DNA from: Negaprion brevirostris
Taxonomy: Eukaryota
Length of the DNA stretch: 64,000 bases
Direction of reading: 5' to 3'
Assembly: GCA_030324005.1 (NCBI GenBank)
Contig: JARDVH010000084.1
Coordinates: forward strand, 92,031,849 to 92,095,848
Shown here: piece by piece, positions 1 through 64,000 of the stretch
Position numbering within the stretch: the first letter of the stretch is position 1
Layout: every line of letters starts with the position of its first letter
Notes under the pieces: generated by a model
Databases searched by the model: none
What the model was told of the DNA's origin: nothing
What the model saw: only the letters and a program-made list of their open reading frames with translations
Made by a program: the position numbers and the translations under genes

Positions 1-677
1 AGGTAATTTCGTATCTGTCTCTCTGCTCCTTCACTCGTCTGCTCCAGCACACAATGGAAGGCCTGACAGCTCCATTTTGGTCACTACAGTGGGTGAAACT
101 TGACAGCGTGAGGTAGTGCCATACCACGAAGCACAGATGCCCTTTTTAATCTGATTGTCTCTATCGTGGTGTGAAATAAACGGCGACATGTATAAATTAA
201 TCACTGTCACGTTTTTTGTCAGGAAACAATTTGCGGTAGCAAGTGAAATATTAGTCAAACCGTAGCCTGGATACGACAACTGCAAGAAAATATCATTATA
301 CCTCTCATCTTGATTCCTGCTGGCACGGTGTTACCACTAAATCGAGGAGACTACAAGACTTGCACAAGAAGGAAAACTATTTCATGACAACTTTAGGGAC
401 ATCGTTTCGTCTCTGAATCTCCATTCTTCTTTATTGTCTGTCATTACCGCTGTAGAATTTTTGCGAAGTTGTTTGCTGGAATCATTCCCTGTGCATGCCG
501 TTGCTTTCTCTGAATGTTCGGATCAGGACATGCCTCCCGCTCGCGTGCTTCCCAATTTGTTTTGCTTAACTGCAGTCCATTTCACAGTATTCCCCCTCCT
601 CTCCCTCTGGCTGCTTCTTGTTTTGCAAAGAATAGAAGAGCACATCTCCCTACTTTGAGCCAAATTCCATAACTCAC

Positions 678-708
678 CTAATTCCCACATTTAATTTTAG
701 TGGTCCAT
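678..708 (-). CDS. Possible exon (31 nt, phase 1 to 2), DGPLKLNVGI; does not fit the cassette
   Basis: Minus-strand gctttcttctag|ATGGAC...GAATTAG|gtgagt has strong splice sites and only one open frame, but the length is not a multiple of 3. Confidence 0.3.
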
Positions 709-1740
709 CTAGAAGAAAGCCACGCAACTAGCCACATGCCTTGCTAAACAATGTCAATTACTGATGGTAAAAGCACATTGGTGTGTTCTTTCTGGGCAAG
801 TATAAATGTTGTCAATCAACCAACTGAGCATATGAACATTCTGACATTTAAGAGTTGAGCAAATGGAATAAGAATGGGGAAGTTGATTCAACCCCTCGAT
901 ACTTCTCAGCCATTTAGTAAATAACCAGTTATTTTGTTTAAATTTCCAATATTAGATACAAATTAAATGCGCAGCACTGAAGATACTGTGACGTTTCTGT
1001 TGGCTCATGATGGCGCATTTTATAGCCATTCAAATATGGTAACAAATAATTATCAACAATAAGACAACTTACTTACTAGTAACAAATGTAATAAATTAGT
1101 TGTATAAATAATCAGCGTCTCACATTAAACCAATGTATGTAATCTTCAATTCATACTGTAATTCATGACTAAAGCAACACATGAAACGGCTCTTTAAGTA
1201 AGCTGGAAAGTCAATCATATGTTTTCCTGTAGAGATTTTTTCTAACGATATTCACGAAACTGTCTTATTGGACTTGGTTTAAAATGGAGTGAAGTTCTTG
1301 TATCCTAAGCTACGATTTAAATATTTCAAGATCATTATCTGACAAATATTCATTAAAATAATGAAATACATAAGGCATAAGTTATGCAAAACAGCATAGA
1401 ATCTTTGAATACAGATTGGTTGTATGCACATTTAAGTGTGCTTGCACTGAGAACTTATGCACCGTTGAAGTGATAAGGTGATGTTTATTTCTTTAAAGCA
1501 AGGTGATCGTGAAAATGGCGGGTCTGTTCTTGTTAATAACAATCACTTGTTCTGAAAACATGTTTGTGGTAAAATTAAATGCATCTTTTTTTTGTCCAGG
1601 TTAACGACACCTGCTTATGCACTTGAACAACTGAGACAATTTTCCGAACTTGATTAAAATTTTAAAGATCACGCATGCTAATTATAAATTGAGCAAACAC
1701 ATTAATACACTACCAACCAACAGAAAGAATTAGCAGTTAC

Positions 1741-1779
1741 TCGCTACGTTTTTTTCTTGCTTCTCTCTACCTCTATTAA
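1741..1779 (-). CDS. Cassette B-slot exon with ambiguous boundaries: either 39 nt VNRGREKQEKNVA, or EVERSKKKT-stop from a second acceptor at 1772
   Basis: Two acceptors (ctcttcag| and ttaatag|) lie 133 and 140 nt downstream of the 1913-1939 exon, the usual A-B spacing in this locus. Confidence 0.4.
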
Positions 1780-1912
1780 CTGAAGAGATTGATCGAAATT
1801 GTTCTTCCATGTTTCTACTTAATCGCGTTGTAAAACCTTACAAAGACAAGGGACACATTTGGAACCATACATTTCAGAAGCTGTTGGAGTGAAGATATTT
1901 TGAACACTTTAC

Positions 1913-1939
1913 CTAAATCCTTCTGGAGCAGTTTCGCTT
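1913..1939 (-). CDS. Microexon, cassette type A (27 nt, phase 1-1): EAKLLQKDL
   Basis: ttttttaataaacag|AAGCGAAACTGCTCCAGAAGGATTTAG|gtaaag; the peptide resembles EQRLQQKDR at 38045. Confidence 0.75.
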   Translation of the reverse strand, partial: KRNCSRRI

Positions 1940-3184
1940 CTGTTTATTAAAAAAAAACAATTTCGTTGTTGAAATACAGACTAACTTATTCCAAATAAAT
2001 TTTCTCCAGATTATGGTACGTATATCCGTGCCCAGGAATTTGAGTCCCATTCATCAATGTAGCATCATGTACTTATTCTTATGGCATTGGTATACAAAGT
2101 CCTATATAACAATGTTGCATCGAATTGAATTAAAAAAAGAATTGTAATATTGAAAACAAAAGTAACTAATACATATCACAGAAATGGCTTTTCTTTTCGA
2201 CACGATCGGTCCCCATATGCCCATAGTGACGACGTAAGGGTCTGAACGTATCTGTTTGGAGAAAATAAAGCAAGCAGCTCAAGTCAGCTAAAGACTCCAG
2301 GCCAACATGTATCACATAAACTAATTCCAAGTTTCCAGTTCACCTGTAACTCGGCTGCAAGTGTAACATCTCCATGCGCAGACCTCACACAGCAGACACG
2401 CCTATTGAGTGTACCAAGCTTTCACATTTGCGGAGTCCTCAGTAATTCTCCTTTATTTCTCAATTTCCATTGATTATCAGTTGATTGTGGCTCTGCATTC
2501 CTTCCGTAAGAACTTATGTGTTTACCACTATTTTCCCGAAATTTCTCTTGCTTCGGCATTCAGCTCCTTCCAATCAATTATCGGATAAGGAGCCCATTTT
2601 CCGAGAATATATTGTCATAATCCAGAACCATGTAGAAATATAAATGTGTCAATGGAAAGGACCTTGCGGAGGAAATTTCAGATATTAGCTGGAATCAATG
2701 AACTCCAAAGGAAGCAAAGTAACCTTGCGGAATGATGATACTTTCCGCTGCTAAACATGTCGGTATTGGCAACATAAATACAAATGTAAAATGTTACATT
2801 TCTTTTCCCTGAAGTAACACTTACATATGAAATTAAATTTCTCCATATTTGCAGTTGATGGATTAGGCAAACAACGAATTTTCTTGCGAATTGGATGATT
2901 TTGCAAAGAACAACTAAACAAAGCAATAGAGAGACCGATGACTGTACCACATTTAGGGTTTTACTCATGTCAAGCGTGAAATACCTCAATACTCATGAAG
3001 GAAATCATAACAATAATTTAACAGTTACACATTATAAAATATGTTTCATTGAAAAATAATGGGAATTCAGAGGGTAACTCTTAATTTTGACGATGTGATA
3101 AAATGTGAAAACATCAAGTCAGCTAATGGTGAATGGACGCCATTGGTAGTAAATAGATGGTGGTAATGTGGACACATTCTTTAC

Positions 3185-3211
3185 CACAAATATTGAAATA
3201 GCGTACTTTCC
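3185..3211 (-). CDS. Possible extra microexon (27 nt, phase 1-1): GKVRYFNIC
   Basis: cctcctgcag|GGAAAG...TTTGTG|gtaaag, 106 nt after the 3318-3353 exon; the peptide is not coiled-coil-like. Confidence 0.35.
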
Positions 3212-3317
3212 CTGCAGGAGGTTTTATGTGTTGTCAATGTAGAGGAAGATCACTAATTAAAATTCAATGTGTTAATTGCTACAATATTATTTTCGTAAAA
3301 TACTATGTTATTCCTAC

Positions 3318-3353
3318 CAATAGTTTGCAGTGCTCTTCTTAATTGAGTCGTTT
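3318..3353 (-). CDS. Microexon, 36-nt cassette type (phase 1-1): ETTQLRRALQTI
   Basis: ttttctaatttccag|AAACGACTCAATTAAGAAGAGCACTGCAAACTATTG|gtagga; Leu at positions 5 and 9, as in the other 36-nt exons. Confidence 0.75.
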
Positions 3354-3566
3354 CTGGAAATTAGAAAACATTGAATTACATATAATGTATTTAATTGATG
3401 TCTAGGTGCATAATATATACATGTAATATGCGTGTATATATATCCTCTACTCTTTGAATCATGTCATCACTTTTCATTCATTCTGCCCCGACCAAGTCAG
3501 TTCTGACCACATTTAGAAAATATGTCGTCAGTAACTGTGAATTCAGTAGATCATGTATGCAGTAAC

Positions 3567-3617
3567 CTTCAGAATCAATGAATGAACTTGTCGCCTCCTC
3601 TATCAAATTTTCGAGAT
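3567..3617 (-). CDS. Possible exon beginning DLENLIEEAT (30 or 51 nt, phase 1-1)
   Basis: Acceptor ggttctgtag| at 3617, with weak donors after 3588 (gttcat) or 3567 (gttact); the start resembles the 22675 exon. Confidence 0.35.
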
Positions 3618-4669
3618 CTACAGAACCTATTGGTGCACGTATATAAATAATATTGATGAGATTATAATATCCTTAGATTATGGTGCAAAATCGAAAACTG
3701 TGAACTGTTATGATATTTGCGATGATATTTGAATTTATTTGTAAAAACACAAGTTTTTATATTTGCCTATGGTAAATAGATTGAAGAATGCATTTGGCCG
3801 CTATTGTGGCAATGCTAGCATCGGGACTCTGACGTGTTTTGAAGTAGCTGTATTTTTTGGGGGGGTGGCACTTATACATTGTTTCCGCAAAAAAGAAAAA
3901 AAATCCAATCTGGTCAATACAGCTGTTAAGCTTATTGTGCATACTTCAAGCGTGGGCTAGCACTTGTTTTGCTTGAACCAGTTTTAGGCGCCCATCATTT
4001 GTGATGCATTTGTTTCTTTCCTGCCGAGCTGGAAATGTCGGTAAAAAGAAACCAACTAAGACTCACAACAGGTGGTAAGAAAACTGAGCATCCCAATCTA
4101 CTCCTAGATAGAGGAAAGCTCACAGCTCTGATAAAAGTTGATGTGAAATTTGCCAGCTTTACCATAGATTCTCATCATCAGCTTTCCAATATTTCGCCTG
4201 AAAGCAAGACTGGTGCGGGGAGAAATATGGCTGGCAGTAATGGTGGCCTGGTTGTAATTCCTGCCTCACTTTGTTTTCTTCAAACCAGTTATTTTGAATA
4301 TATTGCGTTTTGAATATATATTCCGCTGTAAATAGAAAAACAGTTCCCAAGTGTACAGAAATATAGGTGTCATTTTGTAAAGAAATGTTTAAAAATGTAT
4401 TGCATTTATATTGTAATACGTTTGCCCCCGGGTTACTTGTGAATCCTGTTGAAGTTTCATGTGTGTAATTGTATGCAGGAGTAACTGACGTCGGCACCGC
4501 GAGCTCGTGACGAACTTCTACTAAAAGGCCAATATGTCCACTTTCTCCACAGACCTACCATAAGCAGCCCACGAATGTTTAAAACGTTCTATAAATGTTC
4601 ATGCCATGGAACCAATCTGCAAATACATTTTAATAAATTCAATAATCATTAAAATGATCGAATCCCTAC

Positions 4670-4992
4670 ACTGTAGAAGAAGCCATTCGACCCGTCGAGT
4701 CCCACCATCTCTCTGACAGCTTACCATGCCTACCCCCTTTCCCTGCCCTATGCCGTAACTCCACTCATTTCCCATGGCTAAGTGACCTAACCTACACATC
4801 TCGGTGAATGAAGGGACAATTTAGCATAGCCAATTCAGCTAAAGTGCACATTGTTAAAAGAGGGAAACTCGAGAACTTGTAGGAGACCCAAACAGACACA
4901 ATGAGAATGTGCAGACGGTCAACCAGGGCCGGAATTGATCTCTAGTCCTTGGAGTTTTCAGGCAACAGCGCTAACCGCTATTACAACGTGCC
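4670..4992 (-). mobile_element. tRNA-derived SINE, HE1/V-SINE-like, decayed
   Basis: Reverse complement shows an A-box/B-box head (GGCACG...GCGGTTAGCGCTG...GATCAATTCC), a V-domain-like core and a CR1-type tail. Confidence 0.75.
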
Positions 4993-5446
4993 AAGTATCT
5001 AAATGTTGATTGCGTTTCATTTCGAATGTAAGTGACAGTAAGAAAACAAAAACTAATTCAAAGAAAACCATGGCGTGCCTTTATAAACGCAAGGTCAATC
5101 CTAGAAAGATTCAATAGTGTTTTGTTGTTTGTGATATAGGTACAGTTTCTAATGTTCACACGAAGTGCAAGTACAGAAATAAAGTGTAAGCTGAACGATG
5201 AATGCCAGCAAAATGCAAAACTGATGACAAGTTTGCTGTAATTTATGGTAAAAGGCCACAAATTTGGAAGATACGTTATGTCACGAGATGACGCCGGCTC
5301 AGATTATCATGGGTTAACGTGCTGCTTAACCTGACCAGGATAGATAGACTCTTTTCAAAGTGCCTGAACATTAAATTCCAGGAACTCAATTAGCTATCCA
5401 AACAGACTACTTTTAGTATTTTGAACATTTAACTTATATATGTGAA

Positions 5447-5571
5447 CAGCGGGATTTACAGCCTCGTTCAAGCGAGACCGGACAGCGCCGCCAGGATCAA
5501 CAGACATTTCAGTTTTCCGTCCCCTGCCCGAACCGATTCCGTGGTGGGCGGGAGACGATAGAATTCCAGCG
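5447..5571. mobile_element. ~125-bp MITE with degenerate terminal inverted repeats
   Basis: Ends gcgggatttaca... and ...tagaattccagc; same size and terminal motif as the element at 48808-48934. Confidence 0.5.
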
Positions 5572-6189
5572 ATATTCTCAAACTGAATAGTGGACTCAGT
5601 GTTCGTTTATGAATAATGACTGAAACGCGTGATCATAGTCAACTGCTGTTATTCTATGTGTAAACAAACTACATTTTGTGAAATGCCTATAACTATGCTT
5701 CACTGTTGCCCGATTCCAAAACAGACAGAAAAAAGAATGTTTTCCTCCAACAGACTTTACATTTGAGCATGCAGTGCATACATGCATCTGAATATAATTG
5801 GTACACAATCAACCTCTAAGTAAGAGCACCGCATGTTACTTTCTGTAAAGATGAATTTTTGGACGCATTAGACCTTATAGTCGCGTGAAGGGCGATGAAA
5901 TGACCGGGCATTTTAATAAGCATGAGAGAAAAGCGCACAAAATATACACTTCGATGTCATAGTTGCACATAATACTAGAATGATGTTTAAATCCTAGCCC
6001 ACTAAACAACTGAACAGATGTGAGAGGTGGAACTGGAGGGACTGCTGTCCTTGAAGGTCAGTTAATAATAGGGGACAGGCAGAGTGAATTACAGGTTGTT
6101 GGATGCAGGTAGGAAGGGAAAGATTAGTTTCCCATACACACGAGATAACGGTAATATAAGATTGAACTACAAAAATGCAACTGTTGTAT

Positions 6190-6640
6190 AATAATTATTT
6201 AAAAGTGCCAGGTAGATAAAAAGGCTATAGATCGCCGTTCTAACTTCAGTGGTGAGCAGAATACTGGACATCATTCCGATAGACAGGATAAACTCACTTA
6301 GATAGACAGGAATCGATTAGGGATGGTCAAATTAGGGGAAAACCGTATCTTGATAATTAAAAGAAATAAGGAGGAACAAGGAAAAGTGATTGGGACAGTG
6401 CATTGAGTATTGACTATATGGATCTCCCTAAGATATTTCACAATGACCCACCAGTCAACGAGGTCATACATATGAAATTTCGATGAACACAGGAGAACGT
6501 GGCAGTTTGGAAACAATATTAGGTGACAACGGTCAATGGGTTGTTTTAGGAATGAAACACGGTTTCCAATTATGTTCAACTAGGCAGTTGCTCTTTTTGT
6601 TATATTAATCAATATGTAATGATGGGACGTGGAGAAAAAA
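6190..6640 (+). mobile_element. Highly decayed CR1 LINE reverse transcriptase fragment
   Basis: Nucleotide resemblance to the RT regions of other CR1 copies here (e.g. gattagggatggtcaa versus gatcagggatagtcagc near 14960); no intact ORF. Confidence 0.45.
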
Positions 6641-6681
6641 AAATGATAGGCGGCAACTCGAAGACTGTACACATTTTTTTT

Positions 6682-6746
6682 TCTGTGTGGAGTTTGCATG
6701 TTCTCCTCGTGTCTGCGTGGATTTTCTCCCCTTCTGGTTCCCTCCT
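6682..6746 (+). mobile_element. V-SINE core fragment
   Basis: ctgtgtggagtttgcatgttctcctcgtgtctgcgtgg matches the V-SINE central domain. Confidence 0.75.
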
Positions 6747-7059
6747 ACTTGTTGTACTTGTGAAAGATCATACGTGGTGAGGTATTGTTCAGTGATTTAC
6801 TCATCAATTCCTAAAATGCTACCTTGAGGGCATCAAAGTATCTTGTTATCGTTCTGAGCACAGGAACCGTGTCTCCTTTTCTTTTCCCCAATTGAAAATA
6901 TGCGAGCAGCAACCCTCTCTGTTGTTTTAGTTTATACTAGTGAAGCAATAGGTTCCGCACATTTCTTCCCAGCTCTAACACCTCAATGTCATGCTGGCAA
7001 TACCACACCACAAACTGTGGTGTAGTTCTTTTACAGGCAGGATCCTGCATCTGATGTAT

Positions 7060-7300
7060 ACTAGATTAATATCTGAAACGCTTTATCACGGAACGCTATT
7101 GGGTTGCAAACATTGCATTTTTTAATGAATATGTTAGATGTGGTTCTTGGGACCAAAGGAATTAAGGGATAGGAACGAGGGAATGGAGTGGGTGGGGGCT
7201 GGGCGTAGAGGGGAGGGAGGGGAAGCAGGAACGGCTTATTGAATTGCATGAGCAGCCATGACCATGAATGGCAGGACAATCTCCAAGGGATATCTGTCCT
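7060..7300 (+). mobile_element. CR1 LINE 3' end fragment
   Basis: Contains tagatgtggttcttggg...ggaattaagggatagg...cagccatga...gaatggcagga...cctactcct, the same 3' UTR motif as the other CR1 copies. Confidence 0.6.
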
Positions 7301-7982
7301 ACTCCTCGTATTTTCTCCTTTTTCTATATAAATATTTTTTTAAAAAAATACTTTGTTAGTCACCAAGCTTTTTGGCAATTGTAAACGAATCAGCATTCAT
7401 TCCTTTAAATGGCTTTGAAAAAATAATCCTACTTTCACCAAATATCTGACGCCACTTCATTTGTTTGCATCAATCGTTTTCGCATGTGGCAATTAATGAG
7501 ATAATTGCAAATTATTTTTGAGGATCAGTTTTAATCCTAAGTGTCGTGAATGCATCGTTGTCAAACATAGGAATGGTAGATAGAACAAGATTATTCCACG
7601 CTATTAGCATAGACCGTCCATTGTTGTCACTCGTTGCTTTGAAGCAATACCATTTGACTGACGTTTATTAGAAATTTTGCTCAATCTTAGGGAAGATTGA
7701 CAGCGGTGAATTTCTCCCTGTTTAACCCACCTCCGGAATTTTGTCAGGCAGATTCCATCCATATATTCAGAATAATTGGCGAGCAGAGTTGGCGGATTAT
7801 TGACAACTGACTGAGACAATTGTCATTTTCTTGAGGCAGAAAACCCTCATGTATATTTGTTAACTTTAAAATCAAATGTCACCTAAGCAATAGCAAACCC
7901 AATGACAGTTATGTTCTTTTCCTTTACAAAATGTCATGTAGTCGGATTACACATTTTTATTTGTAACAATAACTCGGTTCAC

Positions 7983-8009
7983 CTGTTTCTGTTCCTTCCA
8001 TCTGTTCTT
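7983..8009 (-). CDS. Probable microexon, B-like (27 nt, phase 1-1): EEQMEGTET
   Basis: tttttctcattgaag|AAGAACAGATGGAAGGAACAGAAACAG|gtgaac. Confidence 0.5.
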
Positions 8010-8512
8010 CTTCAATGAGAAAAATGCAACATTAATTCAGAAAAGAAGTAGTTCAATCACTATATTTCCAAACATGTATTGCTTGTTACCTTCATCTTCT
8101 CACAGACGAGGTCAAATTGCCAACGACACTGCTAAAGTGCAGTGAAGACTTCTGACAACAGATCGCAACAGTATCATTAAACGGACAAACTGTGCCACCT
8201 GAAAGGTAATCATTATTGTTAATAATTACTGTAATATTGGACAGTGACAGAAAACGCCACAAACTTTTTTTTTTGCACACACGTGAGCTATAAATTTCTT
8301 CTTACTTTCCTGTGAGAGGAAAAACAAATTCCTATATGTACAACTCATCAGAAAGGTCATTCGTACCATGTATGATACATGTCCAATTTAAAAAAATAAC
8401 ATTGGCGGAGTCCCGCTTCCAGCACAGAAGCAGCAGATTTGATGCAGCTGAGGAGGAGTTGATCCTCCTGTAACTTTTCTTTGAACAAAGTGTGACTGGG
8501 AGAAAATATAAC

Positions 8513-8548
8513 TTGTTCTTGAGTGTTTATTTCTGAACTTCAGCAGTT
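8513..8548 (-). CDS. Probable 36-nt cassette exon (phase 1-1): ELLKFRNKHSRT
   Basis: gctttgtttcag|AACTGCTGAAG...AGAACAA|gttata; aligns loosely with DLLNLSKELKNT; the donor is weak. Confidence 0.45.
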
Positions 8549-9329
8549 CTGAAACAAAGCCTGCAAAAATGCTGCTCCAGTAATGTGATTTCTTTCATCC
8601 TAGGGTCAGACGTTCGAGCATTTGATGACAACAACCGTGTGTTTGACATGAAACGCTAACACACAGCGTGAAGCAAAACCTTTGGAATAAATAGTTGTGG
8701 AACATTAAGTGGAATCCAACATTAAACAAAACATCAATTTAAATTACCATATTTTTCTTCTGATTTTGTGATCTGGTGTGTTTGTTGCTAGTTAATCAGG
8801 CGTGTTTTGACCATTAGGAATTATTAGCAAAAGGAATTATTAGCAAAAGGATGTTATGTGATAACACAGTTGCAGGTGTGCCAAATGAGAGGTCCAAGAA
8901 CTTTGCGCGTCACAGAAGTCTCACGGAAAGATGTGTTGTCCAACATGTACTGGTCTTGGGAGGGACGCTGTGGTGGTTTATCTTGGTTCTGCGCAAATCT
9001 GTTATACATTAATAGCGCAAATTTTCTTTACAAGAAGGGTATTAGGCATTCGGTGAGTTTTTCCTCATTGATATCATTTGAGTAAACGTTTNNNNNNNNN
9101 NNNNNNNNNNNNNNNNNNNNNNNNNNNNNNNNNNNNNNNNNNNNNNNNNNNNNNNNNNNNNNNNNNNNNNNNNNNNNNNNNNNNNNNNNNNTAAATGAAT
9201 TGACACATTCAGCAAATTGTGGCTACATGCAAAAAGGTGAATTTTTTTGATGTATTGTGTGAAGTTCTGGCCCATTTATCACATTACACCAGAGACACCA
9301 TAGACGAGATTCCCGACTTTGTGCAGGAG

Positions 9330-10370
9330 ATAGACAAAACAACAACAACTGTGGGGAAATATTGGACGGAATGAAACTGTTTTCTTGGAACAGAAATTGC
9401 TGAGTGGATGTTTTATTGAGATGTACACAATTGTGAGAGCTCTAGACAGAGTTAATGTGAAGAAGCTATTCAGCTCAGATGGACCAGTCGCAGTGTTGAC
9501 AAGAATACTACAACTGAGCGAATGATTGCAGTTTTCTTAAACAAAATCTAGTTCGTGTCTTGAACTCACTGTCTGAAAAAAAAAGAAGGCACAGGTAGCC
9601 TTAACTCATTACGTTTTATGTGGATAAGCACCTCAAGTACCGTGAAGGACAGTGATTTGAGCCATAACCTGGAAAGTGGAATTAGGCTAGGTGGCTCTCT
9701 TTATTGGTTGGTGAAGTGGCCACGTCCTCTGCAATAAAATATGCGAAGTATGATGGAAAAGCGAGCGAGAAAAAGAGGGATTTAAGTGCATACAAGTAGG
9801 TTTTCACGATATCAGGGAGACTTTGAATTTACGGAATTATTACGGCAAATGTAGAAGGCTGTGAGAGGAACCTTGCGTAATCTGTTCAGGTTTGGTCTGC
9901 TAACATTAGAAAGACATATTTAATTTCAGAATGTTAATCAGAGATTGAATGCCATTGACGTTGTCTTCTGAATAAATTGTAAGATCATTTTGCCAATAGT
10001 GTCTGCAGTTTAGCAGGATAACAGGTTAACTACTTGAAGCTGGCTACATTCTTAATTTTCACTGGAAAAATGCTGACAAGAGATTTCATGTCATACAGGT
10101 TGGATGCAGAGGGGCTCTCGATCTCAGAAGCATTGTTTGGAGGTTAAGGGTATTTTATTTAAAACAGAGATTTATTGGGGTGTCTTTATCCAGACAGTTG
10201 TTAACCATCTGGATTGTCTTGCTTGGAATAGAGCGGGCAGTCGTTTATATAACATATTGATCGACCTGTTAATATTTTTGATCCACGAAAGAGTCAATGG
10301 TGAGGGAGACGGGAAAGAAATACAAATTATTTTAAGGCTATAATGCGATAATCAATGTTTCTAACCTTTT
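9330..10370 (+). mobile_element. Two consecutive decayed CR1 3'-region fragments
   Basis: Resemble the RT C-terminus and 3' UTR of the better-preserved copy at 35980-36790. Confidence 0.5.
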
Positions 10371-10384
10371 TGTTCTATCACACA

Positions 10385-10960
10385 TTTTCATCATCGCTGG
10401 CTAGGTTTCTCTCTATTGTTCATCCTCCTTTCCCTTTAAGGTGTGGTGGTAAACTGGCTTCTTAAACCGTTGCATTCCAAGCAATTTAAGTGCACCCAGA
10501 ATGCAGTTAGCAATGGAGATCCACGAAAGTGACCTTGAGAGAACGAAGGAAGAATAGTTCCATGTCAGAATGGTGTGTTACTTGCAAGAGAACTTGCAAG
10601 ATGTTGGTGTGCCAAATGATCTGTTGCCCTTGTCCTTTAAGGTTGTGCCGATCACGATTTTGGAAGGTAGTCAAGATCGTGACTTGGCACGTTGTCGTAA
10701 GCCAGTTGTAGATGTGATATATTTCTGACAATGTGCACTGGTGGGGGAGGGGTGAACATTTAAGGTAGCCAATAGGTTACAAAGTGCTGACTCTTTCCTC
10801 CCCAGGGCAGTGTCGAACATTTTAACGCTGTTACTTCGTTCGTTGATTTGGAATATATGGAGACTAGTGCGTTACACAGGAATTATGCCCAGCAAATAGT
10901 TGACAGGTTTTGGTGATGAATGATTTGTCAAAATACTCCAAGCGTCTATTCGATTATTCT
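10385..10960 (-). mobile_element. Decayed non-LTR retroelement 3' region, family not assigned
   Basis: Resembles a common shark interspersed repeat; related pieces lie near 17610-18060, 40300-40450, 56600-56760 and 59160-59600. Confidence 0.45.
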
Positions 10961-12299
10961 TGCCAAGGTAATTATCAGATGATTCTTTCGCATTTCTAAT
11001 CAATAGTTATCCCCATGTTTTCATAAAATCTGGTTAAGCGATGTTTGTTTCATTTTATGAGAAAACAAATATGTTTTTTTTTCCTTTGGTGGAATCGCTC
11101 ATTGCCAAACAATATGCGCTGTGAAAGTAAATTTCTGTCAGTTGCCAAAAGTAGCCAGTTAAGAAAAAAATGGTAAACATTGTTTAATCAGCCTCAAACA
11201 ATCCTATTTCTGACCGCGTAGTGCGCGCAGATAATTGAAGAAACAACCGTTAATGACTGGGCTACGAAGGTTATCTTATTGACTTCCGAAAGAGATCCTC
11301 CTTTCTGCAAAGTAAGAATTCAACTTGGTGAGTTTTTTTTTTCCCGCTTATTCACTTTATCTGAAGATCTGGTCGAGCGTTGCGATTACATAACCTGTCG
11401 TCAAATGTCACTTTGATAAGGAGGGAAATCGTCTCATCTCACAGCCCAGTTTGTCATTCAGTGCTCGGAGTAATGCTAACTTGTGGTCAGGAAATGAGTA
11501 AGATTCTTGCATACGCAATAGAGCGACAATGAGCTAATTATTGCTGAATTTGTGTTACTTATTGCAGTGTTGATAAATCTTCCCACGATGTGCTGATTAT
11601 CGAGAGCGGTCTAATGGAGAACTCACTGTTCGAGCACTTCCGTGANNNNNNNNNNNNNNNNNNNNNNNNNNNNNNNNNNNNNNNNNNNNNNNNNNNNNNN
11701 NNNNNNNNNNNNNNNNNNNNNNNNNNNNNNNNNNNNNNNNNNNNNAATAATATCTGGGCAATTTTCCGCATAGTCCTCTTGCTACTGAGGTTCTACCTGT
11801 ATGGAAACATCTTGATAAAGTGTACAGGGTCCTTGCGCTCGTGTCTTCAATACCGTTGCTGGAAAGCTGGCATGGCACATAAGCTTTTAAGTGTGCATTA
11901 AGCTACAGGCATTAATGCAATAATGTGGTGTAAACCGAAGTGCCTGGAGACTGCATATACAAGACATCTTACAAAGAGACTTAGATGAATTATGCGCTCG
12001 GCACTTTGCCAAATCATTGCTGTACACGCTACTACCTTGGCATTTGCTTCGCTGTCCTATCAGTGAAGATGATGATATCCTTGGAGACAGCTCTTACAGT
12101 TAACTTCTGCGCTCTACAGTTAACTTTAGCTATTGTAACCCTAATCGCTTTCAGTGCCAGCGATAAATTAAATCGGTGGGAGTACGGGGACAAAGTGGGA
12201 TATTTAGAGGCGATTTCAGAGTTCAGTAAGTGATATGGTACCATCGGAAGCAGTTGATCGGTAAATCTTGGTGGCATTTTGAAATTAAACGTTGCAATT

Positions 12300-15200
12300 T
12301 AAGCAGCGGTCGGGAGTTGTTCAGTTTGTTTTATGTTTACAAGTTTTTCAAAGTGTTACATTTAAATGATTTAATTACTAGGGGAAAAGTCAAAGGTCTG
12401 CTTTCATGTTTTTCCACGTCCTGCGAAGCACGCCACATATACGTGCCTGGGAAAAGCATATGAGCAAGCAGTGTATACAGTTGCAGCCTCTGTAAATTTG
12501 GTTATCATGGTTCGAAGGGAAGCGAGAGGGTCTGTGCACAGTTCTTGTAGCAGAATGCATAGTGGATGGTATGGTTAGAAAAGTGTTCAAGTCAACTGAA
12601 GCGACTTTACGAAGGAAGGGAACCCAAGAAGGGGACCACTAGGCAGTCCAGAAGAAACATTCAGGTAATTCGGGTATCCCCGAAGTATAAAGGCACAAAT
12701 CGATTTTCAAATTTGTGGCTGACTAATGTGTTGGTTCATTCAGTGAATATCGAGCGAGCCAAACTGTAGGCAACAGAATCAGCTTTTCCTGGTAGGACGG
12801 AAAGGGGAGTGGAAGAGAAAAAGTACCAGGGAACTCTATATTCAGTATGCGCTTGCATGGTAGTCAATGCAACTCCAGGTTGGTGATTGGATTCTTGATG
12901 CCCGTATCTTGATTATCACTGAACGACTGCAGGGAATCTTGAGGCGGTGAGAGTGATACGGCAGAGACCATTGTACATTTTGTTATCAATGATGAAAGTA
13001 GAAATAAGAATGAGTTTTTGCATCAGGACTTCAGATTGTTAGGCAAAAGGCTAAAAAACAGGACGTCTTAAATTGAAAGACTGGGATTACGCCTAGTGAT
13101 ACGAGCAAGTGTACAGAGAAATAAAGGAGTAGCACAGATGAACGCCTGGCTTGGGGCCGAGACCTTCACGGTTTCCTGTTTCCAGATCTCCAGCAACCTG
13201 CCCTGGTCCTCCATTGCCGACACCATGGCTAAGAAAGCCCACCAACGCCTCTTCTTTCTCAGAAGACAAAGAACATTTGGCATGCCAGCTATGACTCTCA
13301 CCAACATTTACAGATGCACCATAAAAAACATTCTTTCTGGTTGTATCACAACTAGGTATGGCTCATGCTCTGCCCAAGGCCGCAAGAAACTACAAAAGGC
13401 CTTGAATGTAGCCCAATCCATCACGGAAACCGACCTCCCACCCATTGACTATGTCTACAATTCCCGCTGCCTCAGCAATGCAGCTAGCACATTTAAGACT
13501 CCACGCACACTGGATATTTTCTTTTCCACTTTCTTCCTTCGGGAAATAGATTCAAATTCTGAGGTCACGTACCAACCGACTCAAGAATAACTTCTTCCCT
13601 GCTACTGTCAGACTTTTTGCATAGAAATAACTTGCATTAAAGAGAGTTGAAATCTTGGAGGGGACATCAAATGACACTGCAGGTAGACTTTACGGACAAA
13701 TATGCTGCAGTTATATTGCTAGTTTTTCATTGCATAACCCCATATTAATTGAGAAATTGAGGAGCAATTCGTGGCGGCATGTAAAAACAACAAGAGGGTA
13801 TGATATTAAGTGGTTTCAACTTTCCTTACATTAATTGGGATAGCAGAGTGTTAAGGACGGGGTGGAATTGTTCTCTTGAATTGCGCACCTACAAAGCCTT
13901 ACAGTTAATCTGCCAAGGATCCAATGAGGGACTGACAGCACTGGACCTCATTCTGGAGAATGAAGCTGGAAAGGTCGCTGACGCAGTGGACGGAAATCAT
14001 TTTCGCGGTAGCGACCAAAACATATTGCAATTTTAGCACGTTATGGTCGAAAAAGTAGACAAGTTTCTAAACAATATTTTTGGATATGGGAGAACAGATT
14101 TTTGTAATGCAATGCAATATCAGCCCAAGGTAGACTCGGAACAGCTCCTTATGGGGAAATCTGCAGAACAAAAGTTGTGATGGGGCAGGGGGAGGAGGGG
14201 GTTATGGGGAAAGAGAGCGCGTTCAAAATAGAAATGCAGAGTACCACATATTCCCTCTCGGGTGATTGGAAAGAATGATAAGTTCACAGAACTATTGATG
14301 AGTAGAGGTATTCATGAATCGGTGAGAAGGAAAGTGAGCCTTTATAGCAGATGCGAGTGAGCAAATCAGAGGGGGCATGAGACGAATACAGGCAGAGCAG
14401 TGTGATGCTAAAGGAAACAATTACAAAAAGAAAGTAGAGATATGGAACGTTCGGCTGATAAAGTTAGAGAAAATGAAAATACGTTTTATACGTATGAACG
14501 ATGAAAGGAGTATAACCAGGGAGGGAGTTGCATCCAATAATTTCAAAGCAGCTAAGTTTTGACAGGAGGCACATGGCATTGGAAAAGTGTTGAACAAACA
14601 CGTCACATTAGTATTCAACCAACAAGATGAAAATGAAGTATGAAACATAGGTATAGGGACTGCGATATTCTTATTGGTAGGCTTAAAGCGGACAAATTTT
14701 CAGGCACATATCAATTTTCTCCCAGCGTGCTGTGAACTGCAAGGGAGGATATGACTGGGGCTCTATTCCAAATTTGGAATTCTTTCCAGGGTACAGAGGA
14801 GGTGCTAGAATCCTAGAGAACAGTTAGTGCATCTCTGATATTTAATAAATGTTCCAGATTTAAACGGACTTCAGACGAACACGCTTCACATTAATTGCAG
14901 AGGCACTATTGGGCAATATTCTAAACGAGAGAATATATCTCCAATTTGAGAGGGAGGGTTGATCAGGGATAGTCAGCGTGGCACTGTCAGAGGGAGGACA
15001 TGCTTAGCATGTTTGATTGTCTTTTTTTAAAGAAGTGAGCAAGTATGTCGCTGAGGATAATGCAGTTTAAGTATTCTCCACGAATTTTGGCACAACCTTT
15101 AACAGGATCCCACATGGTAGACTTGTAAAGATATTCACGACGGATAGAATATACTTGAATAACGTGAACTCACAATTCGCTGAGTTCTTGGAGAAAGACG

Positions 15201-16200
15201 GTGGCGATGTATTGCTGCTTCAGTGACTGGAAGACAGTGTCCAATGGTCTACCACATGGATCTTTGTTGGGTCCCCTATTATTCGTCATTGATATAAACG
15301 AAATTGCTGAGTACGTTGTGTGTTCACAAGTTTGCAGACAATGCAAACATTGGTCGAGTGCCAACAGTCAGGTGGAGGGCCTTGGGTTATTGTTAGATAT
15401 CGAGGGAATGATCAAATGTGCTGACATCTGGCAGATGGAATTTAAGCTTTAAAAGTGTGAGGCGACAGTGCTTTGAATTACTAAATGACAAAGAAACATT
15501 CGACAAGTTGAATGACACTGGAAAGTTCTGAAGTAGAAACGGACCCTGTGGTATTTGTCGATGGATCACTGAGGACAGAAAAGCCTGCAAATGGCGTGTT
15601 TAAAAATGTATATGGGACATTTTCCTTCAATTACGGCGGCGTAAATGAAAGAAAGAGTGACCATGTTGGAGTTGAATGGAACTTTTATGGAGCTACAGTT
15701 GAAGATTTGTGTACAGTTCTGGTCACCCCATTGATTTCACAGGAGGGCGGGTGGGGGGCAGTGGATGCAAATTCGATTCTTCGATTCACCATTGCATTGC
15801 CTGGCATGTCACGTCTAAGTTTTGAAGACATAGAGATGCACAGAGTTGCACTGCTTTCTGGACAGAAGAGGACTGAGGAGATGCTTGTTCAAGGTGCACA
15901 GCATTATGAGAACCGGGTGGAGAGCATTTTTTTTCCCTTTGATAGAAAGGGCAGACAAGAGGAGACACAAGATGGAAGCGAAGAGCTTGGCGAATGGAGT
16001 ATTGCAAGCCAAGTTCTTTTTCTTCAGAGATTGGTGACAGTCTTAAATTATTTACGTGGAAGGTTGTGGAGCTGGTTGACACACAGCTTTATAATTTTCC
16101 CTGGAAGAACCCACTGGCGCCATAAAATTCAAGGCTACAGGCCGAGCGCTGTTACATGTGGTTACATCGGTACATCGGGTGCTTGTCACGTGTTGGTGCA
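12300..16200 (+). mobile_element. Near full-length, heavily decayed CR1 LINE (ORF1 zinc finger/esterase, ORF2 endonuclease and RT)
   Basis: ORF1-like peptide near 12970-13150; endonuclease motifs GFNFPYINWD, LDLILENEAGKV and GNHFRGSDQN (13800-14036); RT motif SDWKTVSNGLPHGSLLGPLLFVIDINEI (15201-15452); many stops and frameshifts. Confidence 0.85.
13180..13625 (+). mobile_element. Nested 3' fragment of a Rex1/Babar-type LINE
   Basis: ISSNLPWSS...KKAHQRLFFLRR...LTNIYRCTIKNILSGCITTRYG...RKKLQK is the characteristic post-RT C-terminus of this clade. Confidence 0.85.
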
Positions 16201-17074
16201 GACTCGATGAGCCGAATGACACCTTCTGCAACTTGTGTTTTTGTGATTTGTCTATTCCATGTGCCTGACATTTCTCTTGCCGCATTCAGTCGGCATGGAA
16301 CCAGGGTTCGCCTTCGTGTGACGGCAATTGTAGAAAGGAGGAACTAAGCGGAAATATTGTGGCTGAATGCAATTATCCTTCTTCAATTGGTCATTGGCGC
16401 CTCGGTGATGTGCAGTTTGAGCTGCTGTCCGACCAATGCCCTAATTAGTAGGTTCATAATGCTTCCGTCTGTACAAGCCGGAGTGTATACTTTGGTGACG
16501 CCAGTCCTCCATCCTCACAGAGACTGTAAAGTGGTCCTAATTAATTAAAATCTCCATGGATTGTTGCGTCTATGGCATTAAGACCGGTGAGAACAAGGTC
16601 ATAAAATGCATTGAATCGTTTTTGCTCTCTTGTTACATGTCTTCTGCCCTGTATTGCAGCAATGTCACCAAATATTCTTTCTGGATGTGACAAACATATT
16701 GTTACCGAACTAGTCTCCCTGATAGACAGTGAAATCCAACACCCAAATTATATTATGTGCCTTTTCCGCTCTTAACAACTCCTTCACGAAGTGTTAAAAT
16801 GTAAGTGCACTGACAACCAGCTGCTGGGGGAGGCGGGAGGTGCATCCGCAGATAATAGCAAGCAGTTGGTTTTCTTGCCCAAATTTGATGAAAATCCAGG
16901 AGACTTTATGACGTCGACGGTATTTCTTGAGAATTCCAAGATCTACAACTTCCCGTTGCACACTGTTCTGCTACAACCCTCACTACCACAATATTACAGA
17001 ATTATGGAAAATGTTAATGATGGCAATATCACGGTCTCTAATGATTGATGCCAGGAGTACTGATATAACAATGA

Positions 17075-17400
17075 ACAAAAGGACAATACAGCACAGGAAC
17101 TAGTCCAACAGCCTTTCAAACCTGCGCCGATCATATGGCTGGCTAAGATAAACTTTCTGCAGTTACGAGTCCCTATCCTTTCATTCTGGTCCAATTCATG
17201 TGTTCACCTAGGAGCCCCTTAAATGTGCTATGGTACTTGTTCCAAACATCTCCGGGGTAGCGTGTACCAGAACGTCACCATCATCTGTTCGAAAACTCGC
17301 CTCGCATGTCTCCTCTAAACATTTCCCCACACAACCTAAACCAATGTTGACTTTTCTTCCAGAAGAACACCTGACTATCCACTCTGCCCATACCACCCAT
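17075..17400 (-). mobile_element. CR1 LINE 3' end fragment
   Basis: Tail aacaaaggacaatacagcacaggaac...cagcctttc, like the tail of the young copy at 59957. Confidence 0.6.
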
Positions 17401-18896
17401 TACATTGCAATCGTAATTTAAAACAAAACATTTTTCCATCTCTTATCTAAAGCAACGTCTCAGATGTTTACACAAAAGTGATTACATACGTTTTTTTACT
17501 TACTGCACTTCTCATGAACGTGGTTTGGTCTTGCCGACGTACCATATTGTTACATATTGCAGAAGCACAAGATGCAATTAAATGTGTTTTTTTTATTTAT
17601 TGAGTTGAAAGGAAGATTATTCGGCGAGAAGCTCACCACCCGACTGTCCCAAAGCGTATTCACTTTTGAGAAGCGTAAATGTGAAACGTGTAAGATAACA
17701 GACAATGTTTTCTGATGTGTGAGGCTCCAATAACGCTCAAAAAGTTATCGGCACCATCTAGGTCAAACAACTGGATTGATCGCTGCCCCGTGCGACACTT
17801 CAAACTCCCTCCACTATTGACACACAGTTGCAGCAATGTGTAGGAGGCACAATGCGTTTGGCATTGAGCTCCACGTTACCAGACTGTCAACTACTTTTGT
17901 GAAGGATAGCGGCAGCAGATGCTTTTGAACACCAACAACTATAGTTTTCCTCCTTTAAAAAAGCAGCACACTTGTTCGGGAATTTTACCAACATTGCTGA
18001 AAGGACCACCCGTGCGTGTGTTTTCTTTTACAATGCACAGCTCCAAAGCATTGCAGTCCGCAGTCGTATTTTCCATTAAATGAACTTCAGCTGAAACTCT
18101 GCTGCTTATTGTTGTTTTTTTTTTCAAATATTCACATTCGCCCGTGCGCACATTGCCGCAAATTGCGGGGGGTTGGGGGGCGGGCNNNNNNNNNNNNNNN
18201 NNNNNNNNNNNNNNNNNNNNNNNNNNNNNNNNNNNNNNNNNNNNNNNNNNNNNNNNNNNNNNNNNNNNNNNNNNNNNNNNNNNNNNNNNNNNNNNNNNNN
18301 NNNNNNNNNNNNNNNNNNNNNNNNNNNNNNNNNNNNNNNNNNNNNNNNNNNNNNNNNNNNNNNNNNNNNNNNNNNNNNNNNNNNNNNNNNNNNNNNNNNN
18401 NNNNNNNNNNNNNNNNNNNNNNNNNNNNNNNNNNNNNNNNNNNNNNNNNNNNNNNNNNNNNNNNNNNNNNNNNNNNNNNNNNNNNNNNNNNNNNNNNNNN
18501 NNNNNNNNNNNNNNNNNNNNNNNNNNNNNNNNNNNNNNNNNNNNNNNNNNNNNNNNNNNNNNNNNNNNNNNNNNNNNNNNNNNNNNNNNNNNNNNNNNNN
18601 NNNNNNNNNNNNNNNNNNNNNNNNNNNNNNNNNNNNNNNNNNNNNNNNNNNNNNNNNNNNNNNNNNNNNNNNNNNNNNNNNNNNNNNNNNNNNNNNNNNN
18701 NNNNNNNNNNNNNNNNNNNNNNNNNNNNNNNNNNNNNNNNNNNNNNNNNNNNNNNNNNNNNNNNNNNNNNNNNNNNNNNNNNNNNNNNNNNNNNNNNNNN
18801 NNNNNNNNNNNNNNNNNNNNNNNNNNNNNNNNNNNNNNNNNNNNNNNNNNNNNNNNNNNNNNNNNNNNNNNNNNNNNNNNNNNNNNNNNNNNNNNN

Positions 18897-21500
18897 NTCT
18901 AATCAGTAATCTGTAAACTGTCTGTGCTTTATATGCTCTGTCTGAGACCAGAACTCTCCATTCACCCGACAAAGGGGGTAACCTCGAAAACTAGTGAGTT
19001 TACTATCAAATAAATCGGTTGGACTTAAACCTGGCGTTGTCAGTCTTTTTACTGTGTATTCCACTTTCAACCAGGTATACCATTTTGGAAATTGTTGAGG
19101 GAGAATAGCTCTCAGGGCAAGAAGCCAGGAGGAGCCACGCCCGTGGCACCACACCTAGTTCTGCTGTTGAGCAGGTAGGGGCAATGATCAAACGAGTAGT
19201 AGTAATAGGGGACTCGCTGGTCAGAGGCACAGAAAAAACGTTTCTGTGGCCGCGATCAGGCGTCCAGGATGGCCTGTTGCCTCCTTGGTTCCAGGGTCAA
19301 GTGTGTCTCCGAGCAGTTGCAGAACAATCGTATGGGATGGTGAACAGCCAGAGGTCGTTGTTGATATTGATAGCAATGATATAGATAGGACAAGGGACGA
19401 GATCCTGAGGAGTGAATATCGAGACTTAGGAAGAAGTTTAATGTGCAGCATCTCGAAGGTAGTAATTTCTGCACTAACGCCAGTGCCACCTGCCCGTGAG
19501 TAGGAAAATGAAGATTAGACAGATGCACGCCCGGCTTGAGACGTAGTGCAGTGGACAGGGATTTTGACTTCTGGATCATTGGAATCACTTCTGGAGAAGG
19601 GGTGACCTGTTCAAGAAGGACCGTTTACACCTGAACTGGAGGGGTATTAATATCCTGGCGGGGAGATCTGTAAGAGTCACTTGAGGGGCTTTAAACTAGT
19701 TTAGCAAGGGGTGGGACACAGAGCGATAGGGAGACGGAAGAGAATGCTGGAGATAGAATAGAAGTTAAAGAGAGCACATTAAGTAGTAAAGGCAGTCTCA
19801 GTAATCCTAGTACCAGGCAGGTCAGGCAAAGGAAGAGGAGAGAGCACGCACAGTCAAGATTAAACGACATTTATTTCAAGGCAAGTGGGCTGGCGCGCAA
19901 GGCAGATGAGCTCAGGACATGGATCGGTGCGTGGACTGGAATATTATAGCTATTGCTGAAACATGGAGAAGGGAGGCTGTTACTGAAATATGGCTAAGGG
20001 AGAGTCAGTACTGGCAACTCAATGTTCCGGGGGGCGGGGGGGGGGGGTACAGATGCTATTTGAAAGATAACACCGGAGGGAGGAGGGGAGCGGATGCTGC
20101 ATTTTGCATTTGGGAAAACATCTGAGCAGTACTGAGAGGGGATATATCTAAGTGTTCGTCCTCTGAGTCTATATAGGCAGAACTGAGAAATAAGGAGGGA
20201 GAGGTCACGTTGATAGATTGCTCTATAGGCTTGCAACTACTCAGCGAAAAATTGAGGAACAGATATATGAGAAGATTACAGTTAACGCCAAGAAAAATAG
20301 GGTGGTAATAGTTGGGAATTTTAACATTCCCGACATTGATTGGGGTGGCCATTGTATTAAAGCTTTGGATGGAGGAAAAAATGTTGAATGCCTTCAGGAG
20401 GGATGTCTCATTCAGTATGTGATTGGTTCGTCTAGACAAGGGGCAAAACATGAACTCCTCTAGGGACTTAAGGAAGCCAGGTGACAGAAGCAGTATTGAG
20501 GGATTACTCTTGGACCAATGACCATAATCTCATTAATTCTAAGATAGCTATGGAGAACAATAGGTCTAGCCCAAAAGCTAAAATTCTAAACTGAGACAAG
20601 GCCCATTTTGATGACATCAGACAATAACTTTCAAAAAATAATTGGGGGATTCTATTGGCAAGCAAAGCGACGTGTGGTGAGTGAGGGACTTTCAAACTTG
20701 TGTCAATCAGGTTAAGGGTAAGTACATTCCCCTTCGAGTGAAGGGCAACATTGGTAGAAGTAGGGAACCCAGACTGACTCGGATGCTGAGGTCCTAGTTA
20801 AGAAGAAGAGACAGGAGCATGGCATGCAGTTGGGGCCAATTGGATTCCTTGAAAAGTATAAAATGTGCAGAAGGAGAGTTAAGAGAAAAATTGGAAAGGC
20901 AAAAAGGGGACACAAGATTGCGTTGGCAGACAAGGCAAAGTGGAATTCAAAGAAATTATACGAATACATAAATGACGAATTAGCAACTAGAGACAGAATA
21001 CGGCCTCTTAAGGATTAACAAGAAATGAGTGAGATCCCAAGTGACTATTTCTCATCAGTATTTACTGTTGAGAAAAACATGGATGATAGGGACCTTGGGG
21101 AAATAAATGGTGATGTCCTGAAAAGTGAACGTACAACAAAGAAGGAGGTGCTGGAAGTCTTAAAGCACACCAAGGTAAATAAATCACAGAGACCTGATGA
21201 AGTGTTCGGAGGACTTTGTGGGAAGCTAGGGATGAAAATGAGAGTTCCCCTATCACAGACATTTGGATCATCGACAACGACAGGTGGGGTGCCTGAAGAT
21301 TAGAGGGTGTCAAATGTTGTGCCTCTGTTTAGAAAGGGCTGCAAGGAAAAGCATGGGAACAACAAGTTGGTGAGCCATTTGTAGTGGGGAAGTTGTTTGA
21401 AGGTTTTCTGAGTGACAGGATCTACAGGCACCTAGAGAGCAAGGACTGATTAGCGACAGGTAGCATGGTTATGTGAACGAAAATTCATGTCTTACGAATT
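18897..21500 (+). mobile_element. Decayed CR1 LINE: ORF1 SGNH/GDSL esterase, ORF2 endonuclease and start of RT
   Basis: VVVIGDSLVRGTE, PEVVVDIDSNDIDRTRDEILRSEYRDLG, IIAIAETW, VVIVGNFNIPDIDW, DYFSSVFTVE, GGVPED. Confidence 0.92.
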
Positions 21501-21907
21501 TGATTGGAAAATTGCAAGTCGTAGAATGCAGCAGTAACAAATTCTGCAAAATGAGGAAACTCTGCTTCCCACACAGCATGTTGCGACCAAGGCCAAGAGC
21601 CACTGGATAGCCAACAAAAAAATCAACGTTGTTAGATTCATTGTTATAAAATTATCATAANNNNNNNNNNNNNNNNNNNNNNNNNNNNNNNNNNNNNNNN
21701 NNNNNNNNNNNNNNNNNNNNNNNNNNNNNNNNNNNNNNNNNNNNNNNNNNNNNNNNNNNNGTCCAATAACTACTTGAAAAACACATCCATCCTTGTGACG
21801 CACTGCCTTCCTCTACCGATTGGAAAGTAAAAAGACTCAGTACCCAATTGGATGATGCTTGACTGTGGGCAAACAACCTTTATCCATGCCCCTCCCCTAC
21901 CTCCTCA

Positions 21908-21941
<34 letters not shown>

Positions 21942-22100
21942 CATACACTCACTCACTCTCACGCACACTCACTCACTCCCACGCACACTGACTCTCACAC
22001 ACACACCCATAAAAACACACACAAATGCACTGTCTCACGCACACATACACATACACCATCACACACACACATTCACACACACACATTCACACACACACAC
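21908..22100. repeat. (CA)n / (CACT)n microsatellite
   Basis: Directly visible. Confidence 0.95.
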
Positions 22101-22454
22101 AATTTTCAATCTTACTATATCTGGTAAAGATAAATATTCAAAGAAAATCATACAATATCATGCGAGCCACTGTGAGACAAGGAGATCTAATACCTTAGGC
22201 CTCTACAGTGAGAAACCATTCAGCCTTTTGAGGAAATGTCAAGATTTTATTTTATCAATTTGTTTTAGAGATGATGCTGAGTTTAGGAGGGCTCCTTTGA
22301 ATAAAAGATTTTGCCCTAGATTTAAGATATTTGAATCGAACAGAAAGGTGAGATTTTGCATTGCTATCCTAACTGAAACAGAAGGTAAACATTAAAGAAG
22401 TAATAGAACACCCACTTAACAAAGTAACGCCGAACTCTTTTATCAGACGGGCAC

Positions 22455-22484
22455 CTGCCATGATCAAGGAGAAGTATTGGACTT
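22455..22484 (-). CDS. Possible microexon (30 nt, phase 1-1): EVQYFSLIMA
   Basis: ttcaatatctag|AAGTCC...TGGCAG|gtgccc; the peptide is atypical for the cassette. Confidence 0.25.
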
Positions 22485-22643
22485 CTAGATATTGAAGGTG
22501 TTGGTCCTCCTTTCTTCCACTCGTTTTTTTATCCCTGGTCATTTACTTTACATTATCATTCCGTAACCATCAATGAATCCGCCTCGAGGATCTATGTGCA
22601 CACTATTTTTGCAGAGTATTGTAACATCCTGAAATAATTGATA

Positions 22644-22675
22644 TCATTGTAGGAATTCTTCCAAACTTTCGATCT
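22644..22675 (-). CDS. 36-type exon ending in an in-frame stop: EIESLEEFLQ*; terminal exon or pseudo-exon
   Basis: cattcaattgtag|AGATCGAAAGTTTGGAAGAATTCCTACAATGA; matches EIEKLTESLE (I2, L5, L9); no donor at +36. Confidence 0.45.
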
Positions 22676-24390
22676 CTACAATTGAATGGCACAGATGCGT
22701 GTCAATACGTGCAATAGCGAGCGGCTAGTTCTTCCCTATTTACAACGTAGCACTTTTTTTTCTTGTTTTGTCCTGTATATGCAATTATGCCTGAGAAAAT
22801 CGTTTCCTCAAGGAAACAAAGAAAAATAATTAAGGAAGCCTTCGTCAAAAGTCATAGACTGACGGCAGCTATGTCTCATGGAATGTTTACGAGGAGCATC
22901 ACGAAACGTTTTCCTATTTCACAAGTAGCATGGGCCTTGAATTCTTTGACTGTGTAACAATATGACATTTTCTTTTTGAGGTTATCTTTAGAAAACTGCG
23001 GGTTTAGATTTTAACACTCAAGTCTCTACAGCGTTCTGCATTTTCACGTTCATAGAGATTCGGTTTTATTGTCTCCCCTTATTTTCCAATTGCACGCTGA
23101 GAAATGTTACCCTATCTAATTCTTGAACATCACATGGACGTACAAAAGTATGTCTCACGTTGGTAGCTTAACATGAATAAATCCACAATGGCAAATCAAT
23201 TAAATAAACGTGAAGGCGATGTACTGAACAGGACATCTAATGGTGTGCATTCACGTACTTAAAGGGCTTTTTTTTCCTTGTTCCTATTCAACTTAAATTT
23301 CATTCTCATCAGCTGGAGTTTCAAATGGTTGTGTTTAAGAGGACGAGTGCAAGTCAAATAATAACAGCAATCTCGCCTCACCATTACGCGCCGGAATACT
23401 TGGACGTTGCTCCAGTCAAGAACAGAAATCGTTTTGTGTCCTCATTATCAAAGACACGCAGAACATTTCACATCAGTAGAATTAATTGAAAAAAAAACTT
23501 TTCTAAACAATAAAGTAGGTGCCTTGATTACTCGCTATTGCATATCACTCCAGTTTACTTTATTTTTGTTAAGGCATAGGTAAATAAACAAAAGTGCGTA
23601 ATCACTGGGTATTTTCATATTTTGCATTACGAGCAACAGAATGTCCCATCTTAAATGTTTAAGGAACGTCAATAGCGGTTGTTGTTTTCTTTCTTTCCAG
23701 AACTTCTGTCAATGTAGAAGTCTATCAATTGAACGCCAGTGGTTAAAAATACAACTATTCGGGGAATAGGTTTGGCAGGGTAAATATTTGGAGTTACGGG
23801 AGTAAGACCTAGTTGAGAGTGTTGTCTGAGCAGGCTCGATATGCTGAATGGCCTCTTTCTGAATTGCAGGAATTCTTTGATTCCACGACCGGCACCGGCC
23901 ACACGAAGGAACGCGTTGTGCACCTGAAATTGCGTGAGGTACCCATCAGCCGTGTTTACCCATCAGCAGATGTTGTTGATGGCAAGTTAGTTCACATATG
24001 TACTCAATGGGCTCGTGTCCATTCCTCGTAAAGGGAGCACTTGTAATGATGCGTTCTAATGCTTTGAAATCTTCTCCAAGGCGCTCTGCCGCCACGACCA
24101 CCACCCCTACCCCGCTTCCCCACGCCACCCCCGCATCATCTCACCCTCCGCTACAATGGTAAAATCTGTATTGAGCGAGTACGAATGACAAAGAGCTAAG
24201 CATGGGAAACAATAACCTCGCATCCAGTGGCATCAAATTCATCTAATATCAGACAGTATAAACTGATTGGCATTAATTAAGAGAACGTTACATTTCAAAT
24301 TCAGACACTTCTGCTTACGGAAGGAAGTTCAACACAGAAGCTATTTAGCAACTAAATCAGCTGATCTAATTTAGAGCTGAACGCTGACAC

Positions 24391-24750
24391 GTTTTTTTTT
24401 CTTACCTTTATAAGCACTTACCTCCGAGTATCGGCCTCATTGTTCCTGTGGAGCAGCACTGAGAGGCAGCGATTTTTGGGCGTGTGTGGAGGTCGCGATT
24501 GAGGTAAATTTTCTTTTTCAAATTTTTAACTTTTCATTTCTAGTTAAAGTTGCGAGCAGCGGTGTTTTTTTTTCTTTAAATTAGTTAGAAGCCGGAAGTC
24601 GTCACTAGGAGGCTTACCGGTATTTGTAGTTTTTTTTCTTACCTTTATAAGCACTTACCTCCAAGTATCGGCTTCATTGTTCCTGTGGAGCAGCACTGAG
24701 AGGCAGCGATTTTTGGGCGTGTGTGGAGGTCGCGATTGAGGTAAATTTTC
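24391..24750. repeat. Near-perfect direct repeat of ~120 bp (period 238 bp) running into a gap; possibly a LINE 5' UTR in minus orientation
   Basis: ttttttttcttacctttataagcacttacctcc...gaggtaaattttc at ~24393-24512 and ~24631-24750, with 2 mismatches. Confidence 0.85.
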
Positions 24751-25249
24751 NNNNNNNNNNNNNNNNNNNNNNNNNNNNNNNNNNNNNNNNNNNNNNNNNN
24801 NNNNNNNNNNNNNNNNNNNNNNNNNNNNNNNNNNNNNNNNNNNNNNNNNNNNNNNNNNNNNNNNNNNNNNNNNNNNNNNNNNNNNNNNNNNNNNNNNNNN
24901 NNNNNNNNNNNNNNNNNNNNNNNNNNNNNNNNNNNNNNNNNNNNNNNNNNNNNNNNNNNNNNNNNNNNNNNNCCCACCGGTTAATTGCATTTGTAGGGAG
25001 AGGAAACACGCTGTGCTTTAAAACGATCAATTTTGGGTCTTAACTTTTTATGTGATATAGAAAAGGCTTGACAAAGTGGCATTAACTATGTAAGATATAC
25101 TAGTTGATGATGGAATTACGGACAGGAAAGTTACTTGTTGCAGGAATACAGAGTTGTTTCAAGGTCATGTAAGTATATGAAGTAAGTTGAGAAATATGAC
25201 GAAAAGTGACCTTAATGTTGACCATAAAACCAAAGGAAAAATGAAAAAT

Positions 25250-26760
25250 AGCAGGCCGTTTTGCTGCTCAAACCTGGTCAGGCAGTCAATAAGAATATGA
25301 TTGATCCAAATTCATCACATTCACATTTTCGTCCCTTTCCTGAAATAGTTTGTTATCTTACTGATGAACAACTTATCGACCTGAAACTTAAAACTGCACC
25401 CACAATTCGCTGTGGCAAGGGGTTCAAAAAGTCAACTGTCTGAGAGAAGATACTCCTCATCTCAGTCTTCAATTGATGCCCGTTAATTCTACAACTATGA
25501 TCTCTGTCGCTAGACTCTATAATGAGGGGATAGATTATCNNNNNNNNNNAATCGTGTATGTATCAAATTGATTCCCCCTCATTGTTATTAATTGCAATGA
25601 GCCGATTCACATTCTCCTTCGGACGACTACTGCATCCATGGAACAATGCTCATGAACTTAATCTTAACTGCCTCCAATTAAGTAACGTCATGCCATGAAC
25701 AATGTGAATAAAACTGCTCGCGATACTCCAGATCATTAGCTCCCTTCCTTCAAATCATCAATGTATTCCTAAGAGCTGCAATCTCCACACTGATAGCTGT
25801 GAAAAGACAAGCTTAAACAAAACAGTACGCCCATTCGCTGTTCCCGGCCCGTAACGAAATTCTCTCTCCATCAGAACGCTACTTCGAACAGCATCTTAGA
25901 ATTTAACCATTTCTGATGCATCGTGGCGAATGTATTATGGAAGTCAAAACAGAAGACTTGTGCCACTCCCTCTCTATCCAATCTGATTGAGGTTCCCTAT
26001 ATAAAAAAAAAACTCTAATATGTTAGTCAAACAAGTCTACCCTTTCATGAAACAATGCTGGCATTACTGGCAATCGACGTGATTGTCTATTTCGGCCATA
26101 GTCATTAAAATCATTATTTTGTTTCGTTGCAAGCTAAGCACCACAAAGGCTAGTATGAAGTTAGAACAAGAAACTGAGAAGTATAATCAAATTTTACATT
26201 TGATTGCAGAGGAAACTGAGTACAGTTGTAGGGAGTATATGCTTAATTTGTACAGGCGTATTGTGTACAGTGTTGTCACATTTTAATAAATAATGTTGCA
26301 AGTGCATTGGGATCCGTTCAGATAATTCTTATTAGACTAATAGCTGCAACGTTTCGTTGTCTTAGGAGGACTCGTTTGCGCTCTCAAGCTTGTGTTGCAT
26401 AATTGTTTATTGACATGGCTAGGATTCTGCACATCATAGGATTGGGTGCATGAGAAAAATGATTTATTTCTTTGGATAATATAGCACGAGGGCGTCACTG
26501 AATCAAATTGAGAGTTCTCTCATTTTACGGAGCGAAGATCTATTTTATTTTCCCTTGGAATGTAAAGAGTCTTTGGAACTCCGTTCCTCGAAAACCGACA
26601 GAAACCCGTTATTTATTTTCAGGGCAGAGGATGATACCTTTCACTATAATGACGGAGAAATGATGTCGGGTATGCGGAAGATTGCAGGGAGATCAGACCC
26701 TACATAGCTGGAGAGCGGAGCATGGTCGAAACGTCAAGTCTCAGAGATCTCTTCTTAGTT
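25250..26760. mobile_element. Old CR1 3' fragments (minus ~25250-25740, plus ~26140-26760)
   Basis: Degenerate similarity to the CR1 C-terminus, e.g. LIAEETEYSCREYMLNLYR. Confidence 0.5.
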
Positions 26761-27027
26761 TGGACGTCCGTGTATAAATGAGACATTGTTCACTGCTCTT
26801 GGAGGGAATGACACTGCGCTTTTGCTTCACTAATAAATAATGCAGTTTCAATGATATGAAATCGACTGGATGCGCCCGTTTCCTTTGTACATGTTGGTGG
26901 ATTGCGCCAGGTGGATAAGCCGTGAAAACCTAAAATCTTTTGATTGAAGAAAATAAGGTTTGCATTCCAATAAAAAAAAACATACCTGAGAGTTTGGAAA
27001 ACTGATTCGTTCTGCACACCTACTCAC

Positions 27028-27054
27028 CTTCTCTTTTGCTATTCTGATCATGAT
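27028..27054 (-). CDS. Microexon, type B (27 nt, phase 1-1): NHDQNSKRE
   Basis: catgttttgtag|ATCATGATCAGAATAGCAAAAGAGAAG|gtgagt; 125-nt intron from the 27180 exon. Confidence 0.75.
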
Positions 27055-27179
27055 CTACAAAACATGGTAACCGTTGAATAATTCAGATAATTTAATTGAT
27101 GTCATTTTTCCCACTCATCGGAATCGCATAACTGTAATTAAAAGAAGAAGTGGATTTAGTTCGTGCGCACTGAGCTCAC

Positions 27180-27206
27180 TTTTTTGTTTCAGCTGTTGAT
27201 TCAGTT
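27180..27206 (-). CDS. Microexon, type A (27 nt, phase 1-1): ELNQQLKQK
   Basis: ttttattataacag|AACTGAATCAACAGCTGAAACAAAAAA|gtgagc. Confidence 0.75.
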
Positions 27207-27949
27207 CTGTTATAATAAAACAGAATAATTGATTGCTTTTAGAGTGACGATCATTCTATCAGATCAACTATTTATATGTTACTTAGTTTGGCACCTGGTC
27301 TTCAATGCAAAGACAAAGTCCATTATTTTTTTCTAATAATAATCTACTATAGCCTAATATTTTAGGAAGGAAGCCGAGTCTTCCAGCCACTCACGAATGT
27401 TCCGCTTTGATATGCGTGCCAAGTACGTATCAGGGACAAAACCCGCATCTTGTGGTGGACAAAATCGCGAGTTTGTCCTTCTGCACAAGAGATGGAGGAC
27501 GTACTCAAACATAGCCGTCCACTCCAGTTCGAAAAGGTTCCTGCATTCAGAGATGAAAGTTGAAACCTTAGACTGTTCTTGCCTTTTGAGCGAATTATGT
27601 AGTGCTGCTGAGTTATTTATTTTCCTGTTTATGGCCCGTGAACTATTGATTGAATGTAATCGGCACGATCAGATTCTTTCATTTGAGGTACACTATTCAT
27701 TGTAGATGATCAATATGTGAACCAGCAACACACAATTGTTTTGGGACGTGAATAGTGCACATTTCTTTTTGAAGCGTTCATTTTTTTTTTTAAACCAGGT
27801 ATGCCAGCTACCTGAAAGAATGCCACAGCATCATCTTGTGAGATTGGGTGACATCGCATCTCCTGATATTACGCGCCCCTCTCTGGTGAGGTAGCAATGT
27901 TTATATCACAGAGGAATACATACATTCATAATTGTGTATATTTTCTAAA

Positions 27950-28250
27950 GCCCACGCCACATGACTCCACCCTTAAAAGCTCGCCGACGTGACGTCACTG
28001 ACAATCATGCAATGCCTCAGTGAGAGTGTGAACGTTTGCGAATCTTTGACAATCAAATGGCCAATCCATCTCTGCGCCCAATTGACGGACGGCTATTCCA
28101 GTTATGCGTGTTCTAAGCGAAGGAGGGAGGAATCCAAGGCCTTTGAACGGCGGAAATTAGCAATGACAGAAACATCGTGAGTGGGCAAAATAACAGTGAG
28201 GTGGGGAGCGGGAAGTGGCCTGAGAGCGTGTAATGCTTTCTTGGGGTTGT
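27950..28250 (+). promoter_or_regulatory. Promoter-like element
   Basis: Perfect CRE palindrome GTGACGTCAC at 27989-27998, CCAAT at 28061 and 28078, CGGAAAT/GGAAGT ETS-like motifs, raised CpG, then ATG at 28163 and donor gtgagt at 28177. Confidence 0.45.
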
Positions 28251-28544
28251 GGNNNNNNNNNNNNNNNNNNNNNNNNNNNNNNNNNNNNNNNNNNNNNNNN
28301 NNNNNNNNNNNNNNNNNNNNNNNNNNNNNNNNNNNNNNNNNNNNNNNNNNNNNNNNNNNNNNNNNNNNNNNNNNNNNNNNNNNNNNNNNNNNNNNNNNNN
28401 NNNNNNNNNNNNNNNNNNNNNNNNNNNNNNNNNNNNNNNNNNNNNNNNNNNNNNNNNNNNTAAAACACGATAGTGCAACTGGAGGGAAACATCTTTGTTT
28501 TAGTCAGAACCTGAAGCTCGCTCTATTGATTTTTAATAGCACAC

Positions 28545-28800
28545 TTGTTAGCAGTACTGCTTTACAGTGCTAAGAGCCCGAGTTCGACTCCCTGCATGGG
28601 CCAATGTCTGTGCTGTGTCCACACCTTTTCCTCGTGTCTGCGTGGCTTTCTTCCGGTTGCCCAAAGGTGAGGTGCAGTGGCCATGCTAAATTCTTCCTCA
28701 GTGTACTCAAACAGTCGCCAGAGTGTAGGCACCTGAGGGTTTTCACTACAATTTAATTGTGCTGGTAACATAAGCGTACTTGTGACACCAATAAATAACC
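28545..28800 (+). mobile_element. tRNA-derived V-SINE-like SINE
   Basis: gttagc...gagttcgactccc B box, gtgtctgcgtgg core, tail ending aataaataa. Confidence 0.75.
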
Positions 28801-29059
28801 ATCTACCACGAATCCGAGTCCGCAAGGACCGACCAACGGAATTATTCATTTAGCTTGGGCGGTAATTTCCGCTGTCGCTCAAGCTGGGCCATAAAATCGC
28901 TCAAAAGAAGTGGAACATGCCCACTATGAAGCACAGGACGCAAACTCGAGATTTTCGGAGTGAATCCATTTTGTAACGGGATATAGCGAGTATTTATCTA
29001 TTGAAGTGTGTTTAAAAAATAATAGTTTTACTCAAATGGTGTACAGATGTATCAGGCAA

Positions 29060-29275
29060 GAATTAGTTTCTGATTCCCGCACGTATGCTGGCCAATAGAA
29101 CTAGCCAGTACCTGTTTCGGACTGGGGGAGCAAACCAGATCACCTTGAGGAAATTCACGCGGACACGGGAGAACGTGCAAATTTCACGCAGACAATGGCC
29201 CAAGGCAGGAATCGAATCCAGGTCCTTGGAGCTGTGATGCAGCAGTGCTAACCACTGTGCCAACGTGCCACCCCT
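29060..29275 (-). mobile_element. tRNA-derived SINE, HE1/V-SINE-like
   Basis: Reverse complement reads GGTGGCACGTTGGCACAGTGGTTAGCACTGCTGC...GGATTCGATTCC. Confidence 0.85.
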
Positions 29276-29289
29276 AATTAAGAACATTG

Positions 29290-29692
29290 CTTGATATGCG
29301 AGGAAACCAGTGTACTTGCCTACTGATGATTTTCAGTCATCCAGTGACAGACCTCCGATCAAATCTTCCTCAACTTCATTTATACGTGAACAAAAGTCGG
29401 AAGCAAAACATCTGTGGATAGATTAAACCTAGTTCGGACGACTGAAGTCATAGACTTTCGATTAAATGATTTACGAATCGTGTTTTTAAATGCCATCTTT
29501 TCAATACGATTAACGTCGAAAAGAAGTTCAAAGTATTCTCCGAACTTTGCCTGATTTCGTCATAGCTGCTTTGTTTTCTAATTTCCTTCACCTTTATATG
29601 TAGTCGAGGAAGAATTTGATCGGACGTTCGTCATTCATTCACAAAACAAAATCATCAGTTTGCAATTGCATTGGTTTCCTCGCATAGCAATC
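29290..29692. mobile_element. ~400-bp foldback (palindromic) element, MITE-like
   Basis: tatgcgaggaaacca/tggtttcctcgcata, actgatgatttt/aaaatcatcagt, tccgatcaaat/atttgatcgga and agttcgga/tccgaact pair up in nested order. Confidence 0.85.
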
Positions 29693-29999
29693 AACATCCC
29701 AAAGCATAATACTGACTGATTGAAGGAACAAATCTCACCTTTCCTGTTTGAAATGGACAGAAATTGAAGATGCGTAGTTTTTGACCGAATTCTGCTTGTT
29801 ACAGAACAGAATCCAGAGCCAGAATCGGAATGTAATTGGGAACAGAAACAGAAGGCGCAGCAAAAATGTCTCCATGTGCTTAAAGAACTGTGTAATTGTT
29901 TTTTTTTCCAGAAGTAAACAAATAAATTGCAAATTACTCAATTGTTCGGGGCATTGAGGTTCAATGGATATGCTCTCTAGCCACAATAGGCAAGTTCAG

Positions 30000-30590
30000 T
30001 GGTAAACTAGACATTCTAATATATCATTGTCACTTATTGGGAAGGCAAATACATATAAACAAAGGATAGTTGTTTTACAAGTGTACAGGACGCTAGTGAG
30101 TCAAAATCAGCACCAATGTTTACAGTGTTAGCCAAAGTATTTGAAACAGAACGTAAATATGTTAAAACAGTTCAGAAGAAGGTATCACAGGTTTACACCT
30201 GGAATGGGCGTGTTGTCTTTTTAAATGACGTGGCGTTTAGAAGACAAATAGTCCACTTAATCGAAACGGAAGCTGCTCTCTAAAGTGTTGAATGTGCATT
30301 TGAGGTTGTTTCAGAAGCAACTACAAATGATGGGCCAATGCATCAACTTGAAGGATCGTCCATTTTATGCAAAGTGATCAGATTTAGTTTCTCACAGAGC
30401 AGTTAGGTATTTGTAACTCACTTCCTGAAATGCACATACAGACATTTTCATTGGACGTTTTGAAAACAATAAATAAGGTGTTGAAATGACACCCCATGTA
30501 GTCGAAAGTGTCTGGCTAGATCAGCCATGATCTTACAGAATGGTGCGTGACCGAAAGGTCAAGTAATATTGTCCTTTTAATTTGCACGTT
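30000..30590 (+). mobile_element. Old CR1 3' fragment
   Basis: Degenerate RT C-terminus and agatcagccatgatc 3' UTR motif. Confidence 0.55.
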
Positions 30591-30842
30591 CATAATTAAA
30601 TTAAGTGCAAATGGTTAGGGAATTATACTAAGCTGTTTTGAAAATAGTGCAGACCTTTTTGCCTTGAAACTGGACGACCTCTGATGTTTCTTCTAGGTTG
30701 ATGAATGGCACTATGAGGGTCAGTAGTGAAATTGTAAAATGTCATGGTCCGAACAGCATTGAAAATGTGCAATTGATTTTTGTTTGAAGAATAAAAACCC
30801 ATGCGCGTTTTACTGACTGATTTGGTCTTCAGCGTTACGCAC

Positions 30843-30869
30843 CGTCGTGTATCTTGCGTTCGGTCTTCT
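30843..30869 (-). CDS. Microexon, type B (27 nt, phase 1-1): EKTERKIHD
   Basis: ttttttgttttacag|AGAAGACCGAACGCAAGATACACGACG|gtgcgt; 136-nt intron from the 31006 exon. Confidence 0.75.
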
Positions 30870-31005
30870 CTGTAAAACAAAAAAAAGTTGAATATTTCAA
30901 AATGTCGCTGTCATCTGTACTTTCCGAAAACTGTTATCAGAATTTCAGAATTTTGAATGAAATACCAGATAAGCAACCTGAATATTATCTCATTAAGGAG
31001 CTTAC

Positions 31006-31035
31006 CATCCTCTTTGAGCTTTCGAAGATGCTCTG
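31006..31035 (-). CDS. Microexon, type A (30 or 27 nt via a NAGNAG acceptor): (A)EHLRKLKED
   Basis: ggctttcag|CAG|AGCATCTTCGAAAGCTCAAAGAGGATG|gtaagc. Confidence 0.75.
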
Positions 31036-32984
31036 CTGAAAGCCGATATTTATCGATTGAAGGATTGCTCTGACTCTGATGCAGATATAACATTCATATA
31101 AAAAAAACCTCCTATTTACACTTGATTTATATTTTCCACAATGTCCAGTTTGAATGCAATAAGAATGTGAGCTAAAGGAAATTCCCACACTAATGTTTTA
31201 GAAATGTATCCCATTGTGGTGGTCATATACGTTGGACATTTGGAAATCACGAGTTTAAGCATGACTAAGTTCACAGTTTTAAGTTTGAAGGATTTTAAAA
31301 TTTGTTCTTAAGTTCGTTCTGCTGAATTTGATGGATTTCTTCATTACAAAAACTAAACAGGTATTGGATAGCAGTCAGATTTGTTCATTATAAGATAATT
31401 TAAGAATACGTGATTTATTGAGAAATATACTAAAGAGGTTAGAAATGTAAGTTGACACTATTATAAATTTGCAATTAAACATATTATAATATTTGTTTAT
31501 TAATACATACAATTAAGTTACTTTGCGAAAAAGATATATTTCTCAGGCTACAGGACAACAAAATAACACGAGGGTGATCCTTGACTAGGAGAAATACACA
31601 ATAGCCCTATGTTTAGGCAGTGGGCTAATTCTCCCTACATTATTGAAATGCTATAAACAATTGGCTAATTACAACAATTGGCTGAGGTGGGTTTTCAATA
31701 TTCTAAGGCAACAAAACAACAGTGTTCGAGCAGCCATGTTTCGAGAAGATGAGCAGATTCAGAAAGTCAATGAAAGGCAAAAAAAATGTCGAGAAATGTG
31801 TGCAGGGAGATACACAGAGGAAATGCGACTGGTAAGGAGCAGACCACGATATTCATGAGAAGTAAAGGCAGATGAAGAAGCCTTGTGACACGAAAATGAT
31901 GTATTGAGTGTTGTCTTTGAGATCCTTTGATGGCGATGTGGACTGAGCAGTGCATGCACTGTGAAGACTGCTCAACTATTGCAGTTCAAACTACTCGTCT
32001 GTCAATATTCCCTTTTAATTGCTATTAATTGCCACTTTGCTTTTTAACTTTCTGACTTTCTACCTTTGCAATTGTCAATCCTTTTTCTGCAATCCTGGAC
32101 TAAAATTGTTTTTCTTGCCAACTGATTAATTCTCTAGAACCTGTGGGGATTTTCATAGTAACTTTATTGCAGTATGAATGTACGCCTATTTGTGTCTAAT
32201 AAAGAGACTTTCAGTCAGATTTGGATGTTTTATCATAAATAAGTGAACTTATGAATCTTTGTCAGGAAAAAAGGTAAAGAATGAAGCGCATTTCCCTATT
32301 TGTTAAAGGCGATATGTCTATCAAGTTTGCATCAAAGACAACAAAATTACCTTGTAGTCTGAGGCTGCGGGTGCAAGCTGAGCTCCAAAGGATTGACTCA
32401 CCAATGAGAAATACTTCTAGTCTTGGGCAGGTGCTGCATTAAGAGTTAAAATGACAAACCTTGGGCCGCCCTTCCATTTCAAATGGCCCCAATGCATCAT
32501 TGCTAAGCTCAAGTGTGTTTCTCACAATCAAGTGACCGAAAAGGGTTAGATCGCAGATTACATTCATATTGTGGCACACTCATATAGCACATGCATGATG
32601 ACGACCAGTTGCTATGGGTTTTGAACATTGTTGTATAAAGTTTTTCTTTCCCCCTTTATGATTTGTTTCCTGTTTTCCCAGTTGTGCAATCTCTCTGTGC
32701 TATGTTATAATCTTCATTCCAATCTTGAAACCTGCCAATGTCGGTGCACAGAAAGAAAAGAAATGTGGTGGGAAGTTTACTATTTGAATTCAGCACCGTT
32801 GTACCCAATGAAATGTGTTTGCAGGAACGACGAAAGGTTCACAATATGGTTTGGAAATACTCAGTCCGAACTTAGAGCATTACAGGGTATGTTCCTGATA
32901 TAAACTAAGTTTTAGCTAATAATGTGAAATTTTGCATGTTCATTTGACGGATGTAAGGTGCAACATGGCCAAGGGTATTTTAGA

Positions 32985-33245
32985 TCAAAGAAATAAATGT
33001 CGGGTGTTGGAATCTGAAACAAAAAAAAACAGAACATTCTAGCCTCACGGCATCTGTGGAAAGGAATTAGAACCAACATTTCGGGTCTTCATGATCTTTT
33101 CTCAGAACAGTTTGATGCACGGTCATCGAGCCTTGAGACGCTGGTTCTCTTCTACCGCCAGAAATGCTGTCAGACCTGCTGACCTTTACAAGAAAGCAGT
33201 TTTTAATGTCCATTCGGGTATTTGTTTTCCAGCTGATATCTGCAA
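32985..33245. repeat. Imperfectly palindromic interspersed repeat common in shark genomes (possibly Penelope-derived); related copies near 2140-2450 and 38340-38570
   Basis: ggaatctgaaac...gcatctgtgga...acatttcgggtc on the left versus gagacgctggttct...gaaatgctgtcagacctgctga on the right. Confidence 0.55.
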
Positions 33246-33907
33246 TTGCAATACTAACGACAGGAAAAGTTATTCTTTTGCGATGGCAATTAGTACTTTT
33301 AGACCATAATTGGGAAATTGCCTCCGCAAGTGAACGATGAAACAAGGTGGACACAAATTGGTTGAACAACATTTTTTTCTTTCTTCGATCTTGGACGTGA
33401 GTTACACCCGTCCCCGTCTTTGAAGGCTGTGGCAAAACATTCAGGCCGACAATGGTGACAGCAACCGATTGTTTTCGAACTAAGCATTCGCAGGAATACG
33501 GATGACAATTTAATTACAACAATACAGCTTATGCCAAGAAGAGAAGGAAGTGGTCAGCAAATGCAAATAATTTGTGATGCATCCCAATCATAACCAACAA
33601 CCTTCAAAATCAGATGTCAACAATTCAGTAAGAGTCCCTTTATTTTGCTTATGGCCTTTCGCTACAGACGCACAACCTTTAGTAATTGTCTTTGCACTGC
33701 ATATATTTGGATTATGATTATGATTCATTTTCTATTCCTGATTTATTTCATTATGCATTTCAACAAGTGTACAATTTAGACATGTGTTGGTATGACAAAC
33801 TGGTTGAATACTCCACCACCACACTTCATTGCCGACGACTGTGAAATTGTGATTTTGCATTTTCAATTTGTATCAGAAATAGGAACAGTTTGCTAATGTT
33901 TCCTCAC

Positions 33908-33943
33908 CAGTATTTTTGAGTTCTTTAGACAAATTTAGAAGGT
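33908..33943 (-). CDS. Microexon, 36-nt type (phase 1-1): DLLNLSKELKNT
   Basis: ttattattttcag|ACCTTCTAAATTTGTCTAAAGAACTCAAAAATACTG|gtgagg; paralogous to 39853-39888 with mostly synonymous differences. Confidence 0.88.
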
Positions 33944-35979
33944 CTGAAAATAATAACAAGGTTGTGCTCAATTCGAAGAATTTGTATTAAATGACGCAAG
34001 ACAGGGAATGTTAACTTTGGAATTTTGTATAAGGAATGGGACCCATTCTTGATCTGCATTTTCGATGGTTTGCAACTTCTTTGCTCACTGAGCGAATTAA
34101 TTCAAAGATCAGATCTAAACCATAATAAGGTGGTTTTGCAAAACTTTAAGGGTATATATATATTTTTTTAAGTAAATGACGATAAACAAAGTTGCATGTT
34201 AGGGCCCGACTGGAAGTACTGAAATTGTGCAAACGTAAATAAGACCGACTACGAATACAAAATACGCTTCAGCATCATATTGACTATTTTATTTTCTAAC
34301 CACGTGGGAACTCATTAGTTTGAACGCTAGCTTTCAATTAGGGACAGTAGAAGGAAGCCATATTGAATGTATTAAATTATCCAAGATTGCATACAATTAA
34401 TTAAGAAAAAAAAGATTGAAAGCATACATTTGGCTTTACAATAAACTTTGATTTTCAGTCCAATAATGCTGCATTCGAAAACCTTTTGTCTTATCCCAAT
34501 AGTGTAATAATGTAGTTGGCTATTATTAATTTCAGCTGATCATTGCTGCATGCAGGAGTTGTACAATTTCAGGACAGATTATCACATACGGACCTGGGAC
34601 AGTTCCATCGGATTTTTGCCTGCCTCCAAAGTATAGGCCGTTTTTTCAAAGTCTTCTCCTTTACTTTATTGACAGTGAAGTAATGTATCTCTTGGTATAG
34701 GTTTCCAGTCTGGTAACAAGAAACCATTCGGAACAAAGATAGCAAATGACTTTCAAATGACATATAAATATTACTCTGCATGCAGGAGTTGAAAATCAGT
34801 ATTGCGACGGCAGCAAATTATGGAGATGGAAACTATTTATAGTTGCAAAAGTGTTAATGTTGTTTAACCAATCAGGGGTTTTCACTTTCCAAATTAATTC
34901 ACAGAACAACTCAATAGCTTGGGCCTAATCATGAGAAAACGAGCACGTGGGTTGATTCATATCAGTGAATTCACATCCTCAGTCGGGCATTCATATTTAG
35001 AATCCGTGCATCAGTAACCATGATTGCCAACAAGAAGTAATAAGCTACTTTCCATGGACTGTAATGTGGCTCTTTCAACGTACGAAACAATTGCAGGGAA
35101 AATAATTTGCGCCACAATACTCAAGACTTCGAGTGGTATATTTTGACACATTTTTTTGGTGCACCCACTTCATAGAGGTTAATTAAAAGAGGAACAGATC
35201 GATGTTCTCAGCTGATCTCGCATGCATCTGAATGCTATGAATAATATTTTTATGACAAGTAAACCAGTTAAAGTGTTCACTGTCTCTCTGAAGTTGAATT
35301 CGTTTGTTCTCAACGATCAGTTGAATAACATTTTGCAGAAATTTACATTTATTGCTAAACAGACACTTGTTCTAATTAATAGGGGTGAAAATCCAGCTTT
35401 TGGTGGGTCAGTAGGACAGTAATCATTTTTTCGATACCGATCTTTTTTTTGAATCAAGATGCATGCATGACGCCTAAGAAGAAAATATATGAAAGGTTTT
35501 ACCAGTCTTGTTTTCAAGTGTCGTTTTTTCTACATATAAAAGACAAAATTGTTTCAACGTGCCATCCGATCAATATATCTATTATCAAAAAAAAAACACA
35601 GACAGTATATTTGAGACGAGCTTCGGTCTTTTTTTTCCCCCCTGAATATCTGATCATTGCCCGTTTACAAAACTATCAGTTTCTTTGCACGTCAGTGAAA
35701 GAACACCGCACCATCCCCACTCCACACCATTTCTCCCACCCCCCCCCCACTACCCCCCACTTCCCTTGCCCACCCCTCCAAAAAACCCACACAGAAATTC
35801 CAAAGAAATGTTTTATTGCCCACTTTGGAAAACAATTAACGTCTAAATACCAGCTTTTGACTGAAGTGCACGCAAATTACATTTAAAGAAACTAATGTAT
35901 GAAGAAAATCGCAACACAATTGGAAAAAGGAAGAGGGGAAACAGTAAATATTTGCATATCTGGATCTCTCACTTATTCA

Positions 35980-36790
35980 CTTCAGAAGATACATGTGAGG
36001 TTATTCACTTTGCAAACATGAACCAGAAGGGAGATTGCTACATAAGTAACTGTAACAGGGGAGAGGGAAGTGTTCAGCGGGACCAGGGAGTCCTTGTGCA
36101 CCAGTTGCTGAAGATCAGCACTCAGTAAATAAGGCAGCTGCATGTTGGCCTTCATTGCGAGAGATTTCTAGTACAACTGCAAGAAAGTGCTGCTGCATTT
36201 CTATAGGGCTTTGTGAGGCCACACCGCGGATATGGTTTGCAGTTTTGTTCTCCCTTTTTTAGGAATGATGTTGTTACACTCGAAGAAGTACAGCAAACGT
36301 TTCGTTATCTGATTCGCGGGATGGTGGGACTGATGTATGAAAACAGATTGACTAGGTTGGAATTGTTTTCACTGGGGTTCATACAAACCTGGGGGATTGC
36401 GTAGAGACTCATACAATTTTAACTTGACTAGGCGTGTAGATGCAGGAAGGGTATTCCTGATGGTAGGGGAGTCTAGAACCAGGGGTCGTAGTCTTAGGAT
36501 TCGGGGTAGACTATTTAGGACGGAGATGAGGAGACATTTCTTCACCCAAAGTGTGGTGATCCTGTGGAATTCGTTTCCACAGGAAGTAATTAATTCTAAA
36601 ACATTGAATGTATTCACGAGGTGGCTGGATATAACACTTGGCGCGAATAGCTTCAACGTTTCTGGGGAGAAAGCAGGATTAGACGTTTGATTTGGACGAT
36701 CACCATGATCGTAATGAATAGCGGAGCAGACTCGTAGGGCCAAGTAACCTTTTCCATCTCCTCCTATCGCTTTTGTTTCTATATTTCTAT
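35980..36790 (+). mobile_element. CR1 LINE 3' part
   Basis: RPHRGYGLQFCSPF and RVDAGRVFLMVGESRTRGRSLRIRGRLFRTEMRRHFFTQSVVILWNSFPQEV, followed by the 3' UTR. Confidence 0.9.
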
Positions 36791-36959
36791 CATAAATAAG
36801 CTTCATGTAACAAATCGTGTTTTGCATAGAAAAGAAGGTCATCGCATGGGGTGTGCTCAAATCTAAAACGTAAGGCTAGACCGGAGTAAGTAAAGGTTAA
36901 GAGAGGTGGAAATCACGGTACAAATTGATGCGCTATTGAAAGTATGTAAACGCATATTT

Positions 36960-37640
36960 TGAGCAAAAATAATCTAAAATGAGAAACATTTGAAAGCTGT
37001 GGATTCAGATAGGCATGTTCATCCGTGTGCACATCTCTAAAAAGAAACTTCGTACAAAGAGAGAACGGTTAACTTGGACTGTTAATGGTCAACATTTTTT
37101 GGCCAGTTTGTGCAGGAAATTCGTCCGAAAATCCTTGGAATAGTGTGTACGACGTTAGTCTCTTCAATGGGGTAAAAGCAATTCAAAGCACGAATAACAG
37201 GACAACGTCTGGTACGGATGGCTTCTCTTTTGAATCAGTGATGGAGCTTTCATGAGAAGCATGCAACTTGATTGAGAGAGATAATAGCAGGCGCAAGTCT
37301 GACACAACAGGGATGGAAAGGATATTTAATCCTTTGGGGAAAACTAGAACTAGGATTTTAATATTTAAAATGAAGGGTTCGGGATTCTACACAGCGACAA
37401 GAAGGTTTTGAGTCTCTCAGGTGGCATTGGACCTGTGGAGCTCCCTGTCTCAAATGCGTTTTAGCTAGTTCGTACTCTCGGTTTCAGGATATATGCAGAT
37501 AGATTCTCAATACATATGTTGCGAAATGATATCAGGGCAGACGGGATATTATTATCAAATCAATCATGGTTTCACTGAAATGCGGAGCCAGCACAAAAGT
37601 CCAAGTGGCCTCCTGTTGTTTCTGATTAGTATGTCTATAC
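36960..37640 (+). mobile_element. Old CR1 3' fragment
   Basis: Degenerate match to the adjacent copy, ending gtggcctcctgttgtttctg. Confidence 0.55.
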
Positions 37641-37891
37641 TAAATGTTGTTGAAAAGGTTGTCGAAGCAGGAAATAATACCGAGCTCGTTCAATGATGTT
37701 CCATTACATGTTGAAGACGACTATTAGAAATGTGACGTTCTTTCAGAACAATGGATTCCAATGTGAGGTACAGTGCTCAAACTGTAAAATTTCACTCGCT
37801 TATCGAAAAAAAAGTAACTAATTTAGTCCGATGAAGAAAAACAAGCATATTTTGCTTTTTCCAAAATGAGCCGTTTTCCGCCGTTACTGAC

Positions 37892-37918
37892 CGTCGATTC
37901 TCTTGTGCTCTTCAAGCT
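37892..37918 (-). CDS. Microexon, type B (27 nt, phase 1-1): ELEEHKRID
   Basis: tatgtatacatag|AGCTTGAAGAGCACAAGAGAATCGACG|gtcagt; 126-nt intron from the 38045 exon. Confidence 0.78.
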
Positions 37919-38044
37919 CTATGTATACATAATATTGTGATATAAGTGCAACTGTGGCTCTGTTTACACATTGTTTTCTCAAAAACACATATATAACTTG
38001 CATAAATATCATAAATCCGTGCTGTTTTTTTTTTATGAGCTTAC

Positions 38045-38071
38045 CCCTGTCTTTCTGCTGAAGCCGCTGTT
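38045..38071 (-). CDS. Microexon, type A (27 nt, phase 1-1): EQRLQQKDR
   Basis: tatccataacag|AACAGCGGCTTCAGCAGAAAGACAGGG|gtaagc. Confidence 0.8.
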
Positions 38072-39852
38072 CTGTTATGGATATATGATCATTCAATTCA
38101 TGTATTATATTTGTATTGAAACAAACATATTAGTTGTGGAATTGTTTCTGACAATCTTCTCGTTACGCATTACTTACTTTTGCAACAATCTCCAGCTTTT
38201 ATCCAGAACCTCGGCCACTGATTATTGCTGGTAAATGTAATAGTTTAACAGTGAAGCTATTTGTTGCGATCAGTGTCTAACTTCCGTCATTCAGAACTGT
38301 GCCCTGTTTGTTTCAGGGACAAACACCCCTACCCTGGTCAGAATGCCGTGAGGTCTTCCTGCACTCGCAATAGTTGAGCAGCTACCCAGGAATGAAAACT
38401 AGGTCAAAACAGCGTCTTCGGACCAAAGCTACAGCGTTTCGAATCTGGATGACTCGTCGGATGACTCCGACGAATGTCCTTCCACAGATGTTGTCAGTTC
38501 TGCTGACATTTTCCAGCGTTTTCTGTTTTAGGTTTTGATTCCAGCAATCGCAACAGTTTGCCTTTATATAACCTAACTTGCTAACTTGAGAGCTTGCTGC
38601 ATTTCAAAGCTTGAGGACCAAACCTGGACTGACTGTTACTTTTACGTTGACCTGCGGCATCTCTGTTCCGTCGAGACGAGTTCCTCGTGTTAATTTCCTT
38701 GCGTCAGTTCAGTATTAATTGAACATATTAAATTAGATAATTTGTTTTAATAATTTTGTGATAAATTGATACGTTTGATGCATTCGCTATGCGACGCAAT
38801 GACGATCATTTGCCTTGGCTCAGGTGGGGTTATAGAATCGTATCTGTTCGCCATAATTCATTTCATTTTAAGCAGCAGTGTGACCTGCCTATGTTGCTTT
38901 TCATCTTTATACTCCCATGTATATAGAGTCCCCACGCCAGATGTCCAGAGTTACACAATTCTGAATTGAACTCATTGATGTAATTTCCATTTAAAGGCTT
39001 CGAAGGGAAAGTGGATGTATTCACAAATGAATATAGGATCAATCAGGTCAGAATTTGTTTTTGCTTCCTGCAGTGCTCCACTTAATGCGCAGATAATAAT
39101 ATTAATCCCTGTCCATTAATTTCAAGTAAACAACCTATCAGTTAGTAAGTTAAGTTATTGCATTCAATCGAACTGATCTACTTGGTGTCTTCTTTGCCAG
39201 TGTTATAAATCGCCCACGTTCTATTGAAAAATAATGAAACACTTTTCAGATCATAATGCATTGTTTTCATGGGGCAGAAGTCCCAGTAATACTCCATGAC
39301 ATAAGGTGTGTACAAATACGTGAAGATGTTTTTTGTACACTTGTGCTGAGGTTAACTTCCGCTTTAGATAGTAATGCAGAGGCAACTGCTTGCAGAGTGC
39401 GGTGGAAATGTTACTGGACATTATTCGAAAACAATAGAGGCAATTAGTTAATTTAACGCCATTAATATCGGTCATAGGAGGAAACAGCCAGCAAAAGAAA
39501 TAAACAGTATGCATCAAATACAATTTGTGGTGTATCTCGCACCCACAGCGCATGCTCGCCCAAAATGGTAGTAAACGATTAATAGAGATGTCTTCCTTTA
39601 CCTTATTTAGTCGTGAAGCCCAAACTACAGTGTTTGATGTTAAACTGCCAATACGGCATTTTATTAACTGTGCATTCCATATTTAAGGAAGCTTGTGATA
39701 TTTTTGGACACAACTTTTATTCGGTTATGTGCTGTGATGGCAAGAGGTATTTGCCAAGCCTTTACCATATTGCTTTATCGAGTACTATTTAACTGTGATT
39801 TAGTATTGTTAATTGGTACAGAAAATGAAACAGTATGAATATTTCTCCTCAC

Positions 39853-39888
39853 CGGTTTCTCTAAGTTCTTTAGATAGGTTTAGCAGGT
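39853..39888 (-). CDS. Microexon, 36-nt type (phase 1-1): DLLNLSKELRET
   Basis: tcttcaatttcag|ACCTGCTAAACCTATCTAAAGAACTTAGAGAAACCG|gtgagg; the other two frames contain stops. Confidence 0.88.
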
Positions 39889-40924
39889 CTGAAATTGAAG
39901 ACCGAAGAGTTCGAACATTTTGTTTGGTAATTTGTGGGTTACCGTTGCCATTTCACTTGTTCCTTTTTTTGTTAGCATTTAATTGGGAACAATAGAGAAC
40001 ATTTTTAATTCATAAGAACAATAATGCAAACCTGTTTACTGAACTATTAGAACTAGAGCACATATATGGTACCACCATAACAATTTACTGTGCCATTCTC
40101 GCTGGTCTACTATTTGGAAGCATCGCCACCACCCCACACCCATCCTCACCCCACCCCACCCACACCCGACATGTGGATGTTTGAGTGATGGACTTTTTAA
40201 AAATTGTTTTTCGACATTTTAATTCAAGCATTTTTTTTCGAATTAAAGGAACAATGATAATCATGAAGCCATTGTTGATAGAATGTCATTTGCTCACTTT
40301 TATCTTCAAGTCAATGCAATTACAGTGATCTGGTTTACCATCCTCAGATAATCTCTGAACTGGTTTAGCAAACTATTTAGTTCAAGAACAAGAAGAGGTT
40401 GACAATGAACGTTGGCCCAGCCAGCGGTGCTCAGGTCCAATAAAAAAAAAACAAGAAACTCAGAGGATGAAAGTAATTCCCGTGTGAAACTTTAGCCATG
40501 GTTCAAAATGATTTTTGAAGGGTGTTTGACGTAGAACCTGCAGTAAAATGTCATTTATACGTGCAAAAAGCATCATTACGTCCGAACACAGCAAATTAGC
40601 AACTGAAAGACGGATCTGTACAAAGCTCACAGGGTTTTCCTCTTTGAGTTGTAAGGAATGTATGATTTANNNNNNNNNNNNNNNNNNNNNNNNNNNNNNN
40701 NNNNNNNNNNNNNNNNNNNNNNNNNNNNNNNNNNNNNNNNNNNNNNNNNNNNNNNNNNNNNNNNNNNNNCTGTTTCCACTCAATAAAATGCATCATTTAT
40801 TTTCTTTGTTTTAACAAGGGCAACGGCACAAATTAAAACCTATGATTATCCTACTATATTACAACCACATATAGCGAATACATTTGGTAGATGATGGAGA
40901 TTGCCACATAGTGGTAGTAGAGTC

Positions 40925-41428
40925 GAAAATAAATGTCAGTAATTTGTTGGCCTGCATTACACTGCATGAAATTTCTGTGAAAATGTCCTATCTGACACGC
41001 TCCAAAGGCTGTTCGGATACTAAGAAGGAACATTTTATCTTGGCCAATGCATCCAACTGGCACATCTTTCTGACTGTGGGAAGAAACTGGAACATCCAGA
41101 GGAAATAAACTCAGACATTGTGACAACGAGCAAATTCCACACAGGCAATGACCCAAGCCTGGAATTGAAACTCCCTCATGGCACTGTCAGGCAGCAGTGT
41201 TATGCACGCACCGTACCGTGCCGCTCCAGAATTTGGCATGGCCAATGCACCTAACCAGATTGTCTTTATGATTTTGGCAGGGAACTGGAGCACCTGGGGT
41301 GAACCCATGCAGGCATGGGGTGAGTAGGCAAACACTGTACAGGTGGTGATTCAAGAAGGGAATGGAACCCGGGCCCCTGACACTTTGGGGCACCAGTGCT
41401 AACCACTGTGCCACAGCGGCGCCCCGAC
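40925..41428 (-). mobile_element. Two tandem tRNA-derived V-SINE-like SINEs
   Basis: Two heads on the minus strand (near 41425 GGGGCGCCGCTGTGGCACAGTGGTTAGCAC, and near 41224), each followed by a V core. Confidence 0.85.
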
Positions 41429-41461
41429 AATGCAACTAAAGTAGTCGGGTTGTGGAACTAG

Positions 41462-41489
41462 CTTCATTAGTTTGCGTTTTTCTTTAATT
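41462..41489 (-). pseudogene. Decayed or stop-containing type B exon: ELKKNAN*
   Basis: aatctgtag|AATTAAAGAAAAACGCAAACTAATGAAG|ctagtt, 157 nt after the type A exon; 28 nt rather than 27, and CT where GT is expected. Confidence 0.45.
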
Positions 41490-41646
41490 CTACAGATTCG
41501 ATAATTCAGTTAGGGTGGATCATGCAATCTCCGAACAGCACATTTTATTCTTGGTACACACAAACTCTTATCCTACAAGTGCAACAACTGAAAAAAAAAA
41601 ACACATGGGAAATATTAAAAAAGAGAACATGGTGTTGAGCACAGAC

Positions 41647-41673
41647 CTGGTGTTTGTAATTGTAGTCGTTTTT
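41647..41673 (-). CDS. Microexon, type A (27 nt, phase 1-1): EKRLQLQTP
   Basis: caattgttttag|AAAAACGACTACAATTACAAACACCAG|gtctgt. Confidence 0.7.
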
Positions 41674-41756
41674 CTAAAACAATTGAATATCACGAAAATT
41701 ATCAGGAGACAAGAACAACCCTGTACAATGTTGAGAAAACAAGAATAAAATTAGGC

Positions 41757-42350
41757 TATAAGACCGTAAGACATAAGAGCAGAAATAGGCCATTGGGCCA
41801 GTTGAGTCTGCTCCACCACTCAATCATTGCTATATTTTTCTCATCCCATTCTCCTTCCTTTTCTGCATAACCCTAAATCCCCTTATTAATTAAGACCCTA
41901 ACTATCTCTGTCATAAAGACACTCAATGACCGGATCCTCACAGCCTTCTGCTGTTCCTCAGATTCACCACTCTCTGGCTGAAGAAATTCCTCATCTCTGT
42001 TTTAAAGGGTTATCCCTTTAGCTTGAGGTTGTGCCTTCTGGTTCTAGCATTCCCTATAAGTGGAAATATCCTTTTCATGTCGATTCTATCCTGCTCATAT
42101 AATATTCCATAAGTTGCAATACGATCGCCCTTCATCCTTCCAAACTCTAATGAGTACAGACTCAGAATCCTCAAACTTCCTCACGCCAATAGCTCTTCGT
42201 TCCAGGGATCATTCCTTTGAACCTCCTTTGGACCCTTTCCAAGACCAGCTCATCCTTCCTTGGATATGGGCCCCAAACTACTCACAATACTCCAAACAAT
42301 GTCTGGCCAGAGCATTAGACAGCCTCGGAAGTATAACCTTGTTCTAATAT
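41757..42350 (-). mobile_element. CR1 LINE 3' end with (taagac)n tail
   Basis: Tail ataagaccgtaagacataagagcagaaataggccatt, followed by the reverse-complement RT C-terminus. Confidence 0.85.
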
Positions 42351-42783
42351 TCCAGTTGATGCTCTCAATGTCATCAAATTAAAAAGAAAATGAAAACGTT
42401 TAAAGTATGAATTAAATAGCTTATTGGCCATCAAATGAAGTATTTTATTATCCTACAACCTCGTACGAAATGACTACAGTCTACGCTTAACCGAATGAAT
42501 TTGGCTGCGTTATCTGAAAAAAAAAACTGCTTATGGAAGTTAAGTGATAATTGTTCAGCGATTTGACCGTTCTTTGAAGTATAGACTGATCTTCGGATCT
42601 TTTGGAAATTGACAACGTTATATTTATTTTTCCTTTTGATCCTTTGGATTGTCAAAATATGTTTGATTCGCATAAGCATCAGCGTAGTGCAGCGCAGAAC
42701 AAAACAGGCGTATATTAACTAAAATGTATGGCTTTTGTTTGGCTGTCAATTCTTTGAACACTGACCTAAATCCTATTCCTTAC

Positions 42784-42819
42784 CGCACAGTTCCAGACTC
42801 TCAGTCAGTTTTTCTATTT
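42784..42819 (-). CDS. Microexon, 36-nt type (phase 1-1): EIEKLTESLELC
   Basis: ctttttctttccag|AAATAGAAAAACTGACTGAGAGTCTGGAACTGTGCG|gtaagg; both other frames are closed. Confidence 0.85.
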
Positions 42820-45031
42820 CTGGAAAGAAAAAGTGCATAATCGAAAACAATTTGGATTATTTTGTGACGTCTCCAATCATTGGCTTGGTAAATTGCTCTT
42901 CAGTGATAATGCCTGCCTTCAATATTATAATTTACGAAATGCTGAGGGCACGATTCTTCTACGTGACAGAGTTACAACATAATGTGAGGAATAACATAAA
43001 GGCAAAATAATGTGAACTTTAAAATGCTATTACTTCTATTCGCAAAACAAAACTAAAAAAAAAAACTTTTGTACTTGGTTACTGCATTTGTTATTTCAGA
43101 ATTAGTTTGGCAAGAATCTGCAATTAGATTGGCCACTACATAACGCTTTTCAACATTTTTGACTCAACACTATGCTTTAATTGAATTCATAAAGATGCTT
43201 TACAGAGTCATGTTTTAAGCACTAAATATTTTTATGCATCGAGGTTTGATGCACACTCTGGTCAATATTTTCATACTTTTTGTTTACACATTTGTTACAT
43301 GTAGTCGTAATGTTAAATGTCCGTATTAGGGGTACAGCTTGAAAAAAAAAGTGATATTCTGTCCTTTGTTTTGAATTAAAGCAATTCATTTTAAGAACCA
43401 CAAGAGATCACCTAAAGTCCTCGCTATAAAGATTCTAATTGATTAGGATCCTACAACAATTATGATCGTCTTAAACGTTGCCTCTAAATTATTTGGCCAA
43501 GATGGCATACTTCCCGATCCTGAATAAGTGGGTCAAGGAGATGTTCTGAAAATGTTTTGCCTCAGTACAAACAATGTAAAGCAAGAAACAAAACTGAATC
43601 ACAGGGTGGCCCACAAAGTAGTTAAAAACTTAGAGCTGCTGCCAGTGGACAATGGGAAACGGCATCAACCGAAAATAGTCTCCCACGATAAATCAATTAG
43701 AAACTGATCATGGTCAGTTTGGCCAATCACAGACTTATCACGTACCCAAGGTCCCATTAAGAATTAATCTAATGTAGATCAATCTGAATGCAATTGACAT
43801 AACTGTTAATTCTGTGTTTTGCATATTTTAATGGGATTATAAGCAAGTGCTTCCACTGAAAACTTCCACCTCAAGTTTGAAAATTATATTCTTTTGTCGT
43901 GTTTTCTGTCCAAAGGGTAGCAGATATTACTGGGAGATAACAGAGGCTGAGTGGTAATCCAAGTTCAAAGCTGCACCGAGAAGCATGAGTTAACCCGTCC
44001 AGCCCTTTCTTTGTTCAGTGTAGATTTGTAACTTACTCTTCTTAAAGTAAATGTCTTAAGTAAATTGGCCAAACCGTTTCCTGATGGCTAAATGATCATT
44101 GACTAAAATGAAGATGATTAGAATTTATGTTCAATGTATGTTCAAAACTGTGAGCCAAGACAACTGAGATTTAACGATTCTATGATGAATCAGCCAGGCG
44201 AACAGGATAATTGGGGAAGGGAAACCCAATGGTTGCAGCTTCATTGTTACCCTGTCAGCGATTACTGACAGTGCTGACAATGCATCAAACAAAACATCTT
44301 CCTTCTCTCCAGTGCGAGAGGCTTGAAAAATTGTCTCGCAAAAATCTGCAAATACTGCTTTAAGATAAAGTAATTATGCTCGTCAGAAGCTGGGAGAAGT
44401 GTCAAGCATTCAAAAGGCAGTTCTTCCGTTTGCTAATTGAGGATGTTACCATCCTTGGAGTGTTAAGGACAATGTGAAAAAAAAAGAGTATTTAGAGGGA
44501 TAAAAAGAGAAGAGGAGGGTGTGGATGCTGTAAGGAGGCCAACGGTTCGGGGCGGAGGGATGAGGGGGGTCGGTGGGAGGATGGGTGAGAGGACGCGGGT
44601 GGGAGAGGGGGAAGATTATTCCTGATTTTCTTCCAGAGGTGCATCACTATTTGNNNNNNNNNNNNNNNNNNNNNNNNNNNNNNNNNNNNNNNNNNNNNNN
44701 NNNNNNNNNNNNNNNNNNNNNNNNNNNNNNNNNNNNNNNNNNNNNNNNNNNNNCACAGTCATTCGCAACTCGAACACTGACAGCTATGCAAAAGTACTGT
44801 GTTTCTTGTCAGGTAGTGATTCAATTGAAATTCGGTTACTGGAGTGACACGAAATGATTCTAACCTCCAGATGGGAGGCTTTACCTGTCCCGTTCCATCA
44901 CCTGAACATTCTGATATCACTGATTAGCTAGTAATTCCGCGGACGTACACTCTGAATTACGGAGCAACCTTTTGATTTTAGTCGAGGTTGTATGTGGCTA
45001 GTTCCAGGAAAAGATAGTGATTGTAACTTCC

Positions 45032-46800
45032 GGCCCGAAATCCCTGGTTACGGTCGCAAAGCGGCGGACATGCGCATGGGACATCACAGAGGAAAATGCA
45101 TGCGCATATACACTGCAAGCGCGCTTTTAAAAAAACCTCCAATACGGGTCCTGTTGGGACAGCGCTGAGATGAATCAGCTCAACATGCTTTATAGAATCA
45201 GCACAAATGAGGTCTGCTTTCCCCCACGTTAAGTGCGTTGTTACGTGGATTTTGTTTTTACACTTTTTTTTTCTGGTCTCGAATCCGTACGCGGAGAAGC
45301 AGGAAATTCCCCTCGGAATAGTTTTGAGGTTGGTATGTTTAACAACATTTTAATTGATGTACTGCAGTGTATGTTAATACTGACACGCCTCAGTTGTGAA
45401 TTAACAAAATCAATTTGTTTTATGTTCCTTTGTGTGACATTATAATCTTCAGGAGCGAAACACATAAATCATTTAATAATGCAGTTTATATCAATTGTTA
45501 CAGGGCTATGTGATTACTTTTAATACCTTGGAAAGGTTTACTATCTTAGTTGATTTATGCAAGTCTCTGTAAGCTGATGGGAACTATTTCTCTGACACAT
45601 ATTTAAAATCCTGAGCAGATTGTAAATCTGGGGCCATGTCCAACAAACATCCTGGCCTGACACTGTTAGCAATGTTTTTTAAAAAAGCTGTTTTTTTTTT
45701 TAACTTCAGCGCAGGTGCAGACATCATGAACTAAGAATCGGGCTACATCTTCGCCCAGTGAAGACGCCTATCGGTTATCAACATGTGAGAGTGTACAGGA
45801 CATCATATGAAATGATGTCAGAGAAAATATGTGTCAGGAGACTGCGTCTCAGCAAAAAGGCAATGGGACGCATTTGTAAAATGTTAAGCGAAGACCTACA
45901 AACCAAAACTAATGCCTGCACTACCTTAACAGTAGAGATGAAAGCCACAATGGCGCTGGCTTTGTTTTTTTTTTTCACCTTTTGAATCTGAGTCCATTCA
46001 GCCTGGCATGAGTGACGATTTTAACGTTTCACAAAATGCTGCGAGGACCTTCATTCACCAGGTAATAAATTATTTTTTTTTCGTATTTATTCTGAATTCA
46101 TTAATTTTGGCATGTTCCCTGCTAACATGAATGAGCGATCCATCATATTCCAGAGGATTTCTAGCATCACACGGGCAATTGAAGCTCTTGATCAAGCCCA
46201 TATTGCAGTAAAGTCATTAAAAATGATGCTTATTCGTTTATCATCAGGAAGGAATCCTATTTTTAAAAATGACATGGAAGTGTCTCATGCATAAATGGGG
46301 ATCCTCGGTGCAAAGGCAAATGACCGGGGATAAGACCATGACTCATTTCGCTTTTGAGCGTTCACCTTCATACTGGACAATCAACACATTACTTGGAATA
46401 ATAGGATAGTTACGGCGTGATAAGTGATACCCGCCGATAACATGGATTATGTCACCATTCCACAAGACCAACACTGAAGTGCAGGGACGTCGTGACCATG
46501 CTTATATAGCAAAATATTACTATGTGGAGAGGCCAACTGGTGTACTGAAGTCACGTTTTCGATGTCTAGGCAGGCCAAGGGGCACGCTACAGTGTGTACC
46601 AGAGGTAGTACCAAAGATGTTGAAGCGTGTTATGCATTGCACAACTTTGCCTTTGAGGATGGATTGAGCATTCACGTAAAAGATTGCTTGCAACATAAAG
46701 GAAACAGCTGGATGAGGGCAATATGGAGACTGATGGACAAGCTCTAGCTCCAGGTGACGCAAACGCAGCAGCTGCGTTTGGACAAAAAGTTTTTTTAATG
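45032..46800 (+). mobile_element. Decayed Harbinger/PIF DNA transposon; HARBI1-like DDE transposase pseudogene at ~45760-46660
   Basis: In order: RRLRLSKK...ICKMLSEDLQ...LTVEMKATMAL, EALDQAHI (GAIDCTH), PG*DHDSF (PGSxHDS), G*LRRDK*YP...WIMSP (GWLLGDKGYP...WLMTP), ERPTGVLKSRFRCL, ACYALHNFA. A possible left TIR (ggcccgaaat) is at 45032; no right TIR was identified. Confidence 0.9.
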
Positions 46801-48807
46801 TATACTTTATTCATGCAAAAACTCCCTTTTCCTTCCTTGCATCGTATCTCTCATACATTACCATTTCTGCTAATGCATCATAAGTACACATAAAAACAGT
46901 CGATGCGTAGGGTCGTTTTCAGAAAGCGGAGCGTTTTACATCCGTTGATGTTCTCTTCCAAACACATTAAACTACCGACTGCATTTATCCTGAATCAAAA
47001 ATCACGAATCTGCAGTCTGAATGTTCAGTGGGACAAAGAAGTTGATAAAGAAGGGTAGGAGAAACTATGAAGCTGGGCTAGCGCTTGATATAAAAAAGGA
47101 TAGCAAGANNNNNNNNNNNNNNNNNNNNNNNNNNNNNNNNNNNNNNNNNNNNNNNNNNNNNNNNNNNNNNNNNNNNNNNNNNNNNNNNNNNNNNNNNNNN
47201 NNNNNNNNCCTACTCCTGCTTTTATTTCTTATGTTCTTATGTTCCGATGTTCTTATTTACCAACGTGAATTTGCTACGTTCGGACTAATGTCTTGAAAAA
47301 GAAAAAAAGAATCAAAGTGGTGTCCTGTCTCCGAACTCAACTTTTGCTTCAATCCACAAAGACTCCAACATTATGAAGCAAGATTTTTTTTCAAATATCA
47401 GTCCGTAGCATTAATGATCACCGAGCCAATTTTCGGATGTTAGACGGGCAATAACGACAGAATATAGTGGGACATCCTATGTCCCTTCTGTCCTTGAAAC
47501 TGAACTCTATCGTAGAAGAAAACGATCATATCACCTGATATACATGCAACAGAGAAACGAAGAATGTACCAGAGACAAGGTCGAGCGTTAGGAACCAGAT
47601 ATTGGTTGGAAACCATTCTTGAAGTAGGCCAGCAGCTTCGATTAAAAAAACTTAATGTTGGCACTGGTGCAGACGTTGACAATAATAGTGTTTACACTCT
47701 GATAGTAGAGACGGCAATGAATTCAGAGATATACTATCGAATAAACATGGCCTGTTGATATGCACAAATTGACAATATATTAAAGCCTTCTCGATTAATT
47801 CACCAACCAGTTTGTTGATGCTTAAATGCTTAGAAAATCGGATTAGCATGATTAATATTTACCTTTAAATAGTGCCTAGCAAATGCCTAACCATGCTCAA
47901 TTTCTTAATACGTGGGTAAACTTCCAAGCTGTCTGATAGATATTCCCATTCACATGATTGAGAGATACATCACGTGTATTTTACAATTTAAACAGCCTCA
48001 AAGAAATATGTACACTTCTGTTATTTCAATTAAAGACAAATGGGAATGCAGCAATTCAAAAGGCAAAAACACCTCCTTGCAATTCCTAAATTGCAATGCC
48101 CTTTGTCTGAACACTGAATGATAGCGAAGCAATTCCATATTTTCTATCAAACGTTGCAAACAAACGAACTTCCTTTTTATATGCGTTAGTGTGCTTAGTA
48201 CCATAATGAACCACATCCGTTACACACCAATTGGATGCAATATTCCCTGGTGGATACAACAAAACTGTACAAGCTAGCTCAATTTTATTCCACTGAAAAC
48301 ACAGCAGCACGTGGCAATGCAAGTTTCACTATAATGAAAAAAATAATGACCTTCTCGGTCAGATTCCCTCAGCAAGTTGTCCGTCCTTCCCATGATTTAC
48401 TAAGCGGCCATTTACGAGTGCAGAGCGTGAGTATAGCCGAAAAGAGGAGCATGCTAAAGTTACTTTCCATTTTTCTCACATCACGCCAAATTCGTAAGAA
48501 CATCAAATATCAAACGCAACAATGATTTCGGCATGAAAAGACGCGCCGGCTAATTGTCTGACAAGTCGACACTTGTGGACATTAACTGATGCATTCTCAA
48601 TTGCATTGTGATCGAGAATGCACAAACGTACCGAAATCTGACTGCAACTAAGTCCTCGTTCTGTATTAAAAATGGCAGAACTTTCATACCATTGAAAAAA
48701 CAACGAACAACCAATCAAATCCCACTTCCCTGCTGCACACTATGTCATTTTGTATGCTTGCGATATTTTGTTTCACAATGAGGACAAGATAAGCTTTTTG
48801 ACTCGAT

Positions 48808-48934
48808 GGGCAGAATTTTACTGGCACATCCGCCCAAGTTTCGCAGGATCCCCCCCAAGGCCAACGAGAATGCCGTTCTCCGAGCCGAGCTCGCCCCTGG
48901 AATCGGGGCTGGCATGCCGGTAAAATTCCGGCCC
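48808..48934. mobile_element. 127-bp MITE, Harbinger-type TIRs likely
   Basis: Left end GGGCAGAATTTTACTGGCA versus reverse complement of right end GGGCCGGAATTTTACCGGCA; flanked by AT on both sides. Confidence 0.85.
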
Positions 48935-49020
48935 ATGTCTCAAATTTCCAGCAATTTGAATAAGGTACTATGGTGCTATTAGAATATGATATTATTTATA
49001 GCGTAAACAATGGAGGATAC

Positions 49021-49050
49021 CATTTTCAAATATTTGTATTGACATGGAAT
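49021..49050 (-). CDS. Possible B-slot microexon (30 nt, phase 1-1): DSMSIQIFEN
   Basis: atttgtcgatag|ATTCCA...GAAAATG|gtatcc, 153 nt after the 49204 exon. Confidence 0.35.
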
Positions 49051-49203
49051 CTATCGACAAATGACAACTGAAATTATGTTTCTAGCAGTAAACCTGTTTC
49101 ACAGTCTGCGTATTTTCCCGTTCCATTTTCATAGACAAAAGTAAAAATATCTAACAAGCATAATTTTCCATCTTAAAATCTGTAGGATGAAGAGCGGGTT
49201 TAC

Positions 49204-49230
49204 CTAAAGTACTTTCTTTTAATTTCCTTG
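49204..49230 (-). CDS. Microexon, type A (27 nt, phase 1-1): ARKLKESTL
   Basis: cttattctattttgaag|CAAGGAAATTAAAAGAAAGTACTTTAG|gtaaac; ends TTAG|gtaaa like the 1913 exon. Confidence 0.68.
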
Positions 49231-50489
49231 CTTCAAAATAGAATAAGTATACATATATATATATATACATATATATCAAGTTGAAAATATTAATATGTAT
49301 TTTAATAGCGCAATAAAAAATAAACATTTTGGCTTGTTCACTATATGAAAATTTAAGTAAAATATTTGCGATGAAACAAACGAAAACCCATTTGGATAAA
49401 TAAAACGATCCTTGCAATATAAAGGAAAACATACAATTAAAGGCACAACATACCTGTTAATGAACACACCCCAATTGGAATTCATTGGATTTTGAATATA
49501 TGGATATGTTAAACGCTGATTGAACAAGTGATTGTTATACATATTTTTATTGTCAGTAGAACTAATCATTTAATGTTCCATTATATTCATGCAAGGGAAC
49601 TGGGTGAACTTGCAGTTCAGGAAAGAGGCTGCACCATGAGGAAAACAGATGTCAATCTGGGTAGTTGCAAATCATGAACCTTTCAAGATTGCATATATTA
49701 GGAGTGATGGTTCCTCCCAAATGCATTTGCATTAATCGTGTATTTTGTTTGATGATAGGAGGTATCGGACGACTGGAAACAACATCCCTCCCTGGCAGTA
49801 CAACCAATAATTTGAACGTTGCCAAACAACAGTAATAATTTTACGCATGGCTGAGTAGAGACAGGTAAGCTCACCGGGGGGGGGGGGGGGGGGGGGGGNN
49901 NNNNNNNNNNNNNNNNNNNNNNNNNNNNNNNNNNNNNNNNNNNNNNNNNNNNNNNNNNNNNNNNNNNNNNNNNNNNNNNNNNNNNNNNNNNNNNNNNNTC
50001 CGAATGTGGAAAGCTGGACGTGTTTGAATTGTCAGAAACATAATTTCCACCCGTATTTTCTGAATATGTTTCATGAATCTGTGTGGATTGTGGAGGAAAA
50101 ATATTGCAACTCAGAGGACACTAAACACAACAGGCCGTGTGGATACGTAAAGAATTAGTAGTTCAGTTAAGCATCTTTATCTTTCTTTAAATGCCACATT
50201 CAAGCGAAAGAACACAAAAGATAGAGGAATTAGACAAAGAAAAACTAATTTGCAAGAGCAATGGGATAATTGTTTCGGATTTAATGCATGCTGAAAACCT
50301 CTTGCTTTCATGCTCTAGAGTCAGGACCATTGCAATTGTACTAGAACAGAAACCAGTACCTATTTTCAATTTTCAGCAGAGGTCAGGATGGAATTTTCAA
50401 GGCAAATGTCGAAATACAACTTAAGTAACTTAGGAAATTAAAAAAAAGGGGTCGCATTTCAGTTCTCAGAAGCTACTTGAAGATTAAAT

Positions 50490-50720
50490 CAATAATTTTT
50501 CCCAGGTTGGATATGAGAATCACGAGATGTCACGGGCTTAGCGTGAGAAGGGCGAGGTATAATTGTTGGAGGGAGTTTTTTTTTCACACAGAGGATTGTG
50601 GGGGCCTGGAATGCACTGCCAAGTAGCGTGGTGGAGGCAGGCAAGCTAGAGTTGTTTAAGGCTTACCTAGATAGGAACATGAGCAGACTAGGGATGCAGG
50701 GATACAAATAAATATTCTGG
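50490..50720 (+). mobile_element. CR1 LINE 3' part
   Basis: ttcacacagaggattgtgggggcctggaatgcactgcca encodes FTQRIVGAWNALP. Confidence 0.8.
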
Positions 50721-51104
50721 TTAAGGATCAAGAGCCTCAGGACGTTCCTGGGAATCAATAGATTCCTATGGGCCATATTCTATGGCTCACCTATCTCTTA
50801 CGTTGGAGCTACTGGGTATATTCCGTGAATGTGTGTATATGCTGTGCATGTTCATTGATGTCTCTTTTTTTACATTCACACGTGTTTCGGTCCGCCATGT
50901 TGGCCAACAAGGGGCATACACGCGGTAGGTCGTGCGAGGGCTGCTCTTGGATGTTGCTTCGAGAGTTGCCTAGTGCTTCACGTCGTTAGTGTACGCTTAA
51001 ACTGNNNNNNNNNNNNNNNNNNNNNNNNNNNNNNNNNNNNNNNNNNNNNNNNNNNNNNNNNNNNNNNNNNNNNNNNNNNNNNNNNNNNNNNNNNNNNNNN
51101 NNNN

Positions 51105-51485
51105 ACTATCACTGTGTGCTGTGCAGATACAGGGACCCGGGTCGGATCTCCGACTTGGGTCAGTGTATGTGGGAGTTTGCACATTCTTCCCGCGCTTGCG
51201 TGGGTTTCCCTCCTGGTGCTCCGGTTTCCTCCCACGGCCCAAAAACTTGCTTTTAGGCTGCTTGATGTTAGTGAATTGTCCCTAAATTGGACGTCCCTTA
51301 ATCTGGCGCACATACAATTCTCTAAATATGCACCCCTTTATTATGGAGTCTAAGAGATGTCTACAAAATTTGCTGGTAGAAGAAAAATTGGAATGGGCAC
51401 TCACTGAGTGCTAAAATGGGCGGCGCGGTCTTGTAGGGCAGAAGTGCCTTTTTCCTGTGCTGTGTTGTACTTTGTTCTTTGTTAC
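51105..51485 (+). mobile_element. HE1-like SINE with CR1-type tail
   Basis: B-box region, V core and tail gcctttttcctgtgctgtgttgtactttgttctttg. Confidence 0.75.
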
Positions 51486-52479
51486 ATAATATGTCAGCCA
51501 AAATACCAAGTATGAGGCCATAAGTAAAAAAGTTATCAGCATTATTATTTTGAGTAACTTACCATAGGTGCCTGAACTATCTGATGTGTCGGAACATAAA
51601 TGTAATTGTTCTTAACATCCAACTCTGCCAAACAATATTGCCTCATTTTCCAATTATTGTTTTTCTTTGAATTGAAAAAAAAGTCCACATATAACTTTTG
51701 AAAAGGAGCCGTGCGCCGAAGAAGATTTAAAGGCCATGAAGTTGAATGAAAATGTTGGTAAATCTTCAACAGGCCGCATCAATCAGTGTAATTTTCATAT
51801 TTGCATCTTCTAAAAAAACTGTCAATGTTAAGCTAAGCTCTATGCCGATTAAAAATGCAGGATGCTTGTGTCTGATCGATTGAAAGAGTATCACATATTT
51901 ACGCAGCTGGGTCGATTCTTTATCATTCCGCCATAGAATTTTCCTGACAAACATTCCAGCGAATATTAAATGGTGCAAATAAACAAATGCAGTACGGTAA
52001 AAAAAAAACCTTCCCAATTTATGTGTGATTGAAATTTGCACCACAATGGAAAGCCGTGGCATTCACATTTTGTGCCGAATAATGTTGGAAATAATGTGTT
52101 ACTGCTCAGGGGTTGTAGTCATTTTGAATGATGGTATGGCAGTTATAGGTTTCCTGGTTAAGACAAAAATGTACCCCTTATACTTCCAAACAATGACCCT
52201 TCCGTGAAGAGTAAACACAATATTCGAAACGGGCTTGCAGCATATCCTGAGACTCCAGGTCACGGCGGCCCAGGCAGCATAGCGTGTTGCTGCAAAATGT
52301 CGTATTCAGTCATTATGCAACTTCAGATCAGCTCTGCCTGTTTTGAGAAAACGGTTGGTGAAGTAAACTGCAGGTCCATACATTCAGAAACAGGGGTAAT
52401 TTGAATGGGAGCAAAGAAATAGCTGATTAATTAAATGTATACTTTGGTTCTGCCTCCAAAATGAGAACACTCATTGCTT

Positions 52480-54340
52480 ACCAAAATTGACAGGGAACAC
52501 TAGGCGACGAGAGAGGGACGAACTTAAAGATATCAGTGTTACCAGATAATCTTTTTGGTGAAATTGAAAGGATTGAATACCAACAGCTGCCAATGCCGGA
52601 TAATTTGCATGTGAGAGTTCTGAAGGAAGCGACACTACAAGCTTTGGCTGTCACCTTCCAAAATCTATCAATTGTGAAAAAATTCTTGGCGTTATGTAGC
52701 ACCAATTATAACTCTACATGTTGCAAATAAAATCTAACTACAGGGTAGGTTTGGGTGAAAGGAAAATTATCAGGGAGAAGGAGGTTCTGAGGAACACTCG
52801 TGGGTTGGACTGTGTCTGTTTCAATGCGAGGAGTGTGACGGGTAAAACGGATGANNNNNNNNNNNNNNNNNNNNNNNNNNNNNNNNNNNNNNNNNNNNNN
52901 NNNNNNNNNNNNNNNNNNNNNNNNNNNNNNNNNNNNNNNNNNNNNNNNNNNNNNTGCGGCGGCGCGGGCTCGTTGGGCCGAAGGGCCTGTTTCCCGTGCT
53001 GTGTTGTTCTTTGTTTTTTATTCTTTGTAAAAGACAGGGTATTATAGACCGGTCGGCCTTACCCCAGTCGTGGCAAAAATGATGGAGAACATTATAAAGG
53101 ATCAAAGGCATTATTGGAAAACAATGGCAGCATCACTGTAATCAGCATGGATTTACAACAGCGAAATTATGCTTGGCAAATCTTCTGGGATTCTTCAAGG
53201 ATGGACCTAATGGAGCTCAGGAGGCTTTCAAAAAGATCCCACATGATAAATTGTCATGACAAGTTAAGCGCGTGGGATTGGGCGTAGTGTATTTAGATGG
53301 ATAGACAATCGGTTGCAAACAGAGGGAAAACAACGGGCGAGGATTAAGAAATATTGCTTACGTGTGGTAGGCGGTCTGAAGTGGCATATGGCAGTGATGG
53401 GTGCTAAGCCACCAGCTCTTCACCATGCGTAATGATAATTTAGTTAAGATAAATACTTGTGATATTGAGATATTGACAGATGACACAATGTTGGGTGGAG
53501 AGTGAGTGGCAGGAATGATGCAAATATGTTTCGGTGTAAATTGTACAACTTTAATGAGTGGGAATTATGTGTCAGATGCAGTGCAATTATGCATAAAGGT
53601 AGGGTTATTCACTTTCATAATAATAAGAAGGCAGATCATTATTTCCTTGGCTTTCAATTGAGAGAGGGTAGTATGTTACGAGACCTGGTTGTCATTGTTG
53701 AAAGAAAGCTTGCAGTTGCAGGAGATGGTGAATAAGGGAAATTGTGTGTTCTTCTTCATAGCAAGTGGCTTCGAGTATCGTAACGAAACTATTGCTCTAC
53801 AGGCTTTCATGATACCACACTTGGAACATTTTGTTTCCCTTATCCAATAAATGACTCAAACGCTATTATAGGAATGAGGCGACGGTTAACCAGATTGATT
53901 CCTGGGATGGCAGGACTGTTGCAGGAGGCACGACTGAGTGAGTTAATATACTATACGCTCGGGATTCGATGCATGAGAAGCAATCTCACTAAAACCCATC
54001 TCATTCTAGGAGACTTATATTGGACAGATGCAGGAAGCATGTTTCGGATGGACAAGGAGCCCAAAACCAGGCGGCGAATTTAAGGACATGGGATAAACCA
54101 TTTAGCATTGACACGACGATTATTATTTTTTCACCCACCGAATAAAGAGCCTGTGGAGTTCTTTATCACGAGAATTGGCTGGGTTCAAAACTTTTTTTAA
54201 CGAACAATAACTTACACCTCTTAGGGCTGTAGGTTTAGAAGGATATTGGGAAACGGGAACAATCTACAAGTTGAACGATCAGCCGTCATCATCATGAATG
54301 GCGCAGTAGGCTCACAAAACTTCTGCTCCAATGTAAATAG
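52480..54340 (+). mobile_element. Decayed CR1 RT region with a younger CR1 nested across the gap (~52740-53030)
   Basis: PDNLHVRVLKE; CVCFNARSVTGKTD (ORF2 start of the nested copy); RRRLTRLIPGMAGL; 3' UTR. Confidence 0.8.
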
Positions 54341-55003
54341 TTCTGCACTTCCATTATTGCCCTTAATCGCCATTGAATTCAGGCTACAGGAATGTCAATA
54401 TTTTTGACTATTCATTTTTAGAAAGGGGCAGATTAGCTAAGGTGCAAATAAGCCCTCCTACAGAGACAGTTAATATTCAGATTTTTTGCTGGATGTGGGT
54501 TACATGCAATAAGCATAAATGTGATTGAGTTGCGTTTCACAGTATTCGTATATTGTTAAAGGGGCCATTCAGCTCATCGAGCACGCACTAATTCTCTGAC
54601 AGAATATCTTAACCAGACCGAGTCCAGCCCCTCAGCCCCCTCAGCCCTCTCCCACCATGTCCACGTAACTGCACATATTTTACTCGCTAGTTCTCCTCAT
54701 CCACTTGTGTTGCGACACTCAAGGGCGACTGGTGTAAATGGCTTTGGCCTGACCCCTCCCTGATCCAAGAGAAGGAACCCAGCTACAATAAGCAGATTGA
54801 TTGCTGGACTTGCGGGACAGTTGCACGAGAGAGATGGGGTTATTATAAGAAACAGATAGAAGCATACTGAATTTCCCCTAACAACCTCAGTTTAGATAAA
54901 TGTCGTGAGGTTTTTTTTAAAGGGCAAGGGTTTCATTTTGATCGTCAGTTTTCACGAACATATTCAAATATCTCATATATTATTATAGTGCTCTGAAGTT
55001 TAC

Positions 55004-55033
55004 CTTGCGAACCCTTTCTAAGTTTTTGAATTT
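55004..55033 (-). CDS. Microexon, shortened 36-type (30 nt, phase 1-1): EIQKLRKGSQ
   Basis: tatatatttcag|AAATTCAAAAACTTAGAAAGGGTTCGCAAG|gtaaac; EIQKL matches EIEKL at 42784-42819. Confidence 0.72.
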
Positions 55034-56798
55034 CTGAAATATATATAGAAAAGAAATGCCATTTTGGTTATCGATCTACTTTTAAGTTCAGCATTATTGG
55101 GTGAATGACAGCGGACTTTCGATCAGATTGTCGTACTGATACAGTACACGGAAACTGGCACCGTTCCATCTGAAAGGCGAACAAGTTTGCACTTTCATGA
55201 GATAGCGTAGGATAAATTTCAAAGAACAAAGAACTACACAGCACGGGAAACAGGCCCTTCGGCCCAACGAGCCCGCGCCGCCATATTAAGAATGCATTTT
55301 TCCTACACCTCCCTCGNNNNNNNNNNNNNNNNNNNNNNNNNNNNNNNNNNNNNNNNNNNNNNNNNNNNNNNNNNNNNNATTGAAAAATAAAATGATTGAA
55401 ATAGTAACCTTGCTGACTCAATGTGAACTTTGTGTTCTGCCACTGATTCTGCTTGACATATTTTCATTTTCCACTAGTCTTGTTTGGCGGTCCGATGTCT
55501 CATGCATTTGAAGATGGAGCAATTTTGAAAACGTTAACACATGTCCAATAAACCTGTATCAGTCTGCCATAGTGACCTGTCCCTGTGACGAAAGATTTTG
55601 GTGAATATAGCTTGGAAGTCAACGCGTCTTCCATAGCGTCATAGATTAAATTATTAGATTATGGAACTATGACCACTGAACCCGATTAAATGGTCAGTCA
55701 TTAAAGCCACTAGTAGTGCTAAATTTATTCAGTCATTGAACAGATAATGTTTGAACTTCTCTCGCATAGATTATCGTGGAAGGATCATTCTTGAACGTAT
55801 TCAAGCCTGATAAGGATTATTTCAATTCCATGGGTATTGCTAAACATGGTAAGAAGGGAACAATCTGGAGTTCTGCAGAAAGTAAAATACAACCGTACTG
55901 CATTGTTACTTGGGATTCGTGGGGAAAGTTCTCTTACGCTGGATTGTTTAAATCTCCAGTTAAACGTGTACAGCGTATCCACATCGCATTTGAACAACTC
56001 AGCGCTATACTTTCGATTTCATCCCGATGTCACTTCCTAAAATATTACTTCATAAGATTCCAAGTTCACCTTCGAAGGAAAGCCTGTAATCTTAGTTTAA
56101 CTTTAGTTTTGGAAGGTGTGAAGAGCTTTATCGCGATTTAAATGATGCAGTCCTTTAATATCCTGAATAAATTTCATTATATTTTTCTCCATTACAGGAA
56201 CGTAATTTTGCCAATGCATAATTTGCATAAAGAATTCGCAAATCTAAAATAAGCTAATTTCACAAAACTTTTTTTAAAATGACAGAAATGACCATGAATT
56301 CTTCTGACTCTGCGAAATGTCCACAATGTCTCCTCAGTGTTTAATTGCTATGAAGTAAAATGGAACATTCTTTAGTCTACTCTCTGATGAAAACACAAAC
56401 GTTTTCGGGTAAGTAGCATTTACGTATTTAATAAACGCCTTATTTCTAATCCAGTTTTCAACAGGAATGAGTGAACAAATTTAGGTCTTAATCTAAACAA
56501 AAACGTCATATACTAATAAAGAAGAAGCGTTTGACTTCATACATAATCGTTGTACAAATGTTATGGCCTCTTCCAGATGCTATGGATTTATTTTTTTACC
56601 CAGGCGTGGGACATGGACTTCGCTGCGCAGCCAGCACTCTTTGCCATCCCTGGTTGTCCCTGGATGATAGTTGCGAGTCAATCACATTGATATGGCTCTG
56701 GAGAAACATATAGGCCAGATCAAGTTTGGGGGAAGATTTCCGTCCCTAAACGACATGAACAATAAACGGAATACGGAATTTTTCAGTTCTTTCGTTAC

Positions 56799-56825
56799 CT
56801 GCATCTTTTATGTCCCTTTCGTCTT
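56799..56825 (-). CDS. Microexon, type B (27 nt, phase 1-1): EDERDIKDA
   Basis: atttttcctatag|AAGACGAAAGGGACATAAAAGATGCAG|gtaacg. Confidence 0.75.
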
Positions 56826-57366
56826 CTATAGGAAAAATATGAAACAATGATTTTAAATGCTTGCATTGAAATGTTTTCCTTATTTATTGCTGCCTTTACA
56901 GAAGAATGTTTTCGCTCATACACAATGCAATCATAAGCAGTTGAATACAACGTTCTGGAAATTCCTAATATTTCAATACCCATTGAGGAGATAGCCGCAG
57001 GTTTATCTTTTTGGTTGGTAATCTTAAATGAGCTGTTTATTCAAAATGTTGCATAGCTAGCGTTTTGGGCGGTTTCAGAATAAGTCAGCAGATGCTGGTG
57101 GCAGTGCTGGAATTAACCATCTTTGCGTCATTTCACGGTACCCGGACCACTGGAATCATGAGAGCCGGAGGCAGCGGGCAGCTAAAAGAGTCACAGGTGG
57201 AAGATATTTGCTACACTTTTAAACGTTAGTGCTGACAGCTCAGACGTTTCCTCTTCCGGACTTCTTCCATCAACGAAATAGTTGTCTTGGACCGTTGCCA
57301 ACACCACAACCCATCAGCTGCCATTGTCCAAGCCGCTGAGTCACTCAACGGTAAGCTCTAACAGCG

Positions 57367-57590
57367 ATGGCAGAATGCAGACCCGAGCTTCTCCAACGTT
57401 TAGCGACGCCTCCATTTAAGTTCTCAACCATGTTCAACGGAAATGTTGAATCTTTTTACCATACCCAAAGGGCAAGGAAAGGCAGGTCCACCGGAGCAGC
57501 AAAGTTTGGATGAAGTCGGCAACGAAGTGTACAATGCGTCACGCAGTTAGATATTTTCAGGCGGCTTCATGATATTTCGAGTCACCAGGA
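57367..57590 (+). pseudogene. Probable decayed Harbinger Myb/SANT-like DNA-binding protein N-terminus
   Basis: Frameshifted translation MAE..RASPTFSDASI*VL..V......LP....DEVGNEV...FRRLHDI resembles the RAPRFSDASLEVL...W.EVA..V...CRKRFNDL pattern. Confidence 0.5.
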
Positions 57591-57837
57591 TGCACATCCT
57601 GTATTTCCTGTCCAAACATGGCACAGCGCATTGAGGGGAACGGTAGAGGCATTGTGTTTATGACCAGGGGATCGGAAAGCAGCATTCTCTGTCACTCAAA
57701 TGGATGCATCACGGAAAGTGCTGCCATCACTCAAAGCCGACGGCCACTAAGTGATTGGAGTGCGTCACAATTTGTTGCTGGCTCCCATCATTCATTTTGT
57801 TCACAATAGTAGGAAACACAGTCAAGATCACGGACCC

Positions 57838-58392
57838 AGAGAAACTTCACCAAAGCGCATTCTGGGAGAAGTGATCGCTCTCAGCTCAGCTCCATTTTGG
57901 ATAGAGGAAGAACCCGTTTCGAGAGAAACTGGAGGAAAAACATGCAGCAGCAGCGGCAGAGCGACTTGTCCGGAAAGCATTTTGAGAGAAGTCGACACTG
58001 TTAGCCTACTATATAGTGGGGAGAGGAAGAACCCCTCCACGGAACAGTACAGGAGAAGACAATCCAGAAGAGGCGACAGAGTGACTTCGCCGAGAAACAT
58101 TCCAGGACAGGTCATTGCAGTCATCCTAACTGCAGAGTGAGTAGTGGAATAACCCCTCCATAGAGGAAAAGGAATAGTACATCCAGCAGGTGCGGCAGAA
58201 ACACTTTACTGAGAAATGTTCTGCGAGAAGTCTTCTTAGTCACCCCAACAAGAAAGTGGGTGGAAGTGGAACACCCGCAGAGACACACAGTAGAATGACA
58301 TCCAGAAGAGGCGACTGAGAGACTTCATCGAAAAGCACTCTGGGAGAGGTGTTGGTAGTTACCCTTACTATGTAGTGGATATAGGAAGAACT
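57838..58392. repeat. Degenerate ~120-bp tandem repeat, about 4.6 units
   Basis: Units start near 57838, 57958, 58078, 58197 and 58316 and share (g/a)actt...cattctgggagaagt...ggaagaaccc...catccagaagaggcgac. Confidence 0.85.
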
Positions 58393-58399
58393 AGTTTAA

Positions 58400-58912
58400 A
58401 TGAATGTTTACACCTGGAACACAGCATTATTGTTTTCCTCCTTTCCACCTCCTCTAGCCAAACAAAAAGGGCAGTGTGATGAGGGCAAACAGGGCGTGGT
58501 CTTGCCCTGCGGAAGTAGTAAAGCAGGTAAGAGAAACGGCTAACTGGTAAGTCGAAAAGTCGGGTAACTATTTATAATTATATCACTAGTATTCTCGGAG
58601 TGATTTATCTGGTTTATTGTTTGTAACGTGTTCGATCAGCAGTAACGAGGAACAGGAAATAATGGCTCTAGAGCATATGTTGTGATTTGAAATAAAACAT
58701 GTTCAAATGCTTAATTTCTAGGGATAAGCTGTCACAGGAGACCTGCCAACCATAGTCTAATCTTCGTGCTCCATGGCGGATGGCAGAAATATTTCCAATG
58801 TCTGGGATCAGCATGTGTGTATTAAATATCTTCGTCTGCAGCTCCTGGAAGCTAGAGTTTTGGAGGCAAAGCGGCTGCTCGGGACTCTATGGATCATCGG
58901 CGAGGCGCGGGG
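58400..58912 (+). mobile_element. CR1 LINE 5' UTR and ORF1 N-terminus (zinc finger/leucine zipper), truncated by a gap
   Basis: DQHVCIKYLRLQLLEARVLEAKRLLGTLWIIGEA. Confidence 0.75.
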
Positions 58913-59956
58913 NNNNNNNNNNNNNNNNNNNNNNNNNNNNNNNNNNNNNNNNNNNNNNNNNNNNNNNNNNNNNNNNNNNNNNNNNNNNNNNNNNNNNNNN
59001 NNNNNNNNNNNNTTGTATCACCTAAATCACGAGGAACAAGCTCAGAGCTTCACTTGCTTCTCCAAAACCACCCATATAATTTACACGCTTAATCATGGTA
59101 TCCTAGTTCCCCAATTTTACAGTTCGCCAAATTTCCGACCATCCTATCTGCCAGCTACGTGTCGGGAGGTTATGGCTTGGAGGTATTTTTCTAAGCTAAT
59201 TACCCAGAAACCCAAAGAAATTCTCTGGGGACTTGGGCCAGAAAACTACCATTGACGCTTTTGAAATGAAAATTCAGATAATACATCTGGAATTAAAACT
59301 TCAATGGAAACAATTAAACTTTGAAAACGTACTTCAAAGTTCAGTGAGTACTTTCAGAGGAATAGATTTGCCACTCTTGCAAGATCTGCCATACTTGTGA
59401 CTCCATAGCAAGAGTAACAAATTGAGTTCCTGATTTCTTATTGCAGCAACATCAATACTCGGCTTCGCTGTCAGGTATCCATTTTTAAAATTATTTTTAG
59501 ATTTCAGGGTTACTCGCCCTTTCTGAAATATTCTAGCAAATCTCTCAGTTCAAGGACAATTACGCATGGGCACAACCATGAATGCCTGCACGTCGTGGAT
59601 GATTTCAGAAGGCGCCTACGCATTGTGTGCACCTAATCCATCTGCTCACCAATGTATCTGCTACATTCAGTTAACTCGCACACACGCAGAGTCACCCACC
59701 TTTCAATCGACCATGCATCAACTGCAACAATTCACCTGTGTTCTAACCGACCCAGTCACGCAGCAACGCCTTCTGACGAACGTCATGCTTGAACACCCAG
59801 CTAGTCTTATATCCACATATCCACTCAAGTCCCTCATACCTAGCTATCTGACGAATTATGCTGTTATCGACGAACGGACAAAACCAACAGCTCCAGATGG
59901 CACACCTTAATTATGATACTATCACAGTCGCAAAAACACCTAATCACATATCCTCT

Positions 59957-61436
59957 TAGAACAGAGAACATAGAACACTACAGCACAAACAGGCCCTTCG
60001 GCCCACAATTTGTGCCGATCATAACCACACCTACGAGGCTGATCTATAACTCTCAATCCCATTGAATCCCATTCAATCATCCAGAATTCTCTTCAAAGAC
60101 CCCAGTGAGTTTGCCTCTACCACCACCGACGGCAGCCGATTCCACTCACTCACTACCCTCTGAGTGAAGAACTTACCCCTGACATCCCCTCTGTACCTGC
60201 TCCCAGCACCTTAAACCTGTGTCCTCTCCTGACGACCATTTCAGCCCTGGAAATAGCCTCCCACAATCCACCCTATCTATACGTCTCAACATCTTATAAG
60301 CCTCTATCCGGTCGCCTCTCAACTTTCGTCTCTCCAGGGAGGAGAGACCTAACTCCCTCAACCTATCCTCATAAGGCATGCCTCCCAATCCAGGCAACCC
60401 CCTTGCAAATCTCCTCTGCACCCTCTCAATAGCTTCCACATCCTTCTTGTAGTGAGGTGACCAGAATTGCGCACAGTACTCCAAGTGGGGTCTGACAAGG
60501 GTCTTATAAGGTTACAGCATTACGCCCCGACTCCGAAACTCAATCCCTCGATTAATGAAGGCTAGTACACCCTACGGCTTCTTGACCACATCCTCCACCC
60601 GCGAGGCTGATTTCAGAGTCCTGTGGACCCGGACCCCAAGGTCCTTCTGCACCTCACCACTGCTAAAAGTACTGCCCTTGATATTTTACTCCTTAATCCC
60701 ACTGGCCCTGCCAAAATTAGCCACTACACATTTAGCCGCGGTGAAGTCCATCTGTCACTACTCCGCCCAGTCTTGCATCCTATCTATGTCTCGCTGCAAC
60801 TTCAAGCGTCCCTCCAGAATATCCACAACATCACCAACCTTCGTGTGGTCGGCAAAATTACTAACCCATCCCTCCAGTTCCTCATCCAGGTCATTTATGA
60901 AAATGAAAAACAGCAAGGGTCCTAGAACAGATCATTGGGGCACTCCACTGATGACTGACCTCCATGCAGAAAAAAGGCCCATCCACAACCACTCTCTGCC
61001 TTCTGTGGGCAAGACAGTTCTGGATCCACAAGGCAACAGCCCCTTCGATCCCATGCCCTCTCACTTTTTCAAGAAGTCTTGCATGGAGGACCTTATCAAA
61101 CGCCGTGCTGAATTCCATGTAAACCACATTCACCACTCTTCCTTCGTCAATGTGTTTCGTCACATTTTCAAAAAACTCAACTAGGCTTGTAAGGCACGAC
61201 CTGCCCTTGACAAAGCCGTGCCGACTATTTCTGATCATACTAAACTTCTCTAAATGTTCATAAATTCTGTCCCTCAGTATCCTATCCATCAACGTACCAA
61301 TCCCTGAGGTCAGACTCACTGGTCGGTAATTTCCCGGGCTATCCCTGTTTCCGTTCTTGAAAATAGGAACCACATCCGCAATCCTCCAAACCTCTGGAAC
61401 CTCTCCCGTCACCATTGACGACACAAAGATCATCGC
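59957..61436 (-). mobile_element. Relatively young 5'-truncated CR1 (HER1-like) LINE
   Basis: TGEVPEVWRIADVVPIFKNG..PGNYRPVSLTS, HGFVKGRSCLTSL, AFDKVLH, EYCAQFWSPHYKKDVEAIERVQRRF; tail of agaac-type repeats; few disruptions. Confidence 0.95.
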
Positions 61437-61439
61437 GTG

Positions 61440-62450
61440 AATAATCTTCCAAAATAATCTTCTCTAGAGAAGAATACAACTACTGAACTACCTCGCCATC
61501 TGCATAATTTGTCATTGAATGTTATGTTGAGACATAACATTGCCTACCTTCCTCAGCTACCAAAATCACTACTCAGCATCCCATCCTACTCATTCCATTC
61601 ATATATCCACTTATCTAACTTGCTAACTAAGTTAAGCACTCATGCACGTTCTCACTTATCCACCTCATTCATACATCTAGTCAGCTATCTCACCCTCCTC
61701 TACATCACATACAAGGAACCAATTTCGACAACTGCATAAAAATACATTCACAAAGCACATTCAGCGCAACTAGCGACCGAACAACGTGAATGTCATCGGG
61801 TTTCGCAGCTTCCCACCTACACACATTCAGATGATTACCATACAAATAAACCAACAGGGCCACTAGTCAACTAATAACCTGATGTATTTATCTGAATGCA
61901 ACCCCATACTCACTTGACTGCCTTTATTCAACACGCTATTATATTCGATTTAGACGTCCAGCACACATTACCGGTACAGTCATTCAATGAGATGCACAAT
62001 ACACCCATTTCCCCATTTGCCTATCTTATCTACCAATGCAATTTTTTCAGACACAGCATATCCACACACCACCTGTTTCAATCAACAATAATATGTGTAT
62101 TTTCTCAGTTAAGTAGTCAATCACATAATTCACACGCTCATCTAATGACTCGCCCATACACACAGGTTTCACGTGACCATCTTCCCACTTTTCAACTTAA
62201 ATAGCCAATTACATACCTCACTCTGCTGCATACCTCCCCGAGACTCAAATTAACCTTCTAATACCTACACTGTTCACGTACGTAAAATGCACCTTCCTGA
62301 CCTCCAACTTGCCGAAACAAGTTCCCATTTACCCAACACTGCCTCCTGTCCAACCAACTCGGTCACGCATGAAACTTCATCAGTGATCGTAGCCGCTTAC
62401 TGGGCAATTTCAAAGTCTATATCGGCACACATTTTCTACTTACTCAATAA
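61440..62450. other. G-depleted (C/A/T-rich) low-complexity tract, continuing at ~59600-59950
   Basis: Visible strand skew with recurring cacact/catcc/attca words. Confidence 0.6.
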
Positions 62451-62914
62451 TTCCAGAGTAGGCATTCAAACCATGAGCCATTTAAAGTTATTTGAATAGA
62501 TAAACTATTGCCGCAAATGAAGTTGTGGGGCGTGGAGTGGGGGCGGGGTGCAGTGGCTGTACTCTCCATCCAAACCCAATGGGCTGAAAGAACAGATGCT
62601 AAATTTCTTTCAGTCAGGACCAACACATGATGAAAGGAATTGCAGGGGCCTTCGTTCGTTAAATCTATGTGGGCAATGAGAATTCACCATGCGTTTACAC
62701 TGAACTGACTGTATTGGCCACCCTCTGCTGTGTAGTAGATCAGCTGCTTCAAGGAATGTGCTATTTTTTCAGAGAAATTGATCACAATAATCTCACTGGA
62801 CAGATATGTAGGTTTATGAGTGATATTTGCTAAGACAGATTTTGAACATTTTTCTTTAATTCAGATCTCACTCTAATATGGATGCATCACTGTAGGATGT
62901 TTTCTTTTTCCCAC

Positions 62915-62950
62915 CTGACTTTTTCAGTGCATTTTTCAATTCTTCGATTC
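62915..62950 (-). CDS. Microexon, 36-nt type (phase 1-1): (G)IEELKNALKKS
   Basis: ttttttgatgtttag|GAATCGAAGAATTGAAAAATGCACTGAAAAAGTCAG|gtggga; I2/L5/L9 pattern. Confidence 0.8.
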
Positions 62951-63194
62951 CTAAACATCAAAAAAGAGCTTCGGATAAATCACGTTCTATCACCAAGGTT
63001 TTGATTTTGTTTTCAAGGCTGATATACGAATTAGGCATTTTAGAATCGGGACGATCTAGATGAAAACACGCAAGTGAAACCTAACAGAAAACTGAAATTG
63101 CATCGCCTTAATCATTTTAACAATACTGCACAGTAGTTAACGCTGAATTAGGGAGTGGAGGACATAAGATCTTCAATCACTTTTAATAGAATCT

Positions 63195-63535
63195 GTGCAG
63201 AAAATCGGAGGTCATTCGGCCCATTGCATATTTTCCGAATCTCATTGAAAGCATCCTCTCAAGGGCCACCCTCAATGCACGATCTTCAAGCCCCACACAT
63301 TTACCATGACGAATATACTTAAACTACTGAAGTTTGGAAAATAATGGGCAATTTAACATAGCCAATGCATTTAACCTGCACACCTTTGCATTGTGGAAGG
63401 AAACTGAAGCACCTGGAGGAAACTGACGCAACAGGGTGGGAACTTGAATATTTCGTGCCGACCATGACCCAAGCCGGAAATCGAACGAATGTCCTTGATG
63501 CTGTGAGGTAGCGGTGCTAACCACTCTGCCACCGA
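63195..63535 (-). mobile_element. HE1/V-SINE-like SINE
   Basis: Reverse-complement head GGTGGCAGAGTGGTTAGCACCGCTACCTCACAGC, V core and CR1-like tail. Confidence 0.85.
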
Positions 63536-64000
63536 ACTTAATTTTATTCAAGAACCGTCTCTTCTGACTGTTAAATACGCAATCACCGCATTCCAACAAG
63601 TTGAGCAAACGAAATGGCGTTAAAAGAATGATAAGAGATCAAGGAATGGTTAAAAATGGATGTCAAATGTCATCACCTGTTTGATTTATGGGAGCTATGT
63701 GTTAATATAGTTAATGCGGGCCTCAATAGCCGAAAGAAGAATCGCATCCGGTCTTATGCAACCAACAGCATTATGAATGAATGGTTCCCTAGTTAACGCA
63801 GAAATTCAACGGAAGAGACAAAATGGGCGTTCTAATTGTTAAAGTGCGGTTGAGGTAGGATTGGGTGCAGGTTCGAATACAGAACCAGATGGAACTTATT
63901 CAGAAACAATCTATGGGGATACTGAAACAGCATGTTCATCTCTCTGATGCATCACAACAAGCTACACTAATCACCGATACCTAGAATGATTTTCAGAAGG

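Follow-up and report, generated by a model that had tools for sequence, protein, structure and literature searches.

The window analysed here, a 64,000-nt stretch of Negaprion brevirostris contig JARDVH010000084.1 (positions 92,031,849 to 92,095,848), carries 18 microexons on its minus strand:

62915..62950, minus strand, phase-1 microexon of 36 nt
56799..56825, minus strand, phase-1 microexon of 27 nt
55004..55033, minus strand, phase-1 microexon of 30 nt
49204..49230, minus strand, phase-1 microexon of 27 nt
42784..42819, minus strand, phase-1 microexon of 36 nt
41647..41673, minus strand, phase-1 microexon of 27 nt with a weaker donor
39853..39888, minus strand, phase-1 microexon of 36 nt, duplicate of 33908-33943 (pS 0.72, pN 0.12)
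38045..38071, minus strand, microexon of 27 nt, followed by a 126-nt intron
37892..37918, minus strand, microexon of 27 nt
35503..35529, minus strand, microexon of 27 nt (model score 28.8), newly added
33908..33943, minus strand, microexon of 36 nt
31006..31035, minus strand, microexon of 30 nt with a NAGNAG acceptor (27-nt form from 31032), followed by a 136-nt intron
30843..30869, minus strand, microexon of 27 nt
27180..27206, minus strand, microexon of 27 nt, followed by a 125-nt intron
27028..27054, minus strand, microexon of 27 nt
7983..8009, minus strand, microexon of 27 nt (model score 22.1), newly added
3318..3353, minus strand, microexon of 36 nt
1913..1939, minus strand, microexon of 27 nt

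Together these exons amount to 537 nt, or 0.84% of the window, in line with a preliminary description that had put the coding fraction below 1%. All 16 exons listed there were recovered on the minus strand at the same coordinates and with AG/GT ends; the exons at 35503-35529 and 7983-8009 are additional. Stops occur in 9/18 exons in phase 0 and 7/18 in phase 2 but in 0/18 in phase 1, which bears out the claim that phase 1 is the sole frame open throughout; all lengths are multiples of 3, also as described. Serial joining of the 18 exons created no stop at any junction, again as described, and the same was true of skip junctions (0/153). The described order of 36 nt, 27 nt, short intron, and 27 nt is present, but the strict unit of 12+9+9 residues did not hold, as units of 36+27 nt (21 aa, three heptads) and 36+27+27+27 nt (39 aa) also recur. 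Two exons measure 30 nt, one of them with the alternative acceptor. The RT-PCR product between the 39853-39888 and 30843-30869 exons, previously predicted at ~180 nt, would be ~207-210 nt once the 35503-35529 exon is counted. Two 24-nt candidates (24422-24445 and 24659-24682) were dropped, as they sit in a repeat also present at +656.9k, and those at 61463, 42513, 32086, 17059, and 8548, with scores of 10-13, were excluded as background. A second organism is ~96% alike over 24300-43000; among the differences listed, none falls in two of the exons, where ~2 would be expected, and this comparison was given no weight.

Candidates were scored with a model of splice sites and residues trained only on 237 exons outside the gene to which the window belongs. 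At a score of at least 16, the window contained 18 candidates on the minus strand and none on the plus strand, while 100 dinucleotide shuffles of it yielded a mean of 0.37 and a maximum of two; the strand and shuffle comparison that had been proposed as part of a refutation test was thereby carried out. In the out-of-sample flanks, the counts at a score of at least 18 were 81 versus 0 and 47 versus 2, and over the whole fetched stretch at a score of at least 16, they were 370 versus 10. Most of these 370 candidates were 27 nt (234) or 36 nt (90) long, and three were 21 nt long. The only point in favor of reading the segments as chance splice-like matches or a repeat artefact is the shortness of each exon; that reading has a negligible probability and is refuted by the strand and shuffle controls in the window, together with the colinear match to a catshark protein presented below. 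The 18 in-frame segments are thus very likely exons of a real gene.

The microexon array spans at least 1.88 Mb and resolves into five tandem paralogues on one strand (g-1, g0, g1, g2, and g3), so the hidden microexon gene of the preliminary description was upheld and is much larger than first described. The window lies in the 3' interior, within the 3' third, of g1, a gene of ~528 kb (~530 kb) with ~100 microexons; in full, g1 comprises 101 microexons (955 aa) and one 39-codon start exon. Features outside the window are given in extended window coordinates, with contig position equal to 92031848 plus the coordinate:

511011-511142, minus strand, ATG start exon of g1
162.7k-281.1k, minus strand, array of 46 copies of a 27-nt exon in g1
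-6519, -15782, -16606, minus strand, last confident exons of g1
546175-546415, decayed SPRY exon of g0
-409.9k to -410.4k, decayed SPRY exon of g2
-836249 to -835729, intact phase-1 B30.2/SPRY exon of g3, the last paralogue

Inspection beyond position 64000 for 5' exons, as earlier suggested, thus led to a start exon. Three paralogues, g1 included, have their own ATG exon, and these three were the only genome matches to the ATG exons. In each (3/3), an acceptor lies 14 nt before the ATG and phase 1 is open. In g2 and g3, there is a conserved upstream donor with the phase-1 frame closed, as would suit a first exon that is non-coding. Neither g0 nor g-1 yielded a start exon, and a weak search for start-exon homologues found none. 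Searching the genome with the catshark g1-like protein in its spliced form gave no matches, as expected for microexons.

The SPRY exon of g3 (PF00622, E 4e-9) is the only intact one found among the five copies, and g3 is the most 3' copy. In g2, the exon has decayed: it contains stops, and its alignment has 30 gap columns and 347/492 nt identical, yet 57 paired microexons of this copy are intact. For g1, neither genome searches nor a scan of the whole stretch turned up a SPRY exon; of its 57.8-kb tail, 8.2 kb is N. A SPRY-like match at -30.3k on the correct strand was not significant (iE 1.4-2.3), and searches behind g1, g0, and g2 revealed no new or alternative terminal exon. The same contig carries many other SPRY genes. 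As SPRY exons have decayed in two upstream copies and none was found for g1, with the microexons intact, the window gene is likely either a headless rod or one that splices onto the shared last SPRY.

The second option, in which upstream paralogues are read through from alternative promoters and splice to the one intact SPRY at the 3' end, is in our judgment rather unlikely. It would explain why upstream copies lost their own SPRY, as transcripts would use the last one, much like a variable/constant cluster; on this model, a ~1.35-Mb transcript encoding a rod of >2,500 residues would begin at g1. The arrangement of all copies on one strand with all exons in phase 1, the acceptor and open frame of the start exons, the 3' position of the sole intact SPRY found, the decay of the g2 SPRY beside intact microexons, and the lack of a detected terminal exon behind g1, g0, and g2 are consistent with it. 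Against it, g2 and g3 each retain an upstream donor of non-coding type, sufficient by itself to account for the start-exon acceptor; in catshark RefSeq, the model resembling g1 and the one resembling g3 are distinct, short proteins; Scyliorhinus torazame and Narcine models terminate without a SPRY; and no protein joining two paralogues was seen among the matches listed (searches limited by length and ranking). There is, by the same token, only a minor chance that the locus is a 2-Mb variable/constant cluster with several promoters, hundreds of interchangeable phase-1 microexons, and one shared SPRY head. If so, it would generate combinatorial molecular rulers, ranging from a few hundred residues to several thousand, and would be a vertebrate counterpart of schistosome micro-exon genes.

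Constraint on the exons was assessed between paralogues. The dN/dS ratio was 0.24-0.46 in the 8 computable of 10 pairs; choosing the pairs for similar peptides biases this ratio downward, and dS is near saturation. Between the in-window duplicates (39853-39888 and 33908-33943), change was mostly synonymous. In the 46-copy array, 14 copies are broken and dN/dS is 1.16, indicating that part of g1 is weakly constrained. This array, the lack of a detected SPRY, and the weak heptad register in the window would fit a once functional g1 that is now decaying, its exons seeming intact owing to slow change of the shark genome. We consider this quite improbable: decay is visible here in the g2 SPRY, yet splice sites and reading frame are preserved in 101 g1 exons at a dS of 1.4-2.4 from other paralogues (with the caveat that the scan selects intact exons), the duplicates differ mostly at synonymous sites, and a catshark model matches g1.

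Relatives of the cluster were present in other cartilaginous fishes. The Scyliorhinus canicula protein XP_038671249.1 aligned with g3 over 68 colinear exons, with 55 junctions flush, 415/634 residues identical, and 62% identity in the SPRY. A second catshark model, XP_038671246.1 (LOC119975528), was closest to g1 (chain score 411 versus 300 for g3; 101/164 identical) and spans only the 357k-296k part of it. The closest relatives are RefSeq automatic models: in S. canicula, the above two, the first named 'zinc-binding protein A33-like', and XP_038672306.1; in S. torazame, XP_072329362.1; in Narcine, XP_069775418-428 ('golgin A6-like') and XP_069775384-390; in Hemiscyllium, XP_060706632.1; in Cetorhinus, XP_078422387.1; in Rhincodon, XP_048472904.1; in Leucoraja, XP_055510696.1; and in Callorhinchus, XP_042191566-8. 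These models are homologous to the cluster: exons of the cluster can be matched one after another to the catshark and Narcine 'golgin-like' coil peptides, and the SPRY domains fall in one group. However, they are fragments of 101-945 aa with misleading names, and none spans the window's exons or reveals the multi-paralogue cluster. The protein search proposed for what was then an unrecognised protein thus leads to fragments that RefSeq already lists under automatic names. Searches of the open-access literature turned up no paper on the family; for shark skin, one 'A33-like' accession is recorded (PMC10707392).

The preliminary description had suggested a modular coiled-coil stalk or tail analogous to the BG and butyrophilin tails and had noted no Ig or transmembrane (TM) exon in the window. 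None was found over 2.04 Mb (11% N) either, and no exon for a RING, a B-box, or a signal peptide was detected within the genes or upstream of them; Ig was sought by tblastn with Ig-bearing B30.2 proteins, and our own hydropathy scan found no conserved signal exon upstream of the start exons. TM-like candidates numbered one on the minus and one on the plus strand, the former not beside a start exon. Among nine family proteins, the maximum 19-residue hydropathy was at most 1.48, and neither these nor protein P0005 contained a RING or B-box; TRIM_CC (PF25600) gave no match for P0005 at E <= 1. The sole RING-like match is located 79 kb beyond the stop of g3. The absence of detectable Ig, TM, RING, B-box, and signal exons indicates that the family is not a member of the BG, butyrophilin, or TRIM groups, and, with three paralogues starting at their own ATG exon, a membrane-receptor stalk or tail was not supported. 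A BG/butyrophilin-like membrane or secreted protein, in which the exons for a signal, Ig, TM, or the gene's own SPRY are concealed by gaps or too diverged to recognise, is highly improbable. The N fraction, the faint match at -30.3k, one Leucoraja model with a hydrophobic start, and long coil plus PRY-SPRY proteins with N-termini that appear signal-like by eye point towards it; the homology and hydropathy results point away, as does the SPRY phylogeny. In two trees, unrooted and based on a small sample, from which we claim no origin or order of events, the chondrichthyan SPRY domains of the family cluster on a branch of their own, distinct from BTN and from the long coil proteins with signal-like N-termini (100/100 support each).

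The coiled coil proposed earlier was supported as a helical, coil-type rod, but the joined window block alone is not significantly periodic (best 3.36; 100/1000 shuffles as high, P ~0.10). Positions 2, 5, and 9 of the window's five 36-nt exons are hydrophobic in 14/15 cases, and cluster-wide (n = 94) in 80%, 90%, and 77%, respectively. The coil of the catshark g3 orthologue has a periodicity of 3.51 (0/300 shuffles as high), and its AlphaFold2 model, which represents this orthologue and not g1, consists of helices over residues 2-761 and a beta-sandwich (mean pLDDT 68.5, pTM 0.31). The predicted structure is one of long helices interrupted by short linkers, in which the 36-nt exons would lay down the a/d heptad core and 36+27 nt would make three heptads.

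On balance, we favor, with slightly better than even confidence, the reading that g1 is one of five tandem paralogues and that splicing likely joins its ~100 phase-1 microexons to encode a segmented coiled-coil rod of ~1,000 residues, probably cytosolic, from which the SPRY head kept in g3 has likely been lost. The exon anatomy, paralogy, start exons, intact g3 SPRY, and decayed g2 and g0 SPRY exons were observed directly. Judging from the orthologous RefSeq models, the exons would be spliced in order, and cassette skipping would give isoforms differing by 8-23 residues with no frameshift; the nine Narcine isoforms have internal gaps of 8, 8, 11, 12, and 23 aa. The rods may oligomerise via the coil, and in SPRY-bearing members, a putative ligand-binding head could be held at a splice-tunable distance. 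A headless g1 might have a structural, tethering role or might pair with headed members and so modulate them, perhaps resembling the soluble BG 'zipper' tail, which acts without a receptor part.

The locus represents a multi-megabase cartilaginous-fish gene family, with members in sharks, rays, and (by SPRY) a chimaera, that annotation has split into misnamed fragments. Genes of ~100 microexons each stand at the far end of vertebrate gene architecture, and they offer a test case for how microexons are recognised and how exons arise and disappear. The repeated loss of upstream SPRY exons beside intact microexons poses a sharp question, headless rods or a shared head.

Several known systems resemble the family in part. 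TRIM-B30.2 proteins (TRIM21, TRIM39-like, teleost 'A33') also combine a cytosolic coiled coil with PRY-SPRY, but the shark family has no detected RING, B-box, or TRIM_CC match, and its coil is microexon-coded and many times longer. Chordate long coil plus PRY-SPRY proteins (725-2,602 aa; ESM Atlas clusters, e.g., 'DDB_G0290503-like') share the very long coil, the PRY-SPRY end, and the lack of RING or Ig, whereas several have signal-like N-termini and their SPRY forms a separate 100/99 group beside Ig-bearing B30.2 proteins; they were compared by protein sequence. For schistosome micro-exon genes, the sections of PMC4350168 considered here describe coding mostly in very small symmetrical exons, in-frame isoform variation, signal peptides, and a reported restriction to platyhelminths. 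The coding sequence of g1 likewise lies mostly in tiny symmetric exons, but the sequences are unrelated and no signal peptide was found here, so the likeness to the genes described there is one of gene design alone. Chicken BG genes, in the passages of PMC4046983 that concern them, have signal, IgV, and TM exons, then many small in-frame exons of 7(8) residues encoding an alternatively spliced heptad coiled coil, then a 3' UTR exon; they form a tandem multigene cluster and include a soluble tail-only form, the zipper protein. The coil from many small in-frame exons, the tandem cluster, and, judging from the RefSeq isoforms, alternative splicing of the small exons are shared with BG as portrayed there, but the shark exons encode 9 and 12 residues (21-nt exons are 3/370), the genes span hundreds of kb, no Ig or TM was found, and a SPRY belongs to the family. 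Butyrophilins (BTN3A1, BTN2A1) end in a B30.2 that comes after a heptad region, as in g3, whose best PDB sequence match is the BTN3A1 B30.2 (E 2e-14); in contrast, no IgV, IgC, or TM was found in the shark family, its SPRY does not group with BTN, and its genes have dozens to ~100 coil exons versus a few. The BG/butyrophilin analogy drawn earlier therefore pointed in the right direction, in that g3 ends in a phase-1 B30.2/SPRY exon, but failed on Ig, TM, and signal exons. The family provides a link between a probably soluble B30.2 protein and the tails that BG and butyrophilins build from heptad exons.

All 16 minus-strand segments that the preliminary description had read as microexons were located, each with AG/GT ends, and two further exons (35503-35529 and 7983-8009) bring the set in the window to 18, totalling 537 nt (five of 36 nt, two of 30 nt, and eleven of 27 nt). 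The claim that phase 1 is the sole frame open throughout holds for this enlarged set (phase 1 open in 18 of 18; stops in phase 0, 9, and in phase 2, 7), as does the absence of stops at junctions in the series; none of the 153 exon-skipping junctions contains a stop either. Candidates were scored for splice sites, length, and residue usage by a model whose training set was 237 exons lying outside g1, the gene that contains the window. In the control proposed in that description, comparison with the plus strand and with shuffled sequence, the window yielded 18 minus-strand and no plus-strand candidates at a score of at least 16, and 100 shuffled window sequences yielded a mean of 0.37 (maximum two). 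The window segments are almost certainly real exons.

SINE/LINE-like repeats are scattered through the window introns, along with an AC microsatellite (29116-29274, 63385-63543, 4924-4997, 41352-41425, 51419-51483, 52958-53022, 55220-55282, and 21888-22121). Two copies of a 121-nt repeat, 98% alike and present also at +656.9k, lie at 24393-24750, each with a strong 24-nt pseudo-exon (scores 10.3 and 11.9) that could become exonised in frame. On the plus strand, 232 codons without a stop begin at 15512, possibly derived from a mobile element.

The window occupies C84:92031849-92095848. With its flanks of 1.0 and 0.98 Mb, the stretch analysed comprised 2.044 Mb, of which 230 kb (11%) was N; coordinates outside the window continue its numbering (contig position = 92031848 + coordinate). 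The microexon array spans +1,044k, the edge of the stretch, where it is still open, to -831k. Candidates at a score of at least 16 numbered 370 on the minus strand versus 10 on the plus strand (234 of 27 nt, 90 of 36 nt). Training data for the array-wide model came from the inner 1.26 Mb; in the flanks unseen in training, minus- versus plus-strand counts at a score of at least 18 were 81 versus 0 and 47 versus 2. Of 38 short introns, 21 separate two 27-nt exons. Based on start exons, exon-poor gaps, and repeated exon series, we distinguished five tandem paralogues:

Paralogues of the cluster, with minus-strand exons at a score of at least 16 (plus-strand candidates in brackets)
g-1, minus strand, 48 exons (1)
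g0, minus strand, 59 exons (1)
g1, 511k to -16.6k, minus strand, contains the window, 101 exons (3)
g2, minus strand, 62 exons (4)
g3, minus strand, 99 exons (1)

Three homologous 132-nt start exons, at 511142, -74632, and -447418, have no other matches genome-wide. In each, the ATG stands in good context 14 nt after an acceptor, and a Y-x-N-I motif and a phase-1 donor follow. The first of the three is the ATG exon of g1, found where the preliminary description had suggested looking for 5' exons, past position 64000. No start exon for g0 or g-1 was found in the analysed stretch, and their mutual boundary is therefore inferred. Genes g2 and g3 run colinearly, and where their introns can be aligned, identity is mostly 65-70%. 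Upstream of the ATG exon, each keeps a strong donor with a closed phase-1 frame, consistent with a non-coding first exon.

The 3' end of g3 is a phase-1 SPRY (B30.2) exon at -835729 (L168:3751-4271, minus strand), which exceeds the curated cut-off of PF00622 (E 4e-9) and has the B30.2 domains of BTN3A1 and TRIM21 as best PDB sequence matches (E about 2e-14 to 3e-13). The tail of g2 holds a copy disrupted by stops and frameshifts (-409.9k to -410.4k; 347 of 492 nt identical, 30 gap columns) and that of g0 a far older relic (546175-546415, E 0.0011). In the g1 tail (57.8 kb, 8.2 kb N), the only SPRY-like match was insignificant (-30.3k, iE 1.4-2.3). In genome searches, the interval from 91.2 to 93.46 Mb gave no intact family SPRY. 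Transcripts of g1 might read through to the last SPRY of the cluster and so share its head, which we consider unlikely. A second intact family SPRY, at C84:93461001-93461516 on the minus strand, as is the cluster, corresponds to a second, shorter family member; it is 66% identical and orthologous to catshark XP_038672306.1 and may represent a further upstream cluster member. Many further SPRY exons occur at C84:85-101 Mb and C121:6-11 Mb (99 matches genome-wide); those on C121 rank next below the family by score and may be further members.

By tblastn, the N-terminal parts of nine BTN-like, TRIM, and other B30.2 proteins matched no Ig, RING, or B-box exon in the genes; the sole RING-like match belongs to a neighbour gene that lies 79 kb beyond the stop of g3 (L176, about -915.0k to -915.6k, minus strand). 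A scan for transmembrane exons gave one minus- versus one plus-strand candidate, and the sequence upstream of the start exons yielded no conserved signal-peptide exon. All these searches covered the stretch with its 11% N. We hold it to be very unlikely that g1 has hidden membrane, secretion, or SPRY exons. Among neighbouring plus-strand ORFs, L184:6297-6899 resembles coiled-coil domain-containing protein 105 (PDB 8snb, E 5.7e-6), a possible synteny anchor, and L180:5939-6646 (236 codons, without Pfam or PDB match) may be a neighbour gene's first exon.

The g3 SPRY is 62% identical to that of S. canicula XP_038671249.1 (945 aa), on whose coil 68 g3 microexons chained colinearly, 55 of them flush with the preceding one (415 of 634 residues identical). 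An independent gene model therefore links exons of this type in the order predicted; gene models of this kind generally rest on RNA-seq. For XP_038671246.1, the best paralogue fit was g1 (411 versus 300 for g3), over 357k-296k only, outside the window. Other relatives occur in S. torazame, Hemiscyllium, Cetorhinus, Rhincodon, Leucoraja, and Callorhinchus, the last four by SPRY kinship. In two unrooted SPRY trees (43 and 32 rows), a long branch (100/100) separates family members from BTN and TRIM, from teleost 'A33', and from a set of unnamed proteins in which a long coil is joined to PRY-SPRY; the unnamed representative P0082 is placed inside the family.

The 36-nt exons (94 across the cluster) encode hydrophobic residues at positions 2, 5, and 9 in 80, 90, and 77%, which is an a-d-a heptad pattern; three heptads equal 12+9 residues, and 36-nt exons recur at 39-residue spacing. 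The coiled coil proposed earlier is supported by this pattern and by the catshark coil (periodicity 3.51, 0 of 300 shuffles), but not by the window block alone (peak 3.36, equalled by 100 of 1000 shuffles). An AlphaFold2 model of the catshark g3 orthologue from an 11-row alignment showed, over residues 2-761, long helices with short linkers, and in addition a beta-sandwich (mean pLDDT 68.5, pTM 0.31).

Between paralogues, dN/dS was 0.24-0.46 (eight of 10 pairs computable; g2/g3 0.46 over 57 exon pairs), values biased low because pairs were picked by similarity. Within the window, the duplicate pair 39888/33943 gave pS 0.72 and pN 0.12; two further pairs were uninformative (0.79 and saturated). 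At 162.7k-281.1k (L011-L021, L042-L043), a single 27-nt exon of g1 is present in 46 copies, the majority having a NAGNAG acceptor, and the array looks like ongoing exon birth and death. With 14 copies broken and a dN/dS of 1.16 over 28 consecutive pairs, this array counts against constraint and in favour of g1 losing function, a reading we nevertheless hold to be quite unlikely.

We lean towards the product of g1 being a segmented coiled-coil rod in the cytosol, about 1,000 residues long and headless, with length tuned by in-frame skipping. Exon skipping would vary the rod in frame; among nine Narcine isoforms, the internal differences are in-frame blocks of 8, 8, 11, 12, and 23 residues, and two vary at their ends. 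The rod would serve as a tether or pairing partner of SPRY-bearing members, its oligomerisation, location, and partners being inferred. The precedent is a soluble BG-tail zipper protein, reported as a regulator of actin-myosin interaction (PMC4046983).

Our search of the openly accessible literature listed no description of the family; the accessible part of one paper covers chondrichthyan butyrophilins with Ig domains and does not treat it (PMC12841164). The suggested analogy to BG and butyrophilin holds in that the microexons work like their heptad-exon tails, and the gene design is shared with schistosome MEGs (PMC4350168), whereas membership tests placed the family outside BG, BTN, TRIM, and MEG. 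It also differs from the unnamed coil + PRY-SPRY proteins (P0086, P0096, P0105, P0115, P0125-P0128, P0140, and P0158; 725-2,602 aa), which form their own SPRY group, include several members with signal-like N-termini, and are possibly a convergent secreted family. The present locus contributes the five-paralogue cluster, its start exons, and the decay of the upstream SPRY exons.
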